DNA from: an uncultured virus (IMG/VR IMGVR_UViG_3300046517_000932)
Lineage: Duplodnaviria; Heunggongvirae; Uroviricota; Caudoviricetes
Direction: 5' to 3' (one strand)
IMG/VR virus record: IMGVR_UViG_3300046517_000932
Length of the DNA: 64,000 bases
How positions within the stretch are numbered: the stretch's first letter is position 1; every line of letters starts with the position of its first letter. Below the pieces are notes generated by a model. That model did not search any database, had not been told where the DNA came from, and worked only from the letters and a program-made list of their open reading frames with translations. This document shows, in pieces, positions 1-64,000 of this stretch. Position numbers and translations under genes: made by a program.

Positions 1-1002
1 CGCGATCGTCGGAGACAGGAACTGGGGGAAGTGAATCGAGCGGATCCGCAGCGGCCGCTCTTTCTTCTCGACGCTGTAGTCGATCGGCTTGTCCGCCGCT
101 GGGTTATCCGCGATCCACTCGCCGACCTGGGTGTCGGTGATCCAGTGACCATTGCGGCACACGTACCGATATCGGTCCTTTTCCGCGTCCCACTTGATGC
201 ACTTCGGCCAATACGAGTCGAGCGGCGCGCGATCGGCGCACACGGGGCATTCGGTATGGAACTGGTATTGAGACCCGCGCTTGTACCAGTAGTGGATATC
301 GGCATCCGGCCAATTCGCCGTCGAGCCCATCAGCGTAAAACGCACCGGCGACGCGGAAAGACGCTCGATCGTCTTTTCCATCTGCTCGAGCGTCATCTCC
401 TGCACTTCATCAAACGACAAAATGTCCATCGGGACAGATTCCGTCGTCGCGCGGCCGGACGTCCACGAAAAGATGAACAGCGCCTCAGCGATCCGGCGCC
501 GGTTGACGTTACCCTCGCCCGTCTTGCGGCCGGATCCGTCCGGCGCGTCCTGCGTCATCAGCTCGTGCACGGACGGCACCGAGCGCACGATCGGCATGAA
601 CCGCTCTGTCGACTTCAGGCCCGCCAGGTTCATGTCGGGCAGGAACATGCCGACGGTCGCCGGCCCGAACCGGATCCCGAGATAGATCGTCGCCAGCATC
701 TCCATCACGGTAAATCCGACCTGCGCGCACTTCATCAGCACCAGCACCAGACGATAGGCCTCGTCCTCCGTGCTGGGCACCTGGTCGTAGATCCAGGCCA
801 TCGCCGGCCGATCGTCGAGCTGGAATGGTTTGCCGTCGACCTTCAGGCCGTCGCGGCCGAGCTGCAGGCACCAGTCTTTGAACGTGACGCCCTCCGCGAT
901 CTTCGTCTTCTCGACGCGGAACCCGGTTTTCGCCTCGAGGCGCGCGATCAGACCCGCCAGCGTCGGGAGCTCGTCCCGCTTCATTCTCCGCGAGCGCGCC
1001 AT
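1..1002 (-). CDS. terL: Terminase large subunit, GpA-like (N-terminal part; runs off window start)
   Basis: Manual translation of the minus strand gives LVLMKCAQVGFT (Walker A variant), ILSFDEVQEM (Walker B), LMGSTANWP and a CPVC...C motif. Start is at 1002 (TGATG overlap with the upstream stop) or 984. Not listed in the ORF track because it is truncated. Confidence 0.9.
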   Translation of the reverse strand, partial: MARSRRMKRDELPTLAGLIARLEAKTGFRVEKTKIAEGVTFKDWCLQLGRDGLKVDGKPFQLDDRPAMAWIYDQVPSTEDEAYRLVLVLMKCAQVGFTVMEMLATIYLGIRFGPATVGMFLPDMNLAGLKSTERFMPIVRSVPSVHELMTQDAPDGSGRKTGEGNVNRRRIAEALFIFSWTSGRATTESVPMDILSFDEVQEMTLEQMEKTIERLSASPVRFTLMGSTANWPDADIHYWYKRGSQYQFHTECPVCADRAPLDSYWPKCIKWDAEKDRYRYVCRNGHWITDTQVGEWIADNPAADKPIDYSVEKKERPLRIRSIHFPQFLSPTIA

Positions 1003-1661
1003 CAGCCGATCCGCGCGTTCATGTTGAAGCCGTGCGTATCGTTCGTCGCGCGCATGCGCACCATGATCGCCTGCTGCACCTCCGGACTGACTTTGCCGAT
1101 CTCGTCGATCACCACGCGGAACAGATCCTCCATCTGCTCGAGCCCGAACAGGAACTCCTGCGACCGGATGTACGTGTCCATCATGTCGCGCTTCTTGCCG
1201 ACGACCTTGTCGAGCAGCATCGGATTGACGAGCTTCTGATTTCCGTGCTCGTCGACCTTCACCGCCGCCGAGCGCAGCAATGCGATGTCCGCCAGGATCT
1301 CGTAGAAGAACGCGATGAAATTGAACGTCTGCTGCACGGCGCCCGGCGGCAGCGCGGCGATGATCGCCGGCGACGGCGCGACAGGAAGTTGCGCCTTGAG
1401 CTTTTGCTCTGTCACTTCCGGCGACAGCTCGACGCTCGAGCGGATCCGCTTCTGTGCGAGCTGCAGCGCCAGCGTGCCGTGCTCAGACGCGACGTCCTCG
1501 AAAGCGTCTTTCGCTTCTTTGATCCAGCGGAAGAACGTCGCGCGGGAGACCTTCGGGAATTTGGCGAACAGATCGGCGTAGTTCGACGTGCCGTGAATGC
1601 TGAGATGCTCTGCGATCGCCCGCATCACTTCGGGCTTTTGGTCTTCTTTCGGGCGTGGCAT
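1002..1661 (-). CDS. terS: Probable terminase small subunit (N-terminal HTH)
   Basis: HTH-like segment FPKVSRATFFRWIK; directly upstream of and coupled to terL; preceded by a late-promoter motif. Confidence 0.7.
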   Translation of the reverse strand: MPRPKEDQKPEVMRAIAEHLSIHGTSNYADLFAKFPKVSRATFFRWIKEAKDAFEDVASEHGTLALQLAQKRIRSSVELSPEVTEQKLKAQLPVAPSPAIIAALPPGAVQQTFNFIAFFYEILADIALLRSAAVKVDEHGNQKLVNPMLLDKVVGKKRDMMDTYIRSQEFLFGLEQMEDLFRVVIDEIGKVSPEVQQAIMVRMRATNDTHGFNMNARIG

Positions 1662-1689
1662 GGATGATACTCAAGTTGCGTTGAGTCTC

Positions 1690-1705
1690 ATGTTGGTGTC
1701 ACGAC
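1690..1705 (-). promoter_or_regulatory. Putative late promoter GTCGTGAC-ACC-AACAT upstream of terS
   Basis: Matches the 12-copy motif; overlaps hairpin 1664-1691 that covers the terS translation initiation region. Confidence 0.75.
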
Positions 1706-1828
1706 TGAGACCGGGTATCAGCCCCTCAGTCTCACGGTGCGCCCTAGCGGCGCCCTATGCCGGCGCGGCCCGCGCGGAACCCTTTGCCTACTGGGTCCGC
1801 GCGCGTCACGCGTCACACTTCGAGTCTG

Positions 1829-1942
1829 TTAGCGGATCGCGGACGCGACGCACAGCGCGATCATCGACAAGAGTGCCGGCCATACCGAATCGAACGCCAG
1901 GGACGCGACGCCCGCCGCATTCAGGATGAAATACCAGACCAT
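1829..1942 (-). CDS. Small hydrophobic protein (MVWYFIL...)
   Basis: TGATG coupling to the upstream ORF; hydrophobic. Confidence 0.45.
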   Translation of the reverse strand: MVWYFILNAAGVASLAFDSVWPALLSMIALCVASAIR

Positions 1943-2064
1943 CAGCGCATCTTGCGCGGCGCATAGACCGCCCAGCCGGCGGCCGATCGATGCCCGCGCT
2001 CCTCGAGCGGACGCGGATCGTAGACGAGCGCGATCATGTGAAGCCAGAACAGAACCGGCAGCAT
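1942..2064 (-). CDS. Small hypothetical protein (MLPVLFW...)
   Basis: TGATG coupling on both sides. Confidence 0.4.
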   Translation of the reverse strand: MLPVLFWLHMIALVYDPRPLEERGHRSAAGWAVYAPRKMR

Positions 2065-2294
2065 CAGAACCCTCCGCCGAGCAGCGGCCCGCCGGACGGG
2101 AACGCCTTGACCAGGTCCGCCGGCGATACGCCAGCGTCCCAGCCCTCGAGCCAGTATTCGCGGCAGCGGCCGCCCGTGTACGGGCAGGACTCGCGGGAAT
2201 CGCCGTGCGCCTTGGCGACGTGCCCACGATTGCGCTCGAGCGCCGCAAGACGCGCCTCCGTTTCGGGCGTCGCGATCGATGCGACCGCCATCAT
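2064..2294 (-). CDS. Ribosome modulation factor (RMF)-like protein
   Basis: LERNRGHVAKAHGDSRESCPY...REYWLEGW follows the RMF pattern (RG..A...G.S.E.CPY.....R..WL.GW). Confidence 0.7.
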   Translation of the reverse strand: MMAVASIATPETEARLAALERNRGHVAKAHGDSRESCPYTGGRCREYWLEGWDAGVSPADLVKAFPSGGPLLGGGF

Positions 2295-2554
2295 GGCGCC
2301 ACCGATGCAGCGAGATCCTCCGCCGTGCCCATCGGCGGCAGCAGCGGCACATCGGCAGCGGCGCCGACGAACAGGCCGCCAGGCGTGCGCAGCGTGTTGC
2401 CGTCGACCTTGAAATCGACCGTCATGCCGGCACGGTTCGTCGGATGGATGTAGAACGTCACGCTATCGGTTGCGACCGACGCGCGCAGCGAAAAGTCGAT
2501 CGATCCATTGCACGCGAGCTCGTCGCGCAGGTACTGCTCGAGTGTTTGACTCAT
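2291..2554 (-). CDS. Hypothetical protein
   Basis: GGAG RBS; ATGA overlap with the next gene. Confidence 0.65.
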   Translation of the reverse strand: MSQTLEQYLRDELACNGSIDFSLRASVATDSVTFYIHPTNRAGMTVDFKVDGNTLRTPGGLFVGAAADVPLLPPMGTAEDLAASVAP

Positions 2555-2569
2555 ACCATCTCCAACGGG

Positions 2570-3097
2570 TTATGCGCCGCCCTCGCGAGCAGCGTCGAGA
2601 AAATCCTGAATGCCCTGATTCCAGGCGCCGTACTTGCGCACGACGGACGAGAACTCCTCGACGTCGTGCCCTTTGATCGCCCACACCGGCAGGCCGTCCT
2701 TGTCGAATTTCGGCGCGTCGTACTTGTCGACCGCCTGCACCGCGTGGCACATCTCGTGATAGACGAGGATCTCGCGCAGCAGCGGACTCGACTCTCGCCA
2801 GTAGTCGTAATCGAGAACGATCAGGAAGTCGGGGAAGTGCCCGAACAGGCGCTCAACCATCCACACGAAAAAGTCGCGCAGGCCGCCCGTGACCGTCGGC
2901 ATGTAGCAGGTGCCCAGGATCTGCCGGCCCTGCTTGATCTGCGGATTCGTGCGGAATAGCCACTCGATCGAGGCGTCTTCAAGGTGAGAATGTTCGGGAA
3001 GCTTCATCAGCCGCGCAGCGATGACGGCCGGATGGTCCGGATTGGATTCCGGCACGATGAACATGCCGGACAGATCGATCTGATCGTCGTCGCTCAT
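2570..3097 (-). CDS. Putative phage metallopeptidase
   Basis: HEMCH (HExxH) motif and downstream GHDVEEFSSVVRKYG; start at MSDDDQ. Confidence 0.85.
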   Translation of the reverse strand: MSDDDQIDLSGMFIVPESNPDHPAVIAARLMKLPEHSHLEDASIEWLFRTNPQIKQGRQILGTCYMPTVTGGLRDFFVWMVERLFGHFPDFLIVLDYDYWRESSPLLREILVYHEMCHAVQAVDKYDAPKFDKDGLPVWAIKGHDVEEFSSVVRKYGAWNQGIQDFLDAAREGGA

Positions 3098-3198
3098 CGG
3101 CACGCCATCCGCCCGAATTGGTAGAGCGCGCCGAGCACGAACGCGACGACGGCGGCCGCCTGGACCGCCGAGATCACCCACTCGAATAATTTGCGCAT
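3094..3198 (-). CDS. Small membrane peptide (MRKLFEW...)
   Basis: GGAGG RBS, one hydrophobic helix, first ORF after late promoter 3221-3236. Confidence 0.55.
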   Translation of the reverse strand: MRKLFEWVISAVQAAAVVAFVLGALYQFGRMACR

Positions 3199-3220
3199 GC
3201 CTGCACCTCCCAATGCAGGC

Positions 3221-3236
3221 ATTTTTCCGTCACGAC
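3221..3236 (-). promoter_or_regulatory. Putative late promoter GTCGTGAC-GGA-AAAAT
   Basis: Motif match; overlaps hairpin 3197-3222 that encloses GGAGG and includes the start codon. Confidence 0.7.
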
Positions 3237-3607
3237 CTGGCGACGTCCCAATCGGTTGCGGCAGCAGCCTCGAGATCCGCCAGGGAGGCGGACCGCAGCG
3301 AGACCATCGGCGCGGCCGCGTAGGCGTCACGCCATTGGCGCTTGAACTCGTCGACGTCGGCCGGCGGCACATTCACCAGGAACGGCGCAGCGTCACGCCG
3401 ATTACGCATGCCCTCGCGCACTTCCATCAGCCCGCGATACGGCCGGCCCATAGCGAAGCGCTCGAGGTGATCCAGCGCCGTGCAGACGTCCGGGAACTCC
3501 GCCATCCAGCGCCGCACCTGTTGCGTCTCGACCCGCCAGCGCTCGAGCTCCTCGAGATCCTCGTGCGCAACGGCCCAGGCGATCGCCCGCTTGAGCCAGC
3601 CGATCAC
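3230..3607 (-). CDS. Hypothetical protein
   Basis: Part of a coupled leftward gene string. Confidence 0.6.
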   Translation of the reverse strand: MIGWLKRAIAWAVAHEDLEELERWRVETQQVRRWMAEFPDVCTALDHLERFAMGRPYRGLMEVREGMRNRRDAAPFLVNVPPADVDEFKRQWRDAYAAAPMVSLRSASLADLEAAAATDWDVARS

Positions 3608-3900
3608 GCGCCCGCCTGCTTGGCTCGCAGCGCATCCAGCTCGCCGAGCGCGTCGCTCATGCGTTCGGCCGCTTGTGCGAGCGCGGCAGACAGCGCAACG
3701 CGCACTGCTCGAGATCCCTCCTCGACCTGGCGAAGGATCATCACCTCATCGGCCAGCGCCGGCGCGCGCACCGACCAGAACGACTCCGCCCGCTGCTGGG
3801 TTTCGTGCGCAGCGATCAGCTCGAGCACCAATCCGCGATCGATCTCGCCGTCGGTGCTTTCGGCCATCTCGCGCAGTTGGTTCAGTTTCGTAACGTCCAT
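3604..3900 (-). CDS. Hypothetical helical protein
   Basis: GAGGAG RBS; GTGA overlap. Confidence 0.6.
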   Translation of the reverse strand: MDVTKLNQLREMAESTDGEIDRGLVLELIAAHETQQRAESFWSVRAPALADEVMILRQVEEGSRAVRVALSAALAQAAERMSDALGELDALRAKQAGA

Positions 3901-3909
3901 CTCATCTCC

Positions 3910-4143
3910 TCAGGTGCGCAGGTGCGCGTAACGTTGCGCCGTATCACGGCAGACTTGAATGACTCCACTAGCGGTCGAACAAGCGGCATCGCGTGCCACC
4001 TTGAACGCCGCCGCGCGCACGATTCGCAGCAGGCGCCGCCGGCGGAACTTGGTGCGCGTGGGGATCGGCGACCGGCTCGCGACCTCGTACGACACAGAGA
4101 TCGTGTCGCCGGAGACCTTGACGACATTGGTGCGGTATTTCAT
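3910..4143 (-). CDS. Hypothetical basic protein
   Basis: Fills the gap in the coupled gene string; frame not certain. Confidence 0.4.
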   Translation of the reverse strand: MKYRTNVVKVSGDTISVSYEVASRSPIPTRTKFRRRRLLRIVRAAAFKVARDAACSTASGVIQVCRDTAQRYAHLRT

Positions 4144-4274
4144 GCGGCGCGCCGCACGACGTACACCTCGACCGGGCCGAGCTCGATCACGTGTTGCCCG
4201 CGCGGCGCGCGCCAGAACCCGAAGCTCCAGCAGCGCAGGCCGCACCAGACCAGTTTGAGCGTGCGGCCCTTCAT
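4140..4274 (-). CDS. Small hypothetical protein (MKGRTLKLVW...)
   Basis: ATGA overlaps at both ends; below the ORF-track length cutoff. Confidence 0.45.
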   Translation of the reverse strand: MKGRTLKLVWCGLRCWSFGFWRAPRGQHVIELGPVEVYVVRRAA

Positions 4275-4651
4275 GCCGGCACCGCCACGAGCATCTCGAC
4301 GCACCGCGCCTGCAGCGTCATGGCACCGTCGCGCTCGATCGTCACCACAGCGCCATTCCCCAAGACCTTGACCGGCGCCCCATTGGTGTAGATCTCGACC
4401 GGCGCCGGCGCCGCGCGCAGCCGCTCAACTTCCATCTTCAGCGCACCCTGGCCGATCTGGAGAATCTGGATCTCGAACGCCAGGCGATCACGTTCAGCCG
4501 CGACGCGCGCGCGTTCCTGCTCCAGCTCGTCGATCTCGCGCAGCGCATCCACTACCAAACCAAGGTCAAACGTCACGGTCATCACGCCGCGCGGCACGGC
4601 CGTCTTGATGTCCTTCAGTCCGTGGCCCAGCTCGTTGATTGCCTTACCCAT
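4271..4651 (-). CDS. Hypothetical coiled-coil protein
   Basis: AAGGGAG RBS before MGKAINEL. Confidence 0.6.
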   Translation of the reverse strand: MGKAINELGHGLKDIKTAVPRGVMTVTFDLGLVVDALREIDELEQERARVAAERDRLAFEIQILQIGQGALKMEVERLRAAPAPVEIYTNGAPVKVLGNGAVVTIERDGAMTLQARCVEMLVAVPA

Positions 4652-4761
4652 CTGAAAATCTCCCTTACATGCGCCCGAGTAGCGCCCGGCGACGGCGTGA
4701 AACCCTTGGAACCCGCGCCACGTATGGGCGCGCGGGGGATATTGAACACATCTACTGTCTG

Positions 4762-4923
4762 TTAGCGCTTTGCGCAGATCCAGAACCGAGTGAGGCAGGC
4801 CCCGAGCCAAACGCCATTGCAGAACGTCGACGCCGGATAACTCCACCGGCCGAGCAGCACGATCGCGCCGGATAGCGCCAGGTACGGCAGCACCGCCCGC
4901 GCAAAGCCGAGAGCGCGCCTCAC
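4762..4923 (-). CDS. Small membrane protein
   Basis: Two hydrophobic stretches; GTGA overlap. Confidence 0.4.
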   Translation of the reverse strand: MRRALGFARAVLPYLALSGAIVLLGRWSYPASTFCNGVWLGACLTRFWICAKR

Positions 4924-5198
4924 GCGGCACCGTCGACCCAGCGCCACACCGGCGAGCGCCGACGATCGGCGATCTCGATCCGGCCGGCTTTTCGCTCACG
5001 CTGAACCAGGCGATCGGCCGCGCGAAAGGCGATGATCGAGCGACCGACAGTCGCGCCGGCCGCTATCAGCTCGCCACAGGCCGGCAGGCGGAGATCTAGA
5101 AAGCCCGTCAGACTCCACACCGCGAACGGCGCGCCCCTCATCCAGGCGATCGCCGACGCCTCGAGCTCCGCCGGAATCTCGTAGCCGTGCACCTTCAC
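4920..5198 (-). CDS. Hypothetical protein
   Basis: GTG start overlapping the upstream stop; GGAGG RBS. Confidence 0.6.
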   Translation of the reverse strand: MKVHGYEIPAELEASAIAWMRGAPFAVWSLTGFLDLRLPACGELIAAGATVGRSIIAFRAADRLVQRERKAGRIEIADRRRSPVWRWVDGAA

Positions 5199-5605
5199 GC
5201 CTGCACCTCCGACACCCGCGCGACGCCCGCAGCCGCTTTCGCATCCTGGCGAGCACGGAAGTGCGCCGGATCCTTGCTCAGCACGCGCAACACCTCGCGA
5301 CGCTCCTCGAGCTCCGCAGAGACGCCGAAGACATCCGCCAGCGCCAGCAGCGTGACACCCACTCCGCCGACTTCCTGCGCAACCTCGCCGACGGGTTTCG
5401 AATAGACATGGCGCGCGATATCCGCCACGCGATCAGCCGGCAACCCGCACGCCTGCACGAGCTCGATTGCCTCCTCGATCAGCCGCGCCGCGCGCTCGAG
5501 CGGATCAGTCGCGACCGCGTCGCCGAACGTGCGCGAGCACCAGTCGATCACTTGCGTTTGCCGGAGGTGCCGGCTAAACGTCGCCTCAGTTACGCCGGCT
5601 CGCAT
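5195..5605 (-). CDS. MazG-like NTP pyrophosphohydrolase fold protein
   Basis: W...TFG, RLIEEAIEL and QEVGGV helical EExxE...ExxD-like pattern; start at MRAGVTE with GGAGG RBS. Confidence 0.6.
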   Translation of the reverse strand: MRAGVTEATFSRHLRQTQVIDWCSRTFGDAVATDPLERAARLIEEAIELVQACGLPADRVADIARHVYSKPVGEVAQEVGGVGVTLLALADVFGVSAELEERREVLRVLSKDPAHFRARQDAKAAAGVARVSEVQA

Positions 5606-5892
5606 GCGACCTCCCGAGCCTCGACGTCGACGACCAGCGGCGCGTGCAGGCGTTTGTAGCCTTCCGTGAATGCCTTTGCCGGACTGAACGACTTGTAGCC
5701 GTCCGGATAGACGACGTAATAGCCGCCGACCTGCGGACGGTGCCGCTCGACGTACTCGCGATCGACCTCGATCGGTGCGTAGCCTTCTTCGGCCGGCGTG
5801 ATCGTCAGCGTGTCGACGTTGAATTCCGCGATCTTCAGAGCCCACACCTGTTTGTGGCTCACGTAGCGCGGCATCTCGATCATTCCCTGCAT
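5590..5892 (-). CDS. Conserved phage protein with GYYVVYPDGYKSFSP..F..GY motif
   Basis: Recognisable phage motif; AAGGGG RBS. Confidence 0.75.
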   Translation of the reverse strand: MQGMIEMPRYVSHKQVWALKIAEFNVDTLTITPAEEGYAPIEVDREYVERHRPQVGGYYVVYPDGYKSFSPAKAFTEGYKRLHAPLVVDVEAREVACEPA

Positions 5893-5939
5893 TGATTTCC
5901 CCTTGTAAGGCTTTAGTAGTACTACGCGCCAGGCGCTAC

Positions 5940-5977
5940 AAAAAAGCGCGCGCCGGATGCGATCACGGCGCGCGCTT
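5940..5977 (-). terminator. Intrinsic terminator
   Basis: 12-bp stem AAGCGCGCGCCG/CGGCGCGCGCTT followed by a U-tract on the minus strand. Confidence 0.8.
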
Positions 5978-5982
5978 CATGC

Positions 5983-6198
5983 TCAGTCGACGACGTCGAC
6001 CTCGATAGCCTCGATATGCTCGACGGTGATCGCGCGGATGACGGCCGCCAGGTAGATCAACTTTGCTTCTTCTGCATCGGTAGCCTCGATCTCCAGGCCG
6101 GGAATCTCGTCGCAGATCGAGCAGTCGAACAGCTTCTTGCCCTTCGCCGGCGCCGGTGCCTTGCCGATAGGGAACGTGGGGTACATTGATGCGGTCAT
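5983..6198 (-). CDS. Small acidic hypothetical protein
   Basis: Plausible composition; followed by a terminator. Confidence 0.65.
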   Translation of the reverse strand: MTASMYPTFPIGKAPAPAKGKKLFDCSICDEIPGLEIEATDAEEAKLIYLAAVIRAITVEHIEAIEVDVVD

Positions 6199-6316
6199 TC
6201 TTGTTGCCTTGTTTTTGGTCTACTGCGCCCGACTTGCGCCCGGGCATTAGCGCTTGAACCCCGAAACGCCCGCCGGATAAGGCCCGGCAGGCTTGAAACA
6301 TCACATCTTGAATCTG

Positions 6317-6697
6317 TTACTTGACCGACTTGAGCCCCTTGTTCGGTCCGCGCGGCGCCTTGCTCGGTGCACGCGATGCCGTGCGCTGCGCCTTCTGCGT
6401 GGCAGCCAGCGCCTCAGCCTGTTGCGCCGCGATAGCCTGCTCGAGGTTCGCCACATTGCGGCCGATCGCCAGAACCTCGCCCGGCTCGTTCTGCTGCACC
6501 TTCAACGCCACGCGCGCCAGGTATTGCGCCTTGAGCTGCTCGAGCGCGCCGAACACGGCCGCGTAGCCGATCGCGTAATCTGCAGCGCAGGCGTCGATCG
6601 TTGCCGCGATGCGCGCCGTCAGATCCTCCGCCTGAATGAACGGCTTGCCGACGGAGTCGACCAACGTTTGCGTCTTCGTTTCTGCTTGTCCTTCCAT
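6317..6697 (-). CDS. Hypothetical protein
   Basis: AAGGAG RBS before MEGQAET; operator motif upstream at 6732-6747. Confidence 0.65.
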   Translation of the reverse strand: MEGQAETKTQTLVDSVGKPFIQAEDLTARIAATIDACAADYAIGYAAVFGALEQLKAQYLARVALKVQQNEPGEVLAIGRNVANLEQAIAAQQAEALAATQKAQRTASRAPSKAPRGPNKGLKSVK

Positions 6698-6778
6698 TAC
6701 CGCTCCTTGAGGAATCCTACGTGATGAAATTTGATCGAAAATGATCATACAGTATCTGGCAAACCCGCGCCAGCTATA

Positions 6779-7057
6779 TCACACAGCCTGCGCCTGCTCC
6801 GCGATGATCTCGCTCGGAAACTCGGGCGATCGCTCGCCGTTGATCGTGCAACGCACGCCCGCATCCTTCCCGCCCTTCAGCTTGATCCCGCAGCAGCAGA
6901 ACACCGTTTCATTCTTGCCGGCGCGCTCCGGGATCCCGCACTGCGCGCAGCGATAGACGCGGCGATGGTCGAACGTCTCGCGCATCAGCACGCGGCCGAA
7001 GCATCCCCGGCACACGTGATCGGTCAATTGCCAGAACGGTTTCGATTCGTCGCTCAT
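6779..7057 (-). CDS. Zinc-ribbon protein
   Basis: HVCRGCFGR, YRCAQCG and FCCCG motifs. Confidence 0.7.
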   Translation of the reverse strand: MSDESKPFWQLTDHVCRGCFGRVLMRETFDHRRVYRCAQCGIPERAGKNETVFCCCGIKLKGGKDAGVRCTINGERSPEFPSEIIAEQAQAV

Positions 7058-7581
7058 TACCAAAGCCTCAGTTGTGCCGGCGCGCCCCGCATCTCGCCAG
7101 AGAAGCCGAATCGGACCGTGTCCTTGCTGTCGCGAAGCGCCGAGATGATCAGCTCCTCAGTGTCGACCGACAACGGCCTGTAGAGCGATTTAGGGGCATT
7201 GCCGGACATGAATCGGATCTTGCGCGGCTCGAGCGGCGCCAACTTCACGGGCCTGGTGCCCTTGGCGTTCTTTCCGATCAGATATTCGCGCTCGCGGTTG
7301 TAGCAGCTCACACACAGATGCTTGCCGATCAGACGCGTCGCGCCGGTATGGCACCGGCCGCAGATCGTCATCCCTTTGAGCGGCGACATACTCGCGGCCG
7401 TTTCGCCTGCGTGAAGCGCGCCGAGCGGACAGACCTTGCAACGGAACCGCGCTTCGACGCCTTCGTGGTTTCCCGCGCGCCAGTTGCCGGCGCACGCATC
7501 GGTGCTGAGTGTGGCCTTGTAGCGGTCGCACGTGAAGTGCTTCACACCGGGCAGTTCAGCGAACTCGAAGTACTCAGCCAC
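7057..7581 (-). CDS. Cys-rich zinc-binding protein, possible regulator
   Basis: CKVC, CGRC and CVSC motifs; GTG start at 7581 with GAGG RBS. Confidence 0.7.
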   Translation of the reverse strand: MAEYFEFAELPGVKHFTCDRYKATLSTDACAGNWRAGNHEGVEARFRCKVCPLGALHAGETAASMSPLKGMTICGRCHTGATRLIGKHLCVSCYNREREYLIGKNAKGTRPVKLAPLEPRKIRFMSGNAPKSLYRPLSVDTEELIISALRDSKDTVRFGFSGEMRGAPAQLRLW

Positions 7582-7593
7582 CGCAACCTCAAT

Positions 7594-7641
7594 TAACCAA
7601 ATAAGAGTAAGCATTATCACGACTTTCAAACATCTAAGCAA
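7594..7641 (-). promoter_or_regulatory. Sigma70-like leftward promoter with adjacent operator
   Basis: TTGCTT-17 nt-GATAAT on the minus strand; operator TAACCAAATAAGAGTA at 7594-7609. Confidence 0.55.
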
Positions 7642-7857
7642 TAGCGCAAGGGGCTCTGACTAGAATTTGTTCAACGGGCACTTACCCGTGTTTTGAAGGA
7701 ACAGAACTATGCTCCTCCGCGTGTCGCTCAATCCCTCGATCTGATGCCATTTCCGCCCTCAGTTCTCACGCGATTCGGACAGCCCCGTCGCAACGACCCG
7801 AGCGATTGTTGCGGATTCAGCAATAGGGATTAGCCATTACCCCTGTCAACCGAAAGA

Positions 7858-8291
7858 GATACCAAAACCGGCCGCGATACCATGCCGATACCATCGATGG
7901 TATCCGCTGAAAACCAAGCCCAGTAAGGATTTCAGCCCCCTAGATACCAAGATACCTATATTTCCTAAGATAGATATATATATAGGGATGTTGGTTGTGT
8001 GATGTGTGATACATGATTGGGTAGTAGATATATATATATCTTTCCGGAAAAAATGGTATCTGCGGTATCTTGGTAACTTCTCAATCAAATCAATGACTTA
8101 CGCGATACCTGCCCGATACCGATGGTATCTGCACCCTCCTGGCCGATACCATCCAGATACCATCCGTGGTATCGGCTAGATCGTTGATTGCACAGGCTTT
8201 TTTCAAAGCCGATACCAAGATACCAAAATTCCGCGTGACAGCACCTGCATAGGAAATGAGGCAAAACAGGGGGAGGGGGTACCCCTCAGAC
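7858..8291. repeat. Origin-like element copy 1: direct and inverted GATACC hexamers around an AT-rich (TA)n core
   Basis: 11 GATACC and 5 GGTATC in about 370 bp; TATATA tracts; non-coding; lies between divergent operons. Confidence 0.75.
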
Positions 8292-8295
8292 ACCG

Positions 8296-8364
8296 TCCTC
8301 AAAAAAGATTATGCGCCCGCGCGAATAATTGATAGACTTCCGTCTAGATGCTCATTTTCGAGCA
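8296..8364 (+). promoter_or_regulatory. Operator pair upstream of the rightward early operon
   Basis: TCCTCAAAAAAGATTA (8296-8311) and TGCTCATTTTCGAGCA (8349-8364). Confidence 0.65.
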
Positions 8365-8381
8365 AACGACAGGAGTCTGTA

Positions 8382-8576
8382 ATGATCGAAAACCGCAAGA
8401 AGTACGACGCCTCGCTCGACATCTTCCGCGCAGCGTCCCGCACCTACCGCGCCGCAGCCGAGGCATACCGCGCCCGCACGATCGGCGACGACGAATTCCT
8501 CCTGGCCCGCAACGCGTTCAACGCTGCGCAGATCGCAGCAGACGCGGCCGAAGCCGACTACCTCGCATCGCTCTAA
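8382..8576 (+). CDS. Early hypothetical protein
   Basis: AGGAG RBS before MIENRKK. Confidence 0.65.
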   Translation: MIENRKKYDASLDIFRAASRTYRAAAEAYRARTIGDDEFLLARNAFNAAQIAADAAEADYLASL

Positions 8577-8580
8577 CGCG

Positions 8581-8769
8581 ATGACTGCCCGCCTGCAGCA
8601 GCACATCGCCCGCGCCCTCCTCGCTCATGGTGTTTCCGGCGAGCTCGTCCCCATGATCGCCGGCGGCCTGCTACTGGTCGTCGACGATGCGCGGCAGCTC
8701 GAGACCGCCCGCGCCGCAGTCTCCGCCGATTTCCCCGAAGTCGCTCGAGTGACCACCCATGCCGAGTAA
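8581..8769 (+). CDS. Hypothetical protein
   Basis: Operon position. Confidence 0.45.
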   Translation: MTARLQQHIARALLAHGVSGELVPMIAGGLLLVVDDARQLETARAAVSADFPEVARVTTHAE

Positions 8770-9031
8770 GAAAAAAACCATCCTCCGCGCCGTGCCCCGC
8801 GCGACCTGGACGCCAGAGATCGGCCGGCCGTTCGCCAGGGTCGGTCCGGATCAAGTCATCTGCTGCGATCCCGGCGCCGACATCCAGTCCGACGCGGCCG
8901 ACGCCGCCGAGCTCGCGCACCGCTGGAACGCATACCCGCAGCTAGTCGAGGCACTGACCCGCATCGTCCACACCGGAAAGCTCAGCGTCGCGCACGAAGC
9001 ACTCGCCCACCTCAAAGCATCGACGAAATGA
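8759..9031 (+). CDS. Hypothetical protein
   Basis: AELAHRWNAYPQLVEAL motif, common in phage early proteins. Confidence 0.6.
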   Translation: MPSKKKTILRAVPRATWTPEIGRPFARVGPDQVICCDPGADIQSDAADAAELAHRWNAYPQLVEALTRIVHTGKLSVAHEALAHLKASTK

Positions 9032-9327
9032 GCACGAACAGCATCCTCGCCCGCGCGACCATCAAAGCTCTCACCGCCGAGCACGCGCCGGCACCGAAGC
9101 AACGTCGCAGCAAGGGATACAAACTCGTCGACGAAGGCCGCCGCGCGCCGAGCGTTCACGTCCTGTTGACGGATGCCCAGGTGCTCGAGTGCCGCTCACG
9201 GTTTGAATTCGAACGCGGATGGGCACTGGAACGCCTGGCCGCCGAGTACGGCACGTCGCGCGACTACATGCGCCAGCTTCTCAGCTACCAGACGCGATCG
9301 AAACTGATCCCGCGCCGGCCCGCGTAG
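9028..9327 (+). CDS. HTH-containing protein
   Basis: LTDAQVLECR...LERLAAEYGTSRDYMRQLL HTH pattern. Confidence 0.6.
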   Translation: MSTNSILARATIKALTAEHAPAPKQRRSKGYKLVDEGRRAPSVHVLLTDAQVLECRSRFEFERGWALERLAAEYGTSRDYMRQLLSYQTRSKLIPRRPA

Positions 9328-9345
9328 CTGAGGAGTCCTATCGCT

Positions 9346-9393
9346 TACTCATTTTTGATACTGAAGATCAATCAATTTACTCATTTTAGATTA
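9346..9393 (+). promoter_or_regulatory. Operator pair
   Basis: TACTCATTTTTGATAC (9346-9361) and TACTCATTTTAGATTA (9378-9393). Confidence 0.65.
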
Positions 9394-9443
9394 TGCGTCC
9401 GGACGTACAATCTGTTTCATACCAACCGAACGGGGTCTACAAA

Positions 9444-9668
9444 ATGAATCTGCATCAGCAACTCGCAGGCAACCAGAACCGCCGCATGGCAAACGAGGCG
9501 CGTTTTCTGGATCGCATCGACGCGCGCGAAGACGCAGCCGAATCGATGCTCGGCACGCTGATCCGCGAAGGCAAGGAAGTGCGCTACGTGTGGCCGAAGG
9601 GAGGCAAGTACCGCGAAGGCACGCGCCTCGAACTGATCGCCTTCCTCGTCCGCCGCAACTACGTCTGA
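9444..9668 (+). CDS. Hypothetical protein
   Basis: Start at MNLHQQ downstream of the operators. Confidence 0.65.
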   Translation: MNLHQQLAGNQNRRMANEARFLDRIDAREDAAESMLGTLIREGKEVRYVWPKGGKYREGTRLELIAFLVRRNYV

Positions 9669-9690
9669 ATCGGCCCGCAGAGAGACCACC

Positions 9691-10143
9691 ATGAAAAAAC
9701 AACAATTCACGTTCACGACCGCAGAGGGGAAAGTCGAGACCCGCTCGAGCGCCCGCCCCTACACGCACGTCGTCGTCGGCCGCAGCGACTTCAATAAGCA
9801 GCGCGCGCACGTCGTCGCAATGCGCTCGAAGATGGCGAAGAACGACCGCGACAACTATCGCTTCTGGGCAACGTGCGCCTCGACGCCTGTCGGCGCGATT
9901 TACCCCGGCGAGAACTTCACCGTTCGCCAGGAAGCGCACGACCAGGGACTGAAGATCATCGCCGCGTATCCGACGGTCGAGTCGTACGTCGCCGCGCGTG
10001 CCGATGCGCGCTACAACGCTGTGCCCGCCGGCGACACCGGCCCGGAGCTCGTCCTGCAATGGTCAATGACTGAGCGCGCCGCGCGCGCCGCAGTTAGCGC
10101 GTTCTTGAAATTCCACTCAGACGTGCGAGTCGTTGCGCTCTAA
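9691..10143 (+). CDS. Hypothetical protein
   Basis: TRSSARPYTHVVVG motif; phage-like codon usage. Confidence 0.7.
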   Translation: MKKQQFTFTTAEGKVETRSSARPYTHVVVGRSDFNKQRAHVVAMRSKMAKNDRDNYRFWATCASTPVGAIYPGENFTVRQEAHDQGLKIIAAYPTVESYVAARADARYNAVPAGDTGPELVLQWSMTERAARAAVSAFLKFHSDVRVVAL

Positions 10144-10185
10144 CCCAACCCGCCCGGTCCGCCGGGCACCACTGGATCTCACACC

Positions 10186-10380
10186 ATGCAACTCGACACC
10201 CAGCGCATTCAAACCATCAACGCAGCCGGCCGCCTGGTCGTCTCGTTCAATGTCCTGCGCGACGGCGTCGTAGTCGACAACGCGCCGACTCAGTCGGTTG
10301 CATGGGAGCGCATGGACGCGCTGTGGATCGCGCGCCCGGAGGCGGACCGCGAGCTTGAGCGCCAGTACACCGGCCGTTAA
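10186..10380 (+). CDS. Hypothetical protein
   Basis: Operon position; upstream hairpin and GGA. Confidence 0.55.
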   Translation: MQLDTQRIQTINAAGRLVVSFNVLRDGVVVDNAPTQSVAWERMDALWIARPEADRELERQYTGR

Positions 10381-10423
10381 ACCAATCCGCCCGCCTCGCG
10401 CGGGCACGCACCAGGAGCACACC

Positions 10424-10654
10424 ATGACAAAAGCCGAAGCACGAAAGATCCTCGCGGCACACAAACGGATCCGCGACGCGATCGCATCCATCAACACTCT
10501 CACGGATCGCGTAGTCGAGCGCGATTGCGAGCGCGGCACCGACGACATGCAGACCGCCGAGTACCAGAACCTCCAGTACTTCGCCGACACGGTTCAGGCA
10601 GCGCTCGAGGAGTCGGTAAGCGAATCAGACGCCAACCTAGTGTTGGGCGCATAG
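10424..10654 (+). CDS. Hypothetical protein
   Basis: AGGAG RBS before MTKAEAR. Confidence 0.6.
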   Translation: MTKAEARKILAAHKRIRDAIASINTLTDRVVERDCERGTDDMQTAEYQNLQYFADTVQAALEESVSESDANLVLGA

Positions 10655-10750
10655 CACACGCCAGGCTCGCGCGCCTACTCATTTTCGAGTAGCATCCCAC
10701 GCGAGCCCGCCGACGTTCGGGCGTCCTCCACACACAGAGAGACCATCGCC

Positions 10751-11302
10751 ATGATCCGCACCGCCCTCGCCTTACTCGTCACGATCGCCGCGGCCGCGCC
10801 GCTGCAGGCAAACGCCGCCTACGCCTGGAACTCGCGCCCGGATTCGCCGGACGCGTCCAACACCGTTCTGTCGACCGGCGCGATGGACGCGATGGCAGCG
10901 TTCAAAGCGAAGCAGGCCGCCCAGGATGCGCAGCAGGCACAGCGCGACCAGGAGCGCGCGCAGCTCGAAGACGCGCAACGCGCCCGCAATGCCGAAGCGG
11001 CCGCCGCGCGCGCGCACGAGCTCGAGGTGCGCAACTCGCCAGCCGGGCACGTCGCCGGCGCCGAGCAGCAGATCAGGTATTGCACCGCCCGGATATCGGA
11101 GGCACGCGACGCGCTGCAGCGTGAGAATCAGATCGAGAAGGAATCAGGCGTGCAGAACCTCACGATTCGTTACCGCGCCGGATCCGAGATCACCTATTGC
11201 AACGGACAGATCAAGGCCGCGTTCCGAGAGTATCGCCAGTACGGCGGCACCGCCTCGAGCCCGGACGCACTCGTCAAACAACTCATCTCTGAATCGCAAT
11301 GA
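10751..11302 (+). CDS. Exported/periplasmic protein with signal peptide
   Basis: MIRTALALLVTIAAAAPLQANA signal peptide with an AxA site; one Cys pair; operator upstream at 10676-10691. Confidence 0.7.
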   Translation: MIRTALALLVTIAAAAPLQANAAYAWNSRPDSPDASNTVLSTGAMDAMAAFKAKQAAQDAQQAQRDQERAQLEDAQRARNAEAAAARAHELEVRNSPAGHVAGAEQQIRYCTARISEARDALQRENQIEKESGVQNLTIRYRAGSEITYCNGQIKAAFREYRQYGGTASSPDALVKQLISESQ

Positions 11303-11514
11303 CCAACTGCGTTACCTGCGGACACGCGCGCTGGACCACCACGCCGAGCGGCCGCATCAAAGCGAAAGTCGCCGGCAAGTGTCACGCGCCGATCGTCGAC
11401 CTAACCCCGCACCTTCCCGCGTGCGCCCAGGCTCCGCGCGTGTCGAAAAACTCCATCTGGCCCGACACCTGCGAGACCTGCCCGACCTGGATCCAGAAGG
11501 AGACCGCGCAATGA
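11299..11514 (+). CDS. Small Cys-rich protein
   Basis: CxxC...C...CxxC; ATGA coupling. Confidence 0.6.
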   Translation: MTNCVTCGHARWTTTPSGRIKAKVAGKCHAPIVDLTPHLPACAQAPRVSKNSIWPDTCETCPTWIQKETAQ

Positions 11515-11732
11515 CGATCCCCGACCGTTTCCGCCGTCGCACGCAGTGGCAGAACAACGCGATCGAGAAAGCCGACGAGAAGCTCGAGACCGCCGAACTC
11601 CCGACGTACAGCGAAGCGATCACGTCGCTCGCCGATCTGCTCACCTGGATCGGCAGCGCACCGGACGTTCCGCCCGCGACGATCGCCGCAGCTCACACGC
11701 TGATCGACCGCGCCACAGGATGCAGCCAATGA
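11511..11732 (+). CDS. Hypothetical protein (MTIPDRF...)
   Basis: AGGAG RBS; ATGA coupling. Confidence 0.6.
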   Translation: MTIPDRFRRRTQWQNNAIEKADEKLETAELPTYSEAITSLADLLTWIGSAPDVPPATIAAAHTLIDRATGCSQ

Positions 11733-12145
11733 CACCGCACGAACAACGCGCCTGGGATCGCCTCACCGCCGACATGGAAGGCGACATGCACCAGTACGAC
11801 TATTGGCAGGACGTCGCCGAGAACGTGCGAACGATCTACCTGAACCGGATCCTGCTCGAGGACGCCGCGCGCGCCGCAGGCATCGAGCTCGTTTGGTCGA
11901 CAATGCAGGACGTCTCGCCGCGACGCACCGACTCATACGACGCCTGGAACCCGCTCACTGACGACGGCGACGCGCTGCGCCTGGCCGTTCACCTGCGCCT
12001 TCTAATCAACCAGGCCCCGCACGCCGCGATCGTCGAGGGACAGCACAAAGGGATCATTGAGCCCTATGTCGATCACGCCGGCAACCCCTACGCCGCCACC
12101 CGCCGCGCGATCGTCCGAGCAGCCGCCGCCCTCGCCGCCGCTTAA
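11729..12145 (+). CDS. NinX-like phage protein
   Basis: WNPLTDDGDALRLAV...ATRRAIVRAAA motif. Confidence 0.6.
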   Translation: MTPHEQRAWDRLTADMEGDMHQYDYWQDVAENVRTIYLNRILLEDAARAAGIELVWSTMQDVSPRRTDSYDAWNPLTDDGDALRLAVHLRLLINQAPHAAIVEGQHKGIIEPYVDHAGNPYAATRRAIVRAAAALAAA

Positions 12146-12164
12146 TCAAATCTGAACCCGCACG

Positions 12165-12189
12165 AGCCAGGCCGAGCGCCTGGCTTTTT
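12165..12189 (+). terminator. Intrinsic terminator
   Basis: AGCCAGGC/GCCTGGCT stem followed by a T-tract. Confidence 0.75.
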
Positions 12190-12220
12190 GCTTTCTGCCG
12201 GCCGCACCTCCTCCGCGACA

Positions 12221-12284
12221 TACTCAAAAAAGAGCAAATTCCCTTGCTCTGCTGTACGCTCACGCGCATAATCCTTTTTGAGTA
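12221..12284 (+). promoter_or_regulatory. Operator pair
   Basis: TACTCAAAAAAGAGCA (12221-12236) and TAATCCTTTTTGAGTA (12269-12284). Confidence 0.65.
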
Positions 12285-12304
12285 AATCACCGCGAGACGC
12301 CCAC

Positions 12305-12442
12305 ATGTTGTTCCGCACGATCCAGTACTTCGAAGCACGCGCATTCAGCCTGCGCCCGTTCTACCGCTTCGACGTGCGCAGCCGCACCGGGCGCCTCATC
12401 GAATCGCATTGCATCCGCCTCGACGACGTCGTCTGGTGCTAG
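12305..12442 (+). CDS. Small hypothetical protein (MLFRTIQY..., 45 aa)
   Basis: Manually read ORF below the track cutoff. Confidence 0.45.
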   Translation: MLFRTIQYFEARAFSLRPFYRFDVRSRTGRLIESHCIRLDDVVWC

Positions 12443-12452
12443 GGAGATCCGC

Positions 12453-12587
12453 ATGTACACCGTGAAATACAAGTTGGACGGCCGGTTCCACATCGAGCAC
12501 TACGACCACGCCGAGTGGCGCGATCACCGCGCGTGCCGCCTCATCATGCGCGGCATTGCCGTCACCCTTTCCAAAAAGAAGCTATGA
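12453..12587 (+). CDS. Small hypothetical protein (MYTVKYKL..., 44 aa)
   Basis: GGGAG RBS; ATGA overlap with the next gene. Confidence 0.55.
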   Translation: MYTVKYKLDGRFHIEHYDHAEWRDHRACRLIMRGIAVTLSKKKL

Positions 12588-13141
12588 GCAACACAGTAGT
12601 TCAGAAAGAAACCCCGATGGAACGCTACAGCGTGCGCGGCGATCACGGCGTATGGGCCACGATCGCGCTGCGCGACTACGAGCGCCCCAACAACACCGGC
12701 GAGCGGCTCCACGGCGGAGAGATCTTGATTAACTCGGACTTCGGCGAGTACGCCTATTCCTGGGGGAACATGGGCTCACCGCTGAAGCAGTTTCTCTGCC
12801 GGATCGGCCGCAACTACGTGATCGACAAATTCACGAACGGTCGCGATACCGAATTCGACTTTGACGCGTCGCTCGCGGCCGTGAAGAAGGAGATCCGGAG
12901 CATGCGCAGGGAGCGCGAGATCACGCGCGCCGAGGCGCGCGATGCAATGGATGACCTTCCGAGCGAGGACGAAGGCAAAGATCAGTTTCTACGCGAATTG
13001 TGGAACATGGACCTGTTCACCGACGGCGATCCGCCCTTCGAATTTCTCCTCGAGCGCGAACGCCCGCAGATCACCGGGTTCTACAAACACGTCTGGACGC
13101 CATTCGTCGAGCACCTGCGCGCCGAGCTCGCCAATGGGTAA
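12584..13141 (+). CDS. Conserved phage hypothetical protein
   Basis: INSDFGEYAYSW...LKQFL...YVIDK motif. Confidence 0.7.
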   Translation: MSNTVVQKETPMERYSVRGDHGVWATIALRDYERPNNTGERLHGGEILINSDFGEYAYSWGNMGSPLKQFLCRIGRNYVIDKFTNGRDTEFDFDASLAAVKKEIRSMRREREITRAEARDAMDDLPSEDEGKDQFLRELWNMDLFTDGDPPFEFLLERERPQITGFYKHVWTPFVEHLRAELANG

Positions 13142-13544
13142 GCCGCCAGCCGCGCGCGGCCGGATAGTGCAGGCCCTGCGTCACTTCGGACCGATGACGG
13201 GCGCCGAGATCCGCGAATACCTGCGCATGTCGAAAACGACATTCTGGTGCGCTATCCAGCCGCTGTACACAGGCACGCCGAAACGGCTTTACATCTCCGG
13301 ATGGCAGTCGCCGGAAGCCGGTAAGCGCGGCCGACTCAAGCCGGTCTACTGCCTTGGAGACGCGCCGGACTGCGAGAAGCCGGAGACCGATCCGAACGCA
13401 GCGCATAGACGGTACCGCGAGCGCAATCGACTCCTCATCCGCCTCCGTGACAATAAGCGTCGCGGCGTACAATCAAACCCTTACCTCCAACTCATTGCAC
13501 CATGCCAATCAGCACCGAAGAAGCAGCCAAGCGCCAGGGGATAA
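13134..13544 (+). CDS. Winged-helix DNA-binding protein
   Basis: IVQALRHFGPMTGAEIREYLRMS, YISGW and PVYCLG segments. Confidence 0.6.
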   Translation: MGKPPAARGRIVQALRHFGPMTGAEIREYLRMSKTTFWCAIQPLYTGTPKRLYISGWQSPEAGKRGRLKPVYCLGDAPDCEKPETDPNAAHRRYRERNRLLIRLRDNKRRGVQSNPYLQLIAPCQSAPKKQPSARG

Positions 13545-13705
13545 GCAAGCGCCGAATGCAGCGCCTCCTGCAACAGGACCGCGTTCCCGGCGCCGTCCGA
13601 CTGAACCGCGATTGGATGATTCCCGATGACTTCATCGTTTTGCCGCCGGAAAATCCGACGACGCATCCAGGCCAGAAGATCCGCACCAAGACCCTGAAGG
13701 ACTAG
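13502..13705 (+). CDS. Excisionase-like HTH protein
   Basis: ISTEEAAKRQGISKRRMQRLLQQDRVPGAVRLNRDWMIP, MerR/Xis-like pattern. Confidence 0.75.
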   Translation: MPISTEEAAKRQGISKRRMQRLLQQDRVPGAVRLNRDWMIPDDFIVLPPENPTTHPGQKIRTKTLKD

Positions 13706-13710
13706 CGCAA

Positions 13711-13726
13711 GTCGTGACTACAGCAT
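13711..13726 (+). promoter_or_regulatory. Putative late promoter GTCGTGAC-TAC-AGCAT
   Basis: Motif match; overlaps hairpin GCATAGCC/GGCTATGC (13723-13752) just before ATG 13754. Confidence 0.7.
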
Positions 13727-13753
13727 AGCCGTGTACAACACACAGGCTATGCA

Positions 13754-15076
13754 ATGGCTACCAAAGTCCCAGCAGAACAGTTTGAGCGCACCGCGCGCAA
13801 GCACAACTTCAACGCGTACGCGACAGCTAAGGAGCTGGGCCTCGATCACTCGAGCGTCGTCAAGCGGATGCGCAACCTCAAAGAGCGGATCGGCGAGCAG
13901 CCGGCGCAAGAGCTCGAGCCCACCCCCGCCGGCGCATATCGCGACCCGGCAAACCCCAAGCGCCTCATCCCCCTGTCCGAAGATCAGCGCAAATACCGCG
14001 CCGACTGGACCGCGCAGAACTGCATCGACGAGCTGGTGCGCATCGCCAAGCAGGACGAGACGAAAGTCGTCACGCGCAACTACTTCCGCGTTCACTCCGA
14101 CATCTCCGAGTCCACCTGGAACCGCCACTTCGGCACGTTCGAAGAATTCAAGCGCCAGGCCGGCCTGAAACTATCGCGCCACGCGCACGTGCTCGAGCGC
14201 AACATCGCCAAGCACGCCAGCAAGGACGTGCAGCGCACGATGAACGAACAGAAACGCGGATGGGAGGACGTCTATCTCCGCCCGAGCTCGAAGCGCTTTC
14301 AGACCGTCCTGGTCGCGTCCGACATTCACGATATCGAGTGCGATCCGTTCTGGCGCCGCACGTTCATCGACACCGCGCGCCGTGTGCAGCCGGAAAAGGT
14401 CGTGATCAATGGCGATGCGCTCGACCTGCCCGAATTCGGCAAGTACGGCGTCGACCCGCGCGAATGGGACGTCGTCGGCCGGATCAAATGGTTGCACGCG
14501 TTCCTCGAGGACATCCGCCTGGCCTGCCCGGATGCCGAGATCATCTATATCGAAGGGAATCACGAGGCGCGCCTGATCCGCCACCTGGGCGAAGCGACGC
14601 CCGCGCTGAAAGTCGTGCTGTCGGATCTGCATGGGTTCACCGTGCCGAAGCTCCTGGGCCTCGACGCCTACCAGGTGAACTACATCGCGCGCATGGACCT
14701 GGCCGCGTTCACCGAGCGCGACATGAAGAAGGAACTCGCGAAGAACTACCACGTGATGTACGACTGCCTGATGGCGAACCACTTCCCGGAAGGCCGCCAC
14801 CTTGGCGTACCAGGTTTCTCCGGGCACCATCATAAGCACATCGTTTGGCCGTTCTATTCGCCGACGTTCGGCTCGAGCGAATGGCACCAGCTCGGATGCG
14901 GGCACGCGCGCGCCGCGACGTATTGCGCCGGCGAGAAATGGGCACTGGGGTTCATGCTGTGTCACGTCGACACGGAAAAGAAGCACACGCAGTTTGAGTA
15001 TGTCGAGCTGCGTGACCATGCGATGATCGGCGGCCGCTTCTACCAGCGCACCGCCGACGAGGTGATCGGCTCCTAA
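13754..15076 (+). CDS. Calcineurin-like metallophosphoesterase with N-terminal HTH region
   Basis: SDIH, NGDALD, EGNHE and GHHH motifs. Confidence 0.85.
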   Translation: MATKVPAEQFERTARKHNFNAYATAKELGLDHSSVVKRMRNLKERIGEQPAQELEPTPAGAYRDPANPKRLIPLSEDQRKYRADWTAQNCIDELVRIAKQDETKVVTRNYFRVHSDISESTWNRHFGTFEEFKRQAGLKLSRHAHVLERNIAKHASKDVQRTMNEQKRGWEDVYLRPSSKRFQTVLVASDIHDIECDPFWRRTFIDTARRVQPEKVVINGDALDLPEFGKYGVDPREWDVVGRIKWLHAFLEDIRLACPDAEIIYIEGNHEARLIRHLGEATPALKVVLSDLHGFTVPKLLGLDAYQVNYIARMDLAAFTERDMKKELAKNYHVMYDCLMANHFPEGRHLGVPGFSGHHHKHIVWPFYSPTFGSSEWHQLGCGHARAATYCAGEKWALGFMLCHVDTEKKHTQFEYVELRDHAMIGGRFYQRTADEVIGS

Positions 15077-15444
15077 GCCGCCTCAGCGATCGCGGCCGCC
15101 TCAGTAGATCGAGCGGCCGCGACGTCCATGCAGAGCCCGAAGATCAGCAACTGACCGCACTTCGTGAACATCTCCGGATCCTCCGGAAACCAGCCGTGAC
15201 TGGCGAGAAATCCCTCCGCATACCGCACCGGCGGAAAATCCACGTAATGCAGCGTCGCGCGCCAGCGCTCATCGATGAACCGATAGATAGCCGCCGTGCG
15301 CGTGATCACCGGCCCCCAGGCCGCAAAGTCTGCGCGCACCTTGTCGCGCACGCCTTCCTTTTCCCACTCCGTCATGCGCGATCGCGCGCAGTACAGCTCG
15401 AAATCGTCCCGGAAACCGGCCGGCACCGTGATAGCGGCCGTCAT
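15073..15444 (-). CDS. Hypothetical protein
   Basis: ATGA coupling to the deaminase. Confidence 0.6.
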   Translation of the reverse strand: MTAAITVPAGFRDDFELYCARSRMTEWEKEGVRDKVRADFAAWGPVITRTAAIYRFIDERWRATLHYVDFPPVRYAEGFLASHGWFPEDPEMFTKCGQLLIFGLCMDVAAARSTEAAAIAEAA

Positions 15445-15764
15445 TGCGCCACCGCCGGAGGCGCGCCGATCGTCAGCGCCGCGACGCCCGCGCCGAACAG
15501 CGCCACCTGGCAATAGCGGCAGGCGTACGCGTGACCCTCGACGTAGGCGTGCGCGCCGCGCGCGCGATCGCCGGCACGCTTGAGCGCCATCGCCTCAGCG
15601 TGCCCATCCTGGCCGCACACCGTAACGCACTTCGCATAGTCCTCGCCCGGCGCGCGCGGGCATACCGCCTGCGGGTTCGAGCACAGGTTCTCACCGATGA
15701 ACCGCTCGCCGGCCTGCGTGACGAGCGTGCACTTTACTTGCGACTTCGCACACGGACCGAGCAT
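15441..15764 (-). CDS. Cytidine/dCMP deaminase-like protein
   Basis: GHAE...ACRYC zinc-deaminase signature. Confidence 0.8.
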   Translation of the reverse strand: MLGPCAKSQVKCTLVTQAGERFIGENLCSNPQAVCPRAPGEDYAKCVTVCGQDGHAEAMALKRAGDRARGAHAYVEGHAYACRYCQVALFGAGVAALTIGAPPAVAQ

Positions 15765-18628
15765 TAGAACGTTCCCTCCGGTTCCGATTCTTCAGCCAGG
15801 ATCGGCCCAAGCGGGAGCGTGATGCACTTCGCCTGGATCCCGCTGAACTTCGCCGGTTTGTGATCGTTCCGCGTCGCGCCCTTGACGCGCAGCAGCGCTC
15901 CGCGCAGATCCGCCTCGAACGGCGTGCCCGCGACGAGCGAGCGCAACTGTTCGGACTTGTTCGCGACCAGCAGCACCGTGCCGCGCACCTTCATGCCATG
16001 ACGCCCGAGCAGCGCGTCAGCATCGCTTTTCGTGACGACGCCCGTCTTGCCCTCCTCCATCGCCGCCGCCGCTACGAGCTCGCCGACCGAGTACCGCGCG
16101 CCCTGGTGCGGGATCAGCGCGGACATGAGCGTCCCAAGCGCACCCTGCGCCTCGTCGGTCTCGTTGTTCTCGCGATGCTCCGACCAGTCGAAGCTTTCGA
16201 TCATCGCGTCCGCCTGCTCCGGCGTCGCCTCCTCGCTGCACATCAGCGACCAGCAGCCGGCCAGCAGCGTGCCGTATTGATCGCCCTCGCGCTGCGAGCC
16301 GAAACGCTTTGCGGCCGCCGACGCGAAGACCTCGATGTTTTTCTGGATCACCGGCAGCATGTTGAGCGCGCGACGCATCAGGCGTGCTGCGATCGTCTCG
16401 TCGCTCTTGATCGTCACATACAGATCGTCCTTGAGCGTCTTCCAATTGTCGGCCGCGTTTTCGTCCTCGCGCTTCGGACGCAGCGACATGACCGTCAGCC
16501 GCTCGACGTCGGCTTGGTGCTTGATCGCGACCTGGATCGACGCCAGGCAGAACATCGAGCGGATATGGAACGACATGGCTTCGCCGCCGGCCGTGCCCTT
16601 GAGCGTGCGCGCTTCGGATTCCGTCGACGCCTGGCGGATCAGTGAAAGCACGTTCTGGATCCGCCGGATGTCGCCCTCCTCGTTCGATTCGGATTCGTCG
16701 AACAGCACCGGCCGCGCATCGTTCTTGAGCCACTGGCGAACGCCCGCCTCCGAGCTATTGCCCTGCGCGAACAGCGACGAGCCATTCATGAGCGGATGCA
16801 CGTACTCATTGAGCACGGTCGACTTGCCGCAGCCGGCGCCGCCCGTCAGCCAAATATGCGGCCGCCACTTCAGCGCCCCGCAGATCGGCGCGAGCAGCGC
16901 GAACCCGGCGAGCAGCGCAGCAGAGCCCGGCATCGTCCACCGGAAATGCGTGGCGAGCTGGAATAGCTTGAGCCCATCCGCATCGCTCAGCGCGACGTCC
17001 GCCGGCTCCGGCAGCGCGATATCGACGCCGTACGCGAATCGCGACTCGATTTCCTCGAGCTCCGTTTTCTTGCCGTCGACGGTCAGCCGGCCGCCGTGAT
17101 GGAACACCGTGCGCCCCTCATCGACCCACGCGCCGCGCCCGCGCCGACGACTGTTGTCGTAGACGCCCTCCGCCAGGCACGCGCGCACGAGGAAATTCAC
17201 CGCCGCGCGCTTATTGATGCCGCCCTGCTTGCCGTTGCTGAAATGCAGCTCCCACCAATTCAACTCCGCGATCTCGAGCAGGCCGTTCTCAGAGAAATCC
17301 GACTTTGTCAGCTCCTTGACCTGCTTGGACTCGTTGTGAAAAATGAAATACTTGTCGTCCTTGTAGCCGAGCAGCCTGAAATACGGATTGTCTGACGGGC
17401 GCGAGATAGCAGGAATGGCGCCGGGCTTTTCAACCGGATCCGGCTCGACCGTCCGATTCATATCGTCGTCCGCCGGCGCGTCGAGCACCGCGACGCCGTC
17501 CGCGCTGGGGATGTCGTCCCACGGCGCGACGTCGGCCGCCGGCACCGCCTCGAGCACGTCGACCGGCTCGACCGTCGGCGCCGGCGGATTCAACGTCTCC
17601 GCGATCACGCGACGCACTGCATCCGCACCCTCGAGCCTCATCAGATCGTTGAAGTCAGTCGGGCCTCGAAGCTTCCCCGCCTCGTTCGGGACGCCCAGCG
17701 CCGCATCGAACTCCGGCAGCGCCACCAGCGCGCCGACAGCGTCCCGCACCTCGCGCGCACGCGTCAGGCCTGGATTCGCGACCGGCTTGAGCGTCCATTG
17801 ATCATTGTCCGCGCACACGACCATCGTCGCATCGGGAAACGCACCGCGCATGAACTCCGCCACCGGCAGCAGATTCGGCGCATCGAATGCGACGATTACC
17901 GCGTGATTCGTCGCGGCATGCAGCGATGCGCCAGTCGCGTAACCCTCGCAGAGCAGGATGACCTGCTTACCCTCATGCTCGAGCGGTTTGCCGAACGAGT
18001 AGTAATGCCCGTGCTTGTTCGCGCCGCTCAAATAGTCCTTGTCGCGCCCGAGCTTCTTATCGTCCGGCAGAATCGCCTGCAGCGAATGGATGACCTTGCG
18101 CGACCAGATCGGGATCAGCAGCGCGTTTTTCGAGATGACCGACACCTCGCCTGTGTCCTGGTCGACCTTTTCCCACGTGCCGACACGCAGGCCGTACGAC
18201 TGGATGCCCTTGCGCTGCAGATACGGATGACCGTCGCCCTCGATCGTCGTCGCCGCTTCCCACATGCGATTCGCCAGCACAGCGGCCGCCGCGTGACGTT
18301 CGGCCGTCTCCTGCTCGCGCCGCGCGCGGTCCGCCTCCATCTTTTCGCGATAGGCGCGCTTTTCCTCCGCGCTCATCGGCGCGCGATCGACCTTCATCGA
18401 CCACGAGAATGAGGCGTCGTGCCCAAACTTGCCGTTGTGGCCGTACTTGCCCGCCGGCCGATCGTCGACATGCAGGACGTACCAGGCGTCCTTTACGTTC
18501 TTGCTGTCGCCGCGCGCGTGAACGCGATGCAGCTTGCCGTCGGCGATGATGTCCGCCGGATCGACGTCGATGTCCTGATTGAACATCGCGTCGCAGAATT
18601 CTTCGATTGCCTGTGTTTCATGCACCAC
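15764..18628 (-). CDS. DNA primase-helicase (Toprim plus P-loop ATPase)
   Basis: YLQRKGI, CEGYATG, CADND and TDFNDL Toprim motifs; GGAGCGKST Walker A; LFDESE Walker B. Confidence 0.9.
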   Translation of the reverse strand: MVHETQAIEEFCDAMFNQDIDVDPADIIADGKLHRVHARGDSKNVKDAWYVLHVDDRPAGKYGHNGKFGHDASFSWSMKVDRAPMSAEEKRAYREKMEADRARREQETAERHAAAAVLANRMWEAATTIEGDGHPYLQRKGIQSYGLRVGTWEKVDQDTGEVSVISKNALLIPIWSRKVIHSLQAILPDDKKLGRDKDYLSGANKHGHYYSFGKPLEHEGKQVILLCEGYATGASLHAATNHAVIVAFDAPNLLPVAEFMRGAFPDATMVVCADNDQWTLKPVANPGLTRAREVRDAVGALVALPEFDAALGVPNEAGKLRGPTDFNDLMRLEGADAVRRVIAETLNPPAPTVEPVDVLEAVPAADVAPWDDIPSADGVAVLDAPADDDMNRTVEPDPVEKPGAIPAISRPSDNPYFRLLGYKDDKYFIFHNESKQVKELTKSDFSENGLLEIAELNWWELHFSNGKQGGINKRAAVNFLVRACLAEGVYDNSRRRGRGAWVDEGRTVFHHGGRLTVDGKKTELEEIESRFAYGVDIALPEPADVALSDADGLKLFQLATHFRWTMPGSAALLAGFALLAPICGALKWRPHIWLTGGAGCGKSTVLNEYVHPLMNGSSLFAQGNSSEAGVRQWLKNDARPVLFDESESNEEGDIRRIQNVLSLIRQASTESEARTLKGTAGGEAMSFHIRSMFCLASIQVAIKHQADVERLTVMSLRPKREDENAADNWKTLKDDLYVTIKSDETIAARLMRRALNMLPVIQKNIEVFASAAAKRFGSQREGDQYGTLLAGCWSLMCSEEATPEQADAMIESFDWSEHRENNETDEAQGALGTLMSALIPHQGARYSVGELVAAAAMEEGKTGVVTKSDADALLGRHGMKVRGTVLLVANKSEQLRSLVAGTPFEADLRGALLRVKGATRNDHKPAKFSGIQAKCITLPLGPILAEESEPEGTF

Positions 18629-18670
18629 CGCTCGACCCCCGTAACTTAAAACATAGGGCGCAATTGTACG

Positions 18671-19156
18671 CTACCGCGCGCCCGCCGATACTCTTTTTTG
18701 ATTAAGTAACAGGAGGTTTTGAGGCGCCGGCTTTTGCGGCCGGTAGTTCGCTACGATCTGGCGCGCCGCTTCTGCAGAATTCGCGAAACCCGCGATTCCG
18801 CCGGCGTTTTTGACGACCTGCGTGAAATTTATCTGGCCCTTGCGCTTGTTGCCGCCGCCGGATTCCTTCATCTCGATCGCCGTGAAGACCGCGACCTCGC
18901 ACCCGACCATTTCCTCAGTAATGATCAACCGCGTCCACCCGAGCGTATCGCTCGTTCCCTCGATCGGATCGCCCTTCGGATCCGCGAGACCGAGCGCGAC
19001 CGGCCGCGCGTTCGGGACGAGCACGGATCCGCCGACCAGGCGTTGCGGTCTGCCGCCGCTCGATAGCCAGGCCTTTCCCGTATTGACCCGGAACAGCGTC
19101 GTGCCGAGCGACGAGACGGCGAGCCACGCCGAGCGCAGTACGTTGGACTCTTTCAT
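18671..19156 (-). CDS. VRR-NUC-like nuclease
   Basis: LFRVNTG, GTSDTLG, FTAIEMK, Q..F...V..AGGIAG. Confidence 0.8.
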   Translation of the reverse strand: MKESNVLRSAWLAVSSLGTTLFRVNTGKAWLSSGGRPQRLVGGSVLVPNARPVALGLADPKGDPIEGTSDTLGWTRLIITEEMVGCEVAVFTAIEMKESGGGNKRKGQINFTQVVKNAGGIAGFANSAEAARQIVANYRPQKPAPQNLLLLNQKRVSAGAR

Positions 19157-19692
19157 GCTGCGAGCTCGTCCGAGATGTGCATCGGCGCGAGCCACTCAGC
19201 CGGACGATCGTCGCCCTCCTTGAATGTGCGCACGAACGTCAGCAGCATGACGATGTTGCACAGGAAGTGCCCGCGATGCGGTAGATGCGACTCGCCGTCG
19301 TTCTGCTCACCGGCCATCATGCCGAACAGCACGTGACGCGCCGCGCACGCGATCGGCACGCTCCACTGGAAACCCTTCGCCCAGTTCCACGCCGCATACT
19401 TTTTGCGACCGTATTCGAAGACGGCCGCGCACTCGTCCCACGCGGCACCGATCGCCGTGACAGCATCCAGCAGATCGGCGACGCCGCCGCCTTCCTGAAA
19501 GCGTGCCAGCGCAAACAGCGCGTCGATCTCCGCAGCGTATTGGCCGCCGGCGGAATGGCGCGCCTGCTCTGCGATGATGCGCAGGGGGATCAGCTCGAGG
19601 GGGGATTTGCCAGAGTTGTAGCGGGCAGCGGAGCCCTTGGCGGAGGAGGTGATGTCACCAATGCCGTGCTGGTGAGCGGTGATCGGATGCAT
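19153..19692 (-). CDS. dATP/dGTP diphosphohydrolase domain protein (DUF5664-like)
   Basis: RYNSGK..LELIP, VFEYGRKKYAAWNWAKG, RH, DGESHLPH.GH..CN, DDRP. Confidence 0.8.
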   Translation of the reverse strand: MHPITAHQHGIGDITSSAKGSAARYNSGKSPLELIPLRIIAEQARHSAGGQYAAEIDALFALARFQEGGGVADLLDAVTAIGAAWDECAAVFEYGRKKYAAWNWAKGFQWSVPIACAARHVLFGMMAGEQNDGESHLPHRGHFLCNIVMLLTFVRTFKEGDDRPAEWLAPMHISDELAA

Positions 19693-19740
19693 GGTCTCTC
19701 GAGGCGTGAGGTTTGATGAACACGCCCCGAGACGAGACCT

Positions 19741-20187
19741 TTAGAACGGGACGTCCCCATCAGTCACAGGGGCTTTCGTGTTCTGCGGAGGAGTCGGCGC
19801 AGGGCGTTGCTGGCGAGTGGACGAATTATTCGTGTCACGACCGCCGCCGGCACCGTCCGGTTTTGCGCTGAGCATCTTCAGCTCGGACGCCTTGACCTCA
19901 GTCGAGTACTTCTCGACGCCCGCGTTATCGGTCCACTTGCGCGTCTTGATCGAACCCTCGACAAAGACGAGCGAACCCTTGACCAGGTATTCAGCAGCGA
20001 TCTCCGCCAGGCGCCCGAAGAACGACACGCGATGCCACTCCGTCTCCTCGCGCATCTCGCCCGACGTCTTGTCCTTCCACTTCTCAGTCGTCGCGACCTT
20101 GATGTTTGTGACGGCGTCGCCCGACGGCAAGTAACGCGTTTCCGGATCCGCGCCGAGGCGCCCAATGATCTGCAGCTTGTTCAACAT
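19741..20187 (-). CDS. ssb: Single-stranded DNA-binding protein
   Basis: [21 protein letters not shown] and C-terminal DVPF. Confidence 0.95.
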
Positions 20188-20214
20188 GGTGCTTCCCTTC
20201 TATGGTTATGACGC

Positions 20215-21930
20215 TCAGACGAGCGCCGGTTTTTCTTCAGCGATCTCGCCCAACGTGCGTCGCATGAACTCCTGGAACTTCGCGTATTCCGCCGCCTCAT
20301 CCGGCACGTCAAAGACGTCGTATGTGACCTCGCCAGCCTTGACCGTCTCGAGCAGCCTGTCGCGCCACTCGCGCAACTCCTTCGGCTTCATCGACTTGAT
20401 CGCCGTCATCGATTTTCCGAACTCTGACAGCACAGACTTACCCGTGCGTGCGCGCCAGGCGTCGAGACCCGTCGTTAGCCTGTCGATCAGATCCTGCTTT
20501 TCACGGCGTGCCTTGTCGATCTTTTCCGCGCGGCCGCGTGAGTAGCCGAGCACGTTCACCATCTCGTCGACGGTTTGCGCGCGGCCCTGCTCCTCGCGCT
20601 TCTTTTGGCTCAGCGCCGCCGCCATCTCCGCCGTAACCTTGCCGAGCTTGCCCTCGACCTGCTCGAGCTGGCGCGGACCCGCAATCGGATACTCGAATTT
20701 GCAGACGGGGCACGCCGGCGCCGGTTCGTGCACGTGAAAGCACTTCGGACATTGCTTGAGCGCGACTGTGTCCTCCTCGTCCTTCGCCTTGCCCTTGCCC
20801 TTCTTCCGGCCGTCGAGGGTCCACTCGCGATCCTCGTTCGGCATACCGTGCTTACGCTTGAACGTGCCGTCGACCATCATGCCGACGTTGCCAACGTGAT
20901 CGAGCAGCCAGGCCTCAGTCTTGCCATCTTCGGGACGCTCGACGCGCCCGACCTGCTGCAGGAACAGCGATTCCGACGCTGTCGGCCGAAGCATGATGCA
21001 GCACTGCAGCGCAGGCAGGTCATACCCTTCGGATACCAGATCAACCGTGCACGCGCCTTGCAGCTCGCCCGTGCGCAGTTTCTTGTTGACGGCCGTTCGC
21101 TCTGCATCGCTCATATGCGGCTCGCCGACGAGCAGCGCGAAGCGGTACCCGGCCGCATTGAACTCATCGGCAACGTGCTGCGCATGCTTGACGCTGGCGC
21201 AGAACACGATCGCTCGAGCGCCTGGGCAGATCTCCGTGTAGTGCGCGACGGCAGACCCGGTAATGTGCGGTTTGTCGACGCGCGCCGCGACCTCGTTCGC
21301 GTTGTATTCACCGTCCTTGTTCTTGCCGACGCCCTTTAGGTCAGGCGTATCGAACGAGCAATAGACAGTGGAAGCAATCAGGTTCCCGCGCTCGATCAGC
21401 TCCGGCTTAGACGGTCCGAGCACCATCGTTTTAAACAGTCCGCCGGCATGCTCGCCGAGCCCCTTGCCATCGGTACGCACAGGCGTCGCCGTCACACCAA
21501 GCATCGGCGGCCGACCTAGTTGCTCGAAGACGCGCCCCCACTTGTTATCAGCGACGACGTGATGCGCCTCATCAAAAATGACCAGATCGAACTTCATCGC
21601 GCCTTTTTTGAGGCGGATCAGCAATGTGTCGATACTCGCAACCTGGATCAACTGATTGGGATCCGGCGTGAAGTGCGGCGAGATTAGACCGTGCTTAATT
21701 CCCAGCGACCGCAGTGACGCGGATGCTTGTAGGAGGAGCTCTTTACGGTGGACGATGATGCAGACAGCTCTAGCCAAAGCAGCAGCGCTAGAAGCTATGT
21801 AGCTGAAGGTGTAGGTTTTCCCACCACCTGCCGGGAGCACAAATAACGTTGGATGTAGGCCTGCCCGAAAAGCTGCGCGGACCTCGTCAACAGCAGACTG
21901 CTGATAGTCACGAAGTGCAATGCTCGTCAT
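20215..21930 (-). CDS. DEAH-box SF2 helicase (RadD/UvsW-like) with Zn finger
   Basis: LRDYQ, AGGGKT, DEAHH, TATP, QQVGRVER, CPKC..CPVC. Confidence 0.9.
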   Translation of the reverse strand: MTSIALRDYQQSAVDEVRAAFRAGLHPTLFVLPAGGGKTYTFSYIASSAAALARAVCIIVHRKELLLQASASLRSLGIKHGLISPHFTPDPNQLIQVASIDTLLIRLKKGAMKFDLVIFDEAHHVVADNKWGRVFEQLGRPPMLGVTATPVRTDGKGLGEHAGGLFKTMVLGPSKPELIERGNLIASTVYCSFDTPDLKGVGKNKDGEYNANEVAARVDKPHITGSAVAHYTEICPGARAIVFCASVKHAQHVADEFNAAGYRFALLVGEPHMSDAERTAVNKKLRTGELQGACTVDLVSEGYDLPALQCCIMLRPTASESLFLQQVGRVERPEDGKTEAWLLDHVGNVGMMVDGTFKRKHGMPNEDREWTLDGRKKGKGKAKDEEDTVALKQCPKCFHVHEPAPACPVCKFEYPIAGPRQLEQVEGKLGKVTAEMAAALSQKKREEQGRAQTVDEMVNVLGYSRGRAEKIDKARREKQDLIDRLTTGLDAWRARTGKSVLSEFGKSMTAIKSMKPKELREWRDRLLETVKAGEVTYDVFDVPDEAAEYAKFQEFMRRTLGEIAEEKPALV

Positions 21931-21992
21931 AGATTGAAATGTGAAGGCGCAGAAATAAAAGGAAGGGTCCACGCCCGGTTAATGGACTTCTA

Positions 21993-22008
21993 ATGCTGAC
22001 GTCACGAC
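21993..22008 (-). promoter_or_regulatory. Late-type promoter motif GTCGTGAC-GTC-AGCAT upstream of the helicase
   Basis: Exact motif match in an intergenic position. Confidence 0.6.
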
Positions 22009-22012
22009 AAAT

Positions 22013-22270
22013 TTATTCGTCGCTGCTCTGCTTCTTAGCTGCTGCTCGCGCGGCCGCTATCTCAGCCTTTCGATCCGCAATGATTTGCTCCATCTGATCG
22101 ACAAGCTGAATAGTCTTTGGCACCTCGCCCTTTCTCCAGCGATCCGGCGTCGCACGTGAGATGCCGCCGATCTCACAGATCGACGTGAAGTTAAGACCAA
22201 CCTTCCTCGCGTCTTCTTCAATCTTGGCGACGCGATCTCGGAATACCTCACCAAACGACTTGCTAGACAT
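22013..22270 (-). CDS. Cro/XRE-like HTH regulator
   Basis: GLNFTSICEIGGISRATPDRWRKG; first gene of a divergent control region. Confidence 0.75.
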   Translation of the reverse strand: MSSKSFGEVFRDRVAKIEEDARKVGLNFTSICEIGGISRATPDRWRKGEVPKTIQLVDQMEQIIADRKAEIAAARAAAKKQSSDE

Positions 22271-22302
22271 TGCTTCTCTTCCTTTTTGTGGATATTTCTA
22301 TT

Positions 22303-22464
22303 GTATCAAAAATGAGTAAGTGCAGTAAGAGTGCCATTGATCGAACCCCATTACAACCCCCCGCCTGTGGCGCCATGAGCGGAACCGCACAAAAGTACGT
22401 CAGCACCTTGTCACATACTCAAATTTAGAGCACACTCTCGCCGTTTATTAATTATTTTTGAGTA
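22303..22464. promoter_or_regulatory. Divergent control region with three operator copies
   Basis: 22303-22318, 22416-22432 (7-nt spacer variant) and 22449-22464. Confidence 0.65.
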
Positions 22465-22474
22465 AGGACACTGC

Positions 22475-23320
22475 GTGAACCTGCCGTCTTCCCTAGATCT
22501 GACGCGCCTCATCGGGCACGTCGACATCTCGAACGATGATTATCACGCCGGCCCAGGCGTCTCAAAGTCGCACCTCGACGTCGTCGCCGAGAAGTCCATG
22601 CTCCACTACTGGCAAATGTACGTGAACCCGAACCGCCCGGCGCAGCAGGCCAAGGATCACTTTGTGATCGGCCAGGCCACGCACGCAGCGATCCTAGAGC
22701 CCGATCTGTTCACATCCGAATTTGTTGAGTCTCCTTCTTTCAATATGAGGACGAAGGACGGCAAACAGATGTTTGCTAACTTTGTAGAGGAAAACCCGGG
22801 TAAGCAGATCCTGCACCCCGAGGACTACAAAATGTGCCTCGACATCCGCGACGCTGTCTATAGGCACCCGGTTGCACCCGGTCTCCTCAAAAATGGAAAA
22901 ACCGAACAATCCTTCTACGTTGTCGACCAGGAAACCGGCGAGCTTATTAAGTGCCGCTTCGACTTCCTGCAAGACGGCGGCGCAATCGCGCTCGACCTGA
23001 AAACCACGAAGGACGCCAGCCCGCGCGGGTTTGCCAAGGACGCGGCGAACTACCGCTACGACATAGCGCCGGCCTGGTATTTCGACGTCCTCCGGCAGCT
23101 CTACGGCGAAGTTCCCAAACACTGGGTATGGCTCGCCATCGAGAAAGTAGAGCCCTTTGCACTGGGAATTTACTACGCCAAACCCGAAGACATCATGCGC
23201 GCGCACGAAACCGCGCGTCGCGATTTTAACCGCATTGTGATCGCCAAAAAAGAGGAATCCTGGCCCGACTACGGCACCGAAGCCCTCCCCCTCGAATTCC
23301 CCGGCTGGATGAAGCGCTAG
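22475..23320 (+). CDS. RecE/exonuclease VIII-like PD-(D/E)XK nuclease
   Basis: YHA..GVSKS.L, GQATHAAILEP, KCRFD, LDLKTT. Confidence 0.85.
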   Translation: MNLPSSLDLTRLIGHVDISNDDYHAGPGVSKSHLDVVAEKSMLHYWQMYVNPNRPAQQAKDHFVIGQATHAAILEPDLFTSEFVESPSFNMRTKDGKQMFANFVEENPGKQILHPEDYKMCLDIRDAVYRHPVAPGLLKNGKTEQSFYVVDQETGELIKCRFDFLQDGGAIALDLKTTKDASPRGFAKDAANYRYDIAPAWYFDVLRQLYGEVPKHWVWLAIEKVEPFALGIYYAKPEDIMRAHETARRDFNRIVIAKKEESWPDYGTEALPLEFPGWMKR

Positions 23321-23351
23321 ACCTGTCCCCATATACAGAAGATACTTAAAA

Positions 23352-24674
23352 ATGCATATTGAACACATCAAAATCTCGAACATCCTTGGCGTCCAAGATC
23401 TCGAATTCTCGCCGTCGGGTTTCACGGAGATCTCCGGGCGCAACGGATCCGGCAAAACGTCCGTGCTCGAGGCGATCAAGGCCACCATCAAAGGCGGACA
23501 CGACGCGACGCTCCTGCGCAAAGGCGCCGACAAGGGTGAAGTCGTTTTCGTGCTCGACGACGGCACCAGCATCAAGCGCCGCGTCGGCCCGAGCACGAGC
23601 ACGACCGATGTGACGCGCGACGGCAAGAAGGTGCCGCGCCCGCAAGAGGCGATCCAGGCGCTCACCGACATGCTGTCGGTCAACCCCGTCGACTTTCTCC
23701 GCGCGGCGAAGAAGGACCGCGTTCGCGTGCTGCTCGAGGCGATGCCGATCGAGCTCGACGCCGCCAAGCTCACGGCGATCGCCGGCCTCGAAGTGAGCGC
23801 CCAGCACGGCCTGCACGCGCTGCACGTCATCGAGACAGTCGCCAAACAGGTGTACGACCTGCGCACCGGCTCGAACCGCGCGATCAAGGAGAAAGAGGCA
23901 ACGATCAACCAGCTCCGCCAGGCGATTCCGGCCGCGCCCGCCGGCCTGGACGGCGACGAGAACGCCCTCAGCGCGAAGCTCACCGAGATCGATGCCGCCA
24001 AGCAGGCCGAGATGGACCGCATCGCGACGAAGCTTGTCGGGATCCGCAACGACGCACAGGCACAGATCGACGCGATCCGCGCGAAGGCGCAGGCCGATAT
24101 CGATGCGATCAAGGCCAAAGGCCAGGAAGACGCCGACGCCGTCAAAGCAACCCTGTCCGCGACCGAACTCGCGGCCGCGACTCAGCGCGAACGATCGACG
24201 CAGCGATTCGCCGACGAGCGCGCGCCAGTCGCGCAGCAGCTCGCGATGATCCGCGAGAACCGCGACCTTCACGCACGCCGCGCGCAGACGCTCGACACGA
24301 TCGACATTCTCTCGACGGAACTCACCGAGCTCCAGGAAGAATCCGCCGGGCACACGGCCGCGCTCGAGGGAATCGCTCAGTACAAGTCGGATCTCCTCGC
24401 AAACCTGCCGATCCCAGGCGTCGAGGTGAAGGACGGTGAGATTTTCCGGGACGGCGTGCCGCTGGATCGACTCAACACGGCCCAGCAGGTCGACGTCGCT
24501 GTCGAAGTAGCCAAACTCCGCGCCGGCGGCCTGGGAGTGATCTGCGTCGACGGGATCGAGCTGCTCGACACCGGCGCATACGAGGCTTTCCGCGACCGCG
24601 CGCTCGAGAGCGGCCTGCAAATGTTCGTCAGCAAAGTGACGGACGATGAATTCTCAATCACGTCGCAGTCCTAA
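23352..24674 (+). CDS. SMC/SbcC-like AAA ATPase
   Basis: GRNGSGKTS Walker A, long coiled coil, CVDGIELLD Walker B. Confidence 0.85.
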   Translation: MHIEHIKISNILGVQDLEFSPSGFTEISGRNGSGKTSVLEAIKATIKGGHDATLLRKGADKGEVVFVLDDGTSIKRRVGPSTSTTDVTRDGKKVPRPQEAIQALTDMLSVNPVDFLRAAKKDRVRVLLEAMPIELDAAKLTAIAGLEVSAQHGLHALHVIETVAKQVYDLRTGSNRAIKEKEATINQLRQAIPAAPAGLDGDENALSAKLTEIDAAKQAEMDRIATKLVGIRNDAQAQIDAIRAKAQADIDAIKAKGQEDADAVKATLSATELAAATQRERSTQRFADERAPVAQQLAMIRENRDLHARRAQTLDTIDILSTELTELQEESAGHTAALEGIAQYKSDLLANLPIPGVEVKDGEIFRDGVPLDRLNTAQQVDVAVEVAKLRAGGLGVICVDGIELLDTGAYEAFRDRALESGLQMFVSKVTDDEFSITSQS

Positions 24675-24744
24675 GACAGAGAAAAATCGCACACCCTGGA
24701 CTTGATCAAATATAATCAAGTCCACTTTCAAACCCGGAGTAAAA

Positions 24745-25800
24745 ATGTCGTCTGAAATTCAACGTGCCGAGCAGAGCAACCCGTTCCAACGCATGATGCA
24801 AACCGCCACCGGCAGCAACGTCGGCGCAGTCTCGATCGAGTCGGAACGCGCGATCGCCGAAGCACGCGGGCAGATGCAGCTCGCCAAGATGTTCCCGCGC
24901 GACCTGAACGCCGCGTATGCCGAGATGATGGACGCTTGCAAGCTCCAGGCACTCGCGAAAGTCGCGTTCTACTCGGTCCCGCAAGGCGGACAGAAAGTTA
25001 CAGGCCCGTCGATCCGCCTCGCCGAGGAGATCGCGCGCATTTATGGCAACTTCGAATTCGGCCACCGCGAGCTGTCGCGCATCGACGCGACGCCGGACTC
25101 GTTCGGTAAGAGCGAAATCGAGGTGTATGCCTGGGACAAGGAGAAGAACAACCGCTCCATCCGCCAGATCACCGTTCTGCACGTGCTGGATACCAAGGAC
25201 GGCCCGCGCAAGCTGCGCGACCAGAAGGACGTCGACAACAAGATCGCGAACGTCGCCAGCAAGCAGGCACGCGGCCGGATCCTCGCACTGTTGCCGAAGT
25301 GGCTCATCGAAGCCGCGCAGGATGAATGCCGCAAGACGCTCGCCGGCGACAACACGGAGCCGCTCGCCGTGCGCGTGCGCAAGATGACCCAGGCATTCGC
25401 CGCATTCGGCGTGACGCCTGCTCACCTCGAGACCTACCTCAATACGAAGCTCGACGCCGTCCTGGTCGACCAGCTCGTCGATCTCACGGGCGTCTACAAC
25501 GCATTGCGCGAAGGCACCCCGGCATCGGATTTCTTTGGCGAGAACGCCGCCGTCGCAGCCGACGCCACCGGCGCCGAGCTCACGACGCAAGCCAAGGGCG
25601 CACTGGCCGAAGCTACGAAGGCCGCACCGAAGGCAGCGCGCGCACCGAAGGCGGCCGCACCTGTAGTCGACGAGCCGAAGGCTGATGCACAACCGGCAGC
25701 ACAAGAGCAGCCGAAGGACGAAGCGCCGGCACCGGCCGCAGCAGAACCCGAAAAGGCAGCAGCACCCGCAGCACAGGCAGCACCCGCAGACGTTTTCTAA
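24745..25800 (+). CDS. Putative recombination/ssDNA-annealing protein
   Basis: AKMFPRD...GPSIRLAEEIARIYGN conserved phage motif; position after the RecE-like nuclease; acidic/Phe C-terminus (DVF). Function inferred from gene order. Confidence 0.55.
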   Translation: MSSEIQRAEQSNPFQRMMQTATGSNVGAVSIESERAIAEARGQMQLAKMFPRDLNAAYAEMMDACKLQALAKVAFYSVPQGGQKVTGPSIRLAEEIARIYGNFEFGHRELSRIDATPDSFGKSEIEVYAWDKEKNNRSIRQITVLHVLDTKDGPRKLRDQKDVDNKIANVASKQARGRILALLPKWLIEAAQDECRKTLAGDNTEPLAVRVRKMTQAFAAFGVTPAHLETYLNTKLDAVLVDQLVDLTGVYNALREGTPASDFFGENAAVAADATGAELTTQAKGALAEATKAAPKAARAPKAAAPVVDEPKADAQPAAQEQPKDEAPAPAAAEPEKAAAPAAQAAPADVF

Positions 25801-25881
25801 GCAGCAAGCAGCATAGCTAGACCATGAGGCGCCCGGATCCCCCGGGCGCCTTCTACCAGGTTTCACGCGAACGAGACCACT

Positions 25882-27054
25882 ATGCCGAAACTCACAAAAA
25901 AAATCGTTGAAGACACCCAAGCCACCGACAAAGACACGTGGGTATGGGACACAGATCTGCCCGGCTTTGGCATGCGGATCCAGCCGAGCGGCCGCAAGAC
26001 GTACGTGACGCGGTACCGTACCGCCGCCGGCACGCAGCGCAAGACGACGATCGCCCGCTGCTGTGATCTCACCGCCGACAAGGCCCGCGAGCTCGCACGC
26101 AAGACGTTCGCCGCTGTCGCCGAGGGAAAGGATCCGGCCGCCGAGAAGCACGCCATGAAGACCGCGCCCACCGTCGACGAACTGCGCGTGCGGTACATGC
26201 GCGAGCACGCGACACCGTTCAAGAAGACCGGCAGCGTCGCGAACGACGAGATGCTTTGGCGCCTGCACGTGATCCCCGCCCTGGGCAAGAAGCGCGTCGA
26301 CGCCGTGACGCGCGCGGACATCCTCGCGCTGCATGGATCCCTCGCCGAGAAGCCTGCGACCGCAAACGCGTGCGTCGCGCTGCTCAGCAAGGCCTTCAAC
26401 CTTTCCGAATTGTGGGGATGGCGCACCGCCGGCAACCCATGCCGCCAGGTGAAGAAATTCAAGATCCGCGAGCGCGAGACGATTCTCACGCACGAGCAGA
26501 TCGGCCGCCTCAACGACACGCTGAACGAGATGACGCTCGACGATGAAATCCCTCAAGCGATGGCGGACCTGATCCGTCTGCTCCTCGTCACCGGATGCCG
26601 CCTCAACGAAATCATGAGCGCGCGCCAGGAATGGATCGATCGCGAACGCCAGCTCCTCCTACTGCCGGACAGCAAGGTCGGACAGCGCCGCATCGCCCTG
26701 TCCGCCGCCGCGATGGAGATCATCGAGGACATCCCCGCCGGCGAATGGCTGATCCCTGGCCGTTGCGCCGGCGAGCACCTGAAGCACCCGCACGGCATGT
26801 TCAAGCAGATCAAGGCGCGCGCGAAGCTCCCAGCCGATCTGCGGCCGCACGACCTGCGCCACACGGCCGGATCCCTGGCGCACATGGCCGGCCTCACGCA
26901 GAAGCAGGTTGCGACCATGCTCGGTCACAGGCAACTCCAGACCACCGCCCGATACCTGCACGGGTTCGCCGGCGATGACGCGCGCGCCGTCGACACGGTC
27001 GGAAACGTGATCTCCGCCAACTTCCGGCGGCCGCCTCAGCAAATCGCAGCGTGA
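25882..27054 (+). CDS. int: Tyrosine integrase with N-terminal arm-binding domain
   Basis: WDTDLPGFGMRIQPSGRKTY arm domain; TGCRLNE, HDLRH, LGH and TARY catalytic residues. Confidence 0.92.
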   Translation: MPKLTKKIVEDTQATDKDTWVWDTDLPGFGMRIQPSGRKTYVTRYRTAAGTQRKTTIARCCDLTADKARELARKTFAAVAEGKDPAAEKHAMKTAPTVDELRVRYMREHATPFKKTGSVANDEMLWRLHVIPALGKKRVDAVTRADILALHGSLAEKPATANACVALLSKAFNLSELWGWRTAGNPCRQVKKFKIRERETILTHEQIGRLNDTLNEMTLDDEIPQAMADLIRLLLVTGCRLNEIMSARQEWIDRERQLLLLPDSKVGQRRIALSAAAMEIIEDIPAGEWLIPGRCAGEHLKHPHGMFKQIKARAKLPADLRPHDLRHTAGSLAHMAGLTQKQVATMLGHRQLQTTARYLHGFAGDDARAVDTVGNVISANFRRPPQQIAA

Positions 27055-27058
27055 AACG

Positions 27059-27085
27059 AGCCCGGTTCCTACCGGGCTTTTTTTT
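27059..27085 (+). terminator. Intrinsic terminator after int
   Basis: AGCCCGGT/ACCGGGCT stem followed by a T-tract. Confidence 0.85.
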
Positions 27086-27156
27086 GCTCTTTTTTGGTTA
27101 ATCGGATAGACGACATACTCAAATTTGAGTAAGCTCCTCTTACTCAAAAACGAGGA
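27085..27156 (+). promoter_or_regulatory. Operator triplet including the perfect palindrome TACTCAAATTTGAGTA
   Basis: 27085-27100, 27116-27131 and 27141-27156. Confidence 0.7.
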
Positions 27157-27163
27157 ACACACA

Positions 27164-27358
27164 ATGAACCAGTCGGGACAACAAAATAGCAACCATGCAC
27201 CGCGCCTCGCTCATATGTTCGGCGCCGTCCGTCACATGTTCCTGATCGGCACGGCAGAAAACCTGATCGAGCTGCGCGCACGTAACGCACAGCGCCTGGC
27301 GATTGCCAAGGCACAACCGACGGGACGTCAAGTCTTCCGTCAAGAACAGAACGCCTAA
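27164..27358 (+). CDS. Small hypothetical protein
   Basis: GAGGA RBS before MNQSGQQ. Confidence 0.55.
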   Translation: MNQSGQQNSNHAPRLAHMFGAVRHMFLIGTAENLIELRARNAQRLAIAKAQPTGRQVFRQEQNA

Positions 27359-27369
27359 GAGGTATTGGA

Positions 27370-27597
27370 ATGTCGGTCGAAGATCTCGCCCAAGTAGTAG
27401 AGGCCCAAGAATGGGCGCGCAATAACCGCGTGCGCCCGCCGCAGCCCGTGTACGCACCTGGCGATGCGCAGTACGGCCCCGCCGAGTGTGAGGAGTGCGA
27501 GATCGCGATGCCCGAGCTGCGCCGCGCAATGGGACGTTGCATGTGCGTCGATTGCACCGACCGAGATACCCTGCGCAAAAAGATACGAGGCGCCTAA
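27370..27597 (+). CDS. TraR/DksA C4 zinc-finger protein
   Basis: DLAQ..E N-terminus; CEEC..MPELRRAMG..MCVDC. Confidence 0.85.
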   Translation: MSVEDLAQVVEAQEWARNNRVRPPQPVYAPGDAQYGPAECEECEIAMPELRRAMGRCMCVDCTDRDTLRKKIRGA

Positions 27598-27618
27598 GCG
27601 CCCCGTGTTTTGCCAACC

Positions 27619-27643
27619 AGGCCCGCTTACTGCGGGCCTTTTT
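27619..27643 (+). terminator. Intrinsic terminator at the convergence point
   Basis: AGGCCCGC/GCGGGCCT stem followed by a T-tract. Confidence 0.7.
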
Positions 27644-28253
27644 CATGCTCCGTCGGGTTCTTCTCGTGCCAGTCGATCAGCGCGTTCAGTTGCGCCCGGC
27701 AATCAGCATACTTTCCGCCGTTGACGACGACGTTGTTGAGGACGTCGGGAGTGTCAATGCTGGCGCGAGCAACGTTGGGGTCTCCGGCCGAACCAGCAGT
27801 GACGCCGGCGGGGACGGGCAAAGCATGCTCGACGGAAGGGTCGAGGGCGTCGTTCCACACGCCGACAAAGCCAGCAGTGTACACAGAAGCAGGGATAGCC
27901 TTGAGAGGTTCACCGAATTTCTCCACATAGGATTTCGTTACGACCGGCACGCGCTGGATCTGCGTCACGGTCACGGTTTTGATATTGCTTTTCTCAGCCT
28001 CGAGATCAGCCGCCAGCTTGTCGCCGACCTGGTTTGCTGCATTGAGCTTCGCCTGCCAGGCGTCGTCCGCCTTCTTCTGCGCGGCCGCGTACTGCGCCGT
28101 GTCGCGCGCGCCGCGATCCGTGTCGCCCTTGTAATAGCCGCCGGCGCCGGCCGCGCCGATCGCGAGCACGACGGCGAGCAGCGCCCACGGCAAACACGAA
28201 CCGCCGGCAGATCCGACGGCGACTTTCGCTACATCCTCGACAACTCCGCTCAT
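27627..28253 (-). CDS. Rz: i-spanin (Rz-like)
   Basis: N-terminal transmembrane segment, coiled coil, last gene of the lysis cassette. Confidence 0.8.
   Translation of the reverse strand: MSGVVEDVAKVAVGSAGGSCLPWALLAVVLAIGAAGAGGYYKGDTDRGARDTAQYAAAQKKADDAWQAKLNAANQVGDKLAADLEAEKSNIKTVTVTQIQRVPVVTKSYVEKFGEPLKAIPASVYTAGFVGVWNDALDPSVEHALPVPAGVTAGSAGDPNVARASIDTPDVLNNVVVNGGKYADCRAQLNALIDWHEKNPTEHEKGPQ
27686..27928 (-). CDS. Rz1: o-spanin lipoprotein embedded in Rz (Rz1-like)
   Basis: Lipobox LSAC and Pro-rich CPSPPASLLVRP; out of frame inside Rz. Confidence 0.8.
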   Translation of the reverse strand: MWRNSVNLSRLSLLLCTLLALSACGTTPSTLPSSMLCPSPPASLLVRPETPTLLAPALTLPTSSTTSSSTAESMLIAGRN

Positions 28254-28264
28254 AGCGGTCTCCT

Positions 28265-28516
28265 TTAAGTGTCCGTCTTAGCCTTCAGCGCGACGCCGCC
28301 GGCGAGAACGCCTAAGCCAGTCATCATTGCTGCGAACCCACCACCGAACGCGACCGCGTCGAAATGCCCCTGATACGCCGAATACAGCGCGCATCCAAGG
28401 AACGTCGGTATCCCAGCGCTCGCCAGCGCCGCGCCTGCGACACGGACCGGGCAATAGCTCGTCCCGTCGTTCTCCGTCAGGCAGTCGTGAATCAGTTTCT
28501 TGATCTGCTCGAGCAC
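28265..28516 (-). CDS. Holin-like membrane protein
   Basis: Two transmembrane segments; between endolysin and spanins. Confidence 0.65.
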   Translation of the reverse strand: MLEQIKKLIHDCLTENDGTSYCPVRVAGAALASAGIPTFLGCALYSAYQGHFDAVAFGGGFAAMMTGLGVLAGGVALKAKTDT

Positions 28517-28517
28517 G

Positions 28518-29183
28518 TCACACCCCCAATGCTTTTTGAGCTCGCCCGTATGCCGCGAGGCGCGCCGCTTGACCGATCGGCATCGACGTCGAGTTCGGAT
28601 TGCCGAGGTTGATCGCTTTGCTGATCGCCGTGATCTGGCCGCCGTCGGCGAACTTGTTCAGGCCATTGACCGACCAGAACCACCCAGCCGACAGCGCTCC
28701 CGCTTGGGGCTGCTCGAGCAACTCCGGATGCGCTACGAGATCCATGCCGATCGCGGCCGCGCACGCCGTGTAATTGGTACGCCCGGTGATCTGAATCGGG
28801 CCGCGCCCACGGAACGCCCAGCCGTCGCCGCTCGACTCCGGGCCGTTGCCGTTGCGATTCGCGTAGCAGTTGTTCGCGATCGCCTGCTGATTCCGGGCGA
28901 TGCGATTCGCCAGGTCGTTCGGCACCTTTACCGGCGCGCGCGGATTGACGGCGTAACGGGACGGCCAAGTGTCGGCGAGACCTTGCGCGCCGTAGTTCAG
29001 GTTTTCGACGTGGGCGTTCAGACCTGCGCTTTCGACGCCAACCTCCGCGAGGAACGCAGCGACGCGGAGAGCCGTATTGATCTCGAATCGATCACAGGCG
29101 GCCTGGAGAGGACCGAGCCAGAGAGCAGCGTTCGACGCGGACGCGCCGCACACCGTCTGGATCAATGGAGCGGTAAGATTCAT
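28518..29183 (-). CDS. Endolysin, glycoside hydrolase family 19
   Basis: RVAAFLA..G.ES, ENLNY, FRGRGPIQITGRTNY, SAGWFW. Confidence 0.92.
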   Translation of the reverse strand: MNLTAPLIQTVCGASASNAALWLGPLQAACDRFEINTALRVAAFLAEVGVESAGLNAHVENLNYGAQGLADTWPSRYAVNPRAPVKVPNDLANRIARNQQAIANNCYANRNGNGPESSGDGWAFRGRGPIQITGRTNYTACAAAIGMDLVAHPELLEQPQAGALSAGWFWSVNGLNKFADGGQITAISKAINLGNPNSTSMPIGQAARLAAYGRAQKALGV

Positions 29184-29536
29184 GGCTTGTCGGCCTTTGA
29201 ATCGAGACGCTGATGAAGACTGTCGAGCTTCGCGGAGAACGACGTGCTCATATCGCGAATGCTCGTCGTCAGCGACTCGATCGCCCTATTCAGTCCGTCG
29301 ATGGTCTGAGTGAGCGCGCCCTGCGTGACGAAACGCTGCTCGGCGTAGAGCTTGTAATCGGCGAGCTCGCGAGAGATCGTGTCGCACTTCTTGTCCGCCT
29401 CGATCGCGTTCTTGATCACCGCCGCATTCGCGGTTTTGGCATCATCACGCACGCTCAAGTAAAGGAACCAAAGCACCACACCAATGCCTGTTATCAACAG
29501 AGATCCGCCGGCGACGAGAATTGCAGTCCAGTCCAT
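29180..29536 (-). CDS. Membrane-anchored coiled-coil lysis-cassette protein (holin/antiholin-like)
   Basis: Single N-terminal transmembrane segment; GGAG RBS before MDWTAIL. Confidence 0.6.
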   Translation of the reverse strand: MDWTAILVAGGSLLITGIGVVLWFLYLSVRDDAKTANAAVIKNAIEADKKCDTISRELADYKLYAEQRFVTQGALTQTIDGLNRAIESLTTSIRDMSTSFSAKLDSLHQRLDSKADKP

Positions 29537-29603
29537 CAAACTTCTCCGGTCGCAAACGGGCCGCCCAGTGCGATCCCTACGTATTGCGAACTTCCATAAA
29601 CCG

Positions 29604-29619
29604 ATTTTCGTGTCACGAC
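29604..29619 (-). promoter_or_regulatory. Putative late promoter for the lysis cassette GTCGTGAC-ACG-AAAAT
   Basis: Motif match; ATG 6 nt downstream. Confidence 0.75.
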
Positions 29620-29623
29620 ACAC

Positions 29624-29887
29624 TCAATCCGCGCGCGTACCCTCGTCCGCCTGAATGCTGTCGGGACAATGACCTGGCTGGATCCAGTTGAGAATGCCGC
29701 ACATGATCCGGCAGCCGATGCAGGCACCGTCACGCACGTTCTTGCCGAACACTGAGGAAAGCGTTTCGCCAGGATCCCCGAAACGCGCAGTTGGCTCCGG
29801 CCGAAGAATGAGATTCAGGAGAGGACCGAAGGCGGTATTCACCGCCTGGTCGAGAATGAGGAGAAGGTTCCAGAAGTACCGCGTCAT
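29624..29887 (-). CDS. Conserved phage hypothetical protein
   Basis: LDQAVN...GDPGETLSS..G...C..C...HC motif. Confidence 0.7.
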   Translation of the reverse strand: MTRYFWNLLLILDQAVNTAFGPLLNLILRPEPTARFGDPGETLSSVFGKNVRDGACIGCRIMCGILNWIQPGHCPDSIQADEGTRAD

Positions 29888-29917
29888 TCGATCAGCCTAC
29901 GTCAAGGACATAGGCTG

Positions 29918-29933
29918 ATCATTGCATCACGAC
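29918..29933 (-). promoter_or_regulatory. Putative late promoter variant GTCGTGAT-GCA-ATGAT
   Basis: One mismatch to the core; ATG 6 nt downstream; overlaps 10-bp hairpin 29890-29920. Confidence 0.55.
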
Positions 29934-30658
29934 CAGGTGATAGCCTGAACTGCAGCGACCGTCGTCGCCGCCATCACCTGCGCATAGAGCGCTTGATTCT
30001 TCGCCATGTTGGCAAGAATGGATGACTTGCCATCCACGCCGACCTGCTGAATCTGCGCAGCCGAATGGTTCACGAACGCCCAATTTCCAGAGGCGTCCTC
30101 GCACCAGAACGGCGTGACCCACATCTGCCACTGCGCACCACCATCGCTCGCGATCGCACCATCGGTAGTCGGCCATGTCGGCGCCGTCGCACCGCTGGTG
30201 CCGGCCGCGACGCACACGTAGAGCGCCGCCCCATCCTTGACGAGATCGCCTGCCGCACGGGCCTTTCCGGCGGTCCACGGCACGGCCGCATTGAGCGCCA
30301 GCAGCGCTGCAATGATCGAGGCGGACAGATTCTGCTGGTCCGTCGTCTTTGCGGGATACGTGTGCACGACGCCGAGCGCCGTCGACGTGAAGCCCGCGAC
30401 AATAGAGTCGGCACACGCAGCGGAAAGCATCGCGACCTGCGTCGCTTGCGCGCTCGCGAGAAGCTGCGCGGCCGTCGGCGCGACAGGCGCGACGAGTGCG
30501 CCACTCGCTACCGTATAACCATGCGTCGAAATGCACGTTTGCCATTGCGCCTCGGTGATATTGATCACCTGCGCGCCCGCCGGCGCGGGACTATCTACGC
30601 TGTCGTAATAGGCGACGATTGCGCCGGTTGCGTCATACGCTGCTTGTTTTTGGCCCAT
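29927..30658 (-). CDS. Tail fibre assembly protein (DUF4376-like) with inserted carbohydrate-binding-like module
   Basis: YDS...ITEAQWQ, DQQNL, FWC.D..G.WAFVNHSAAQIQQV; follows a fibre gene. Confidence 0.75.
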   Translation of the reverse strand: MGQKQAAYDATGAIVAYYDSVDSPAPAGAQVINITEAQWQTCISTHGYTVASGALVAPVAPTAAQLLASAQATQVAMLSAACADSIVAGFTSTALGVVHTYPAKTTDQQNLSASIIAALLALNAAVPWTAGKARAAGDLVKDGAALYVCVAAGTSGATAPTWPTTDGAIASDGGAQWQMWVTPFWCEDASGNWAFVNHSAAQIQQVGVDGKSSILANMAKNQALYAQVMAATTVAAVQAITWS

Positions 30659-30662
30659 GATT

Positions 30663-31412
30663 TTAGTTTCCGATTGCCTGCCAATAGAAATTCCCGGAAC
30701 TCGGTCCCTGAGAGCCGCCAATGTTCGTAAAACTCTTTACCCCGAACCCAGCCGGGGTAGCGTTGTAAATGCCGTAAATGGTGGTGTTGCTTGCGGACCA
30801 GCCCGCCGCGCCGCTTTCGATGGCGACCACTGAACGGCAGGCGTTCGGGAAGGCAATCGGGAACGTCATGTTCGCGTTTCCGCTTGTCGTTGATGCCGCG
30901 CCCCACTGGATAATCAGACCGCTAGGCAGCTTTTGATAGCCGGATGCGCCAATGGATGCCGCGAAAGTGCCAGTGTAAGAAGCCACATACCAGCCCGCGC
31001 CATTTGATACAAACTGCGCCACCTCACCAGCGGCCAGCGCAAACGTGTTTGCTGGCGCAGAGTATTGGCTATTGATTGACTCCGCAGCGTTGCCCTTCAC
31101 GATTGCGCCGACAGGCGCGGCTATCGTCACCGTGGAACCAGACGGCGCGCTAGAAATCGGCGGCAGCGTTTGCGTGGTGCTTGCGACAGTGATAAAAAGA
31201 AACGCGCCAAGGTGCGCCGATGCTGTTAGCGAAGACGATACCCCGATTCCGACCACGCCAGAAAACGACTCGCCATTGGCCTTAACCCATGCCGTCGTCG
31301 CAAGCTTCAGGGAGTTGTCAAACTGAGCCGGCGACTGATTCGCGAGGATGTTCCCCGCCCCATCGCCAGCGAGAAGCGCTGCAAGGGCCGCAAGAATTGC
31401 TGAACGGCTCAT
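30663..31412 (-). CDS. Second, short tail fibre / receptor-binding protein (gp53-like C-terminus)
   Basis: QFDNSLKLATTAWVK and GYQKLPSGLIIQWG...FPIAFPN...YWQAIGN. Confidence 0.75.
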   Translation of the reverse strand: MSRSAILAALAALLAGDGAGNILANQSPAQFDNSLKLATTAWVKANGESFSGVVGIGVSSSLTASAHLGAFLFITVASTTQTLPPISSAPSGSTVTIAAPVGAIVKGNAAESINSQYSAPANTFALAAGEVAQFVSNGAGWYVASYTGTFAASIGASGYQKLPSGLIIQWGAASTTSGNANMTFPIAFPNACRSVVAIESGAAGWSASNTTIYGIYNATPAGFGVKSFTNIGGSQGPSSGNFYWQAIGN

Positions 31413-31415
31413 CTA

Positions 31416-31856
31416 TCAAACTCCAATGAAATCAGGTGCGGCCGGAAGATCGACCGCAGGAAACCCGTCCGCCTTCGACAGGTCACGGAGCGCCTTGCGA
31501 TAAGCGGAAAGCGCCTTGAATTGCTCCGAGCTCAGCGTCGTCGCGTCGCCGGCGAGGACTTCGTCCTGGTGCCGTGCGACGAGCCAATCGGAATTGACAA
31601 GCGCGACGGTGCGTTGCGCGCGCAGCGACGCCGCGAGCTCGTTCTTAGTCGGCGCCGGCAGATCAACGAGCTTGGCCTTGCCGCTTTCGAGCACTTTCAT
31701 GCGCTTGCCGGCGGATTGGCCGGCAAGCAGCGCCGCATGGACGTCGTCAGTAATAGGAACGGCACTCACTGGGATTCGATCCGTGCCGTGCAGATCTGAC
31801 GAGTAAAAAGCGATCACAAAGCGATCCGAATCAAGATCGGCATATCGAATAGTCAT
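31416..31856 (-). CDS. Tail fibre assembly chaperone
   Basis: RAQR...L..SDW...AYRKALRDL....GFP...LP..P. Confidence 0.8.
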   Translation of the reverse strand: MTIRYADLDSDRFVIAFYSSDLHGTDRIPVSAVPITDDVHAALLAGQSAGKRMKVLESGKAKLVDLPAPTKNELAASLRAQRTVALVNSDWLVARHQDEVLAGDATTLSSEQFKALSAYRKALRDLSKADGFPAVDLPAAPDFIGV

Positions 31857-31861
31857 TTTCT

Positions 31862-33781
31862 TTAATACCCAATAGCGATCCAGTTGATTGCAAGACCCGC
31901 ACCGACGACAGCGCCGGAGGTCGTGATGTAGCCGGTAATGCCCATCGTCGTCGTGTTCAGCACCGTGACGTTTGCGGTGTACGCCCCGGATTGCTGAACC
32001 GTCGCCCAGCCACCGAACCATCCCGTCGGGAAAGTGGTCGGCAGCGTTTGCGTGATTACGCCAGACGAGTTGGTTGAGCCGCTGCCCCACTGGATGATCA
32101 AACCCGAGGGAAGCTTTTGATAGCCAGGCGAGGCGAGGAACGAGCCGAACGCGCTGGAGTACTTGAGCTGCGCCGATCCGCCGACGGCATACCAAATATT
32201 TGCGGAACCCCTGCTTTCAAGAATCAGGCTGTCGCCATTGTTCAGCGTGAAAGTTGTAGGGTTCGAACTGCTGGGAGCGAAAAGATCGCCAGACTGCTTT
32301 GCGATCGTCACCGCGCCGGGCGATACGTTAATAAACTCCACCCGCGCGCCGTCAGCAAACGAATTTGCCGCGTTCATCGTCACCGTAAAGGAGCCGGCAG
32401 CGCTTAAAACAATCGTGCTGCCCGCGAACGCTGGCGTGATAGGCCCGACACCCGTAACAACATTAACGTTAGATGCCTGCAAGCCTTGACGCTTCACAAA
32501 CGCGGTCGTCGCGAGCAATGTCGAGTTATCAAACTGCGCGGCCGTCACCCCCGTATCGCCGCCCGCCATCATGATCGGACCGGCCATCGTCCCGCCTGCG
32601 AACGGCAGAGCATTCGCGACCGTGAACGATGAATATGCGACGACCTGAATGTCGTCGTTAAGCACGGACGCGGTGCTGAGGACGACGCTCGAGCCGTTCG
32701 TCGCCGTGTAGTTCGCCGGCGAGATCTGCGCGCCGTTGACGATGACCGCGATATTGCCCGGCGTGTACGGGCAATTGAACGTCGTCTGCCCGGCCGTCGC
32801 CGTGAAGGTGTAAAGCGAGAACGCGCTCGATGCAGCCGCGCCCGCGAGCACGACGTTCGAACCGTCGCAGTACGCCACGACCGACTGCCCTTGAGGCACG
32901 AGCGCATTGGTGCCAGCGCCCCCGGACAGGTTGATCGAGTAAGCGCCCGTCGTCTTGTTTGCCACGACGTAGACGCCGCCCTGCGACGGCAGATTGACCT
33001 GAATGCTCGCCGTCAGCGCGCCCGTAAGCAGGACGATCCCGTTGCCGTACTGAGCGGCCGTCAGCGTGACGTTGGCTCCTCCCGCGACGTTGACCGTAAC
33101 GACGCCGTTCGTGAGCTGGTAGACAAAATTCGTCGTCGCGACCTTCGTGCTCTGATCGCCCGTTGCAGCCGTCGGCGCCGTCGCCGTCCCCGTGAGTGCT
33201 ACGTTGACGAAATCGCTCGAGGACAGAAGCACGTTCGTGCCATCGCAGAACAGCTCCTGCGTCTTGCCCTGCGTGACCGCGACGCCGGTACCGGATGCCG
33301 TCTTGACCGTCAGCGTGTAGGCGCCGGACGTCAGATTCTCGACGATCATCGTCTTCGTCGACGCCGGCACGATAACCGCGATGTTGGCAGTAAGCGCGCC
33401 CGTGAATACGAGGATGCCGTTACCCGCCTGCACGGACGTGAGCGTGACGTTCGAGCCACCCGCAACGTTGATCGACGCCAGGCCGTTGACCGTGCCCTGC
33501 ACGAATGCCGTCGTCGAGATCTTGGTCGAGTTGTCGCCGAGCGCGGGAGTCGGCGCCGTCGGCGTGCCCGTCAGATTCGCGTTATTGAGCGGCGCGACCG
33601 TCGGCGGAATGGTCGTCCCATTCTCGAGGTTCGTGACGTGCTGATACAGGTACGCGGTACGATTCGCGAGGTTGAGCAGCGGCGCATTCGATACCGCACC
33701 TACGCCGCCGTCGACCGGATCGATGACCTCGAGCTGGTAAACGCCGGCATCGTAACTTACGACTTCTGGCTGATATGCCAT
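31862..33781 (-). CDS. Tail fibre protein
   Basis: GVYQLE..DPV.GG...SN..L..LANRT.YL N-terminus; internal TGTPTAPT duplication; gp53-like C-terminus. Confidence 0.9.
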   Translation of the reverse strand: MAYQPEVVSYDAGVYQLEVIDPVDGGVGAVSNAPLLNLANRTAYLYQHVTNLENGTTIPPTVAPLNNANLTGTPTAPTPALGDNSTKISTTAFVQGTVNGLASINVAGGSNVTLTSVQAGNGILVFTGALTANIAVIVPASTKTMIVENLTSGAYTLTVKTASGTGVAVTQGKTQELFCDGTNVLLSSSDFVNVALTGTATAPTAATGDQSTKVATTNFVYQLTNGVVTVNVAGGANVTLTAAQYGNGIVLLTGALTASIQVNLPSQGGVYVVANKTTGAYSINLSGGAGTNALVPQGQSVVAYCDGSNVVLAGAAASSAFSLYTFTATAGQTTFNCPYTPGNIAVIVNGAQISPANYTATNGSSVVLSTASVLNDDIQVVAYSSFTVANALPFAGGTMAGPIMMAGGDTGVTAAQFDNSTLLATTAFVKRQGLQASNVNVVTGVGPITPAFAGSTIVLSAAGSFTVTMNAANSFADGARVEFINVSPGAVTIAKQSGDLFAPSSSNPTTFTLNNGDSLILESRGSANIWYAVGGSAQLKYSSAFGSFLASPGYQKLPSGLIIQWGSGSTNSSGVITQTLPTTFPTGWFGGWATVQQSGAYTANVTVLNTTTMGITGYITTSGAVVGAGLAINWIAIGY

Positions 33782-33791
33782 CCCTCAGTCC

Positions 33792-34244
33792 TTAGAACGA
33801 AATGGTCCACGTGCCCGAGAAAGTCAGGTCCGTGTCTTTGTTGAGAGGCAGCGTCCGCGTTTTGCGCGCGTACAGCGCTCCGCCTGCGGTAAGCAGTCCG
33901 AATTCCGAGATCGCTTTGCCGTTCGCTTCGGACGTGCCGAGCGAGAACGCGAATTGAACTTGATTCGTTGCCGGGTAGGAGTGCCCGTCGACGGACTTTG
34001 TGTATGCGCTGGTGAGCGCCGTATTGGCGAAAGCAGGTGCAACCGCACCCGTGCCAAACCCGATCTGCGTAACGCTTTGCCCGGTCACGTCGCCGCCGAG
34101 CAGCTTGGCGTGCGCCTGCTGTGAGCCGACTACGACCAGGTTTTTTTCTTCGAAAATCTCGATGAGCTTGCCGGCGCGGAAAACCTCCAGGTAGAAGTCT
34201 CCGCGCGGCTTACGCTCAAAATCATCCCGTAGGGAAAGGTTCAT
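33792..34244 (-). CDS. Baseplate/tail-fibre attachment protein
   Basis: IGFGTG...EANGKAISEFGL...LYARKT...NKD....SGTWTISF. Confidence 0.7.
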   Translation of the reverse strand: MNLSLRDDFERKPRGDFYLEVFRAGKLIEIFEEKNLVVVGSQQAHAKLLGGDVTGQSVTQIGFGTGAVAPAFANTALTSAYTKSVDGHSYPATNQVQFAFSLGTSEANGKAISEFGLLTAGGALYARKTRTLPLNKDTDLTFSGTWTISF

Positions 34245-34268
34245 GCCACGCCTCCAGTCTATTACTGG

Positions 34269-34284
34269 AGTTTGTTGTCACGAC
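34269..34284 (-). promoter_or_regulatory. Putative late promoter GTCGTGAC-AAC-AAACT
   Basis: Motif match; overlaps CTCCAGT/ACTGGAG hairpin covering GGAGG. Confidence 0.75.
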
Positions 34285-34293
34285 CTTTCCGCG

Positions 34294-36594
34294 TCAGGTA
34301 GTCAGTAAGGGTAGCAAAGTAGAATCCAGCGCCGAGGCTACATAGGTGAAGCGCCGGATCCAGCCGTTCAGATAGTTTGTCGTCGTGTCCTCGCTGCACC
34401 CGAGCGAGAGCGTCGTCAAACCGCTGATCGCAGTGAGGCCGGATCCAGACGGACCCGCTGCGCCATCGCGCGCCGTGGCAGCAGCCAACGGATAGGTCAC
34501 GGCAATGCGGTGCCCACCGGTCGCATACGCGGCCGTCTCCGCGTTCGAGAACTGCGTGACGCCACCGTTGACATATCGGAATGCGCGACCCGACGAGCCC
34601 GTTTGCTTAAACGCAGACAGCCGGTTGTTGAGCGTCCCGTCGGAGATCGCGAATAGGTATTCGTTCGCAGTCGGACTGTAAATGTTCGCGTCCGCGTAGT
34701 CCAGGCAGAGCGTTCCAGCACTCGCGGAAAACCAGGGGATGCTCGAGCTCGTCAGCACGTCGGCCGCGCGCGTTGCCGTTGCGCCATTCGTCGCGATGTA
34801 GCTCGTCAGGAACGCGCCCGACTCCAACTGCGCGCCATAGACCTGGTACGTCTGGTTGACGTTCACGCTGCTATCGCTCGGATCGATGTAGCAATGAATG
34901 CCGGCCGCCGCGCCCGCCGCAAACGTGCCTGTAACGGAGCACCGATACCACCCGTTTCCGACGTTCTGGATTGTGCGCGATCCATACGACCCGGAGGCAG
35001 ATCCCGCGCCGGACAACGTGAAGCCACCGGACCCATAGTTCGTGTCCGAGCTATCGCGCAGGTACATGGCGATCACGCCTGTGAACGTCCCGAGTTTCAG
35101 GAAGATCGAGAATGTGAGCGTTTGATTCGCAAAGGATCCAGTCGACGCGCCGTAGCCGAGATATGAATTCGATACCGACGACCCCAGCGTGACGAGCGAA
35201 GCGTTGTTTGTGCCGTCCGGAGAAATCCCGGCGTTATCCGCTACCGCGCACTGAGCCTTGATATTCCAGTACGAATTGCTCTGAAAGGCTTGAGAGTAGA
35301 GGAATTGGTTCGTGCGCGACTCCTCCAGCAGCAGGCCGAGCGCGAGCCCCGTCGACGGATCACAATCGAAGCGCGGCGCATTGACGGCAGCCGTCTGCAT
35401 GATGCCGCTCGAGTTGAAGTACGTCCCCGCCGACGCGCGCGTGAACGTCAGACTTGGATCCAGCGCGCCGGTACGGAAATTCCAATCGATCGCAGCCGCC
35501 GGCGTGATCTCGACGGTGCCGCCCGCGCGAGTGATCAAACTGTTGCGCTGGCGCACGCCGTTGTGAGCGTAGCCATAGCGCGCGACGCTCGCATTGTTGT
35601 CGGTCGGTGCAGTCAGCGTATCGGCGAACCCGGCGAGCGTCGTCGCGCCGGCGAACGCATCCGTCGGCGCCGTGAGCGTATCCGTGAAGGCCGCCCCGAC
35701 GCCGAATGTCGTTGCATCCGTCGGAGGCGTCAGCGCGTCGAGCAGCGCCGATCCAGTCAGCGACAGCGACCGCATCTGCGTGCCCGCGTCGCGCAGCTTG
35801 TTCACCAGATCCTTCACGGTCTGAGTGAAGGCAGAGACGTCGCCACCGTTGATCAGGTCATAGCCGTACTGGACGTCGAACAGACCGTACAGAGGCTTGC
35901 TCACAGCGTTGTACCTGTACGCGCTGTTACGCGTGATCGTGCTGTTATAGAGCGGCGCCGTCGGTCCGTACAGTGTCACGTCAGTGACGGTCGAGATCTG
36001 GCCCGTGTATGCCTGGATAGCCATCTCAATCGCGACGTTGTTGCCGCGCGGGCGCAGCACTTCGGCGATGATGCGCGGACCGTAGCTGGTGTCGTCCTCG
36101 CCCGTCAGTCGAGGAACGCCGTAGTAAGCGCCCAGCAAATCGAGCCACTCGTCGGCGGCCGTCGTCGTGCTCATCTGATTGAGCATCTCGCCGATCTGCG
36201 TTTGCGCCTGCTCGAGCTCGTTCGACTGCGAGTCCATATAGGACCAAAGCACGTTCGTGTAGCCGTACAGGTGATCGCCGTTCGACTGTGAGATGTCGCC
36301 CGACGCTTCCATCAACACGAGCGCCTGCAGCTTCGACAGATTCGACGTGTCAGAGTACAGGACGGAATATCCGGTCTGCGTCGACAGGTATCCGACGAGC
36401 TGCGAGACCGTGTATTTGGACAGGTCGACCGTCAGGTTTTGGCCTGGTCCGCCCGTCACCGTCGTGTACAGAAAGCCATCCGAGATCGTCCACGTCAGTC
36501 CACCCCGGTACTGCAGGCGAATGGCGAGAAACTCGTGCGGATCCTTGTCGAAGACCTTATGCAGGTACGCGAGCAGCTTTTGAGTGAATTTCAT
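34294..36594 (-). CDS. Baseplate wedge protein fused to a spike/fibre-like carbohydrate-binding region
   Basis: WLDLLGAYYGVPR..GEDD..Y..RI wedge motif; FTRAS...PRFD...GLLLEESRTN and AQLE.G.F.TSYI.T....TRAAD C-terminal module. Confidence 0.75.
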   Translation of the reverse strand: MKFTQKLLAYLHKVFDKDPHEFLAIRLQYRGGLTWTISDGFLYTTVTGGPGQNLTVDLSKYTVSQLVGYLSTQTGYSVLYSDTSNLSKLQALVLMEASGDISQSNGDHLYGYTNVLWSYMDSQSNELEQAQTQIGEMLNQMSTTTAADEWLDLLGAYYGVPRLTGEDDTSYGPRIIAEVLRPRGNNVAIEMAIQAYTGQISTVTDVTLYGPTAPLYNSTITRNSAYRYNAVSKPLYGLFDVQYGYDLINGGDVSAFTQTVKDLVNKLRDAGTQMRSLSLTGSALLDALTPPTDATTFGVGAAFTDTLTAPTDAFAGATTLAGFADTLTAPTDNNASVARYGYAHNGVRQRNSLITRAGGTVEITPAAAIDWNFRTGALDPSLTFTRASAGTYFNSSGIMQTAAVNAPRFDCDPSTGLALGLLLEESRTNQFLYSQAFQSNSYWNIKAQCAVADNAGISPDGTNNASLVTLGSSVSNSYLGYGASTGSFANQTLTFSIFLKLGTFTGVIAMYLRDSSDTNYGSGGFTLSGAGSASGSYGSRTIQNVGNGWYRCSVTGTFAAGAAAGIHCYIDPSDSSVNVNQTYQVYGAQLESGAFLTSYIATNGATATRAADVLTSSSIPWFSASAGTLCLDYADANIYSPTANEYLFAISDGTLNNRLSAFKQTGSSGRAFRYVNGGVTQFSNAETAAYATGGHRIAVTYPLAAATARDGAAGPSGSGLTAISGLTTLSLGCSEDTTTNYLNGWIRRFTYVASALDSTLLPLLTT

Positions 36595-38036
36595 CAGGCG
36601 ATCGCCACCGTACCAGGCATCAGTTTTTGGATCTGCGACGTCGTTACGTCAGCGAGGCGCGCAGTCGATACCGCCGGAGGCACGGCGCCCGCGACGAGCC
36701 CCGAAACGGGTTCGGTGTAGCCGGTTCCGATGCCAAGCAGCGCGGAATTCTGTTTCTGCAGGTTCGACGACGTCGTGCCGACATAGACGTTCCAGCCGGA
36801 CGCGCCGGCGAGCACCGGCGGGGATGCGACCGTGAGGAGATTGTTCACCGGCACCGCGAGGGACCGCATCGCAGACGGCAGCGTCTCGCCAGCGGGCGTG
36901 ATGTACGTCGTCTGCACGTAATACGTCTGCGCGGCGCGCGAGCCACTCACGATCTGGCCTAGCACCGGCGCAACCGGCGCAGAAACGTCGGCCGGCACGA
37001 AGTTACCCACGCCCGTAATGCTCATGATGATGTCGATCAGCGAGGCAACCTGGAACGGTTGACCGATGCCGATGCCAACGATGTAGGCCGCCGCCGCCGC
37101 GTTTGCCAATCCATCGAGCGTCGCGAGGTCGTAGCCCGCCAGCGGCGTGATAGCGCCCGCGATGTTGAGCGGGATCTCAGTCGCGGCATAGATGTCCACG
37201 TGCACGCCGGCCGCCTTCCAGCCAGGCACCTTGTTGCCGTTCGTGTCGGTATAGCCGTAGACGACCTTTTTCGCCTGCGTGACGAGAGCGCTCGACGTGT
37301 TGCCGACGCCGTTGTGGATGTAGCACTGGATCAGCGCGGGAGGCTGAGTGTTGTCAGACTCGTACGGTTCGACGACGGACGCCGACGCGACTTGCTCCGT
37401 CACGTTGCCGAGCGAGTCGGTGAGCTGCGTCGTGGTCAGACCGTATTGCACCGCAGCCGGCGTGCCGCGCGGCAGTGCCGCGATGAACGCGTTAAAGCGG
37501 ATCTGGCGCGCCTCTGGCGTCTCCGCGTCGAGGCCGTTGATGATCGGCGACAGGTTTGCGGCCGAGACGAACCCGGCCGGCGCCGGCGCCAGCGTGAAAG
37601 ACTGAATTGACGCGAGATTGCCCGCCGAGCCGGCGACATTCGCCGCGACCAGGACGTCGCCGTAGGTGTTTCCGGCCGGCACCGTCACGTCCGCCTGCGA
37701 CGTGTACGACACCGCACCGCCAGGATACGAAAACACCGTGCCCGCCGAGATCAGAGTCGGTTGCGCGCTGCTCGTGATCACGACACGAATCACGCTGCTC
37801 GCATCGTTGGCCGCCTTCGCCGCGAACGAGAAACTGTTATACGTCGCGACGGGAATCGCCTCGATCAGGCCGTTGAGCATCTGCTGATAGAGCTCGTCGA
37901 TCTCAGCCGCCGGCGCCTCGACGAGCGTACGACCGATCGCACCTTCGTTGAAGTCCGTAATCGTCGTCTGCGTTCCCTTCATCCAGTTGATCATCGAAGC
38001 GACGATGCTGGTGAAATTCTTGATCTGAAAGGCCAT
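36594..38036 (-). CDS. Baseplate J-like wedge protein
   Basis: TDFNEGAIGRTLVEA, G..GN, NGLDAET...RF, KAAGV. Confidence 0.85.
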   Translation of the reverse strand: MAFQIKNFTSIVASMINWMKGTQTTITDFNEGAIGRTLVEAPAAEIDELYQQMLNGLIEAIPVATYNSFSFAAKAANDASSVIRVVITSSAQPTLISAGTVFSYPGGAVSYTSQADVTVPAGNTYGDVLVAANVAGSAGNLASIQSFTLAPAPAGFVSAANLSPIINGLDAETPEARQIRFNAFIAALPRGTPAAVQYGLTTTQLTDSLGNVTEQVASASVVEPYESDNTQPPALIQCYIHNGVGNTSSALVTQAKKVVYGYTDTNGNKVPGWKAAGVHVDIYAATEIPLNIAGAITPLAGYDLATLDGLANAAAAAYIVGIGIGQPFQVASLIDIIMSITGVGNFVPADVSAPVAPVLGQIVSGSRAAQTYYVQTTYITPAGETLPSAMRSLAVPVNNLLTVASPPVLAGASGWNVYVGTTSSNLQKQNSALLGIGTGYTEPVSGLVAGAVPPAVSTARLADVTTSQIQKLMPGTVAIA

Positions 38037-38043
38037 TTTTTCC

Positions 38044-38661
38044 TTACGAGCTTGCCGCTACCTGAATTGATTGACCGACGACCGGAATCGCCTCGATGTT
38101 CACGTTCACCACATCGCCGTTCACGGTCGCAATCGCTTTATCGACGCTCGCGATGCGCGGATCCGCGAGCACGGCACCCTTGGCGGTAGATGCCGCGAGC
38201 AGTTGCTGCGCGGGCACGCTCACCTTGCCGATCAGCGTCTTGAGGAGCGATCCGTACCGCGCGTGATAGACGAGCTCGCCCTGCTGCGTCTCGACGCGGT
38301 TCTTGAGCGCCTGGCGCAGGTTTGCGCGCCCCGTCACGGTCGCGAAATCGCCCGTCGACGTTCCGCCGAGCAGGCCGTTCGTGAGCGCGATATCGGTGCC
38401 GTACACCTCGTTCGGATCCGTCGTCGTCGCGGCCGCAGAAGGAGCCGGGACGAGGATCTGCGAGCCCGTGAGGAGCACGCCTGGCGCAACCTGCGCAGGG
38501 TCATCCGTGAGGTACGGATAGACCAGGTTGTTCGGGTAGATCAGCAGCGCCCACTTCGACGCGTCGCCCAGCGCGCGCGCCGCGACCTTTTGCAGCGTGT
38601 CGCCTCGATTCGTCAGGACGAACGTGAAGCCATTCAGCGGGGTATCGAATGGCGTCGTCAT
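38044..38661 (-). CDS. LysM plus gp25-like baseplate protein
   Basis: GDTLQKVAARALGDASKW LysM; NLRQALKNR.....GEL.YH.RYGS...DPRI gp25-like. Confidence 0.8.
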   Translation of the reverse strand: MTTPFDTPLNGFTFVLTNRGDTLQKVAARALGDASKWALLIYPNNLVYPYLTDDPAQVAPGVLLTGSQILVPAPSAAATTTDPNEVYGTDIALTNGLLGGTSTGDFATVTGRANLRQALKNRVETQQGELVYHARYGSLLKTLIGKVSVPAQQLLAASTAKGAVLADPRIASVDKAIATVNGDVVNVNIEAIPVVGQSIQVAASS

Positions 38662-39818
38662 ACGTTCACCGTCATGCCGTTATTGGCGGCCGTCACCATC
38701 GCCGCGAGCTGCGCCGGCGTGTATGGCGCGAGCACCGGATCCATATGGGCCAGCGCCGACAGCGAAACCTGCGCGCCCGAGGTAAGCGCGACTGGACCAG
38801 GCGCGGCAGCGCTCATCGGCGCGACCGACTCGAACGCGTTCTTGTTTGCATAGGCCGAGATCGGCGAACCGCCCGCCGTGCTCGAGCAGTTAGACGCGCC
38901 GAACAAAGGCGTGTAGTCCTGGTAGACGCTCTGACCCGTCAGCGCGTTTTTGAGCAGGCAGCCGATGTTTGTGAACGCGCTCGTAAGGCCCATAATTTGG
39001 CCCTTGATCTGGCCCGGGAGATTCATCACGGCCGAGATCGTTTGAAAGACCTTTGTCGCGCACTGCACGAGCGTCGTCGCGACGCTCATCAGCGCTTTCC
39101 CGATGCCGAGCACAGAGCTCACCGCACCCATCACGGCGTTACACACCTTCGTCACGTTTGCAACGAACGCCTTAACCGGCGCGAGAACGTTCGTATTGAT
39201 CCAGGACGAGATCCCACTCATGAATGAGGTGATCTCGCCGATCGACTGCAGCAGGCTATCCAGACCGCTCGAGAGCAGCGACCCAGCGCTCTGCGGCGCC
39301 GCCGGCAGGCTATACGCGCCTAGCACGTCGCTCGTGACCGTCATCGGAATCTGGTACTGCATGAGGAGCGGCCGCGAGCGCGAGCGGCGCAGCACGACCT
39401 GGCCGGGGATAACCTGGCTGGTGAATTGATCGAGTGCGTCGACGAACATGAGCTGGACATAGTCCGGCCGGCCGCCGCTCTGATAAGCCGCGAGCCGCTT
39501 CGCGTGCCACTGGTCGAACACAAGCGTCTTGAGATCGATGAAACGCTGGATCCCGTCCTTTGCGGCCGAGTCCGTCATCCAGCCGGTATTGCCGGAGATA
39601 TTGATGGTCGGAACGCCTGCGCCGAACTCATCGCCCCATGCGCCGCCCAGCGTCTGCTGCACTGTCGTGCGCGACGGATCCGTGCGCGTCAGCTCCTCCG
39701 GACGCACGTAGAGTTTGACCTCAGTCGGCGCGTCGCTATTGTTCAAGTCGAACAATAGAAAACTGATCGGCGCGTCGCCGGCCTTTTGGGACGAAGGGGT
39801 AGAGGCGAATAAGCTCAT
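38658..39818 (-). CDS. Baseplate/tail tube initiator-like protein
   Basis: RPEEL....PSR..VQQTLGGAW.DEFG.G...I.ISG.TGW; position in the baseplate cluster. Confidence 0.6.
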   Translation of the reverse strand: MSLFASTPSSQKAGDAPISFLLFDLNNSDAPTEVKLYVRPEELTRTDPSRTTVQQTLGGAWGDEFGAGVPTINISGNTGWMTDSAAKDGIQRFIDLKTLVFDQWHAKRLAAYQSGGRPDYVQLMFVDALDQFTSQVIPGQVVLRRSRSRPLLMQYQIPMTVTSDVLGAYSLPAAPQSAGSLLSSGLDSLLQSIGEITSFMSGISSWINTNVLAPVKAFVANVTKVCNAVMGAVSSVLGIGKALMSVATTLVQCATKVFQTISAVMNLPGQIKGQIMGLTSAFTNIGCLLKNALTGQSVYQDYTPLFGASNCSSTAGGSPISAYANKNAFESVAPMSAAAPGPVALTSGAQVSLSALAHMDPVLAPYTPAQLAAMVTAANNGMTVNV

Positions 39819-39824
39819 TGAAGC

Positions 39825-39840
39825 ATCGTAGTGTCACGAC
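39825..39840 (-). promoter_or_regulatory. Putative late promoter GTCGTGAC-ACT-ACGAT (leaderless)
   Basis: ATG at 39818 exactly 6 nt downstream; no SD. Confidence 0.75.
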
Positions 39841-39863
39841 GCATCGCTTATTCGCCCTCCTGA

Positions 39864-40736
39864 TTACGCCTGCGCGTTCGTCGTCGGCGCGTTCGAACCC
39901 TGCGCAGTGTGATGGTGTCCCTTGACCGCAATGCCGTCGACCGTGACGTCGCCGCCAGTCACTGTCATGGATCCGGAAAGCTGCATCGTGGCGCCCGATC
40001 CGCCCGATCCGGACATGCCGCCCTTGAACGTCAGCGCGCCGTCGACCGTGAGCGTGCCCGTGACGTGTGTCATCGGCGAATTGATCGTCACGCTTGGCGC
40101 AACGATCGTCGCAGCGCCAGTCACGTTCACGTTGGCCGTGCCCGTCGTGTTCACGGAGAGATTGCCGTTATGCGTCAGCGTCACGTTGCCGGACGGATCG
40201 ATATCGAACGTCGCCACCACTGCGCCCGCGTTCGCGACCTGCAGGTGCGCATGCACCGCCGCGCCGGTATTCTTCGCGATCTTCCATTGCCCGTCGACGT
40301 CCTTGCCCGTCAGATCCTCATGCGCCGGCGACGTCCCCACGCGGAAATACGTGCCGCTCGGATGATAGGCCTCGAAATTGCCGGCCGCGTCCGTCGACGT
40401 GTAGAAGTCGCTCGGATGCCGATGCACGACGCGATCGAGATCCTTGAACAGCATCTGGCAGATCTGCGGATACCGAAAGCCGATCACGACCGCGTACGGT
40501 CCGAACGTCGCGACCGCCGCGAGCACATCGCGATCGGTCCTCTGCGTCAGATCCCACTTGTTGCCGCTCGCAGGGGTCGACGGGTTCGGCAGACTGGCGC
40601 AACCGCTATCCGTGCTCGCATGATGCGACAGCACCTGCACGCCGGCGAGCTGCTGGCCGTTGTCCGTCATCACCAGGTCGACCGAGTAATCTTCAGGGTG
40701 GACCGCCGCCACCCTGCCCCATCGCAAACTATTCAT
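39864..40736 (-). CDS. Baseplate central spike (gpV/gp45-like)
   Basis: OB-fold N-terminus, beta-helix repeats, C-terminal HHH metal-binding apex. Confidence 0.85.
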   Translation of the reverse strand: MNSLRWGRVAAVHPEDYSVDLVMTDNGQQLAGVQVLSHHASTDSGCASLPNPSTPASGNKWDLTQRTDRDVLAAVATFGPYAVVIGFRYPQICQMLFKDLDRVVHRHPSDFYTSTDAAGNFEAYHPSGTYFRVGTSPAHEDLTGKDVDGQWKIAKNTGAAVHAHLQVANAGAVVATFDIDPSGNVTLTHNGNLSVNTTGTANVNVTGAATIVAPSVTINSPMTHVTGTLTVDGALTFKGGMSGSGGSGATMQLSGSMTVTGGDVTVDGIAVKGHHHTAQGSNAPTTNAQA

Positions 40737-42210
40737 TCGCCAATCCCGACAATTCCGCGTTATACGGGCTTTGCACGCCCGCGCCCGCCGTTACCCGATT
40801 GATGAACCCATTGCCGCGCTCGAGCTTGAGCGTCTGAAACAGGCCTTGATACGGGACATAGTCAAGATCAATGCTCGACACGTAGAACGTCGAGGAGAAG
40901 GAACCGCGCACGATTCGCACATAGCAGCCGGGTTTGATCAGCTCGTTCGCCCGGATCCGTGCCACGCCGCTTTCAAGCAGGACGTTGTCCTTGTTCTGTG
41001 CGACTAGGATCGCGCGACGGTCATTGATCCAATTCGACATACTGGTGTCACGAGTCGTTTGCTGGTCGGACGGCTGTCCGCTCGCCATCGTTGTGACGTC
41101 GTCGCCGCCCATCTGCGTTTCCGTCTCCATCATGCGCATGCCGTAGAACTGTTCGGCCGAGTTGGGGTATTGACCGAGATCGACCGTCGCCGCCGAGGCG
41201 CCCTGGATCGCGAACTGCTGGCGGTAGATGTCGCTCACCATCTCGAAGCGCGGCGCGCGCACCCAGTAATAGTTCGAGACGTTTGCGTCGCTGCGCGAGA
41301 CGTTCAAACTGATTACGTCCTTGTCGCTCACATCGATCGGGAGCAGAGCCGGCGCGTCGTCCTGAATAACCGTGCCGTAGATGTCCTTGAACGGGTTCGG
41401 CCGGTAGACCACATAGACGCCGTCTTCGCGATCCTCGATGTAGAGCTCGTTCCACACACCGACGTCGCCGAACGATGAAAGTAGCCCGAAGATGGTCCCC
41501 TGCTGGTTCTGCGCACCGCCGACGTCCACCACGCCATGCGTCACGGAGATGTCTGCCTTGAGCTCCGTCGGATTCGGCGAATTCGGAGGCATCATGGCCG
41601 TCAGAAACGGATTGATGATCTCGCTCACCACGTTTGAGACGAACGTCGGCGCCGTCATCGATGTGTCGAAGCCCACGCCGAAGCGCTCGAACAGCTTGAA
41701 GCTCGAGAGGTAGTTCTCGCCGATCACATAGCCCGGCAGATACTTGATCTGCATCATTTGCCACAGCTTGCCGTAGTCCTGGCCGGCGATCGTCACCGTG
41801 CGCTGCGGTTTGCCATTGCCGCCCATCGACTCACCGCGCGAGATCTCAGACACGAACCCGCGCATCAGGATCGGAGGCGTCGGCAGATTGTTCGACGTCG
41901 ATCCCGGCAGCTCGTGCCGCATCCGGATCTCGATCAGATCCATCGGCTCGATCAGGCCATACAGCGACTCGATCGAACCGTTCTGCATGTAGGGCTTGTC
42001 GGGCAACGTCAGCGAAAAGCCGCCCGCCGGCGACCGGATCGACTTCGACACGCGCAAGCTACCGGCCTCGCCGAGGAACGGCGTGAGATCGATCGTCGAA
42101 TTCGTATCGAGCACGCGCTGAGAGACCGGCGTTTGCCCGTCGATCGTTTGCCGGCCGATGGTTTTGTACAGCGTGACGCGAACGTCCGGCGTGTAGAGTT
42201 GGACGTTCAT
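40729..42210 (-). CDS. Baseplate hub protein
   Basis: Between tape measure and spike; MRGFVSEISR, TIAGQDYGK, NELYIED. Confidence 0.7.
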   Translation of the reverse strand: MNVQLYTPDVRVTLYKTIGRQTIDGQTPVSQRVLDTNSTIDLTPFLGEAGSLRVSKSIRSPAGGFSLTLPDKPYMQNGSIESLYGLIEPMDLIEIRMRHELPGSTSNNLPTPPILMRGFVSEISRGESMGGNGKPQRTVTIAGQDYGKLWQMMQIKYLPGYVIGENYLSSFKLFERFGVGFDTSMTAPTFVSNVVSEIINPFLTAMMPPNSPNPTELKADISVTHGVVDVGGAQNQQGTIFGLLSSFGDVGVWNELYIEDREDGVYVVYRPNPFKDIYGTVIQDDAPALLPIDVSDKDVISLNVSRSDANVSNYYWVRAPRFEMVSDIYRQQFAIQGASAATVDLGQYPNSAEQFYGMRMMETETQMGGDDVTTMASGQPSDQQTTRDTSMSNWINDRRAILVAQNKDNVLLESGVARIRANELIKPGCYVRIVRGSFSSTFYVSSIDLDYVPYQGLFQTLKLERGNGFINRVTAGAGVQSPYNAELSGLANE

Positions 42211-44969
42211 GAGCGTGCCCCCGTGCCCGACGGCGCCGGCGCGCCAAATCCCGTCGACACGGTATTGACGGCGGCCGGTTGCCCGTTCGGCATATTGAAT
42301 GTGTGATGGTTGTCGACCGATACGCGCACGCTCACCGGCTTGTCGGTGCCCGTGCTCTTGCTCGCCGCCTCCGCAGCCTTCGTGTCAGCGTCTTTCGGGA
42401 TAGGCGCGTTCGCGAACTCAGCCGCCCGCCCCATGATGGCCGGCGCATAGGCGCGCGTCTCCGCGTTGTTCCACTTCGACCGATCCCAGCCCTTGTTATA
42501 GGCACTCAGCGCATCCGGCAGGTTTCCGAACTTCGCCATGTTCTGGCGCATGACCTCGCGCTGAATCGTCACCGCGTCGTGCGGATCGTACGGATTGAGC
42601 TGCTTGCCGAGCTGCTTTTCGAGCGCGCGCAGCGTGTCCGGCATGACCTGCGCCAGGCCCATCGCGCCCTTGCCGCTGGTCGCCGCCGGATCGAACTTGC
42701 TCTCTTGATAGAACTGCGACATCGTCGTGCCGGCCGGCAGCTTGTCGAGGCGATCGGTTTCCGCCGCCGCCGCTTTCAGCCAATCCGCGTTTTGCAGACT
42801 CTGCGTCCCGGGCGACCCGTACTTGTTTCTCGCTGCGAGGCGCTGATCCTCGTATTGCGTGGCCGCCTTCTGCTCGATGTCGACGCTCGAGGTGTCAGCC
42901 GCCGCCTTGAGCCGGTCGTATTCCTTCTGCGCCGACGCGCGCTCTGCCGCCGACAGGCGCATGTCCGTCGTCTTGTTGTACAGCTCCGGACCCTTGGCGT
43001 CGAATTCCTTTTTTGCCTGGCGCGCTGCTTTGCGCTTCTCGTCGGCCGCCGCGTTGATCTGCCCGACGTTGTCGTCGTGCTCAGCCTTATTGTTGGCCTC
43101 CTCGATCTGGCGCTGCGATCGCACGCCACCGCCGGCGAGGAACACGACGCTATTCATGATGCTGGTCGTCAGCGGGACCATCTTGTCCGCCATGTCCGTG
43201 ATGACCTTCTGAACGCCCGTCAGGCCGTCGCGGATCTCTGTGCCCTGCGTCTTCTCCTGATTCTTGTCGTAGACCGCTTTGAACTGGCGATCCTTTTCAT
43301 CGCTGCTCAGCGACTTGTCCGCCTCGATGTGCGTGAGCCGCTCGATGCCCGTCGCGTTGACCTTGGACAGATCGAGCTTGAGCCGGGACAGTCGCGCCGA
43401 CGTGTTGTTGACGCTCTTTTCGTCATTCGTCGCGAGCGCGGCCGACTGGTTCAGGCTGATCCCGAACATATTCGACATCGCGGAGAGCATCAGCTCCGGA
43501 TTGCTCGCATATTGCCGCTTCAGGCTTGCCATGATCGACGAGAAATTCGTCTGCCCCGAGCTCGCACCCAACGTAGGCATCCGGACGTGGTATTTCTCGC
43601 CGAACCGCGACATCGCGGATCCCGCGCCGAACGCTCCGCCCATCGTGCCGAACATGCCCTGTTCTTCGAGCGCGCCCGTCATGATCGGATCGAGTCCGTT
43701 GCGCTTCCCCAGCGCCATGTACATGAAATTCTTGCCGGCTTCGCCCGCGTTGCCGCCGCGCTGAACCGCATTGTTGACGCTCGAGAGCAAGTTCGAGATC
43801 GACTGTGCGTCCGTGCCAGGCGTGCCGCTTCCCGCCAGGCCCGCGAACTCGCCGAGATAGCCGCTCACATTCGGCGCCGCCATCCCCATGCGCGCCTGCT
43901 GCTGCGTGAACCCCGCGATCGCAGCCAGCACGTCATCCATCTTTGCGGACGCACCCGACTGCGCGACCGTTTCGCCGATCATCAGCGCGAGGCGCTTGGA
44001 TCCGCTTTCATCCGACGTCACGCCGGTTTGCCGCATCTGCCCGAAGAACGCGCCGGCGCGCGCCGGATCGATGCCGTACGAGCGCGCGAACCCGCCCGCG
44101 ACCGCGACCTCCTCCGCGAGCGTCTTCGCGTCCTTCCCGAACGAGCCGGCCGCATGCGAGAACGCAGCCGCGACCTTTTGCGTTTCCTCATAGGTCGCGC
44201 CGAAGCTCCACGACGCATTCTCGAGCGACGTCTTGAGCTCGCGGAAACCCACGCCGACGTCGCCGATCTGGCGCTTGAGCGTGTCGTAACCGATATCGAG
44301 TTGCTGCGCGGCGCCGATCTTCGCCTTGACCGCGCCCGCGACAGCACTCACGCCCCGCGCGATCAGATCCGCAATGATCATCGGGCCGGTGAAGCCAGCC
44401 GCCGCGCCCTCCATCGCGCTCGCAGCCGCCCCGCCGGCGCCGCCCATCGCGCGCAGGCCCGAACCGAGAATCTTGCGGCCGGCACTTCCCCACGTCGGAG
44501 CTGGCGAGACGTTGCCGTCATTCGCGGCCTGGCGCCGATCCCACTCGCGCTTACCGGCGATGTCGTCCGTTCCGTACTTCCCGCCCGGCGCCGCCGGCTG
44601 CTCGATCGCTTGAAACCCAGCGCCGGTGCCTGCCGTGACGTACTCGTATGCCTTGCGCATCTGGCGCGCACGGCTATTCTGATCCGGATACATCTTCGAG
44701 AAATCGATCTTGAAGAAGTCGGTACCGGTCTGCCCGGTATCTCTCAGACGCTTCCGGAAGTCACCCGAGATCTTGAGGAGACTTTCGAACTGGGCCTGCA
44801 CCTTCTGCAGGTCCGCCATCGTCGCCTTGTCAATCGGGTTGAATTTGACCTTGTTCGCGCCGGCGACAGTCGATCCAAGCTGGTTGACCTCCTGCGTCAA
44901 CTGACTCAGCACCTTGTCAATGTCGGATGCGTCGAACTGCGCGCTTACCGGGATCTGTACGCCAGCCAT
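42207..44969 (-). CDS. Tape measure protein with C-terminal lytic transglycosylase (SLT)
   Basis: Ala/Gly-rich helical body; QESKFDPAATS.KGAMGLAQVMP.T and ALSAYN.G. Confidence 0.85.
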   Translation of the reverse strand: MAGVQIPVSAQFDASDIDKVLSQLTQEVNQLGSTVAGANKVKFNPIDKATMADLQKVQAQFESLLKISGDFRKRLRDTGQTGTDFFKIDFSKMYPDQNSRARQMRKAYEYVTAGTGAGFQAIEQPAAPGGKYGTDDIAGKREWDRRQAANDGNVSPAPTWGSAGRKILGSGLRAMGGAGGAAASAMEGAAAGFTGPMIIADLIARGVSAVAGAVKAKIGAAQQLDIGYDTLKRQIGDVGVGFRELKTSLENASWSFGATYEETQKVAAAFSHAAGSFGKDAKTLAEEVAVAGGFARSYGIDPARAGAFFGQMRQTGVTSDESGSKRLALMIGETVAQSGASAKMDDVLAAIAGFTQQQARMGMAAPNVSGYLGEFAGLAGSGTPGTDAQSISNLLSSVNNAVQRGGNAGEAGKNFMYMALGKRNGLDPIMTGALEEQGMFGTMGGAFGAGSAMSRFGEKYHVRMPTLGASSGQTNFSSIMASLKRQYASNPELMLSAMSNMFGISLNQSAALATNDEKSVNNTSARLSRLKLDLSKVNATGIERLTHIEADKSLSSDEKDRQFKAVYDKNQEKTQGTEIRDGLTGVQKVITDMADKMVPLTTSIMNSVVFLAGGGVRSQRQIEEANNKAEHDDNVGQINAAADEKRKAARQAKKEFDAKGPELYNKTTDMRLSAAERASAQKEYDRLKAAADTSSVDIEQKAATQYEDQRLAARNKYGSPGTQSLQNADWLKAAAAETDRLDKLPAGTTMSQFYQESKFDPAATSGKGAMGLAQVMPDTLRALEKQLGKQLNPYDPHDAVTIQREVMRQNMAKFGNLPDALSAYNKGWDRSKWNNAETRAYAPAIMGRAAEFANAPIPKDADTKAAEAASKSTGTDKPVSVRVSVDNHHTFNMPNGQPAAVNTVSTGFGAPAPSGTGARS

Positions 44970-45551
44970 CAAATATCTTCCCAATCGTTAGGGTCTGCAG
45001 GTGCGGCGACCGCATCCGCGTCTCTCAATTCAGCCTCAAGATCGAAATCGTCGTCCTCAGATTCTTCCTTGGCCGGGTTATCGAAATAGAAGTGCGCCCA
45101 GTACTCCGTCTCCATCTGCTCGAGGGTCGCATCGAGGTAGCGCGGATCAGTCGGCGCCAGGCAGTACTTGCGGCGAAACCAGAACGCTATCGTCTGCGAC
45201 GCTTCCCGCCCGTTGATCTTCGCGTCCCGACTGAGGTTTTCGTCGAAAGGAGTCCTCCCGAGCGCGGAGCGCAGCATGCACGTTCATCAAACGCGCGTAA
45301 TTCTCATCGTCGAGCGGATCCATCTCGTCGAGCACCCAACCGGCCGGCGCGTTCAGCGTCAAAACCTTGAGCGTCGCGATCCAGCCGCCGACCGTCTCGA
45401 GGAACGCCGACGGCGTTGCGATGCCCTCGCTAAGACGCGAGAACTCGGCAGCGATCGCCAGCTCGGACCGCATGTTGCGGCGAGCGAATGTAAAAACGCC
45501 GACGTCAGGAACGTCGACAACAAATTCTTTGGAACCAGGCGCAGCGGACAT
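44969..45551 (-). CDS. Tail assembly chaperone pair (45147-45551 plus frameshift extension to 44969)
   Basis: Two overlapping ORFs between tube and tape measure; TCC TTT CGA at 45251-45243. Confidence 0.75.
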
Positions 45552-45572
45552 TGCGAACTCTCTCTAGGATTT

Positions 45573-45601
45573 AAAAAAGGCCGCCGGGTTAAGGCGGCCT
45601 T
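45573..45601 (-). terminator. Intrinsic terminator after the tail tube gene
   Basis: AAGGCCGCC/GGCGGCCTT stem followed by T6 on the minus strand. Confidence 0.8.
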
Positions 45602-45618
45602 CCCTTGCTACGTGGCGC

Positions 45619-46044
45619 TTAGATCTGCGTGCCGGAGGTGTCGAGTGCGTTGAACTGCCCGCTCGAAACCACGACCGCATTCGCGCTCACTTCGACGTCG
45701 CCGGACGCGTACGAGACGCCCATGTACTTCTTGAGCAACGTGCCGTCGTCCTTGTCGAACACTTCGACGTCGAACACCAGGCCCTGCAGGACCGCGTCGC
45801 CGTTCTCCGCCGTGATGCCAGCCGAGCGCATCGAACCGGACTTCAGCACGACCTGCTGGCACGTGAGCGTGTGGCGCGCGACCGTCGGCACGTACTCAAT
45901 CACGTGAATATCGCCGATGCCGCTCACAGGCTCAGGCGCATAATCGTCATTCATGCGCACGCTTTTCATCGCGCCGATCGTGTTGCCGTCGTACGTGATG
46001 ACGATCCGGTTGCCACTCCGGGTTTTGACGTTCTTGGTTGCCAT
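45619..46044 (-). CDS. Tail tube protein
   Basis: 141 aa gene after the sheath; GNRI.I...G..IG, EPVSGIGDIHVIEYVP. Confidence 0.8.
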   Translation of the reverse strand: MATKNVKTRSGNRIVITYDGNTIGAMKSVRMNDDYAPEPVSGIGDIHVIEYVPTVARHTLTCQQVVLKSGSMRSAGITAENGDAVLQGLVFDVEVFDKDDGTLLKKYMGVSYASGDVEVSANAVVVSSGQFNALDTSGTQI

Positions 46045-46057
46045 TTATCAGGCCTCC

Positions 46058-47770
46058 TTATGCCGATGCCGTGCCGCTGTACGGGACAGCGAATACGGAG
46101 ACCGGGATATAGTTGATCGGCAGAACCGGGCTGCACTGGAACTGGACGCCGATCACGTCCCCGCTCAGCGTTGCCTGGATGTTCTTGTATGCCGGGTTCT
46201 TTGCGTCGCCAACCAGCACGCCAGGGCCGCTCGGTTCCGCGACCGCGAGCAGGCGCAGCGTCGAGTCCGCGATCGACACGGCGCGAGCCATGTTTTGCGG
46301 CGTCGCCTTTTGACCGCGCAGCACATCCAGCGCGTTACGCACGTTGCGCACGGTGAAGTCGAGAGCCGTACCGACCGATTGCTCGACGCGGTTGTAGTTC
46401 GAATTCACGAGCCAGGTGCTGATCGACTTGACGATCATGTAACCCGTCGACGCGTTTTCCACGCACAGAACGCCACCCTTGATCAACGCGTCCGTATCGG
46501 TCGGGTTGTTCAGGTTCCGCTCGAGACCACGGACCGTGATCGACTTGTTCGTCAGCGGAGTGCCCGGGTTCACACCCGCGAACGCGCCGGCGATGATTGC
46601 CGCCGTGAGGTACGGCGAGAACAGCGTCAGATCGCCGTTCGCGTCATAGTCGTAGTAGCCGAGGTGCACCAGCGACGTACGGTCCGAGTTGATCGCCTTG
46701 GCGGCCGCGATCGCGGCGATGTCGGTCGTACCGAGTGCCGTACCGCAGATTGCGCGGCGTTCCTTCCGGCCGGTCGTGCTCATGTACTGCACGTGCGCGT
46801 CCGTCATTGCGGCGATCGACGGATCCGAGCTGATCGGCGTGACCCACTGCACATCGACGTTCTGCAGAGTCGTGAAAGCAGCCGACCACTGCGTGTTGGT
46901 CGTCACGCCATCGGATCCGCCCGTGAGATACGCGAACGAACTCGGCGCCGGCACCTTGCCTGCGTTGGTCGCGCGCGTCGCCACGACGAAGCCTTGGGCC
47001 GAACTGTTGAACCAGTCGATCAGCGCCTGGAGGTTTGCCGTCGCCGTGTAAAGCGACGTCTTGACGTCCACGCTCGACACGTAGTCGAGACCATTCAGAG
47101 CAGCCTGAATGCCGTTGCCGTCGAGCACCGTCGCCAGGAAGCCCGGCACGACGTCGATTGCGTCGACGAGCTGCTGAATCGTCTTCATCTGCGTCAGGTC
47201 GATCGTTGCCACCGCCGAACCCGCTACCGACAGAGCCACCGACGTGCCCGTGACCGACATCGTTGCGCTCGCGCCCGCGCCCGAATACTGAATCGAGAAC
47301 GCATTGCGATAGATGTTGTCCTGGGTGTAGTAGCTCGTGCCGTACTGCGTCGTGGCCTGCAGGCCTTGCACGCTACCCGCTTGAACCTTGACCTTGATCT
47401 GGTTGTTCCAAGCACCGTAGTCGGCCGAAAGCAGATTGATCGCCGGCGAGCTCGAGGCGTCGAGCAGCGTCATCGACGATTGAAGCGCCGGATTGACGCG
47501 GATCACGACGACGGACGCGGCGCCGCCAACTTCATCCGACGGGTTGAACGCCTTTTTCACTGCCGTGAGCAGCTCGCCACCGATCAGCGTTGCCTCCGCA
47601 GTCGACGGATCACCGAACGTCAGCGGCGTATTCGGCGCACCGCCGACGGATGTACCAATCAGCGCGACGACATTGCCGACCGACAGGTTTTGATTCGCCA
47701 TTGCGGAATCGTCGACGGTCGACATCGTCGCCGGCGAGACCCACTGACGTCCTGCGAAAAATACAGGCAT
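46058..47770 (-). CDS. Tail sheath protein
   Basis: ALIGTSVGG.PN, YLTGGSDG, PLTNK, C-terminal PVLPINYI. Confidence 0.9.
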   Translation of the reverse strand: MPVFFAGRQWVSPATMSTVDDSAMANQNLSVGNVVALIGTSVGGAPNTPLTFGDPSTAEATLIGGELLTAVKKAFNPSDEVGGAASVVVIRVNPALQSSMTLLDASSSPAINLLSADYGAWNNQIKVKVQAGSVQGLQATTQYGTSYYTQDNIYRNAFSIQYSGAGASATMSVTGTSVALSVAGSAVATIDLTQMKTIQQLVDAIDVVPGFLATVLDGNGIQAALNGLDYVSSVDVKTSLYTATANLQALIDWFNSSAQGFVVATRATNAGKVPAPSSFAYLTGGSDGVTTNTQWSAAFTTLQNVDVQWVTPISSDPSIAAMTDAHVQYMSTTGRKERRAICGTALGTTDIAAIAAAKAINSDRTSLVHLGYYDYDANGDLTLFSPYLTAAIIAGAFAGVNPGTPLTNKSITVRGLERNLNNPTDTDALIKGGVLCVENASTGYMIVKSISTWLVNSNYNRVEQSVGTALDFTVRNVRNALDVLRGQKATPQNMARAVSIADSTLRLLAVAEPSGPGVLVGDAKNPAYKNIQATLSGDVIGVQFQCSPVLPINYIPVSVFAVPYSGTASA

Positions 47771-47779
47771 GTTTCGTCC

Positions 47780-48004
47780 TTATACGGGCTTGTTGAGAAA
47801 AGCCGTGTATCGAGCCTGATAGTTCGATTCGGCATCTTTTTGGCGCCCGGCTTGCGTTTCCGTGAAGTGGAAACCGCCAATGAGCTCGACGCGGCGATCA
47901 GTCATCGACAGCCGCGTACAAAACTCATCAAGCGTTACCAGCGGCACCGCCGTGACAGCGGGAGATCCGCCGCCGACGATCGCTACGTCTTGGTCCATAC
48001 TCAT
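47780..48004 (-). CDS. Small virion-associated protein
   Basis: GAGGA RBS before MSMDQDV; directly upstream of the sheath gene. Confidence 0.6.
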   Translation of the reverse strand: MSMDQDVAIVGGGSPAVTAVPLVTLDEFCTRLSMTDRRVELIGGFHFTETQAGRQKDAESNYQARYTAFLNKPV

Positions 48005-48009
48005 TTCCT

Positions 48010-48843
48010 CTAGTTGGGAGATACAACGGTTACTTCCACATCGACGATCGGGTCGACTTGATCGCCCACCACGACAGGCGCCATGCACGTGAACGTGCCG
48101 GCGGCCTGGTAGACCGGCGCCGGATATTCCCCGCTCACCGCATCAACGTCCTGCATGGAAAACTCGGGCTGAACCATGCCGGCGCTATCGAACACGGGCA
48201 GGTTGCCGATCACGATTCGGCGAATCGCCTTGCGCAGCGCGATCCGCTCATCAGGGTTTTGCGTCCATCCGATCACGGCGATCTGAACGCTTGCGAGCCA
48301 ACCCTCGGACTCCGTCCATTGGTTTGCGGCCTCATCGAACGAGTCCGCGAGGAACTGCTCGCCGAGCACGCGCTCAGACGGCGACTCGGACGTCAGGTGA
48401 ACGCTCACCATCGGCCAGCGACTGTCTTCGTACTGAGGAGGCGCAGTCAGCACGGGAATGGCTCCCGTTGCCGGCCGCAGCGTGCCGCGCGCCACTTCGA
48501 CGGAGAGTCCGGCCGCCAGGCGATCGCGAAACAGCGACAATGCATCGACGCTGTAGTCGACATAGGTCGCATTCGGAGTCGCAGTGGCAACGTTGCTCGC
48601 CGTCCACTCAACGCCGTCCCAATAGAACGCGCAGTAGTACATCGCGACGCCGTTCTGCAGGCCCGTCACATCGACCGCGTAGTTTTCGTCGCCTTCATAC
48701 GCGACAAACGCAGCCGGATCCGCTTCGCCAGCGAACGTGCCGGTACCGTTGCGCAGGATTCGCCAGCTAAGCGCGCCACTAGGCGGCGCAAGGAAAACCT
48801 TTAGCGCGTTACCGATTGGGAGTGCGACGACGAAAGAGATCAT
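48010..48843 (-). CDS. Tail completion/terminator-like protein with N-terminal FN3-like domain
   Basis: Gene position; WPMVSVHL..E; beta-rich N-terminus. Confidence 0.55.
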   Translation of the reverse strand: MISFVVALPIGNALKVFLAPPSGALSWRILRNGTGTFAGEADPAAFVAYEGDENYAVDVTGLQNGVAMYYCAFYWDGVEWTASNVATATPNATYVDYSVDALSLFRDRLAAGLSVEVARGTLRPATGAIPVLTAPPQYEDSRWPMVSVHLTSESPSERVLGEQFLADSFDEAANQWTESEGWLASVQIAVIGWTQNPDERIALRKAIRRIVIGNLPVFDSAGMVQPEFSMQDVDAVSGEYPAPVYQAAGTFTCMAPVVVGDQVDPIVDVEVTVVSPN

Positions 48844-48849
48844 GAGAGG

Positions 48850-48890
48850 AGTTTGCTGTCACGACCGCGCGCGCGACGTGACGCTAAACT
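48850..48890. promoter_or_regulatory. Back-to-back late promoters
   Basis: Minus copy GTCGTGAC-AGC-AAACT (48850-48865) and plus copy GACGTGAC-GCT-AAACT (48875-48890). Confidence 0.75.
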
Positions 48891-48911
48891 GCTGTCAAGG
48901 AGGTGTTTCGC

Positions 48912-49766
48912 ATGGCTGAATTCAAAATCGCTGTCGACCTGTCTGCGGTAATAAACGCGGTACCGGTGATCACCCGGCAGGTGTTTCCACTGGTCAATCA
49001 AACGATTCGCGCCATCGCGCAGCAGACGCACGCGAACTGGATGGAGTCGGTCTATCGGGCGAAGCTATGGAGTGGCGAGAAAGACGCCTACGCGAAGTCG
49101 ATCACCTGGGAGATGACCGGAGACTTTTCCGCCGTCGTGCAGAGCGACTATAAGAACGCGGACGAGATCGAGACCGGCCGGCCGCCGTACGACCTCAAGC
49201 AGATGCTGAACACGTCGCCGAAGGTGCGACGAACGAAGGACGGTCGACGCTTCATGATCATCCCCTTCCGGCAGAACACGACCGGATACGACGCGCTCAC
49301 CTCGAGCATGCCGCAGGACGTCTATGACGCTGGATCCGCGCTCAAAGCGAGCTCGATCGTCGGCCAGGCCAAGCGCGCGTCAGGCGAGATCACCTCGATT
49401 CATCCGAAGTGGGGCACACAGGTTCTCAAGAAGCAAACGCCGTTCGCCTCGAACACGAAGACGCGCGGACCGATGCTGGTCAACAAGAACATCTATAAAT
49501 GGGGAGGCAAGCTCGACACGAGCGGCATGACGGGACTAAGCGACGCGCAGAAGAAGCGCTATAACGGCATGGTGCGGATGACCGGCGCCACACCGGGAGG
49601 CGGCCGTTACAGTCAATTCATGACGTTCCGCGTGATGATGGAAGGCTCGAGCGGATGGATAATCCCCGCGCGCCCGGGCCTGTACCTGGCGAAGAAAGTC
49701 GCAGACAAGATGCAACCGCTCGCCGAGAAAGTCCTCAACGAGGCGGTTGCACAGTCGTTCAAGTAG
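48912..49766 (+). CDS. Virion morphogenesis (neck-type) protein on the opposite strand
   Basis: AAGGAGG RBS; IETGRPPYDLK...IIPFR, MTFR...S.GWIIP.RPG. Confidence 0.65.
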   Translation: MAEFKIAVDLSAVINAVPVITRQVFPLVNQTIRAIAQQTHANWMESVYRAKLWSGEKDAYAKSITWEMTGDFSAVVQSDYKNADEIETGRPPYDLKQMLNTSPKVRRTKDGRRFMIIPFRQNTTGYDALTSSMPQDVYDAGSALKASSIVGQAKRASGEITSIHPKWGTQVLKKQTPFASNTKTRGPMLVNKNIYKWGGKLDTSGMTGLSDAQKKRYNGMVRMTGATPGGGRYSQFMTFRVMMEGSSGWIIPARPGLYLAKKVADKMQPLAEKVLNEAVAQSFK

Positions 49767-50409
49767 TCGATGCCATATCGCGGCCGTAGAGATCGAAGGA
49801 GCGCAGAACAACGCGCTTCGGCAATCTCGCGCCCTGGTGCTCGCCGCGTACGTTCGGGAACGCGCCCCAGCAGAAGTACTCAGAGAATCGTTTGCCGGAG
49901 ATGCTGTACTGAGTGCCGACCGGAGGCGCCCCGCTCGCCCACGACAGCGAGCCATCGGCCGTCACCGTCGGGATCCCACCAGGCACGACGTTTCCATTCG
50001 CGTCGAGCCAGAACACGCGCGCGATACTGTTGACATTGAAGAACAGTTTTTCAACCGGATCACCGCGCACCAGCACGAGCGAAAAGTCTTCGGTCGCGTT
50101 CATCATCGTCACGCGATCGAACTGGCCCAGCTCGTAGAGCGGACTCGACTCAGGAATCGACACGACCGCGTCGCCGTCCTGCCACATGCCGAACTGCGCC
50201 CAGGCCTGCTGCACCTTCTGCCCAGCAATACCGGCGATGCCCGTCACAGCCGGATCCCATAGGCGCCCTTTGCCGCCGCACTGCGGGCACGTCGGCGACG
50301 CCGCGCCCGAGTACGCGTTCGTGCACGGGCAATGGAAGGCCTTGCGCCAGGCGCAGGTCTGCCCGATGTTATTCAGGTGCGCGTTAAACGCTGCAGGGTT
50401 CAGTCTCAT
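49759..50409 (-). CDS. Head closure/stopper-like protein
   Basis: W.KA..CPC....CPQCGGKG motif; follows the adaptor gene. Confidence 0.6.
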   Translation of the reverse strand: MRLNPAAFNAHLNNIGQTCAWRKAFHCPCTNAYSGAASPTCPQCGGKGRLWDPAVTGIAGIAGQKVQQAWAQFGMWQDGDAVVSIPESSPLYELGQFDRVTMMNATEDFSLVLVRGDPVEKLFFNVNSIARVFWLDANGNVVPGGIPTVTADGSLSWASGAPPVGTQYSISGKRFSEYFCWGAFPNVRGEHQGARLPKRVVLRSFDLYGRDMASTT

Positions 50410-51515
50410 CCCATCACCGCCGCGCGGATCCCGTGAATCGCCGTCATCAGGCCGCCGTTCGCGCCCTTCGGACCGTTGAGCGTGTAGTCGATCGTCTCGC
50501 GATACTTGTCCATGTCGACGCTCACCGACTGCGACAGACCGTCAGCGCTGATCGATCCGGACTGCACCGGGAATGTGTCCTCGATCGCCTTGAGCACGGC
50601 CTTTTTCTTGATCACGTCGATCAGCTCGGGATACTCCGCGCGCGCGTTCGCGATGCCGGCGACATACGTCAGGTTCATCATGAACGGAATCGTGCGACCG
50701 GCCGCGACCGCCTGCATGATGAACGACGACAGCGGCACCGTGACGGCGTACGTCGACGGCACCAGGCGGATCACGCCATATTTCTGATCGAGGCGGATCC
50801 AGTCCTGCGGGATCACGAACACCATCGCAGCCGGATCCGGATAGGCGAACTGCATGACCTGCACCGACTGACACGGCTTTTGACGCGTCGCGATATAGCC
50901 CCAGGTGTCGCCCTGGAAGAACGACGGACCGTAGTCGTACGGCGGATCCACCGCCCACGGCATGCCCGCCGGCAGCGCCGCGATCTGCGCATCAGTCGGC
51001 GGATACGGGAAGAACTGTGTCGGAACGAGCGGCACGCGCAACGTGTGCGCGATCTCGGACTCAGCCGCGACCAGCTTGCCCCACAAATAGTCGTCCGTGA
51101 GCACCTGGCCGGAGAAGAAATTCGACGCGGCCGCGAGCAGGTTATCCGCGCGCAACTCCTCGATCGCCAGATCCTTGACGAACAACTGCGATCGCGTCGC
51201 CACGCCGGCCGCTTCGACGTCGATCTTGAACCGTTTCACGAACGCCGGCGCCGAGCTCGTGATCGCCAGCATTGCAGCGCCCACCGGCACGCCAGTCATC
51301 GCCGCGCTGTCGAGCGTGACCGCGACGACGCCGGCACCCCAGTTTGCGCCCGGATCCGTCGACGCGGCAGGCTGTGCCGGGCACAGCGCCGTCGTGCCAT
51401 CCATCGCGAATAGCTGCGCTGTGACAGTCGAGCTCGAGGCGATCGCCACCGGCGCGCCGTCGATCTGGACCGTTACCGCGAATTGTGCCGGCAGACCGGC
51501 GAGGATAGTTGTCAT
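50406..51515 (-). CDS. Head-tail adaptor protein
   Basis: AAESEI.H.L, YVAG, SGSISADGLSQSVS. Confidence 0.65.
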   Translation of the reverse strand: MTTILAGLPAQFAVTVQIDGAPVAIASSSTVTAQLFAMDGTTALCPAQPAASTDPGANWGAGVVAVTLDSAAMTGVPVGAAMLAITSSAPAFVKRFKIDVEAAGVATRSQLFVKDLAIEELRADNLLAAASNFFSGQVLTDDYLWGKLVAAESEIAHTLRVPLVPTQFFPYPPTDAQIAALPAGMPWAVDPPYDYGPSFFQGDTWGYIATRQKPCQSVQVMQFAYPDPAAMVFVIPQDWIRLDQKYGVIRLVPSTYAVTVPLSSFIMQAVAAGRTIPFMMNLTYVAGIANARAEYPELIDVIKKKAVLKAIEDTFPVQSGSISADGLSQSVSVDMDKYRETIDYTLNGPKGANGGLMTAIHGIRAAVMG

Positions 51516-51517
51516 AC

Positions 51518-52063
51518 TCAGGCCCGCTTAAAAGGCGTGTACGTAAAGCAAATCGGCGTGCGCCATACCGGCCCCCAAGGCGCCGTTTTCCAGGCCGCGC
51601 CGTCCCAGTAATTCCAGGCTTTCCAGCCGAGTTTCGCGTTGCCCCATCGGCCGAGGTAATTGATATTGAAGGCGCCGCGCGGCCCGCGCGCGATCCACAG
51701 CGTTTTGCCCGTCGACGCGTCGATATCGTTGCGCGTCACGCGCCAGGCGGATCGGTCGAACGCCTGGCCGAGCACCCAGTAGCTGAAACCGTAGCCGGGA
51801 TTGCGATAGAGCCAGCGCGTGCGCAGCCACCAGAGCTCTAAGCCTGTTGGAACGGTCTCGCTCGACGTCCGGCCCGCGAACACAAAATAGCCGTCCTTCC
51901 ACCCGGCATCGAGCGACGCGTCGAATGTCTGAAACCACTTGAGACAGCGCGGCAGATTGCCAGCCGAGTCGGCGAACGCCGCGACGATCGGCGCGAGAAA
52001 CAGCGCCAGCAGCGTGAACGTGAGATCGCCCAGCGCCAGGAAGGGATACAGGAATGCCAGCAA
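51518..52063 (-). CDS. Trp-rich membrane-associated hypothetical protein
   Basis: LP..LKWFQTFD.SLD...WLYRNPGYGF...LGWK; TTG start with AGGAG RBS. Confidence 0.6.
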   Translation of the reverse strand: MLAFLYPFLALGDLTFTLLALFLAPIVAAFADSAGNLPRCLKWFQTFDASLDAGWKDGYFVFAGRTSSETVPTGLELWWLRTRWLYRNPGYGFSYWVLGQAFDRSAWRVTRNDIDASTGKTLWIARGPRGAFNINYLGRWGNAKLGWKAWNYWDGAAWKTAPWGPVWRTPICFTYTPFKRA

Positions 52064-52140
52064 GAAAAGCTCCTCAATGAAAAAGGCCGCCGGCGGATCA
52101 GTCCGACGACGGCCTCATGGCAATAAAACACGCCGACGGC

Positions 52141-52407
52141 TTAGCGCGCGCTCAGCACTTTGATCTGAGCGGAGCTCGTCGCCGTGACGCCATACGTCGC
52201 CGCATTCGCCGCGCCGATGCCCGCCACGTTTGCCGTGTCGAGGTGCGCGAGAAGCGTTCCGTATTTCGTCGCGAGCGCCGCATACGACGCCTGCAGCGCG
52301 TTGTAGTTCGTGATCAGATCCTCGATCACTTGACCCAGCTTCGCGCTTTTCGCGCCCGGGGTCAGGGTGTCCAAACGACGGACCAGAGTCTTTTCAGACA
52401 GATTCAT
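52141..52407 (-). CDS. Small head-associated protein
   Basis: Downstream of the capsid gene; followed by a terminator-like hairpin at about 52080-52116. Confidence 0.6.
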   Translation of the reverse strand: MNLSEKTLVRRLDTLTPGAKSAKLGQVIEDLITNYNALQASYAALATKYGTLLAHLDTANVAGIGAANAATYGVTATSSAQIKVLSAR

Positions 52408-52424
52408 AGCTCACCCTTTGAGGG

Positions 52425-52685
52425 TTATGCCGCCGGCGCAGTCGCATCCGTCGCCGCAGGTGCGGCAGGTGCGGCCGCGTCTTCGGCCGGGATCAGCGGT
52501 GCCTGGGCAGCAGCGGCATCCTTAGCCGCATTTTTGCCGTGCAACACGTAGCCCTTGATGGACAGGAGCACCTGCGCGACCTCGTCGTCGATTTCTTCCG
52601 AGATCATGCCGAGCTTGTGCGAAACGAACTTGATGCCGTTGATCAATTCCGAACCGTTGCCGAGAGTCCAAATAACCTTTGCCAT
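52425..52685 (-). CDS. Small hypothetical protein
   Basis: AGGAGG RBS; Ala/Pro-rich tail. Confidence 0.6.
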   Translation of the reverse strand: MAKVIWTLGNGSELINGIKFVSHKLGMISEEIDDEVAQVLLSIKGYVLHGKNAAKDAAAAQAPLIPAEDAAAPAAPAATDATAPAA

Positions 52686-52758
52686 ACAACCTCCTGGAAA
52701 TTTTCAAGAAGGCCGCGCACCTCCCGATGCGCGGCCCGTTTCGCCTACCGACTAACGA

Positions 52759-54264
52759 TTACTCGTTAGCGAACGGACGCCACACAGCGTTGCTGGCGAG
52801 CACGTTCTTGATGTAGCCGTGATGCTTCGGCTTCGTCATCCGCAGGTACCCGAACAGGAACTGGAACCACGAAATGACCGGCATCCCACCCACGCCGAAC
52901 GGCAGCGGGATCTTGGTCATCGGCTGGAACTGGCGCCAGCCGATCGCGTCTGCCGACTGCTGCATGTTCAACAGCGGGATCGACGACGTGCCCGGGATGT
53001 CGCGGTTCAGATCCGTGTAGGTCGTCGACGCGCCGGTTTTCGGGATGATCTTCACGAGACGCAGATCGGTGATAACGCCCGTGCCGTTCTGACGGCTGCG
53101 ATAGATCGCGTAGCCCGATTCGGTGCCGGCGGCCGACTGCGTGATCGTGATCACCGGAGCTGCGCCGGTTGCGACGGCTTGCTGCGTGCTGATCACTGCC
53201 TGGGTCATACCTTCGCCGTTGGCGCCGATCGCCGCGACTGCCCAGTAGTAGTTGCCTGCGCGCGTCGAGCTGAACTGCGAGGATGCGCTCGTCGGTGCCG
53301 GGTTGACAGCGATCGCCGCCGGCTTGAATGCCGCATTGGCCGCAGCGGTAGCCGCGTAGTTCACTTCGAACGGCGAGATCATCGGGTTGTTCTCGTCGTG
53401 CAGGAACGTGTCCATGCTCGTACGCAGCACGCCGTTGGTCAGGCGGATGCCTTCCACATGGCCGCCGATCTGCGGCGTGTTGCCACCCGTCGGCATCCAA
53501 CGATACGCCGGATCCAGGCCGCTATTCAGGTCGTTCTGGATCGAGACCGGCAGGAACACGTCGGTCGAACGGCCCCACGAACCATAACGGCTCACGGCAA
53601 CGTTGATCTGCGAGAACGGCGTCACGCTGTCGAGCTTCGCGCCTTGCATGTCGACGACGTTGTCGCCGCTCATTGCGCCGGCAGCGATCTGCGCGTCGAT
53701 CTGCGCGAAAATGCCGTCGAACTGGGTCGGCGATGCAGCCGCATTGCCGTGGAACAGCAGGTACTCAGCGTCCGTCAGGAGCTGGAGTGCGCCGTTGCGT
53801 TCTTCGACAGCCGTCGATTCGACGATGTTCTTGCCGATGTTCAGCACGTAGCCGACTTGACGCAGCGACATCAGGAACTTCACCAGACCCACTTCACGCG
53901 AGTAGTCACCCTGCGCAGCGCGCACGACGCCCATCTGCGAGTTGGTCGAGCCACCCAGGAAGCCACCGACGTTGTTCTGACGAACGTATTCGTCAACGAT
54001 GTTCGTCGCGTTCGTGCGAGCCAGGCGATTGAACAGCGTGAAGTGTTCGTTTTCCTGGATCGTCGACTTCATTGCCGTGTCGAGCGACTGCACGCCCAAC
54101 GCACCGCCACCCGTCAGGGTTGCGACGTCGGTCTGATAGTTGCTCGCCTCGAGCGCCTTTTGCAGGTCTTCGAACGCGTTCAACGAACCACCCGACGAAC
54201 CGCCCAGCGACGGAGTAGCTCCGCCGGGCGCAACGCCGGAAAACTGATTCAAAATGTTGCTCAT
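52759..54264 (-). CDS. Major capsid protein
   Basis: LTGGGALGVQSLD, LFHGN.....QFDG; resembles SPO1/Twort-type capsid proteins; follows protease and scaffold. Confidence 0.85.
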   Translation of the reverse strand: MSNILNQFSGVAPGGATPSLGGSSGGSLNAFEDLQKALEASNYQTDVATLTGGGALGVQSLDTAMKSTIQENEHFTLFNRLARTNATNIVDEYVRQNNVGGFLGGSTNSQMGVVRAAQGDYSREVGLVKFLMSLRQVGYVLNIGKNIVESTAVEERNGALQLLTDAEYLLFHGNAAASPTQFDGIFAQIDAQIAAGAMSGDNVVDMQGAKLDSVTPFSQINVAVSRYGSWGRSTDVFLPVSIQNDLNSGLDPAYRWMPTGGNTPQIGGHVEGIRLTNGVLRTSMDTFLHDENNPMISPFEVNYAATAAANAAFKPAAIAVNPAPTSASSQFSSTRAGNYYWAVAAIGANGEGMTQAVISTQQAVATGAAPVITITQSAAGTESGYAIYRSRQNGTGVITDLRLVKIIPKTGASTTYTDLNRDIPGTSSIPLLNMQQSADAIGWRQFQPMTKIPLPFGVGGMPVISWFQFLFGYLRMTKPKHHGYIKNVLASNAVWRPFANE

Positions 54265-54288
54265 ATTTACCTCGAGTTGCGCCTGAAA

Positions 54289-54927
54289 TTAGGCAAGTAC
54301 TTTGGAAACCAGCGCCGGATCAATCGCAGCGTTTTGGCGGATGCAGACGTCGATCGTCGTGAACTCGAGACCGGTGATCCGGCCTGCGCTGAACGCGGCG
54401 TCCGACTTAGCCAGGAACTCTTTCGGAGTCAGGCCTTCGTCTGTTTGGGACTTCTTCAGCTCGCCGGCAGCGACCTTTTCGGTCAAAGCGAGAACCGTCT
54501 TGCGGCCGCGACCTTGCCCTGCGAGCTCCTCAACGCGAGCCATCAGCGACTTGATCAGCGTGCCTTGCGTCTTCACCACGCCGAGCGTCGACTCGAGGGC
54601 CTTCGCCATCGTGTCTTCGTGCGAGCCAACTTGACCCTTGAGAGCGCCGATGTCAGCGATCAGGGACTTGACCAGCTCGGTACCGTCGACTGCGTCGATC
54701 GAATTGCCTTCGGCGTCCGTGAGCGTCATCGACTTGCCCATCAGCTCGCCCGGATCCTTGTCCTCGTCGTCTTCGTCGTCGTCCGGGTTGACGTTGTCGT
54801 TACCGCCGCCTTCACCAGCGGCGGCTTGGATTTTTGCGTCATCCTTACCGTCGTCCGCCGGGAGAGCCTTGGTCATTGCCTCGTTGTCGGCCTGCAGCTC
54901 GCCGAGCAACTGTTCAAACTGACTCAT
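54289..54927 (-). CDS. Head scaffolding protein
   Basis: Acidic, coiled-coil; between protease and capsid genes. Confidence 0.65.
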   Translation of the reverse strand: MSQFEQLLGELQADNEAMTKALPADDGKDDAKIQAAAGEGGGNDNVNPDDDEDDEDKDPGELMGKSMTLTDAEGNSIDAVDGTELVKSLIADIGALKGQVGSHEDTMAKALESTLGVVKTQGTLIKSLMARVEELAGQGRGRKTVLALTEKVAAGELKKSQTDEGLTPKEFLAKSDAAFSAGRITGLEFTTIDVCIRQNAAIDPALVSKVLA

Positions 54928-55832
54928 GACTTACTCCGTTTGTTGAGTCCTACCTTCAAATCGCGCATAAAGCGCTCCGTGTATTCAGCCGCCTCATCGA
55001 GAGAGAGACCGAAATGTCTTGCGCAGTGCTCGACGATCTCGCGCGCGCCCGGGTTCTTCAGGGACTTGCCGCGCAGATCACCGGCGAGCCTGTCGCGGAA
55101 ATCGAAATAGTTGACGGGCCTGCCCGTGTCGAGCGACCGAACGCCGAGAGCAGCGCCGCCAGTGAGAGATGCGCTATCAGTGCCGTAGCCGGCCTCGAGC
55201 GCCTTTGCGAACATGAGTCCCGATGCGCCCCAGCACTTCGCCAGTGCGCCGAAAGGGATCGTTTGAGCCGTCGGCAGGTTCTGATTCACCGGCGTGCGCG
55301 AGAGCGCGACGTTCGTCCAACGGACCTTTTCAACGACGCCGATCTTGTTCTTCGTTTCCGGATCGATCTGCACGCTCTTAGCGAGCACAGCGCCGCCGAC
55401 GGACGGATACCACCGCTTAGGCGGATCGATCTGCGTCATCGAGTCCCAAACCATGTTGGCGTTTTTCGCCAGATCGGAGTCGCCGCGAAACAGCTTTGCC
55501 TTGACGAACGTGCGCTTACCTTCGATGCGGACGTCAGACGGACGGCCGATCTCGTACTGCTCCGGATTCGGGAGACCGACCCAGCCCTTAGCCGGGTTCG
55601 GTTTGCCGATCAGGCTGTAGTGGTCAAGATCGACGTTGCCGAACTTCAGGTAGTGCTCCGCGCTGTCCTCGAGTGCTTTCGCCATCACGCGCTCGTTCTG
55701 CTGATCGAGCTTCTCGTTGCTGGCCTCGAAATAGATGAAGCGATCTCCGCCTTCTTCGGCAGGGATTGCCTTGAACATCGATTCGATGGTCAAGAAGTCG
55801 GGGATGTCCGCGAGGAGTTGTGTGTCTTCCAT
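54924..55832 (-). CDS. Prohead protease
   Basis: ASNE..DQQNE, DLDH, SVGG, NVALSRTPVN. Confidence 0.8.
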   Translation of the reverse strand: MEDTQLLADIPDFLTIESMFKAIPAEEGGDRFIYFEASNEKLDQQNERVMAKALEDSAEHYLKFGNVDLDHYSLIGKPNPAKGWVGLPNPEQYEIGRPSDVRIEGKRTFVKAKLFRGDSDLAKNANMVWDSMTQIDPPKRWYPSVGGAVLAKSVQIDPETKNKIGVVEKVRWTNVALSRTPVNQNLPTAQTIPFGALAKCWGASGLMFAKALEAGYGTDSASLTGGAALGVRSLDTGRPVNYFDFRDRLAGDLRGKSLKNPGAREIVEHCARHFGLSLDEAAEYTERFMRDLKVGLNKRSKS

Positions 55833-55838
55833 GCCTAA

Positions 55839-55854
55839 AGTGTCGTGTCACGAC
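55839..55854 (-). promoter_or_regulatory. Putative late promoter GTCGTGAC-ACG-ACACT (leaderless) for the head operon
   Basis: ATG at 55832 exactly 6 nt downstream. Confidence 0.75.
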
Positions 55855-55900
55855 TTTGGCGCGTAGCATGGAATGCTCGAAAAAAGGTAAGCGGAAAATG

Positions 55901-55926
55901 AAAAAAGGCACCCGAAGGTGCCTTTC
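55901..55926 (-). terminator. Intrinsic terminator
   Basis: AAGGCACC-TTCG-GGTGCCTTTTTT. Confidence 0.85.
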
Positions 55927-55943
55927 ATTGGAGTGGATACTGC

Positions 55944-56204
55944 TTAGGACTGGGACAGATTCTCTTTTGCCTTGGCGATTACCTGGTGCAGCGTGCCGCG
56001 CTCGTTGATCAGATCCTGATACTTCTCGACCTGCTTATCGTCGCCCGCCAGCGCCGCCGCCCGCGCCGGTTCGAGCTGGCCCTCGACGACCTCGAGCCGA
56101 GCCGTCGCCAACTTCAGGATCTTGCGCTCCATCTCGTCGGTTTGATGCGCCATCGCAGCGAGCTCGCCCAGGTTCCCACGGACCTTATCGGGATTCGGTT
56201 GCAT
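55944..56204 (-). CDS. Small helical hypothetical protein
   Basis: GGAGG RBS; operator at 56244-56259 upstream; own terminator. Confidence 0.7.
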   Translation of the reverse strand: MQPNPDKVRGNLGELAAMAHQTDEMERKILKLATARLEVVEGQLEPARAAALAGDDKQVEKYQDLINERGTLHQVIAKAKENLSQS

Positions 56205-56246
56205 TGCGTGCCTCCACGCGTTAGGTAATCATGGCCGACAGTATAA

Positions 56247-59200
56247 TCAAAAAAGATTATGCGTGTCGGATTGTTGTTCCGCTTGACGCTGCTTGAGAAA
56301 GTATGCGACGCCCGTGTCATCGAGCCCCTCGAGCGACGAGCTCATCAGATCGCGCATCTCGTATTTCTTCTCGAGGCGATCGCGCGCGCGCGTTTCCTCC
56401 GGATGGTTCGCCTGCATGTCGATCAGCTCGACGTCGCGGGTTTGCCCGAGGCGATGGATCCGCGCATTGCGCTGCGCATGCGTCTTCGCTGTCGCCGGAA
56501 TGTCGTGCTGGATCAGGTACTCGCCCGACTGCAGGTTCATGCCGACGGCGCCAGCGTCCGACGCGATTAGGATGTCCGCCTGCGCGTCGCCCTTCTCCGG
56601 GTTGAACATCTGGCGCTTGCGATCCTTTTCCTTGGCGCTATCGCTGCCGGTGATCGTCACCACGCGCTTACCCTCTTTCTCGAGGCGCGCCTTGATCGCC
56701 TCGACGGCCGCGCGGTTCCGCGCGAACACGACGCCCTGCTTGTTGCCGCGCGCCTTGACGAGATCCGCGATCCGGTTGACCTTCGCATTGTCCGGATGCG
56801 TATCGATGATCCGCTGCATCGCGGCCGACTTCATGATCCCGATGCTTTTCTGCAGCCCTTCGGCGACCTTCTCGTGATCCGCCGCCGGAACGCCCTCGAA
56901 CGACGACGGCGAGATCGCTTTGATCGCCGCGACGTCGACCTTGCCGCGCATGCGCGCGATACGTACCGCCGCCAGGTTCGACGACAGTGTGTCCATCGCC
57001 GTCTTCTGCGCAGGCGTCAGATCGACCGTCTCGCGCTTGCGCTTCGCCTCGACGTCCGGCGTGATCGATGCCGGGAAGGTGTAGCGCGCCATCTCGCGCT
57101 TGAGCGCATCTTTCGACGCCATCGTGTCGGCGCCATACCGGCGCATGAACGCGGCCCGGTCCTGGTAGCGCTTCGGATCCAGCTTTTGCAGCATCGAATA
57201 CACCTCAGACGTGTCGTTTTTGAAACCCGACTCGCCCGACGCATAGGTGTAGTACGGCGTGTGCGCGGACAGCGCGTCCGTCACGTTCGCCAGGGTCGAA
57301 TTCTCTTTGCCGGCACGGTTGAGGGTGTCGTGCGCCTCGTCGATAAACGACGCGTCGAAGTTGATCCCCTCCTTGTCCATCACGCCCTTGATCCAAGCCT
57401 GGCGATCGTCCGGCGTCATCTTGCCGAGCTGCTCGGTCATCGCGTCCTCGTCGATGCCGGCGTGCTTGGCGCCGAGGTGCACCATGTCGCCCCGGAATGA
57501 TTGATGGGTCATCACGCAGATATGCGTGTCCGGATCCTTGTACGCCGCGATGCGCGACTCCTGCGACGCGCCCGGCTCGATGTGCCACTTGAACTTTCCC
57601 GGCTCGAGCAGGCGCAACGCCTCGCCGGAAAACTGCCCTTGCACGACGCTGGGGACCAGCATGACGCCGCGCTTGACCTTGCCGAGCCCGTGCAGATGCG
57701 CGAACCCGCCGAGCATCACGTTCGTCTTGCCGGATCCGGCGCCGAACGCCAGGCCGAGGCGCTTGTTATCCGCAAGCATCTTGATCGCGCGCTGCTGATT
57801 GGCGTACTTGCCGTTCATCGACACGTTCCACATCTTTGTCGGCTTGCCGGCTTTGAAATTCTGTCCGACGATGCCCATCATGCCGGCGATCTGGCGTTCC
57901 GCCTCATGCCCGATCGTGTGCCGCTCATCGCCCGCGAGCGCGCGCTCTTTCGGAGCTTCCGCAGCGCCGCCGAACATATCCGGCTCATCGCCTGCGAAAA
58001 AGCCCATCTGGCTTTGCTCGAACGCCTCGCGCTGATCACGCGCCGCGTCGAGCTTGTCGGAGACACTGCCGGCCGCGTAACGACCGTCGACGCGCTCGCG
58101 CAGACTGTCCGTGAGCTCGCGCTCACGCGCGCGCCGCTGATCGCGCGCGGCATGGTCGGTCGCGTCGAGGTGATTCAGGTTGTTGCGCACGACGGCGCGG
58201 CCGATCTTGAGCGGGTTGCCCGGATTCAGCTTGTTATGCGCCTCCGCGAACGCCCGCGAGACCTTCGACTTGATCAGATCCTGCACAGCCTCGTACGCTT
58301 TGGCATTGCCGCCCATCGTATCGAGGTACTTGCCCCAGGTCAGCGACGACGCGTTGATTTTGCCCGCGAGCTCGTCGCGCTGCGCTTTCCAGTCCGACCA
58401 CTCCGGGTTTTCGGCCGTGTCGCCGAACATATCGGTCGTCTCTTTCTCCGGTTCGTTCGCGCTCAGCCGCTCGAGATCCTGGCGCATCGCGCCGGCCTCC
58501 GGGCTTTCCTTGGCGACGTTCTTGTAGAAGTGCTCACGCAGCGCGGCCTGGTCCTGATTCGTGAGATCCCCGATCTGCTTGTAGGCGGCCGTTCCTTCCG
58601 GATTCTCCGCCAACGCGCGATGCAGCGCCTCGACCGCTTTCTGGTCGACCGTGAACTTTTGGCGGTTCATCGGCGATCGCGTCGCCCCGTGCCGCGCCTC
58701 GACGAACTCGTCCGCATACTTGTCGAACGATTCGCCCAGCTCCTCCGCGCGGCGCATGTTGCCGTCTTCGCCCTTGAGCGGCGCGACCGTGTCGAGTGCC
58801 GCGCGGTACTGCTCCGCGCGATCCGCGCCGACCTTCTGGAAGAAGTCGCCCGACTGGATGTCCGCGACGATATCGCCCGGCGCGTCGCCGTCTGCCGTGC
58901 GCCCGCCGATGTAATCCCGAAGCGACTGCTCGAGATCCGCGCCAGGTGCGAACGGCTCTGCGATGCGCGGCGCGACGCCCGGCTGAACGTCCATCGCCAG
59001 ATCGGGACGGTTCGCGACGCCGAGCGGAAGCCAGTTTTCTTCGTCCTGGCCGCCGCCGATGATGTCGAGGTTGCGCTTCACCTGCTCGATGTCCGCGCGA
59101 TCGATCGGCTTTGCCAAGCGATCCATGCCGGCGCCGTTGACCGTCAGGAAGGTGTCGCCGCCGACGTTCTCGACCTGGTAGTCGCCGCGCTGCAGGCCGA

Positions 59201-60800
59201 GTGCGCGCGCCTGGCGAATTGCGTCCTCGACGCCTGTCTTGCCGAGCGAGACCTCGAGCTTTTCCTTTTTCCCCTGTTTGAGCGCGACCGACAGCGCCGC
59301 GTTCGCTTCCATCTCGCCCAGCGCCTGCCCGAGGATCTTCTGCGCCTCGCCGATCGCCTCGCGCCTGGTACCGTTCATCGCCTGCGCCGTCTGCATGTCG
59401 GTGCCGCTCGCCGCGTCGCCGAGCTCGATCTCTTTGACCGCTTTCATCAGGTCGCGCGATCGGCCCATCGCCTCCGCGCTCGCCTGCATGTAGTGGTGCA
59501 TGTGGAAATCCTGCACGCCGGCCTGGATCCGCTCGACGTCGTCCGGCATGTCGGTATGGATCCGGCGCGCGAGCACCTGCGCCGCGCCGGCGATGCCGAG
59601 CACGTCGACGACACTGCGATCGACCAGCGCGTCGCCGCTCACGGCCAGCGCCAGGGAATTGACGCTGTTGTAGGCGCCGATGCCGATATGCTTGCCGAGC
59701 GTCTCCGACGGTTCCCCGCCGGCGATCTTGCCAACCTCAGAGAGGAACGTCAGGGTTTGCGCCGTGCGCAGATCCTGCTCGATGTCCTTCGCGATTTTCT
59801 CGTCCGCGTCCGGATCCGCCGTGTACTCGAGTACGTAGGCTTTCGGCTCGACGGTTGCCTTGTCGATCTCCGCCTTTGCCTGCTTCGCCTTGTCCTGAAA
59901 CTGCTTGAGCGCCTTTTGAGCGCGCAGCAGCTCGACCGCCTTTTGAGCGCTCGTCAGGGTTGCATCCGGTACCGGTGCGATCGGCTCGCGAATGTTCTTC
60001 AGCTCCTCGCGCACCATGCGCGCGGTGTCGCCGCGCTTGACCGCCGCCTCACGCTGCCCGTCCGTCATCGTCGCGAGCTTCTTCGCACGGGCCTGGTCGA
60101 CCTCCGTGCGCAGATCCTGCTCCGTCAGACCGGCTTTCTCCGCACGGCCCTTGTAATCCTTCGCGTAGCCGAGCCCGTCGGATACCTGCGGCACCGGGTT
60201 CAGATCCTGAACCGTGAGCGTCGCCGGATCTTCGGTATGAACCGGAATCTCGCCGATGCCGGCCTCCATGCGCGCCGCGCTGTCTGTCACCAGGCGTTCC
60301 CGCTGCAGGCCGACGGCGTCCGTCGCGCGCTTCAGGATCTCGCGATGATGCTGCGCCTCGAGCTTCTTCTGTGCCGCCGGAGACAGATCCTTGTGCGCCT
60401 GCGCATCGAACTCGGTGTCCTTCTTGTCCCAGCCGAGCGCCTGCGCAACGGTGTCGACGAACTCCTTCTCCGCCTTTTTCTTCTGCACCTGGATCGCATC
60501 ATGAGCCTTTTGCTTAGACTCATGAATGCCGGCCTCCTTATCGGCCTTGACCTTGGCTTTCTTCGCTTTGGCCGCGTCTGCCTTCTTTTGCGCGGCCTCA
60601 GCTTTGTATTCGGACTCGTGCTTGACTGCCCGCAGCCGCAGGTGATTCATGGATCCGCCGGCACCGCCGATCACCGTGCTCGAGCCGTCTGCATTCGGCT
60701 GGATCAGGATAGGCTGGCCCGTGCCATCGCCGTGCGAATGGACCGTAATCCACCGGGCTCCGGCGGGAATGGATGCTTTGAGGAGGAGAATTTTGCGCAT
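56247..60800 (-). CDS. Giant SNF2-like helicase/ATPase protein (DarB-like, probably virion-packaged)
   Basis: GAGSGKT, FIDEAHD, SDAGAVGMNLQ and QRNARIHRLGQ in the C-terminal third; about 1000 aa uncharacterised N-terminus. Confidence 0.8.
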   Translation of the reverse strand: MRKILLLKASIPAGARWITVHSHGDGTGQPILIQPNADGSSTVIGGAGGSMNHLRLRAVKHESEYKAEAAQKKADAAKAKKAKVKADKEAGIHESKQKAHDAIQVQKKKAEKEFVDTVAQALGWDKKDTEFDAQAHKDLSPAAQKKLEAQHHREILKRATDAVGLQRERLVTDSAARMEAGIGEIPVHTEDPATLTVQDLNPVPQVSDGLGYAKDYKGRAEKAGLTEQDLRTEVDQARAKKLATMTDGQREAAVKRGDTARMVREELKNIREPIAPVPDATLTSAQKAVELLRAQKALKQFQDKAKQAKAEIDKATVEPKAYVLEYTADPDADEKIAKDIEQDLRTAQTLTFLSEVGKIAGGEPSETLGKHIGIGAYNSVNSLALAVSGDALVDRSVVDVLGIAGAAQVLARRIHTDMPDDVERIQAGVQDFHMHHYMQASAEAMGRSRDLMKAVKEIELGDAASGTDMQTAQAMNGTRREAIGEAQKILGQALGEMEANAALSVALKQGKKEKLEVSLGKTGVEDAIRQARALGLQRGDYQVENVGGDTFLTVNGAGMDRLAKPIDRADIEQVKRNLDIIGGGQDEENWLPLGVANRPDLAMDVQPGVAPRIAEPFAPGADLEQSLRDYIGGRTADGDAPGDIVADIQSGDFFQKVGADRAEQYRAALDTVAPLKGEDGNMRRAEELGESFDKYADEFVEARHGATRSPMNRQKFTVDQKAVEALHRALAENPEGTAAYKQIGDLTNQDQAALREHFYKNVAKESPEAGAMRQDLERLSANEPEKETTDMFGDTAENPEWSDWKAQRDELAGKINASSLTWGKYLDTMGGNAKAYEAVQDLIKSKVSRAFAEAHNKLNPGNPLKIGRAVVRNNLNHLDATDHAARDQRRARERELTDSLRERVDGRYAAGSVSDKLDAARDQREAFEQSQMGFFAGDEPDMFGGAAEAPKERALAGDERHTIGHEAERQIAGMMGIVGQNFKAGKPTKMWNVSMNGKYANQQRAIKMLADNKRLGLAFGAGSGKTNVMLGGFAHLHGLGKVKRGVMLVPSVVQGQFSGEALRLLEPGKFKWHIEPGASQESRIAAYKDPDTHICVMTHQSFRGDMVHLGAKHAGIDEDAMTEQLGKMTPDDRQAWIKGVMDKEGINFDASFIDEAHDTLNRAGKENSTLANVTDALSAHTPYYTYASGESGFKNDTSEVYSMLQKLDPKRYQDRAAFMRRYGADTMASKDALKREMARYTFPASITPDVEAKRKRETVDLTPAQKTAMDTLSSNLAAVRIARMRGKVDVAAIKAISPSSFEGVPAADHEKVAEGLQKSIGIMKSAAMQRIIDTHPDNAKVNRIADLVKARGNKQGVVFARNRAAVEAIKARLEKEGKRVVTITGSDSAKEKDRKRQMFNPEKGDAQADILIASDAGAVGMNLQSGEYLIQHDIPATAKTHAQRNARIHRLGQTRDVELIDMQANHPEETRARDRLEKKYEMRDLMSSSLEGLDDTGVAYFLKQRQAEQQSDTHNLF

Positions 60801-60806
60801 GACCCA

Positions 60807-60822
60807 ATGCTAGGGTCACGAC
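60807..60822 (-). promoter_or_regulatory. Putative late promoter GTCGTGAC-CCT-AGCAT (leaderless)
   Basis: ATG at 60800 exactly 6 nt downstream. Confidence 0.75.
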
Positions 60823-60839
60823 TTACTACCCGGAATGCC

Positions 60840-61167
60840 GATACCAAAACCCTTTTAGATACCATCCCGATACCATGCATGGTATCGGCTGAAAACCTTG
60901 CTGGATAAGGCTTTCAAGGAACCAGATACTAAGATACCTATATTATTGAATAGAGATATATATAGAGTGTTCTATATATGGTGGGGGGGGAGGGGGTATG
61001 TTTGTGTCTATATATATCTTGTCGCTGGAATGGTATCTGGGTATCTTTGGTATCTCGCCTTTAGAATCAAAGACTTGTCCGATACCACCGATACCACATG
61101 GTAACTATGGACGCAAAAAAGGCACCCGGAGGTGCCTTGCATGGGGGGGGAGGGGTCCCCCTCAGAC
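60840..61167. repeat. Origin-like element copy 2
   Basis: Same GATACC/GGTATC order and spacing, AT-rich core and terminal G-tract motif as 7858-8291. Confidence 0.75.
61115..61138 (-). terminator. Intrinsic terminator
   Basis: AAGGCACC-TCCG-GGTGCCTTTTTT, nearly identical to 55901-55926. Confidence 0.85.
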
Positions 61168-64000
61168 TAGCTCGAGTGCCTTGGCGAGGGTGTCGGCCTG
61201 CTTCACCGCTGCCACGAACCGATCGAACGCCGCATTGATCTTCACTCGCTCATCACCCTCCGGGTAGGGCTTGAACTGCACACCCGTAAGCGGATCCACG
61301 TGATAGCGATTGTCGGCGAGCGACGACAGGTAGTCGTTCCGGCGCCCCTTGTCGGCGAGCCGATCCTCGACCCAGGACTGGAACGCGCGCGCGGACATCT
61401 CGTGCGTGAGCTGCCAGTACTCTTTCGAGCCCGTGTCGAGCTTGGCCGCTTCCATCGCGAACGATGACATGCCCTTGCCGTGCTTCACCTCGACGGCGCC
61501 GCCTTCCGGGTTGCCGCCGAAGTGCGCCGCCGCGATCAAGCGCCACACGTCGCGCGTGTTCTTGCGCTTCTTCGTCAGCGTCTTGTCATCCGGATACATC
61601 GCGTCGATCGCCTTGAACGCGGCGTGCACGGTGCCCGCGTCGCGGATCGAGCGCGCCATCGCGTTCGGATACGTGCCGTTGAGGTTGTGCTTCGCCATCC
61701 GCACATCAGATGCCGTGTACGAGACCAGCTCCGTGTGTTGATGCGTCCCGTCGAGCATCGCGCTACGCAGCGCGATCGTCGCGTCACGCAGCTCGCCAGG
61801 CGGCAGGAGGTGCGGGTTCTCCGTGATGAAGTCGTGCGCGCCGGACTCGCCCATGCCCTCAGCTTCCTTCGCCATGTTGTCGAGCGCATGGAACCACTCG
61901 TGCGCGAGCGATCCGCCGCCGCCCAGCTTCGTCAGGTTGATCACGCGATGGACCGGCTCGTAATGCGCCTTGGCCGCACCGCCGCCGGCCGCGCCATTAC
62001 CGCGCGCGCCGAAGGCCATCGCCAGGCGTCCGTTCAACGACACGTGCGCGTCATCGGCGCCCATGAGATCCGCCAGGTCAGCGAACGCGCCGGCGCACTG
62101 CTCCGTGTGGAACTTGGCCGATGCCACGTCACGCAGCACCCAGTTACCCGACTGGACGTCGCGCAGGCCGAACATCTCCTTGAGCGCCATCGTCGAATCA
62201 GGTGCGACGGTCCGCCCGCCGACGCGCTCGAACGAGTCCGCGACCTTGAGCTGGAACCGTGCCGATTCCTTGGAGATGCGCGGCGCACGTTTCGCCTCTT
62301 TCTCCATCCAATCCCAGCCGATCCTCCCGACCTTGGCGGCCGCGACGTGATTCGCGAACGCGTCCGAACCCTTGTACGATCGGTACCGGATCACGCCCAG
62401 GAAGCGATCGCCCATGAGGTTCCACGCGCGATGCAGCGGGTTCTCGGTCTGGTTGCGGACCTTCGCCATCAGCTTGAGCACCTCACGCTTACGGCCGAAC
62501 TCACTGCGCGCCGCGTCGATCTCATCGTGGCGCGGCTTGTTCTTTTGCAGCGCATCGCCCCACTTCTTATCCGCCGCGTCGTGCCGCTTCTTCAGATCCG
62601 CCAGCTTTGCATCCAGATCAGGCTTCGGCGCCCAGCCGCGCCGCTTGCGGTTCTCGACTTCACGCTCGACGCCGTACATCTCCGCGCGAATGTTGCCCAT
62701 CTCCGCATACAGCTTGTCCGTCTCGTCGCGGAGCGCCTTGCTTTCATGGAACAGCGCCATCGACGCGTCGCCGTGCGCCTCGTACTGCTCGGCCTCCTCC
62801 GCCGTCAGCATCGTGCCCTCGTACTCCTCGCGCAGGCTGTCGAGCACGCCCGTCACGTCCGCCGGCGTCTTGCAGCCCTCCAGCCGGTCGCGCAGGGACT
62901 GCAGGCCAATCGCATAGTCCTTGCGCGCTTGAGCCGACTCAGCGCTCGGCTCCTGGCCGATAGCCGCATAGATGCGATCGACCAGGAACCCGGCGCCAGG
63001 ATCCATACCGCCATCGCGCAGCGCGGGCCAATCCACTTCGCCGAACAGGTTCGACTTCGTGATCAGGGTTTTTGCCTCGCGCGGGTTCTGCTCGAGCTCG
63101 TCCCAGTCGATCGCCGTCGCGAACACGCGCGCGCCTTCCTTCTTTGCTCGCGTGATCACCTCGAGCGCCGCGCGTTCCTTCCGGGATCCGCCGATGTGCC
63201 CGGTGTCGGCATAGCGATAGTTCTCGCTTGACGGACGGTCGACGTCGGCCTCGACCGGCTCCTCGCGCGCGGCGACGCGCTCCGCCACCTTCTTGACGAG
63301 CGCTTTCGCCTTGTCGCTGTGCGGATTGCGCGCCAGCTCGTCGGCGAGATCCTCGCGGTCTTCGGCGAGCTCGACGTCGGGATTCGTCGGCGCCGGCATG
63401 GCGGGTTCGACGACGGGCTCTGCAGCGGCCGCCGCCGGCGCGGCATAGGCGCGCAGCTTGTCGCGCACCATGTCGGCGAACTGACCCATGTCGCCAACCG
63501 ACGGGACATAGCCCTTGGCCTTCGACTTCAGGCGATCCGCGACCGTTTGCCGGAATTGATCCGGCTCGTTGTCGGCCATTTCGATGTAGGGCTCCGCATA
63601 ACGCTTGAGAGCCTCCGCGACGTCGTCAGCATACTCCGCACGGTCATCCCCATCGGCCATATGCGCCATCTCGTATTGCTTGGTCTCCGCGTCGCTCAGC
63701 TTGCGGTTATAGACCGCCACGCCGTTGCGTGCATAGTCATGGTGCACCTCGCCGACGGCCGGACGATCTTCGGTCCGGACAAAATCTTTCGGCGCGGTAC
63801 TGATGCCGACCGGACGATTGACCATCGCGTAACGATGCTCTTTCGCAGATTCCACCGGCGCCGCTTGCTCGACGGCCGGCGATTCCTCGCGATGCCAGCG
63901 ACCGTCACGGAACACGAGACCGTCGGCATTGCGATCGCCGTCCTTCGGACCCTCCATCGCCTCGCGCTTTGCGATGTACCGCCCGAGCCTCATACGTTCT
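61162..64000 (-). CDS. Large polyvalent protein with DarA-C-like, zincin (HExxH) and LPD1 domains (5' end probably outside window)
   Basis: YAMVNRPVGISTAP...ARNG...YNRKLS..E...YEM; GSLAHEWFHALD; EMSARAFQ...NDYL...PYPEGDER..IN.AFD; frame is open to the window edge. Confidence 0.8.
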   Translation of the reverse strand, partial: ERMRLGRYIAKREAMEGPKDGDRNADGLVFRDGRWHREESPAVEQAAPVESAKEHRYAMVNRPVGISTAPKDFVRTEDRPAVGEVHHDYARNGVAVYNRKLSDAETKQYEMAHMADGDDRAEYADDVAEALKRYAEPYIEMADNEPDQFRQTVADRLKSKAKGYVPSVGDMGQFADMVRDKLRAYAAPAAAAAEPVVEPAMPAPTNPDVELAEDREDLADELARNPHSDKAKALVKKVAERVAAREEPVEADVDRPSSENYRYADTGHIGGSRKERAALEVITRAKKEGARVFATAIDWDELEQNPREAKTLITKSNLFGEVDWPALRDGGMDPGAGFLVDRIYAAIGQEPSAESAQARKDYAIGLQSLRDRLEGCKTPADVTGVLDSLREEYEGTMLTAEEAEQYEAHGDASMALFHESKALRDETDKLYAEMGNIRAEMYGVEREVENRKRRGWAPKPDLDAKLADLKKRHDAADKKWGDALQKNKPRHDEIDAARSEFGRKREVLKLMAKVRNQTENPLHRAWNLMGDRFLGVIRYRSYKGSDAFANHVAAAKVGRIGWDWMEKEAKRAPRISKESARFQLKVADSFERVGGRTVAPDSTMALKEMFGLRDVQSGNWVLRDVASAKFHTEQCAGAFADLADLMGADDAHVSLNGRLAMAFGARGNGAAGGGAAKAHYEPVHRVINLTKLGGGGSLAHEWFHALDNMAKEAEGMGESGAHDFITENPHLLPPGELRDATIALRSAMLDGTHQHTELVSYTASDVRMAKHNLNGTYPNAMARSIRDAGTVHAAFKAIDAMYPDDKTLTKKRKNTRDVWRLIAAAHFGGNPEGGAVEVKHGKGMSSFAMEAAKLDTGSKEYWQLTHEMSARAFQSWVEDRLADKGRRNDYLSSLADNRYHVDPLTGVQFKPYPEGDERVKINAAFDRFVAAVKQADTLAKALELV

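Follow-up and report, generated by a model that had tools for sequence, protein, structure and literature searches.

Candidate promoter-embedded hairpins of the T4 gene e type in an uncultured Phabquatrovirus-like phage

Introduction

Hairpins at late promoters that sequester the ribosome-binding site (RBS) are established for T4 e (lysozyme), soc, 49, I-TevI/II/III and segB, and for Aeh1 mobE (PMC3014915; PMC2988022). In the T4 type, a stem-loop pairs the SD/start codon, and its 5' strand contains the promoter or directly follows it. Late transcripts without the 5' strand are translated, whereas longer RNAs are not, and similar leaders are kept in related phages (PMC3014915; PMC2988022). An earlier note on the DNA studied here had pointed to T4 gene e and I-TevI as precedents, and these precedents are real.

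We analysed a window of 64,000 nucleotides, the whole stretch of DNA, from an uncultured virus. The phage is a soil myophage with a GC content of roughly 62% in the window, and Bordetella phage PHB04 is a relative. Its clade is Phabquatrovirus-like, with a GC content of about 60-65%, and comprises soil/rhizosphere myophages: the lineages of PHB04, Touem01 and Jeremy together with nine or more uncultured genomes.

Promoter motif and predicted transcription start

The promoter-like motif is GTCGTGAC-N3-A-N3-T. The exact GTCGTGAC occurs 11 times in the window against 3.98 expected, and none of 100 shuffles reaches 11. A GTCGTGA(C/T) motif precedes each of the five hairpins described below, and site 4 has the variant GTCGTGAT. 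A scan with a 16-nt matrix returned 130 sites versus 4 in reversed sequence. Every relative shows a strand bias of the motif (19/2, 10/0, 19/5, 13/0 and 9/1; other records were examined too).

Across seven genomes, 46 motif sites have a downstream ATG or GTG that opens an ORF of at least 50 codons, 36 of them at exactly 14 nt and 10 at 15 nt. We therefore set the predicted +1 at motif end +15. Among the 36 leaderless sites with 14-nt spacing, an A stands at -11 in 34 and a T at -7 in 35, with the ATG 7 nt after the T. This is the geometry of a sigma-70-type -10 element (A-11, T-7 and a start about 7 nt after the T), and both bases are found at all five hairpin sites. No -35 hexamer was found; GTCGTGAC occupies -22..-15 instead. 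The sequences suggest a promoter with two elements, GTCGTGAC at about -22 to -15 and a -10-like box conserved only at A-11 and T-7, and with a predicted start. An SD core precedes 1 of 67 leaderless starts, versus 306 of 657 other genes. The window holds four leaderless promoters (Table 1), and pairing across +1 is 0.0 at all four.

Table 1. Positions of the promoter motifs, hairpins and leaderless promoters in the window (z-scores against 200 dinucleotide shuffles)
Feature	Position	Strand	Details
Site 1 upstream element GTCGTGAC	1698..1705	-	-10-like CAACAT 1690-1695; predicted +1 1683
Site 1 hairpin ATGAGACTCAA/TTGAGTATCAT	1664..1691	-	5' arm 1681-1691, 3' arm 1664-1674; z -3.21
Site 2 motif GTCGTGAC	3229..3236	-	-10-like AAAAAT 3221-3226; predicted +1 3214
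Site 2 hairpin ATGCCTGCA/TGCAGGCAT around GGGAGG	3197..3222	-	over GGAGG 3206-3210; z -5.17
Site 3 motif GTCGTGAC	13711..13718	+	-10-like CAGCAT 13721-13726; predicted +1 13733
Site 3 hairpin GCATAGCC/GGCTATGC, extended to 12 bp	13723..13752	+	z -5.19
Site 4 motif GTCGTGAT	29926..29933	-	-10-like AATGAT 29918-29923; predicted +1 29911
Site 4 hairpin, extended to 14 bp	29890..29920	-	z -8.23; end 2 nt short of ATG 29887
Site 5 motif GTCGTGAC	34277..34284	-	-10-like CAAACT 34269-34274; predicted +1 34262
Site 5 hairpin CTCCAGT/ACTGGAG	34252..34270	-	anti-SD CTCC pairs GGAG of SD GGAGG (34251-34255); z -2.95
Leaderless comparison promoter GTCGTGAC, 14 nt, ATG at 39818	39818..39840	-	motif and spacing
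Leaderless promoter, same layout	48843-48865		spacing
Leaderless promoter, same layout	55832-55854		spacing
Leaderless promoter, same layout	60800-60822		spacing

Five hairpins between the motif and the start codon

The five inverted repeats that the earlier note had described were all found at the coordinates in Table 1, with z-scores from -2.95 to -8.23. The MFE structure of the long RNA contains the stem at 5/5 sites. From motif end to start codon, the MFE is -8.3, -17.4, -17.9, -23.7 and -10.6 kcal/mol for sites 1 to 5, and 1, 0, 0, 0 and 1 of 200 shuffles, respectively, fold equally well or better. The five hairpin sequences are mutually unrelated.

The geometry claimed for them, a 5' arm in the -10/discriminator region and a 3' arm over the initiation region, holds at the five sites. 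The 5' arm begins 4-6 nt past the motif and lies between the -10-like box and the predicted +1. The 3' arm covers the SD or the start codon, stopping 1-7 nt before the start codon and taking in the SD or part of the ATG. As originally written, the 5' arms end within 3 nt of the predicted +1 on either side. At site 4, the extended MFE stem overshoots it by 5 nt, reaching 29907. With +1 at its predicted position, RNA from the own promoter would lack most of the 5' arm, as the earlier note had claimed.

When long and short transcripts were folded, as the earlier note had proposed, the predicted accessibility of the initiation region rose from 0.12-0.33 to 0.48-0.63. Site by site, the mean unpaired probability of -14..+3 was 0.33, 0.27, 0.18, 0.12 and 0.22 in the long RNA, and 0.57, 0.48, 0.63, 0.54 and 0.56 in RNA from the predicted +1. 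In the predicted folds, the longer RNA carries a stable stem that pairs the SD and/or the start codon at all five sites. A hairpin is present in five of the seven exact-motif promoters of the window that are not leaderless. This window enrichment is moderate; on a loose pairing measure, the background of 21-27% gives a binomial P of 0.006-0.02.

Because the stems begin so close to the motif and the 5' ends are predicted only, the hairpins might instead sit on mature RNA, as 5'-terminal or intercistronic stabilisers or as marks of processing sites. Transcription would then start upstream of the 5' arm, or motif-directed cleavage would make the 5'-AUG ends; cleavage at a set distance from the motif also fits the rigid 14-nt spacing. 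However, an A and a T are conserved with a spacing of four bases, 7 nt ahead of the ATG, which is a sigma-70-type -10 signature, and the leaderless genes would receive leaders of 8-15 nt that lack an SD in all but one of 67 cases. The starts of the 5' arms also scatter from -14 to -5 and are not fixed at an RNA end. We consider this explanation unlikely.

The hairpins might alternatively be promoter-embedded terminators that mainly terminate or insulate upstream transcription, with RBS masking as a secondary effect. Hairpins with T-runs do occupy the same position in relatives, namely PHB04 90389 (upstream of the holin gene), G003 22926, G004 15799, G005 17347 and Jeremy 30000. In the window, however, the terminator scan listed no sense-strand terminator-like site at the five hairpins or immediately upstream of them. 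None combines a GC-rich stem with a sense-strand U-run, and the T-runs after sites 2 and 5 lie only on the opposite strand. The reach of the window 3' arms into the SD or ATG likewise speaks against termination as the main role, which we judge quite improbable.

Individual sites and conservation of pairing

Absence of conserved pairing in related genomes had been named in the earlier note as grounds for refutation; when tested, pairing proved to be conserved, with exceptions. Pairing is maintained by compensatory changes at sites 2, 4 and 5 and by a paired insertion at site 3; it is not maintained at site 1 in G002/L004, at site 3 in PHB04, and at site 5 in 5 of 12 distinct motif-bearing orthologous upstream sequences, where the stem is weak or absent (G003/L010, G005, L013 and L014).

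Site 1 is the weakest of the five. Its stem consists of 4+6 bp with one internal mismatch, ends 2 nt short of the ATG at 1661, and has no clean counterpart in the 90%-identical G002/L004 (MFE only -4.0). G006 and PHB04 have different hairpins at this position. The downstream gene (219 aa, 1002-1661) adjoins the large terminase gene (PF05876) on its upstream side; it has no Pfam or PHROG match, and the label 'terS' reflects position only.

At site 2, the 3' arm takes in the AT of the ATG at 3198-3196. This ATG opens a 34-aa hydrophobic ORF (3094-3198), which is followed by a phage metallopeptidase (2570-3103). Of nine pairs, two show double compensatory changes and none is broken except for one gap, and G002/L004 carry a paired T/A insertion in the stem.

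The site 3 hairpin ends 1 nt short of ATG 13754 of a metallophosphoesterase gene (13754-15076). The 80%-identical G007 retains the 12-bp hairpin via the paired insertion, and PHB04 has no hairpin there. No such motif was found at the genes upstream of site 3 (8382-13705). Blocking of earlier read-through is plausible at site 3 and possible at sites 1 and 2.

Site 4 precedes an 87-aa gene (29624-29887), and the genes for the holin candidate, endolysin and spanin follow immediately downstream of it. One A-U pair is C-G in L008, and G002 has three mismatched pairs. The predicted +1 coincides with the A of an ATG opening a 4-codon mini-ORF. This conserved mini-ORF, leaderless on that start, ends 9 nt before the real start and, more tentatively, could deliver ribosomes by reinitiation.

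At site 5, upstream of a 150-aa gene (33792-34244; start ATG 34244), 91.9% of cells are paired versus 78.3% in shuffles, of which 0/500 reach that value, and slid controls give 24-64%. Four of eight pairs have changes on both sides. Tail genes belonging to the same promoter class lie upstream of sites 4 and 5, so read-through RNA there would also be late, and the device would therefore be no temporal lock at these two sites.

The arrangement at two sites raises a further alternative, translational coupling, in which the hairpins act as gates that open when a ribosome completes the upstream gene, and read-through RNA is translated only if that gene is. The TGA within the motif is the stop codon of the upstream ORF 3230-3607 at site 2 (3230-3232) and of the tail-fibre gene 29927-30658 at site 4 (29927-29929), in both cases 7-8 nt upstream of the 5' arm. 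A ribosome terminating at this stop codon could open the stem, and these sites would then show coupling rather than a lock. However, the distance from the nearest upstream stop to the arm is >130 nt at site 1, 18 nt at site 3 and 24 nt at site 5, out of such a ribosome's reach, and coupling gives no account of an arm that ends at the predicted +1. This explanation has a low probability in our view.

Clade-wide comparison

In the pooled clade tests, whose p-values are optimistic because orthologous sites across related genomes are not independent, stems of at least 7 contiguous bp in the right place were found at 20 of 39 leadered promoters versus 90 of 657 control genes (p=1e-7), leaving 19/39 without such a stem. 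The 5'-arm probability at -8..-1 was 0.54-0.67 for 44 leadered promoters versus 0.20-0.31 for 51 leaderless ones, and it was 0.13 by +4. Pairing across +1 of at least 5 occurred in 30/44 leadered and 14/51 leaderless promoters. Over 10 genomes, such pairing was present in 66/114 leadered versus 19/67 leaderless promoters (Fisher p=1.9e-4). Gene starts in these comparisons came from a crude in-house caller, and some are wrong (for example, G002 30118 was assigned a 5-nt leader).

The accessibility of the initiation region in the long RNA was 0.357, versus 0.458 in 664 control genes (p=1.6e-5). In the short RNA, it did not differ significantly (0.58 vs 0.55). The gain from long to short RNA was 0.222, versus 0.092 in controls (p=2.8e-8). 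The clade-wide tests are much stronger than the window-only enrichment. A clean example of the device also occurs in Pseudomonas putida phage Jeremy, at record position 38065.

In this GC-rich DNA, the background on the loose pairing measure is high (32-37% at >=5), and the inverted repeats might be chance repeats. They might alternatively be DNA operators for a regulator, and their overlap with promoters recalls the I-TevI operator (PMC2988022). However, an operator is hard to reconcile with five unrelated sequences and with pairing that survives sequence change at sites 2, 4 and 5, and chance with the z-scores and the enrichment over controls. Both ideas seem to us very improbable.

Discussion

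We think it fairly probable that the five hairpins are promoter-embedded anti-RBS hairpins of the T4 gene e / I-TevI type, and that only own-promoter RNA is probably translated at the five genes. This model goes beyond what was observed (the stems and their statistics, the geometry that is conserved, and the covariation) in three points that we infer: a transcript start, a read-through RNA with its timing, and an effect on translation. Transcription would start 15 nt past the motif. The bases that follow the -10 box, up to about +1, are complementary to the SD/start region 8-20 nt downstream. RNA coming from upstream would hold both arms and hide the initiation region, while RNA begun at the own promoter would be without the 5' arm and leave it open. 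The first gene of the unit would therefore depend on its own promoter for translation. For the genes at sites 4 and 5, this would mean independence from the tail operon upstream. Leaderless promoters would reach the same end otherwise, with an ATG that lacks an SD and would be usable only as a 5'-terminal AUG.

More tentatively, the clade may perhaps run 'promoter-coupled translation', in which the first gene behind nearly every GTCGTGAC promoter is translatable only from the RNA of that promoter. Three interchangeable devices would act in the same 15 nt between motif and +1: a leaderless ATG without an SD, an anti-RBS arm just upstream of +1 and, in some lineages, a terminator with its 5' arm in the promoter. 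The earlier note had proposed a 'genome-wide translational lock on late genes'. This is overstated because only promoter-proximal genes are covered, namely the first gene behind nine window promoters (five hairpin, four leaderless).

The finding is a probable device of the T4 gene e type, and the phage clade is a new one for it. If the predicted starts hold, what is known from a handful of T4 genes would prove to be a general design rule in an unrelated, uncultured-rich clade, linked there to a promoter of a new type and found alongside leaderless mRNAs. If true, genes insulated from read-through, the lysis cassette included, could be predicted from sequence alone, and starts and transcription units in these genomes could be better annotated. 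The idea is open to test in cultured relatives such as phage Jeremy.

Among known systems, promoter-overlapped intrinsic terminators resemble the T-run hairpins of the relatives, whose 5' arm lies in the promoter, so that only upstream transcripts would terminate; the five window hairpins differ in having no sense-strand T-run. The leaderless class is like leaderless mRNAs in its ATG at the predicted +1 and its near lack of SD. Within a longer RNA, an ATG of this kind would be expected to stay silent, which agrees with the ribosome recognition of a 5'-terminal AUG reportedly described by Brock et al. in 2008 (cited in PMC5312081). This class, with predicted 5' ends, is the companion of the hairpin class and not the finding itself.

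Compared with the T4 gene e group, the device belongs to another, GC-rich phage clade, and its promoter is GTCGTGAC with an AnnnT box, not TATAAATA. T4 uses the device at few genes, whereas here it occurs at about half of the leadered promoters in the whole clade and stands beside a large leaderless class. Also unlike T4, the upstream RNA would itself be late at two sites, and the device is known here from sequence and predicted folds. As at T4 gene e, the site 4 hairpin stands before lysis genes.

Hairpins at the five predicted promoters

All five inverted repeats claimed in an earlier note on this DNA are present (see table), and the motif GTCGTGA(C/T) precedes each of them by 4-6 nt. With the arms as delimited in that note, each 5' arm begins within a -10-like box and has its end no more than 3 nt to either side of the predicted transcription start (+1, taken as the motif end plus 15); the 3' arms cover the initiation region and stop 1-7 nt short of the start codon, except at site 2, where the arm ends inside it. 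At site 4, an extended 14-bp stem of the minimum free energy (MFE) fold reaches 29907, 5 nt beyond the predicted +1. Folds of the segment between motif end and start codon gave, for sites 1-5, -8.3, -17.4, -17.9, -23.7, and -10.6 kcal/mol (z of -3.21, -5.17, -5.19, -8.23, and -2.95, respectively), and all five stems were recovered in the MFE structure of the 97-105 nt read-through RNA carrying both arms ("long" RNA). The predicted unpaired probability over -14..+3 was 0.12-0.33 in the long RNA and 0.48-0.63 in the "short" RNA from the predicted +1.

The predicted +1 at site 4 is the A of an ATG opening the mini-ORF ATG TCC TTG ACG TAG, which is retained in two relatives (G002 and L008) as ATG TCC TCG GCA TAG, with its stop 9 nt ahead of the real start. 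This mini-ORF could be a leaderless upstream ORF feeding reinitiation. The same arrangement of +1 and ATG was observed at promoter 29619 (ATG GAA GTT CGC AAT ACG TAG).

Coordinates of the hairpins and of other features in the window
Feature	Position	Strand	Remark
Large terminase	1-984		PF05876
Hairpin, site 1	1664-1691	-	
Second hairpin TGAGAC...GTCTCA	1706-1735	-	adjoins upstream side of site 1 motif
Hydrophobic 34-aa ORF (MRKLFEWVISAVQ...)	3094-3198	-	overlaps phage metallopeptidase gene start
Hairpin, site 2	3197-3222	-	
Upstream stop, site 2	3230-3232	-	TGA within GTCGTGA motif
Small-ORF block	8382-13705	+	closed by site 3
Hairpin, site 3	13723-13752	+	
Metallophosphoesterase	13754-15076	+	last gene of small-ORF block
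Motif in SSB gene	19834-19841	-	inside 3' end of SSB gene (19741-20187)
Tyrosine integrase	25882-27054	+	PF00589 and Arm DNA-binding domain
Rz-like spanin	27627-28253		lysis cassette
Endolysin	28518-29183		lysis cassette
Holin candidate	29180-29539	-	ATG at about 29539 after GGAG; protein begins MDWTAILVAGGSLLITGIGVVL; just upstream of endolysin; start set too late by codon-bias gene caller
Mini-ORF, promoter 29619	29577-29597	-	
Hairpin, site 4	29890-29920	-	
Mini-ORF, site 4	29897-29911	-	
Upstream stop, site 4	29927-29929	-	TGA within GTCGTGA motif
Hairpin, site 5	34252-34270	-	
Leaderless units (n=4)	starts 39818, 48843, 55832, 60800		
Large protein, DarA_C and LPD1 domains	61162-63993	-	
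Small genes of no assigned function	in window		
Replication genes	in window		
Tail, baseplate and head genes	in window		

Promoter geometry and the leaderless class

The motif GTCGTGAC occurs 11 times in the window, where 3.98 copies would be expected; none of 100 shuffles contained as many as 11. Ten of the copies are on the minus strand, which also carries most genes, and the same strand bias is present in every relative examined. At 46 sites in seven genomes, the motif is followed by the start codon (ATG or GTG) of an ORF of at least 50 codons, with a spacing of 14 nt in 36 and 15 nt in 10. Among the 36 sites with 14-nt spacing, 34 have an A at position 11 from the motif start and 35 have a T at position 15, with the ATG 7 nt past the conserved T. 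The -10 box of sigma-70-type promoters has its A at -11 and its T at -7; on this established geometry, we read the motif as leading into a sigma-70-type -10 box, with the A of the ATG as the predicted +1. A 16-nt matrix found 130 sites in seven genomes, compared with 4 in reversed sequence, and a Shine-Dalgarno (SD) core was detected at 1 of 67 leaderless starts (ATG or GTG at the predicted +1) versus 306 of 657 other called genes. The 11 exact-motif sites of the window are four leaderless units, the five hairpins, promoter 29619 (6-codon mini-ORF at +1, leader longer), and 22008, which is without a nearby start. The hairpins might instead be 5'-terminal or processing elements, in which case a transcript start upstream of the arm would be needed; such a start does not agree with the -10 geometry, and it would give the leaderless genes leaders that have no SD.

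A sigma-70 consensus scan remained at chance level (3 and 5 matches against 4.0 and 4.2 expected), and one match, ATGAGA/TATCAT, which is formed by the site 1 arms themselves, was taken as chance. The Pfam scan of 62 window proteins returned no sigma or other transcription factor. Within the SSB gene, GTCGTGAC is followed by an AATAAT box one base farther off and is kept in G002, G004, G006, G007, and Bordetella phage vB_BbrM_PHB04; it is likely an internal promoter serving downstream genes.

Enrichment in the window and in the clade

Hairpin enrichment is moderate in the window alone and clear across the clade. Under a loose measure (expected pairs between -14..-1 and 0..+49), 21-27% of control positions in the window reach 6.8, the lowest value of the five sites; for 5 of 7, the binomial P is then 0.006-0.02. 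At 44 leadered promoters (leader of at most 60 nt), the 5'-arm probability was 0.54-0.67 at -8..-1 and fell to 0.13 by +4, compared with 0.20-0.31 at 51 leaderless promoters, which are under the same constraints as promoters. Pairing across +1 of at least 5 was found in 30/44 and 14/51, respectively. Over ten genomes, the counts were 66/114 versus 19/67 (Fisher p=1.9e-4, Mann-Whitney p=1e-6). The clade-wide statistics, here and below, all pool orthologous sites, which are not independent, and use gene starts from a codon-bias caller by which some true sites were lost or mis-started, including 9336, 90202, and 30118 in G002. Leadered and leaderless promoters were alike in local folding from the motif end on (80/114 vs 48/67).

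The initiation region was less open than in controls in the long RNA (0.357 vs 0.458, p=1.6e-5) and as open in the short RNA (0.58 vs 0.55, p=0.13), and the gain on truncation exceeded that of the controls (0.222 vs 0.092, p=2.8e-8). The controls were 664 other called genes with sham starts at matched distances, and the result was the same with only the 333 having at least 25 nt of intergenic space. A strict rule (contiguous stem of at least 7 bp, loop of 3-15, inner end of the 5' arm at -5..+3 of +1, end of the 3' arm at -14..+3 of the start) retained 20/39 leadered promoters and 90/657 controls (odds ratio 6.6, p=1e-7), the controls having been treated more leniently in that their arm end could fall anywhere within 32 nt.

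Conservation of pairing in the relatives

The earlier note had made its proposal depend on pairing in related genomes, and this holds with pair-preserving changes at sites 2, 4, and 5 and through paired insertions at site 3 in one relative, but not throughout. The site 2 arms are ATGCCTGCA/TGCAGGCAT in the window, CTGTCCGCA/TGCGGACAT in the 80%-identical G007, and ATTGCCTGC(A)/(T)GCAGGCAAT in the 90%-identical relative (G002/L004). RNAalifold on four sequences gave nine pairs, two of them doubly compensatory (C-G to U-A, U-A to C-G), with none broken save one gap. At site 4, L008 shows an A-U to C-G change and two swapped U-G/U-A pairs, and G002 keeps 11 of 14 pairs.

Site 5 pairs as CTCCAGT/ACTGGAG in the window, CTCCATT/AATGGAG in G002 and L008, CTCCGGTT/AACCGGAG in G004, CACTCTAGTC/GACTGGAGTG in G007, and, register shifted, CCTCCGT/ACGGAGG in PHB04; L016-18 have an SD-pairing stem. 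RNAalifold found no consensus over all 12 orthologs, because loop indels and the PHB04 register shift misalign the arms, and a five-sequence set was partly misaligned. In an improved MAFFT alignment (A6), 91.9% of cells were paired compared with 78.3% in shuffles (0/500 reach it) and 24-64% in slid controls, with both sides changed in 4/8 pairs. The hairpin is weak or absent in G003/L010, G005, L013, and L014, and L019-21 have no motif whatever.

The site 3 arms, whose alignment for RNAalifold was likewise partly misaligned, are identical in G002; G007, with a C inserted in one arm and a G in the other, retains a hairpin of 12 bp (-21.4 kcal/mol), and the hairpin is absent from PHB04. Of the 24 close relatives of the phosphoesterase (L082-L105), 23 lack the motif upstream and are uninformative for this site. 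Site 1 folds weakly in G002/L004 (-4.0), and its gene has other hairpins in G006 and PHB04. GAGAC/GTCTC-type repeats occur at the position equivalent to 1706-1735 in G002/L004 and PHB04. Operators or chance repeats are an unlikely account of the five hairpins, since their sequences are unrelated and they show covariation and enrichment.

Terminator-like hairpins

Termination fits the hairpins of some relatives, not those of the window. T-run hairpins whose 5' arm falls after the motif and ahead of the predicted +1 occur at PHB04 90345-90389 (-) (L002:40345-40389), directly upstream of the holin gene, at G003 22926 (-), G004 15799 (+), and G005 17347 (+), and at 30000 in phage Jeremy (L175); the terminator scan detected no sense-strand T-run at any of the five window hairpins. 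Those of the relatives look like terminators seen by upstream transcripts only. In PHB04 and G003, the T-run hairpin has its 5' arm in the promoter at the place corresponding to site 4, and would be a further means of shielding lysis genes from tail-gene transcripts. On the opposite (+) strand, T-runs scored as terminator-like follow only two of the hairpins, those of sites 2 and 5; these were set aside as a probable by-product of the -10 box because they are the complement of its A-rich sequence.

Phage relatives and gene content

The window (GC about 62%) is colinear with PHB04 (genus Phabquatrovirus), yet distant: in the first 20 kb, 9% is covered at a DNA identity of 77%, and protein identities are 38-76%. 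The Pseudomonas phages Touem01, Jeremy, and Dolphis are more distantly related. The DNA runs containing window sequence are rhizosphere metagenomes (16 runs listed for 29500-39499, all DNA). A viral contig scan with the metallopeptidase (2570-3103) as query gave no matches, and the site 5 protein, searched against metagenomes, gave three further loci only. The 34-aa ORF is conserved in G002, L004, and G007. The integrase gene suggests that the phage is, or formerly was, temperate.

Literature searches returned, among the matches listed, only unrelated papers for the 8-mer, genome papers only for PHB04, Touem01, Phabquatrovirus, and Dolphis, nothing concerning the PHB04-related clade for leaderless and late promoters, and no paper on transcription in the PHB04/Touem01/Jeremy clade.

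Proposed function and comparison with phage T4

In phage T4, late promoters sit in DNA encoding the 5' strand of a stem that sequesters the ribosome-binding site, and long early RNAs are untranslated whereas late RNAs are translated (PMC3014915, section 29; PMC2988022, section 12). A T4 gene e-type arrangement, as the earlier note proposed, is the best reading of the five hairpins. The lock on late genes that it drew from this is restated more cautiously, as translation that would be coupled to the gene's own promoter. Sites 4 and 5 lie behind genes for tail fibre and baseplate, in a run whose nearest upstream promoter, 39840, is of the same class, so read-through RNA would itself be late; the hairpins would uncouple the gene from the upstream operon, not delay it. 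Site 4 directly precedes the lysis genes. The small-ORF block upstream of site 3 has no GTCGTGAC motif, and blocking of earlier read-through is plausible there. Sites 1 and 2 come after a run of small unassigned genes. At sites 2 and 4, the TGA of the motif doubles as the stop codon of the upstream gene, and translational coupling to that gene is possible; it is not possible at sites 1, 3, and 5.

The Pseudomonas putida phage Jeremy carries a clean hairpin, GTGCAGCT/GGCTGCAC, abutting an ATG at record position 38065, and Touem01 carries several leaderless units, so the prediction is testable in culture. The T4 device is a known mechanism, from which the present case differs in promoter type, phage clade, and frequency; what is new is these three, with about half of the leadered promoters concerned, and its occurrence side by side with a large leaderless class.

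Follow-up and report, generated by a model that had tools for sequence, protein, structure and literature searches.

We propose that four genes of a PHB04-like myovirus, encoding an SNF2-like helicase, a prohead protease, a 277-aa adaptor protein and a 386-aa baseplate protein, are expressed as leaderless mRNAs from a phage-specific class of promoter, and as a full explanation of the sequence we consider this likely. The window, meaning the full stretch of 64,000 nt that was analysed, is part of such a phage, and the family comprises ~90-kb phages of Proteobacteria, with hosts among the Beta- and Gammaproteobacteria. The signal consists of an octamer, two nucleotides of any kind, a -10-like hexamer (nAnnAT), 6 nt and an ATG (Table 1). 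It is very probably a promoter that lacks a -35 box and starts transcription at the A of the ATG.

Under this explanation GTCGTGAY-N2-nAnnAT would be a phage-specific promoter lacking a -35 box, which the host RNA polymerase would use together with a putative phage factor. Transcription would start 7 or 8 nt past the hexamer, at an A mostly preceded by C. At the helicase, protease, adaptor and baseplate genes this A would be the A of the ATG, so that their mRNAs would have neither a leader nor a Shine-Dalgarno sequence, and ribosomes would have to initiate on the 5'-terminal AUG.

The signal and the gene starts in the window

An earlier note on this DNA had reported the motif, followed by 6 nt and an ATG, at 39818, 48843, 55832, 60800, 29597 and 29911, and all six sites are present at these coordinates, on the minus strand. 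The octamer is GTCGTGAC at five of the six sites and GTCGTGAT at 29933. The note had seen no convincing, properly spaced Shine-Dalgarno sequence at the first four, and 0/6 sites have a usable one, because the -10-like hexamer occupies its place. The window holds 11 exact copies of GTCGTGAC, against a mean of 3.98 in 100 shuffles, none of which reached 11, and 10/11 copies lie on the minus strand. Copies with one mismatch are not enriched in the window (101 found vs 93 expected). The pattern octamer-N3-A-N2-[AC]T is matched by 11 sites in the window, and at six of these an ATG stands exactly 14 nt past the octamer (binomial P = 5e-9).

Judged from their reading frames, the ATGs at 39818, 48843, 55832 and 60800 are the sole possible starts of conserved proteins of 386, 277, 302 and 1517 aa. 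Each has an in-frame stop 4-6 codons upstream, which for the helicase is a TAG 4 codons before the ATG at 60800, and no alternative start precedes the conserved residues. The next in-frame start of the helicase is codon 43, without a Shine-Dalgarno sequence, and its N-terminus is kept in PHB04, L007 and L009. Nine relatives have the same arrangement before the prohead protease gene, at 14 or 15 nt; the 277-aa adaptor gene has the leaderless arrangement in 10/10 genomes in which it was found, the E. coli and Yersinia phages among them; and PHB04, Touem01 and Dolphis share the promoter-ATG arrangement of the 386-aa baseplate gene. Of the six proposed leaderless starts, these four ATGs are true gene starts, and those at 29597 and 29911 open mini-ORFs ahead of leadered genes.

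The promoters had also been called late, a label that the sequence does not establish. Non-structural genes have the same signal too, among them those of the replicative helicase (22008) and, on the plus strand, the metallophosphoesterase (13711). A plus-strand copy with one mismatch lies back to back with the promoter at 48865, and from its predicted +1 the gene 48912-49766 has a 15-nt leader, beginning AAGGAGG.

Table 1. Promoter signals, gene starts and terminators in the window.
Feature	Position	Strand	Details
SNF2-like helicase, promoter and start	60798..60822	-	octamer 60815-60822, hexamer TAGCAT 60807-60812, ATG 60798-60800
SNF2-like helicase, CDS	56247-60800	-	1517 aa; PHROG DNA helicase
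Prohead protease, promoter and start	55830..55854	-	octamer 55847-55854, hexamer GACACT 55839-55844, ATG 55830-55832
Prohead protease, CDS	54924-55832	-	302 aa; PHROG head maturation protease
Adaptor / tail-completion, promoter and start	48841..48865	-	octamer 48858-48865, hexamer CAAACT 48850-48855, ATG 48841-48843
Adaptor / tail-completion, CDS	48010-48843	-	277 aa
Baseplate / tail-tube-initiator-like, promoter and start	39816..39840	-	octamer 39833-39840, hexamer TACGAT 39825-39830, ATG 39816-39818
Baseplate / tail-tube-initiator-like, CDS	38658-39818	-	386 aa; Pfam Phage_tail_tube_init
Promoter with ATG at predicted +1 29911	29891..29933	-	octamer GTCGTGAT 29926-29933
Promoter with ATG at predicted +1 29597	29577..29619	-	octamer 29612-29619
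Leadered promoter with hairpin	34252..34284	-	octamer 34277-34284, predicted +1 34262
One-mismatch copy GACGTGAC	48875..48897	+	hexamer TAAACT, predicted +1 48897
Signal before replicative helicase gene 20215-21972	21986..22008	-	
Signal before metallophosphoesterase gene 13754-15076	13711..13752	+	sole exact plus-strand copy
Signal	3197..3236	-	octamer 3229-3236, predicted +1 3214; stem 3197-3222, 5' arm upstream of +1
Signal before gene 1002-1661 and terminase large subunit gene	1683..1705	-	
Intrinsic terminator	55903..55926	-	between helicase operon and protease promoter; 10 pairs then T run
Intrinsic terminator	61119..61138	-	upstream of helicase promoter

Conservation among related phages

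A total of 66 copies of the signal were counted in 452 kb of DNA from 12 related sequences. Its spacing, whose conservation in homologous phages had been suggested as a check, is kept: the ATG lies 14 nt past the octamer at 31/66 sites and 15 nt past it at 11/66, which leaves 6 or 7 nt between hexamer and ATG at 42/66. Any other offset between octamer and ATG occurs at five sites at most, except for two offsets within the hexamer itself. For the 66 sites the offset statistic gives P = 1e-38; the P values are too small, because orthologous sites of related phages are not independent.

Long ORFs (>=60 aa) with N-termini conserved across relatives are opened by 37 of the 42 ATGs. The geometry, its statistics and its conservation together with conserved N-termini are direct observations. 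The genes behind these 37 abutting promoters include those for portal, terminase, protease, helicase, adaptor and baseplate, and all 37 start with ATG (0 GTG, 0 TTG). Their first 42 nt are weakly structured (-6.1 vs -11.9 kcal/mol for internal windows, in 34/37). The other five ATGs at a predicted +1 open no gene, and the ATG signal may therefore partly be a promoter preference.

IMG/VR contains at least 128 matches to the pattern. Among the 128 listed, 102 have a reading frame that continues for 33 codons without a stop, and most of these belong to the gene families named above. With the ATG shifted 3 nt as a control, 108 stretches were found in the whole collection against at least 127 for the true pattern, counts that are not comparable as an enrichment.

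Mini-ORFs at two leadered promoters

The ATG at 29911 opens a 4-codon mini-ORF (29897-29911), and the real gene is 29624-29887, starting at 29887. A 9-bp stem (29891-29919; -23.7 kcal/mol) straddles the predicted +1, and the mini-ORF is also found in the relatives L066 and L120. At 29597 the ATG opens a 6-codon mini-ORF (29577-29597), followed by a holin-like gene (29180-29536) with a 61-nt leader, a GGAG ribosome-binding site and its start at 29536. L066 retains the ATG of this site with a different peptide.

Evidence for a promoter and its start point

The signal always points toward the next gene and often lies directly after a terminator T run. In divergent intergenic regions, such as the one ahead of the portal gene in PHB04, Touem01 and Dolphis, no other element is conserved. 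In the logo of the 66 sites the octamer box lies at -22 to -15 and no position from -62 to -23 is conserved; there is therefore no -35 box. Canonical sigma-70 matches were at chance in all three stretches scanned, two of which gave 4 vs 4.7 and 3 vs 3.6 expected. An extended -10 sigma-70 promoter was rejected, since TG is absent at -15/-14, where C/T and g are found, and the TG of the octamer is at -18/-17. At -22 to -15 the octamer occupies a position where no known sigma contact reads 8 bp.

Four independent features point to a start at the A of the ATG, namely the hexamer, the offset described above, the base preceding the ATG and stem pairing. The A and T at hexamer positions 2 and 6, which lie 6-7 nt before the ATG, correspond to the two key bases of a -10 element. 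The hexamer consensus is cAnaAT, in which the A at -11 and the T at -7 are forced by the site pattern, making the logo circular at these two positions. As a group the hexamers are weak, with 3-4/6 matches to TATAAT. Where the spacing is 14 nt, C precedes the ATG at 19/26 sites; where it is 15 nt, C or T does so at 11/11. At the predicted +1 the leadered promoters (n=29) have A in 14/29, AT in 11/29 (P = 8.5e-8) and ATG in 5/29.

A new observation is that leadered promoters bear hairpins straddling the predicted start. In these 29 promoters the 13-nt segment from -12 to +1 pairs with the initial 40 nt of the transcript, at a mean of -9.8 kcal/mol vs -6.6 kcal/mol for cross-pairings, and 0/5000 permutations were as good. 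No pairing across +1 was found in the 37 leaderless promoters. The stem 13723-13752 straddles the predicted +1 at 13733, and the hairpin 34252-34270 has its 5' arm upstream of the predicted +1 and its 3' arm over the GGAGG of the gene 33792-34244. Two of the stems of leadered promoters are followed by T runs and would therefore terminate RNA containing both arms. The unpaired probability of the Shine-Dalgarno sequence and AUG favoured the promoter's own RNA over read-through RNA at most sites, in a comparison that used automatic start picks and no RNA-length control.

The claim that transcripts start on the A of the AUG is consistent with every sequence test run, and the arrangement is conserved beyond the window; the start site itself, like the mode of translation and the timing, is what we infer from these patterns. 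A search of sequencing runs for this DNA returned 18 DNA rows (17 rhizosphere, 1 soil metagenome) and no RNA run.

Alternative explanations

The octamer might instead be the -10 equivalent of a phage-modified polymerase, with a start ~8 nt before the ATG, inside the hexamer. Transcripts would then begin with a leader of constant length (8-9 nt) that lacks a Shine-Dalgarno sequence, and the stems of leadered promoters would be protective 5'-terminal hairpins. The octamer is much better conserved than the hexamer, and the stems have 5' arms starting at -10 to -6, as expected of 5'-terminal hairpins. However, this reading leaves the fixed distance to the ATG without a reason and the conserved C-A/AT at the +1 of leadered promoters unexplained, and it makes the match to two key -10 positions a coincidence. 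The promoters of the PHB04 holin and Dolphis gp28 would also transcribe a full terminator hairpin and T run before the gene, and other stems would lock the promoter's own Shine-Dalgarno sequence. We regard this alternative as unlikely.

We give still less credence to the possibility that the proteins start at these ATGs but mainly from read-through RNA, via Shine-Dalgarno-independent internal initiation or coupling, with the ATG at +1 reflecting a promoter preference for an A-U-G start, not a need for a 5'-terminal AUG. The ATG (5/29) and AT (11/29) at the +1 of leadered promoters would fit such a preference, and several other late genes in the window overlap the preceding gene and have no clear Shine-Dalgarno sequence. 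The four genes, however, are each first after a gap of >=45 nt, a terminator or a divergent gene, so coupling is unavailable to them, and 37/66 promoters exactly abut a long ORF, far above the expectation from a 3-nt preference.

That the motif acts in RNA, as a processing site at which long late transcripts are cut just before the AUG or as an operator of a translational regulator set at a constant distance from the start codon, would suit the fixed distance to the start codon and a reader protein only at the candidate stage, but is very improbable, as the motif also lies 9-61 nt or more from start codons with a normal Shine-Dalgarno sequence, adjoins terminator T runs and opens units in divergent regions, where no upstream same-strand RNA is expected, and the -10-like A and T would be unexplained. 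An Rfam search of the window gave 0 matches.

Comparison with known systems

Proteobacteria have few leaderless mRNAs, and the general view is that E. coli translates such messages poorly. A leaderless mRNA is known from a proteobacterial phage: the lambda cI mRNA from PRM is translated from its 5'-terminal AUG. It represents a single regulatory gene with a classical activated sigma-70 promoter, whereas a set of morphogenesis genes with a dedicated promoter class is concerned here. In Pseudomonas leaderless mRNAs are known to be scarce, with 55/2187 start sites in PAO1 in the data available from one study (PMC8244752), a point against the proposed reading. The earlier view that systematic leaderless translation would be unusual for a proteobacterial phage is upheld within the literature searched, where the precedents found were Thermus phages. 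This search found no study of transcription in the PHB04-like group, and as literature text the octamer matched only unrelated primers.

In the available text on the Thermus phages Lalka27a and phiYS40, many late promoters have a distinctive -10 element and no -35 box; starts were mapped 6 bp past the -10, the majority of transcripts have no leader and begin at the start codon itself, and a phage factor is suspected of altering polymerase specificity (bioRxiv 10.64898/2026.04.20.719267, with phiYS40 as cited there). The absence of a -35 box and leaderless genes, which are predicted in the phages here, are common to both groups, and the prohead proteases are distant relatives (30% identity). 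The promoters differ, with TAGGGT as the -10 and a C at -25 in the Thermus phages, as far as that text describes them, and GTCGTGAY-N2-nAnnAT with no conserved base at -25 here. The Thermus phage starts were also mapped, unlike those here, which are predicted from sequence. In Deinococcus-Thermus hosts a -10 box adjoining the ORF is a common pattern, as far as the source text available indicates (PMC12340547).

The late promoters of P1 are described, in the available portions of two sources, as activated by Lpa with host SspA (PMC1891329, PMC8201110). They resemble the promoters here in having a -10 hexamer but no -35 box, in a conserved box that lies immediately before the -10 and is read in P1 by a phage protein, and in the use of host polymerase, which is presumed here. 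The only sequence shared is GTGAC, common to the LPpac box and the octamer. The P1 box measures 9 bp, and its distance to the hexamer is 4 nt in LPpac and 9 nt in LPhot (NC_005856), compared with a gap of 2 nt here. The leader of P1 pacA, 35 nt long, includes a ribosome-binding site, unlike the genes predicted to be leaderless here.

E. coli mRNAs with a leader can bear a 5'-terminal upstream AUG, according to the available text of Beck, Fleming and Janssen 2016 (PMC4965119). The 29619 and 29933 promoters and three sites in relatives are similar, with an AUG at the predicted 5' end and a gene downstream, and this arrangement fits the sequence at 29597 and 29911, where the 5' ends are predicted only. 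Unlike in E. coli, the feature here recurs at orthologous promoters, and the peptide is not conserved.

Candidate readers of the octamer

Lpa of P1 (PF25716) was rejected as the reader, with homologues in 0/5 complete relatives at E <= 1 (best tblastn match E = 1.2), and Pfam searches likewise detected none among 69 proteins of PHB04 and 42 of the window. No sigma factor was found in the non-structural proteins of PHB04 (Pfam 69, PHROGs 58) or in the 42 window proteins (Pfam). The regulators found in those scans were an AraC-type HTH protein (PHB04 gp048), small HTH_17 proteins and a TraR/DksA-like zinc finger. Two of these kinds do not track the motif and were rejected: the HTH_17 protein 13502-13705 occurs within the family only in PHB04, and the TraR-like protein 27370-27597 in 6 records (5 distinct phages), without being detected in the E. 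coli, Enterobacter, Yersinia and Morganella phages.

A core-gene search of five complete genomes yielded an adjacent Cys-rich pair, whose two members share one set of 10 phage records out of 50,697. We consider this pair a candidate reader. Its 174-aa member has a confident predicted fold (pLDDT 88.6); searched as a whole, the model matched nothing in the PDB (best E = 0.7 with Foldseek, best Z = 2.7 with VIA), and HMMER gave a best E = 0.19.

Possible promoter-dependent translation and its implications

If the four mRNAs are leaderless, the internal copy of each AUG on read-through RNA would have no ribosome-binding site, and each gene would therefore need its own promoter. It is plausible that these genes are translated only from it. 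Their context includes the strong terminators at 55903-55926 and 61119-61138 and the divergent gene before 48843.

More tentatively, and with rather less than even probability, such promoter-gated translation may be clade-wide, the first gene of a unit being translatable only on RNA begun at the unit's own promoter. The AUG at +1, giving a leaderless mRNA, and a hairpin arm just upstream of +1 would be interchangeable ways to this end. With the latter, only read-through RNA would fold, and the fold would mask the Shine-Dalgarno sequence or AUG, or terminate the RNA. A third, intermediate form would be the kept 5'-terminal AUG mini-ORFs, which could load ribosomes at the 5' end, such as the MF-stop that precedes the protease gene in E. 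coli and Yersinia phages, or the 4-codon ORF ahead of 29887 in the window. The clade-specific Cys-rich pair (7057-7581, 6779-7063) would belong to the octamer-reading machinery.

In a widespread phage family, the genes for portal, terminase, protease, adaptor and baseplate appear to be expressed leaderlessly. If so, Pseudomonas, Bordetella, Aeromonas and E. coli hosts would contain a natural set of strongly expressed leaderless mRNAs, useful for studying initiation on 5'-terminal AUGs. Leaderless expression would also correct gene starts annotated too far downstream (ST4 portal, Dolphis gp15 and gp25, PHB04 gp014 and gp066), which arise because annotation pipelines look for a ribosome-binding site. 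The family would further provide a compact 16-bp promoter, independent of a -35 box and with a putative reader, and would suggest a means of coupling translation to promoter choice.

The probable promoter signal at six sites

The earlier note had reported a motif, then 6 nt, then an ATG at six coordinates, and this is borne out as written when the sequence is read on the minus strand. Each site consists of the octamer GTCGTGAC, or at 29933 the variant GTCGTGAT, followed by 2 nt, a hexamer whose second base is A and whose sixth is T, a further 6 nt and the ATG. The exact octamer occurs 11 times in the window (3.98 expected), with 10 copies on the minus strand, and window copies with one mismatch are not enriched. 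The pattern octamer-N3-A-N2-[AC]T has 11 window sites, six of which have an ATG exactly 14 nt past the octamer (P = 5e-9).

The ATGs at 39818 (386-aa baseplate protein), 48843 (277-aa adaptor/tail-completion protein), 55832 (prohead protease) and 60800 (SNF2-like helicase) are gene starts. Each is preceded at 4-6 codons by an in-frame stop, which in three of the four is the TGA within the octamer, with no alternative start in between. Moving the start to the next in-frame codon, which is 14-59 codons downstream and lacks a ribosome-binding site, would lose conserved residues. The note had taken all six ATGs as leaderless starts, but those at 29597 and 29911 open only short ORFs, with stops after 6 and 4 codons respectively; the start of the holin-like gene is at 29536, with GGAG ahead of it, and that of the 87-aa gene at 29887.

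Several features point to a promoter. The signal is always oriented toward the next gene, a terminator T run often directly adjoins it (strong terminators lie at 55903-55926 and 61119-61138 in the window), and it is the sole conserved element where a transcription unit has to start after a divergent gene. No position between -62 and -23 is conserved, and classical sigma-70 promoter matches occur at chance level only. At 48858-48882 two opposite-strand copies stand back to back (48865/48875), and the 9 bp between them leave no space for -35 boxes. The plus-strand copy of this pair departs from the octamer at one base (GACGTGAC) and would give a transcript starting AAGGAGG.

Conservation in related phages

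The window (62% G+C) is syntenic with Bordetella phage vB_BbrM_PHB04 (PHB04; 94 kb), with 76% nucleotide identity in the head genes. According to PHROGs, the minus strand of 27.6-64 kb is a virion and lysis module (spanin, endolysin, tail fibres, baseplate, tape measure, sheath, major head protein, protease, 1517-aa helicase and a large cargo protein), and the remainder carries replication genes and small unknown genes. The DNA runs containing the window phage are rhizosphere metagenomes, and the nearest homologues of one window protein are in Caballeronia and Paraburkholderia records.

Both strands of 12 sequences (452,179 bp) were scanned, namely the window, the whole PHB04 genome, four IMG/VR loci and 25-41-kb stretches of Touem01, ECML-606-1, ST4, Dolphis, fHe-Yen8-01 and Mecenats66; near-duplicate relatives (L005, L006, L008, L011, L012) were omitted. 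The pattern was found 66 times, and at no site on either strand of the Mecenats66 stretch. The spacing whose conservation the note had proposed to check proved to be shared among homologous phages, as an ATG lies 14 nt (31 sites) or 15 nt (11 sites) past the octamer at 42 of the 66. Every other offset has five ATGs or fewer, save 3 and 6, which fall within the hexamer. At these two offsets 37 ATGs open ORFs of at least 60 aa and five open short ORFs; 24 sites have no ATG there. All 37 long, predicted leaderless ORFs start with ATG and none with GTG or TTG.

N-termini can be aligned between phages for the portal, terminase, protease, helicase, 277-aa adaptor, 386-aa baseplate protein and a 384-aa protein. 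In nine IMG/VR relatives the protease gene (49-100% amino-acid identity) has the octamer 14 or 15 nt ahead of its ATG, and the 277-aa gene is predicted to be leaderless in 10/10 genomes where it is seen. Whole-genome counts of sites, leaderless genes and ATGs at +1 opening a short ORF are 20, 8 and 3 in G002 (a complete close relative), 12, 7 and 0 in PHB04, 12, 6 and 0 in Touem01, 10, 4 and 1 in ST4, and 9, 1 and 1 in ECML-606-1.

Across IMG/VR the exact pattern gave at least 128 matches in at least 127 stretches. Among the matches listed, 102 of 128 have no stop within 33 codons, the majority belonging to the same gene families, and N-terminal lengths vary whereas the octamer-ATG distance is constant. 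With the ATG shifted by 3 nt as a control, the whole of IMG/VR contains 108 stretches, against at least 127 for the true pattern, figures from which no enrichment ratio is derivable.

In GenBank the starts of several leaderless genes are annotated too far into the ORF (ST4 portal, Dolphis gp15 and gp25, PHB04 gp014 and gp066), and the upstream in-frame ATG at the promoter recovers the N-terminus common to relatives. The PHB04 record also holds a promoter copy at 25908-25935 (minus strand) whose ATG, only 13 nt past the octamer, opens a 13-codon ORF; it is followed by ~190 nt of strongly folding RNA (-91.7 kcal/mol) and then by the helicase promoter.

Coordinates of promoter features in the window and in related phages
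Sequence	Feature	Position
Window	Stem straddling +1	34252-34270
Window	Stem straddling +1	3197-3222
Window	Stem straddling +1	29891-29919
Window	Stem straddling +1	13723-13752
ECML-606-1 (L015)	Protease promoter, ATG TTT TGA at +1	19957-20003
fHe-Yen8-01 (L018)	Protease promoter, ATG TTT TGA at +1	3726-3772
ST4 (L016)	Corrected ATG	16604
Dolphis (L017)	Corrected ATG	14320, 23688
PHB04 record	Corrected ATG	13976, 59527

The predicted start point and start-straddling hairpins

The predicted transcription start (+1) is the A of the ATG, on four concordant lines of evidence. The hexamer's invariant A and T occupy the positions of the two key -10 bases, if transcription begins 7 or 8 nt beyond the hexamer; the search pattern itself imposes this A and T, and nearly all intergenic PHB04 copies of the bare heptamer GTCGTGA (the octamer's first seven bases) also have both. 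The ATG lies exactly at the predicted start at 42/66 sites, and is preceded by C in 19/26 offset-14 sites and by C or T in 11/11 offset-15 sites. At the predicted start of the leadered promoters (n = 29), A is found in 14, AT in 11 (P = 8.5e-8) and CA in 6.

Leadered promoters also have an unusual potential for pairing across the start. Their -12 to +1 segment pairs with the first 40 transcribed nt at -9.77 kcal/mol, compared with -6.58 kcal/mol for cross-pairings (0/5000 permutations as low), and leaderless promoters show no excess pairing in the same test (-6.15 against -5.88 kcal/mol; 992/5000). In these hairpins the 5′ arm falls within the -10-to-+1 segment, its end lying between -3 and +1, and the 3′ arm overlaps the Shine-Dalgarno sequence or the AUG. 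Stems occur in the window and at PHB04, Dolphis, ECML-606-1, fHe-Yen8-01 and ST4 sites, and in relatives a T run follows two of them. The baseplate-J promoters of ECML-606-1, fHe-Yen8-01, ST4 and Dolphis have a stem in 4/4, with a different sequence in each. RNA started at +1 would escape the fold because it lacks the 5′ arm, and read-through RNA from upstream would fold and be masked or terminated.

A start ~8 nt before the A of the ATG is unlikely, because leadered promoters would then yield RNA that contains their own terminator or has its ribosome-binding site locked away. The signal is real, and judged on geometry, start dinucleotide and hairpins, the note's proposal that transcripts begin on the A of the AUG is the best reading at the four gene-start sites; the ATGs at 29597 and 29911 are not gene starts.

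Translation of the predicted leaderless genes

Over their first 42 nt, the 37 leaderless ORFs fold more weakly than in internal windows (-6.1 vs -11.9 kcal/mol; 34/37 genes, Wilcoxon P = 2e-9) and have a lower G+C content (54.6% vs 62.1%). This weak 5′ structure fits real initiation sites, though it is not peculiar to leaderless ones. By crude gene calls, a Shine-Dalgarno sequence can be recognised ahead of most of the other late genes preceded by a gap, and those without one mostly overlap the gene before.

A 76-aa protein (window 2064-2294, minus strand) matches Pfam RMF (E = 4e-7, 30.4 bits, cut-off 27.9) and the NCBIfam Rmf/CrpP family (30.3 bits, cut-off 28), and scores 34.4 against the RMF equivalog, under its cut-off of 40. 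RMF covers the ribosome's anti-Shine-Dalgarno region, and it is tempting to suppose that this protein might be linked to leaderless translation. CrpP-like proteins are, however, frequent on mobile elements, and no RMF-type match was found among the PHB04 small ORFs scanned.

Candidate readers of the octamer

Searches of the phage proteins turned up neither an RNA polymerase nor a sigma factor, and host RNA polymerase must therefore be used. For Lpa (PF25716), the late-promoter activator of phage P1, no homologue was found in five complete relatives. Comparison of five complete genomes gave 49 core ORFs, shadow frames counted, and the non-structural ones include an adjacent Cys-rich pair of 174 aa (window 7057-7581, minus strand) and 94 aa (6779-7063, minus strand) at the start of the leftward operon, beside the divergent control region. 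Both are present in the same 10 of 50,697 phage records, which are all nine distinct clade phages and none outside. Pfam domains are lacking in all 165 relatives of the 174-aa protein, whose predicted model is confident (pLDDT 88.6) but matches nothing in the PDB by sequence or fold; the 94-aa protein is annotated as particle-associated in Yersinia phage fHe-Yen8-01. By co-occurrence only, the pair is a candidate, and we claim no function for it. A TraR/DksA-like zinc-finger protein (window 27370-27597, plus strand) is conserved in Bordetella, Pseudomonas and Aeromonas members and was undetected by tblastn in E. coli, Enterobacter, Yersinia and Morganella members.

Comparison with known systems

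The nearest architecture in Proteobacteria is that of the P1 late promoters, annotated in the P1 record (NC_005856) as a 9-bp '-22 region' and a -10 box. The box of LPpac, the late promoter before pacA, has GTGAC in common with the octamer, but the spacing is unlike and pacA has a leader. For Thermus phages Lalka27a and YS40, a preprint describes leaderless late transcripts from dense -35-less promoters, with starts 6 bp past the -10 (bioRxiv 10.64898/2026.04.20.719267), and their hosts have the same -10-beside-ORF pattern (PMC12340547). In Pseudomonas aeruginosa PAO1, 55/2187 start sites have leaders <10 nt, and phage phiKZ has none (PMC8244752). AR9 late transcripts have leaders of 26-491 nt. 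The two mini-ORF sites (29597, 29911) are akin to the 5′-terminal upstream AUGs of E. coli (PMC4965119).

Leaderless late messages were already known from Thermus phages, and P1 offers a precedent for a -35-less promoter with a box upstream. Our literature searches turned up no work addressing transcription in the PHB04 phage group, and the Mecenats66 paper does not mention promoters. The motif, its occurrence in phages of Proteobacteria and start-straddling hairpins are new relative to the literature searched, in which the octamer's putative reader is likewise without counterpart. The hairpin permutation test, the mini-ORF conservation and the Cys-rich pair are results of the present analysis.

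A leaderless protease gene is predicted for the Bordetella, Pseudomonas and Aeromonas phages. Those of E. coli and Yersinia have ATG TTT TGA at the +1 of the protease promoter, and the protease starts 22 nt past +1; of the genes leaderless elsewhere, only the 277-aa gene remains so in enterobacterial members. The leadered protease of the enterobacterial phages may be an adaptation to hosts that are poor at translating leaderless mRNA.
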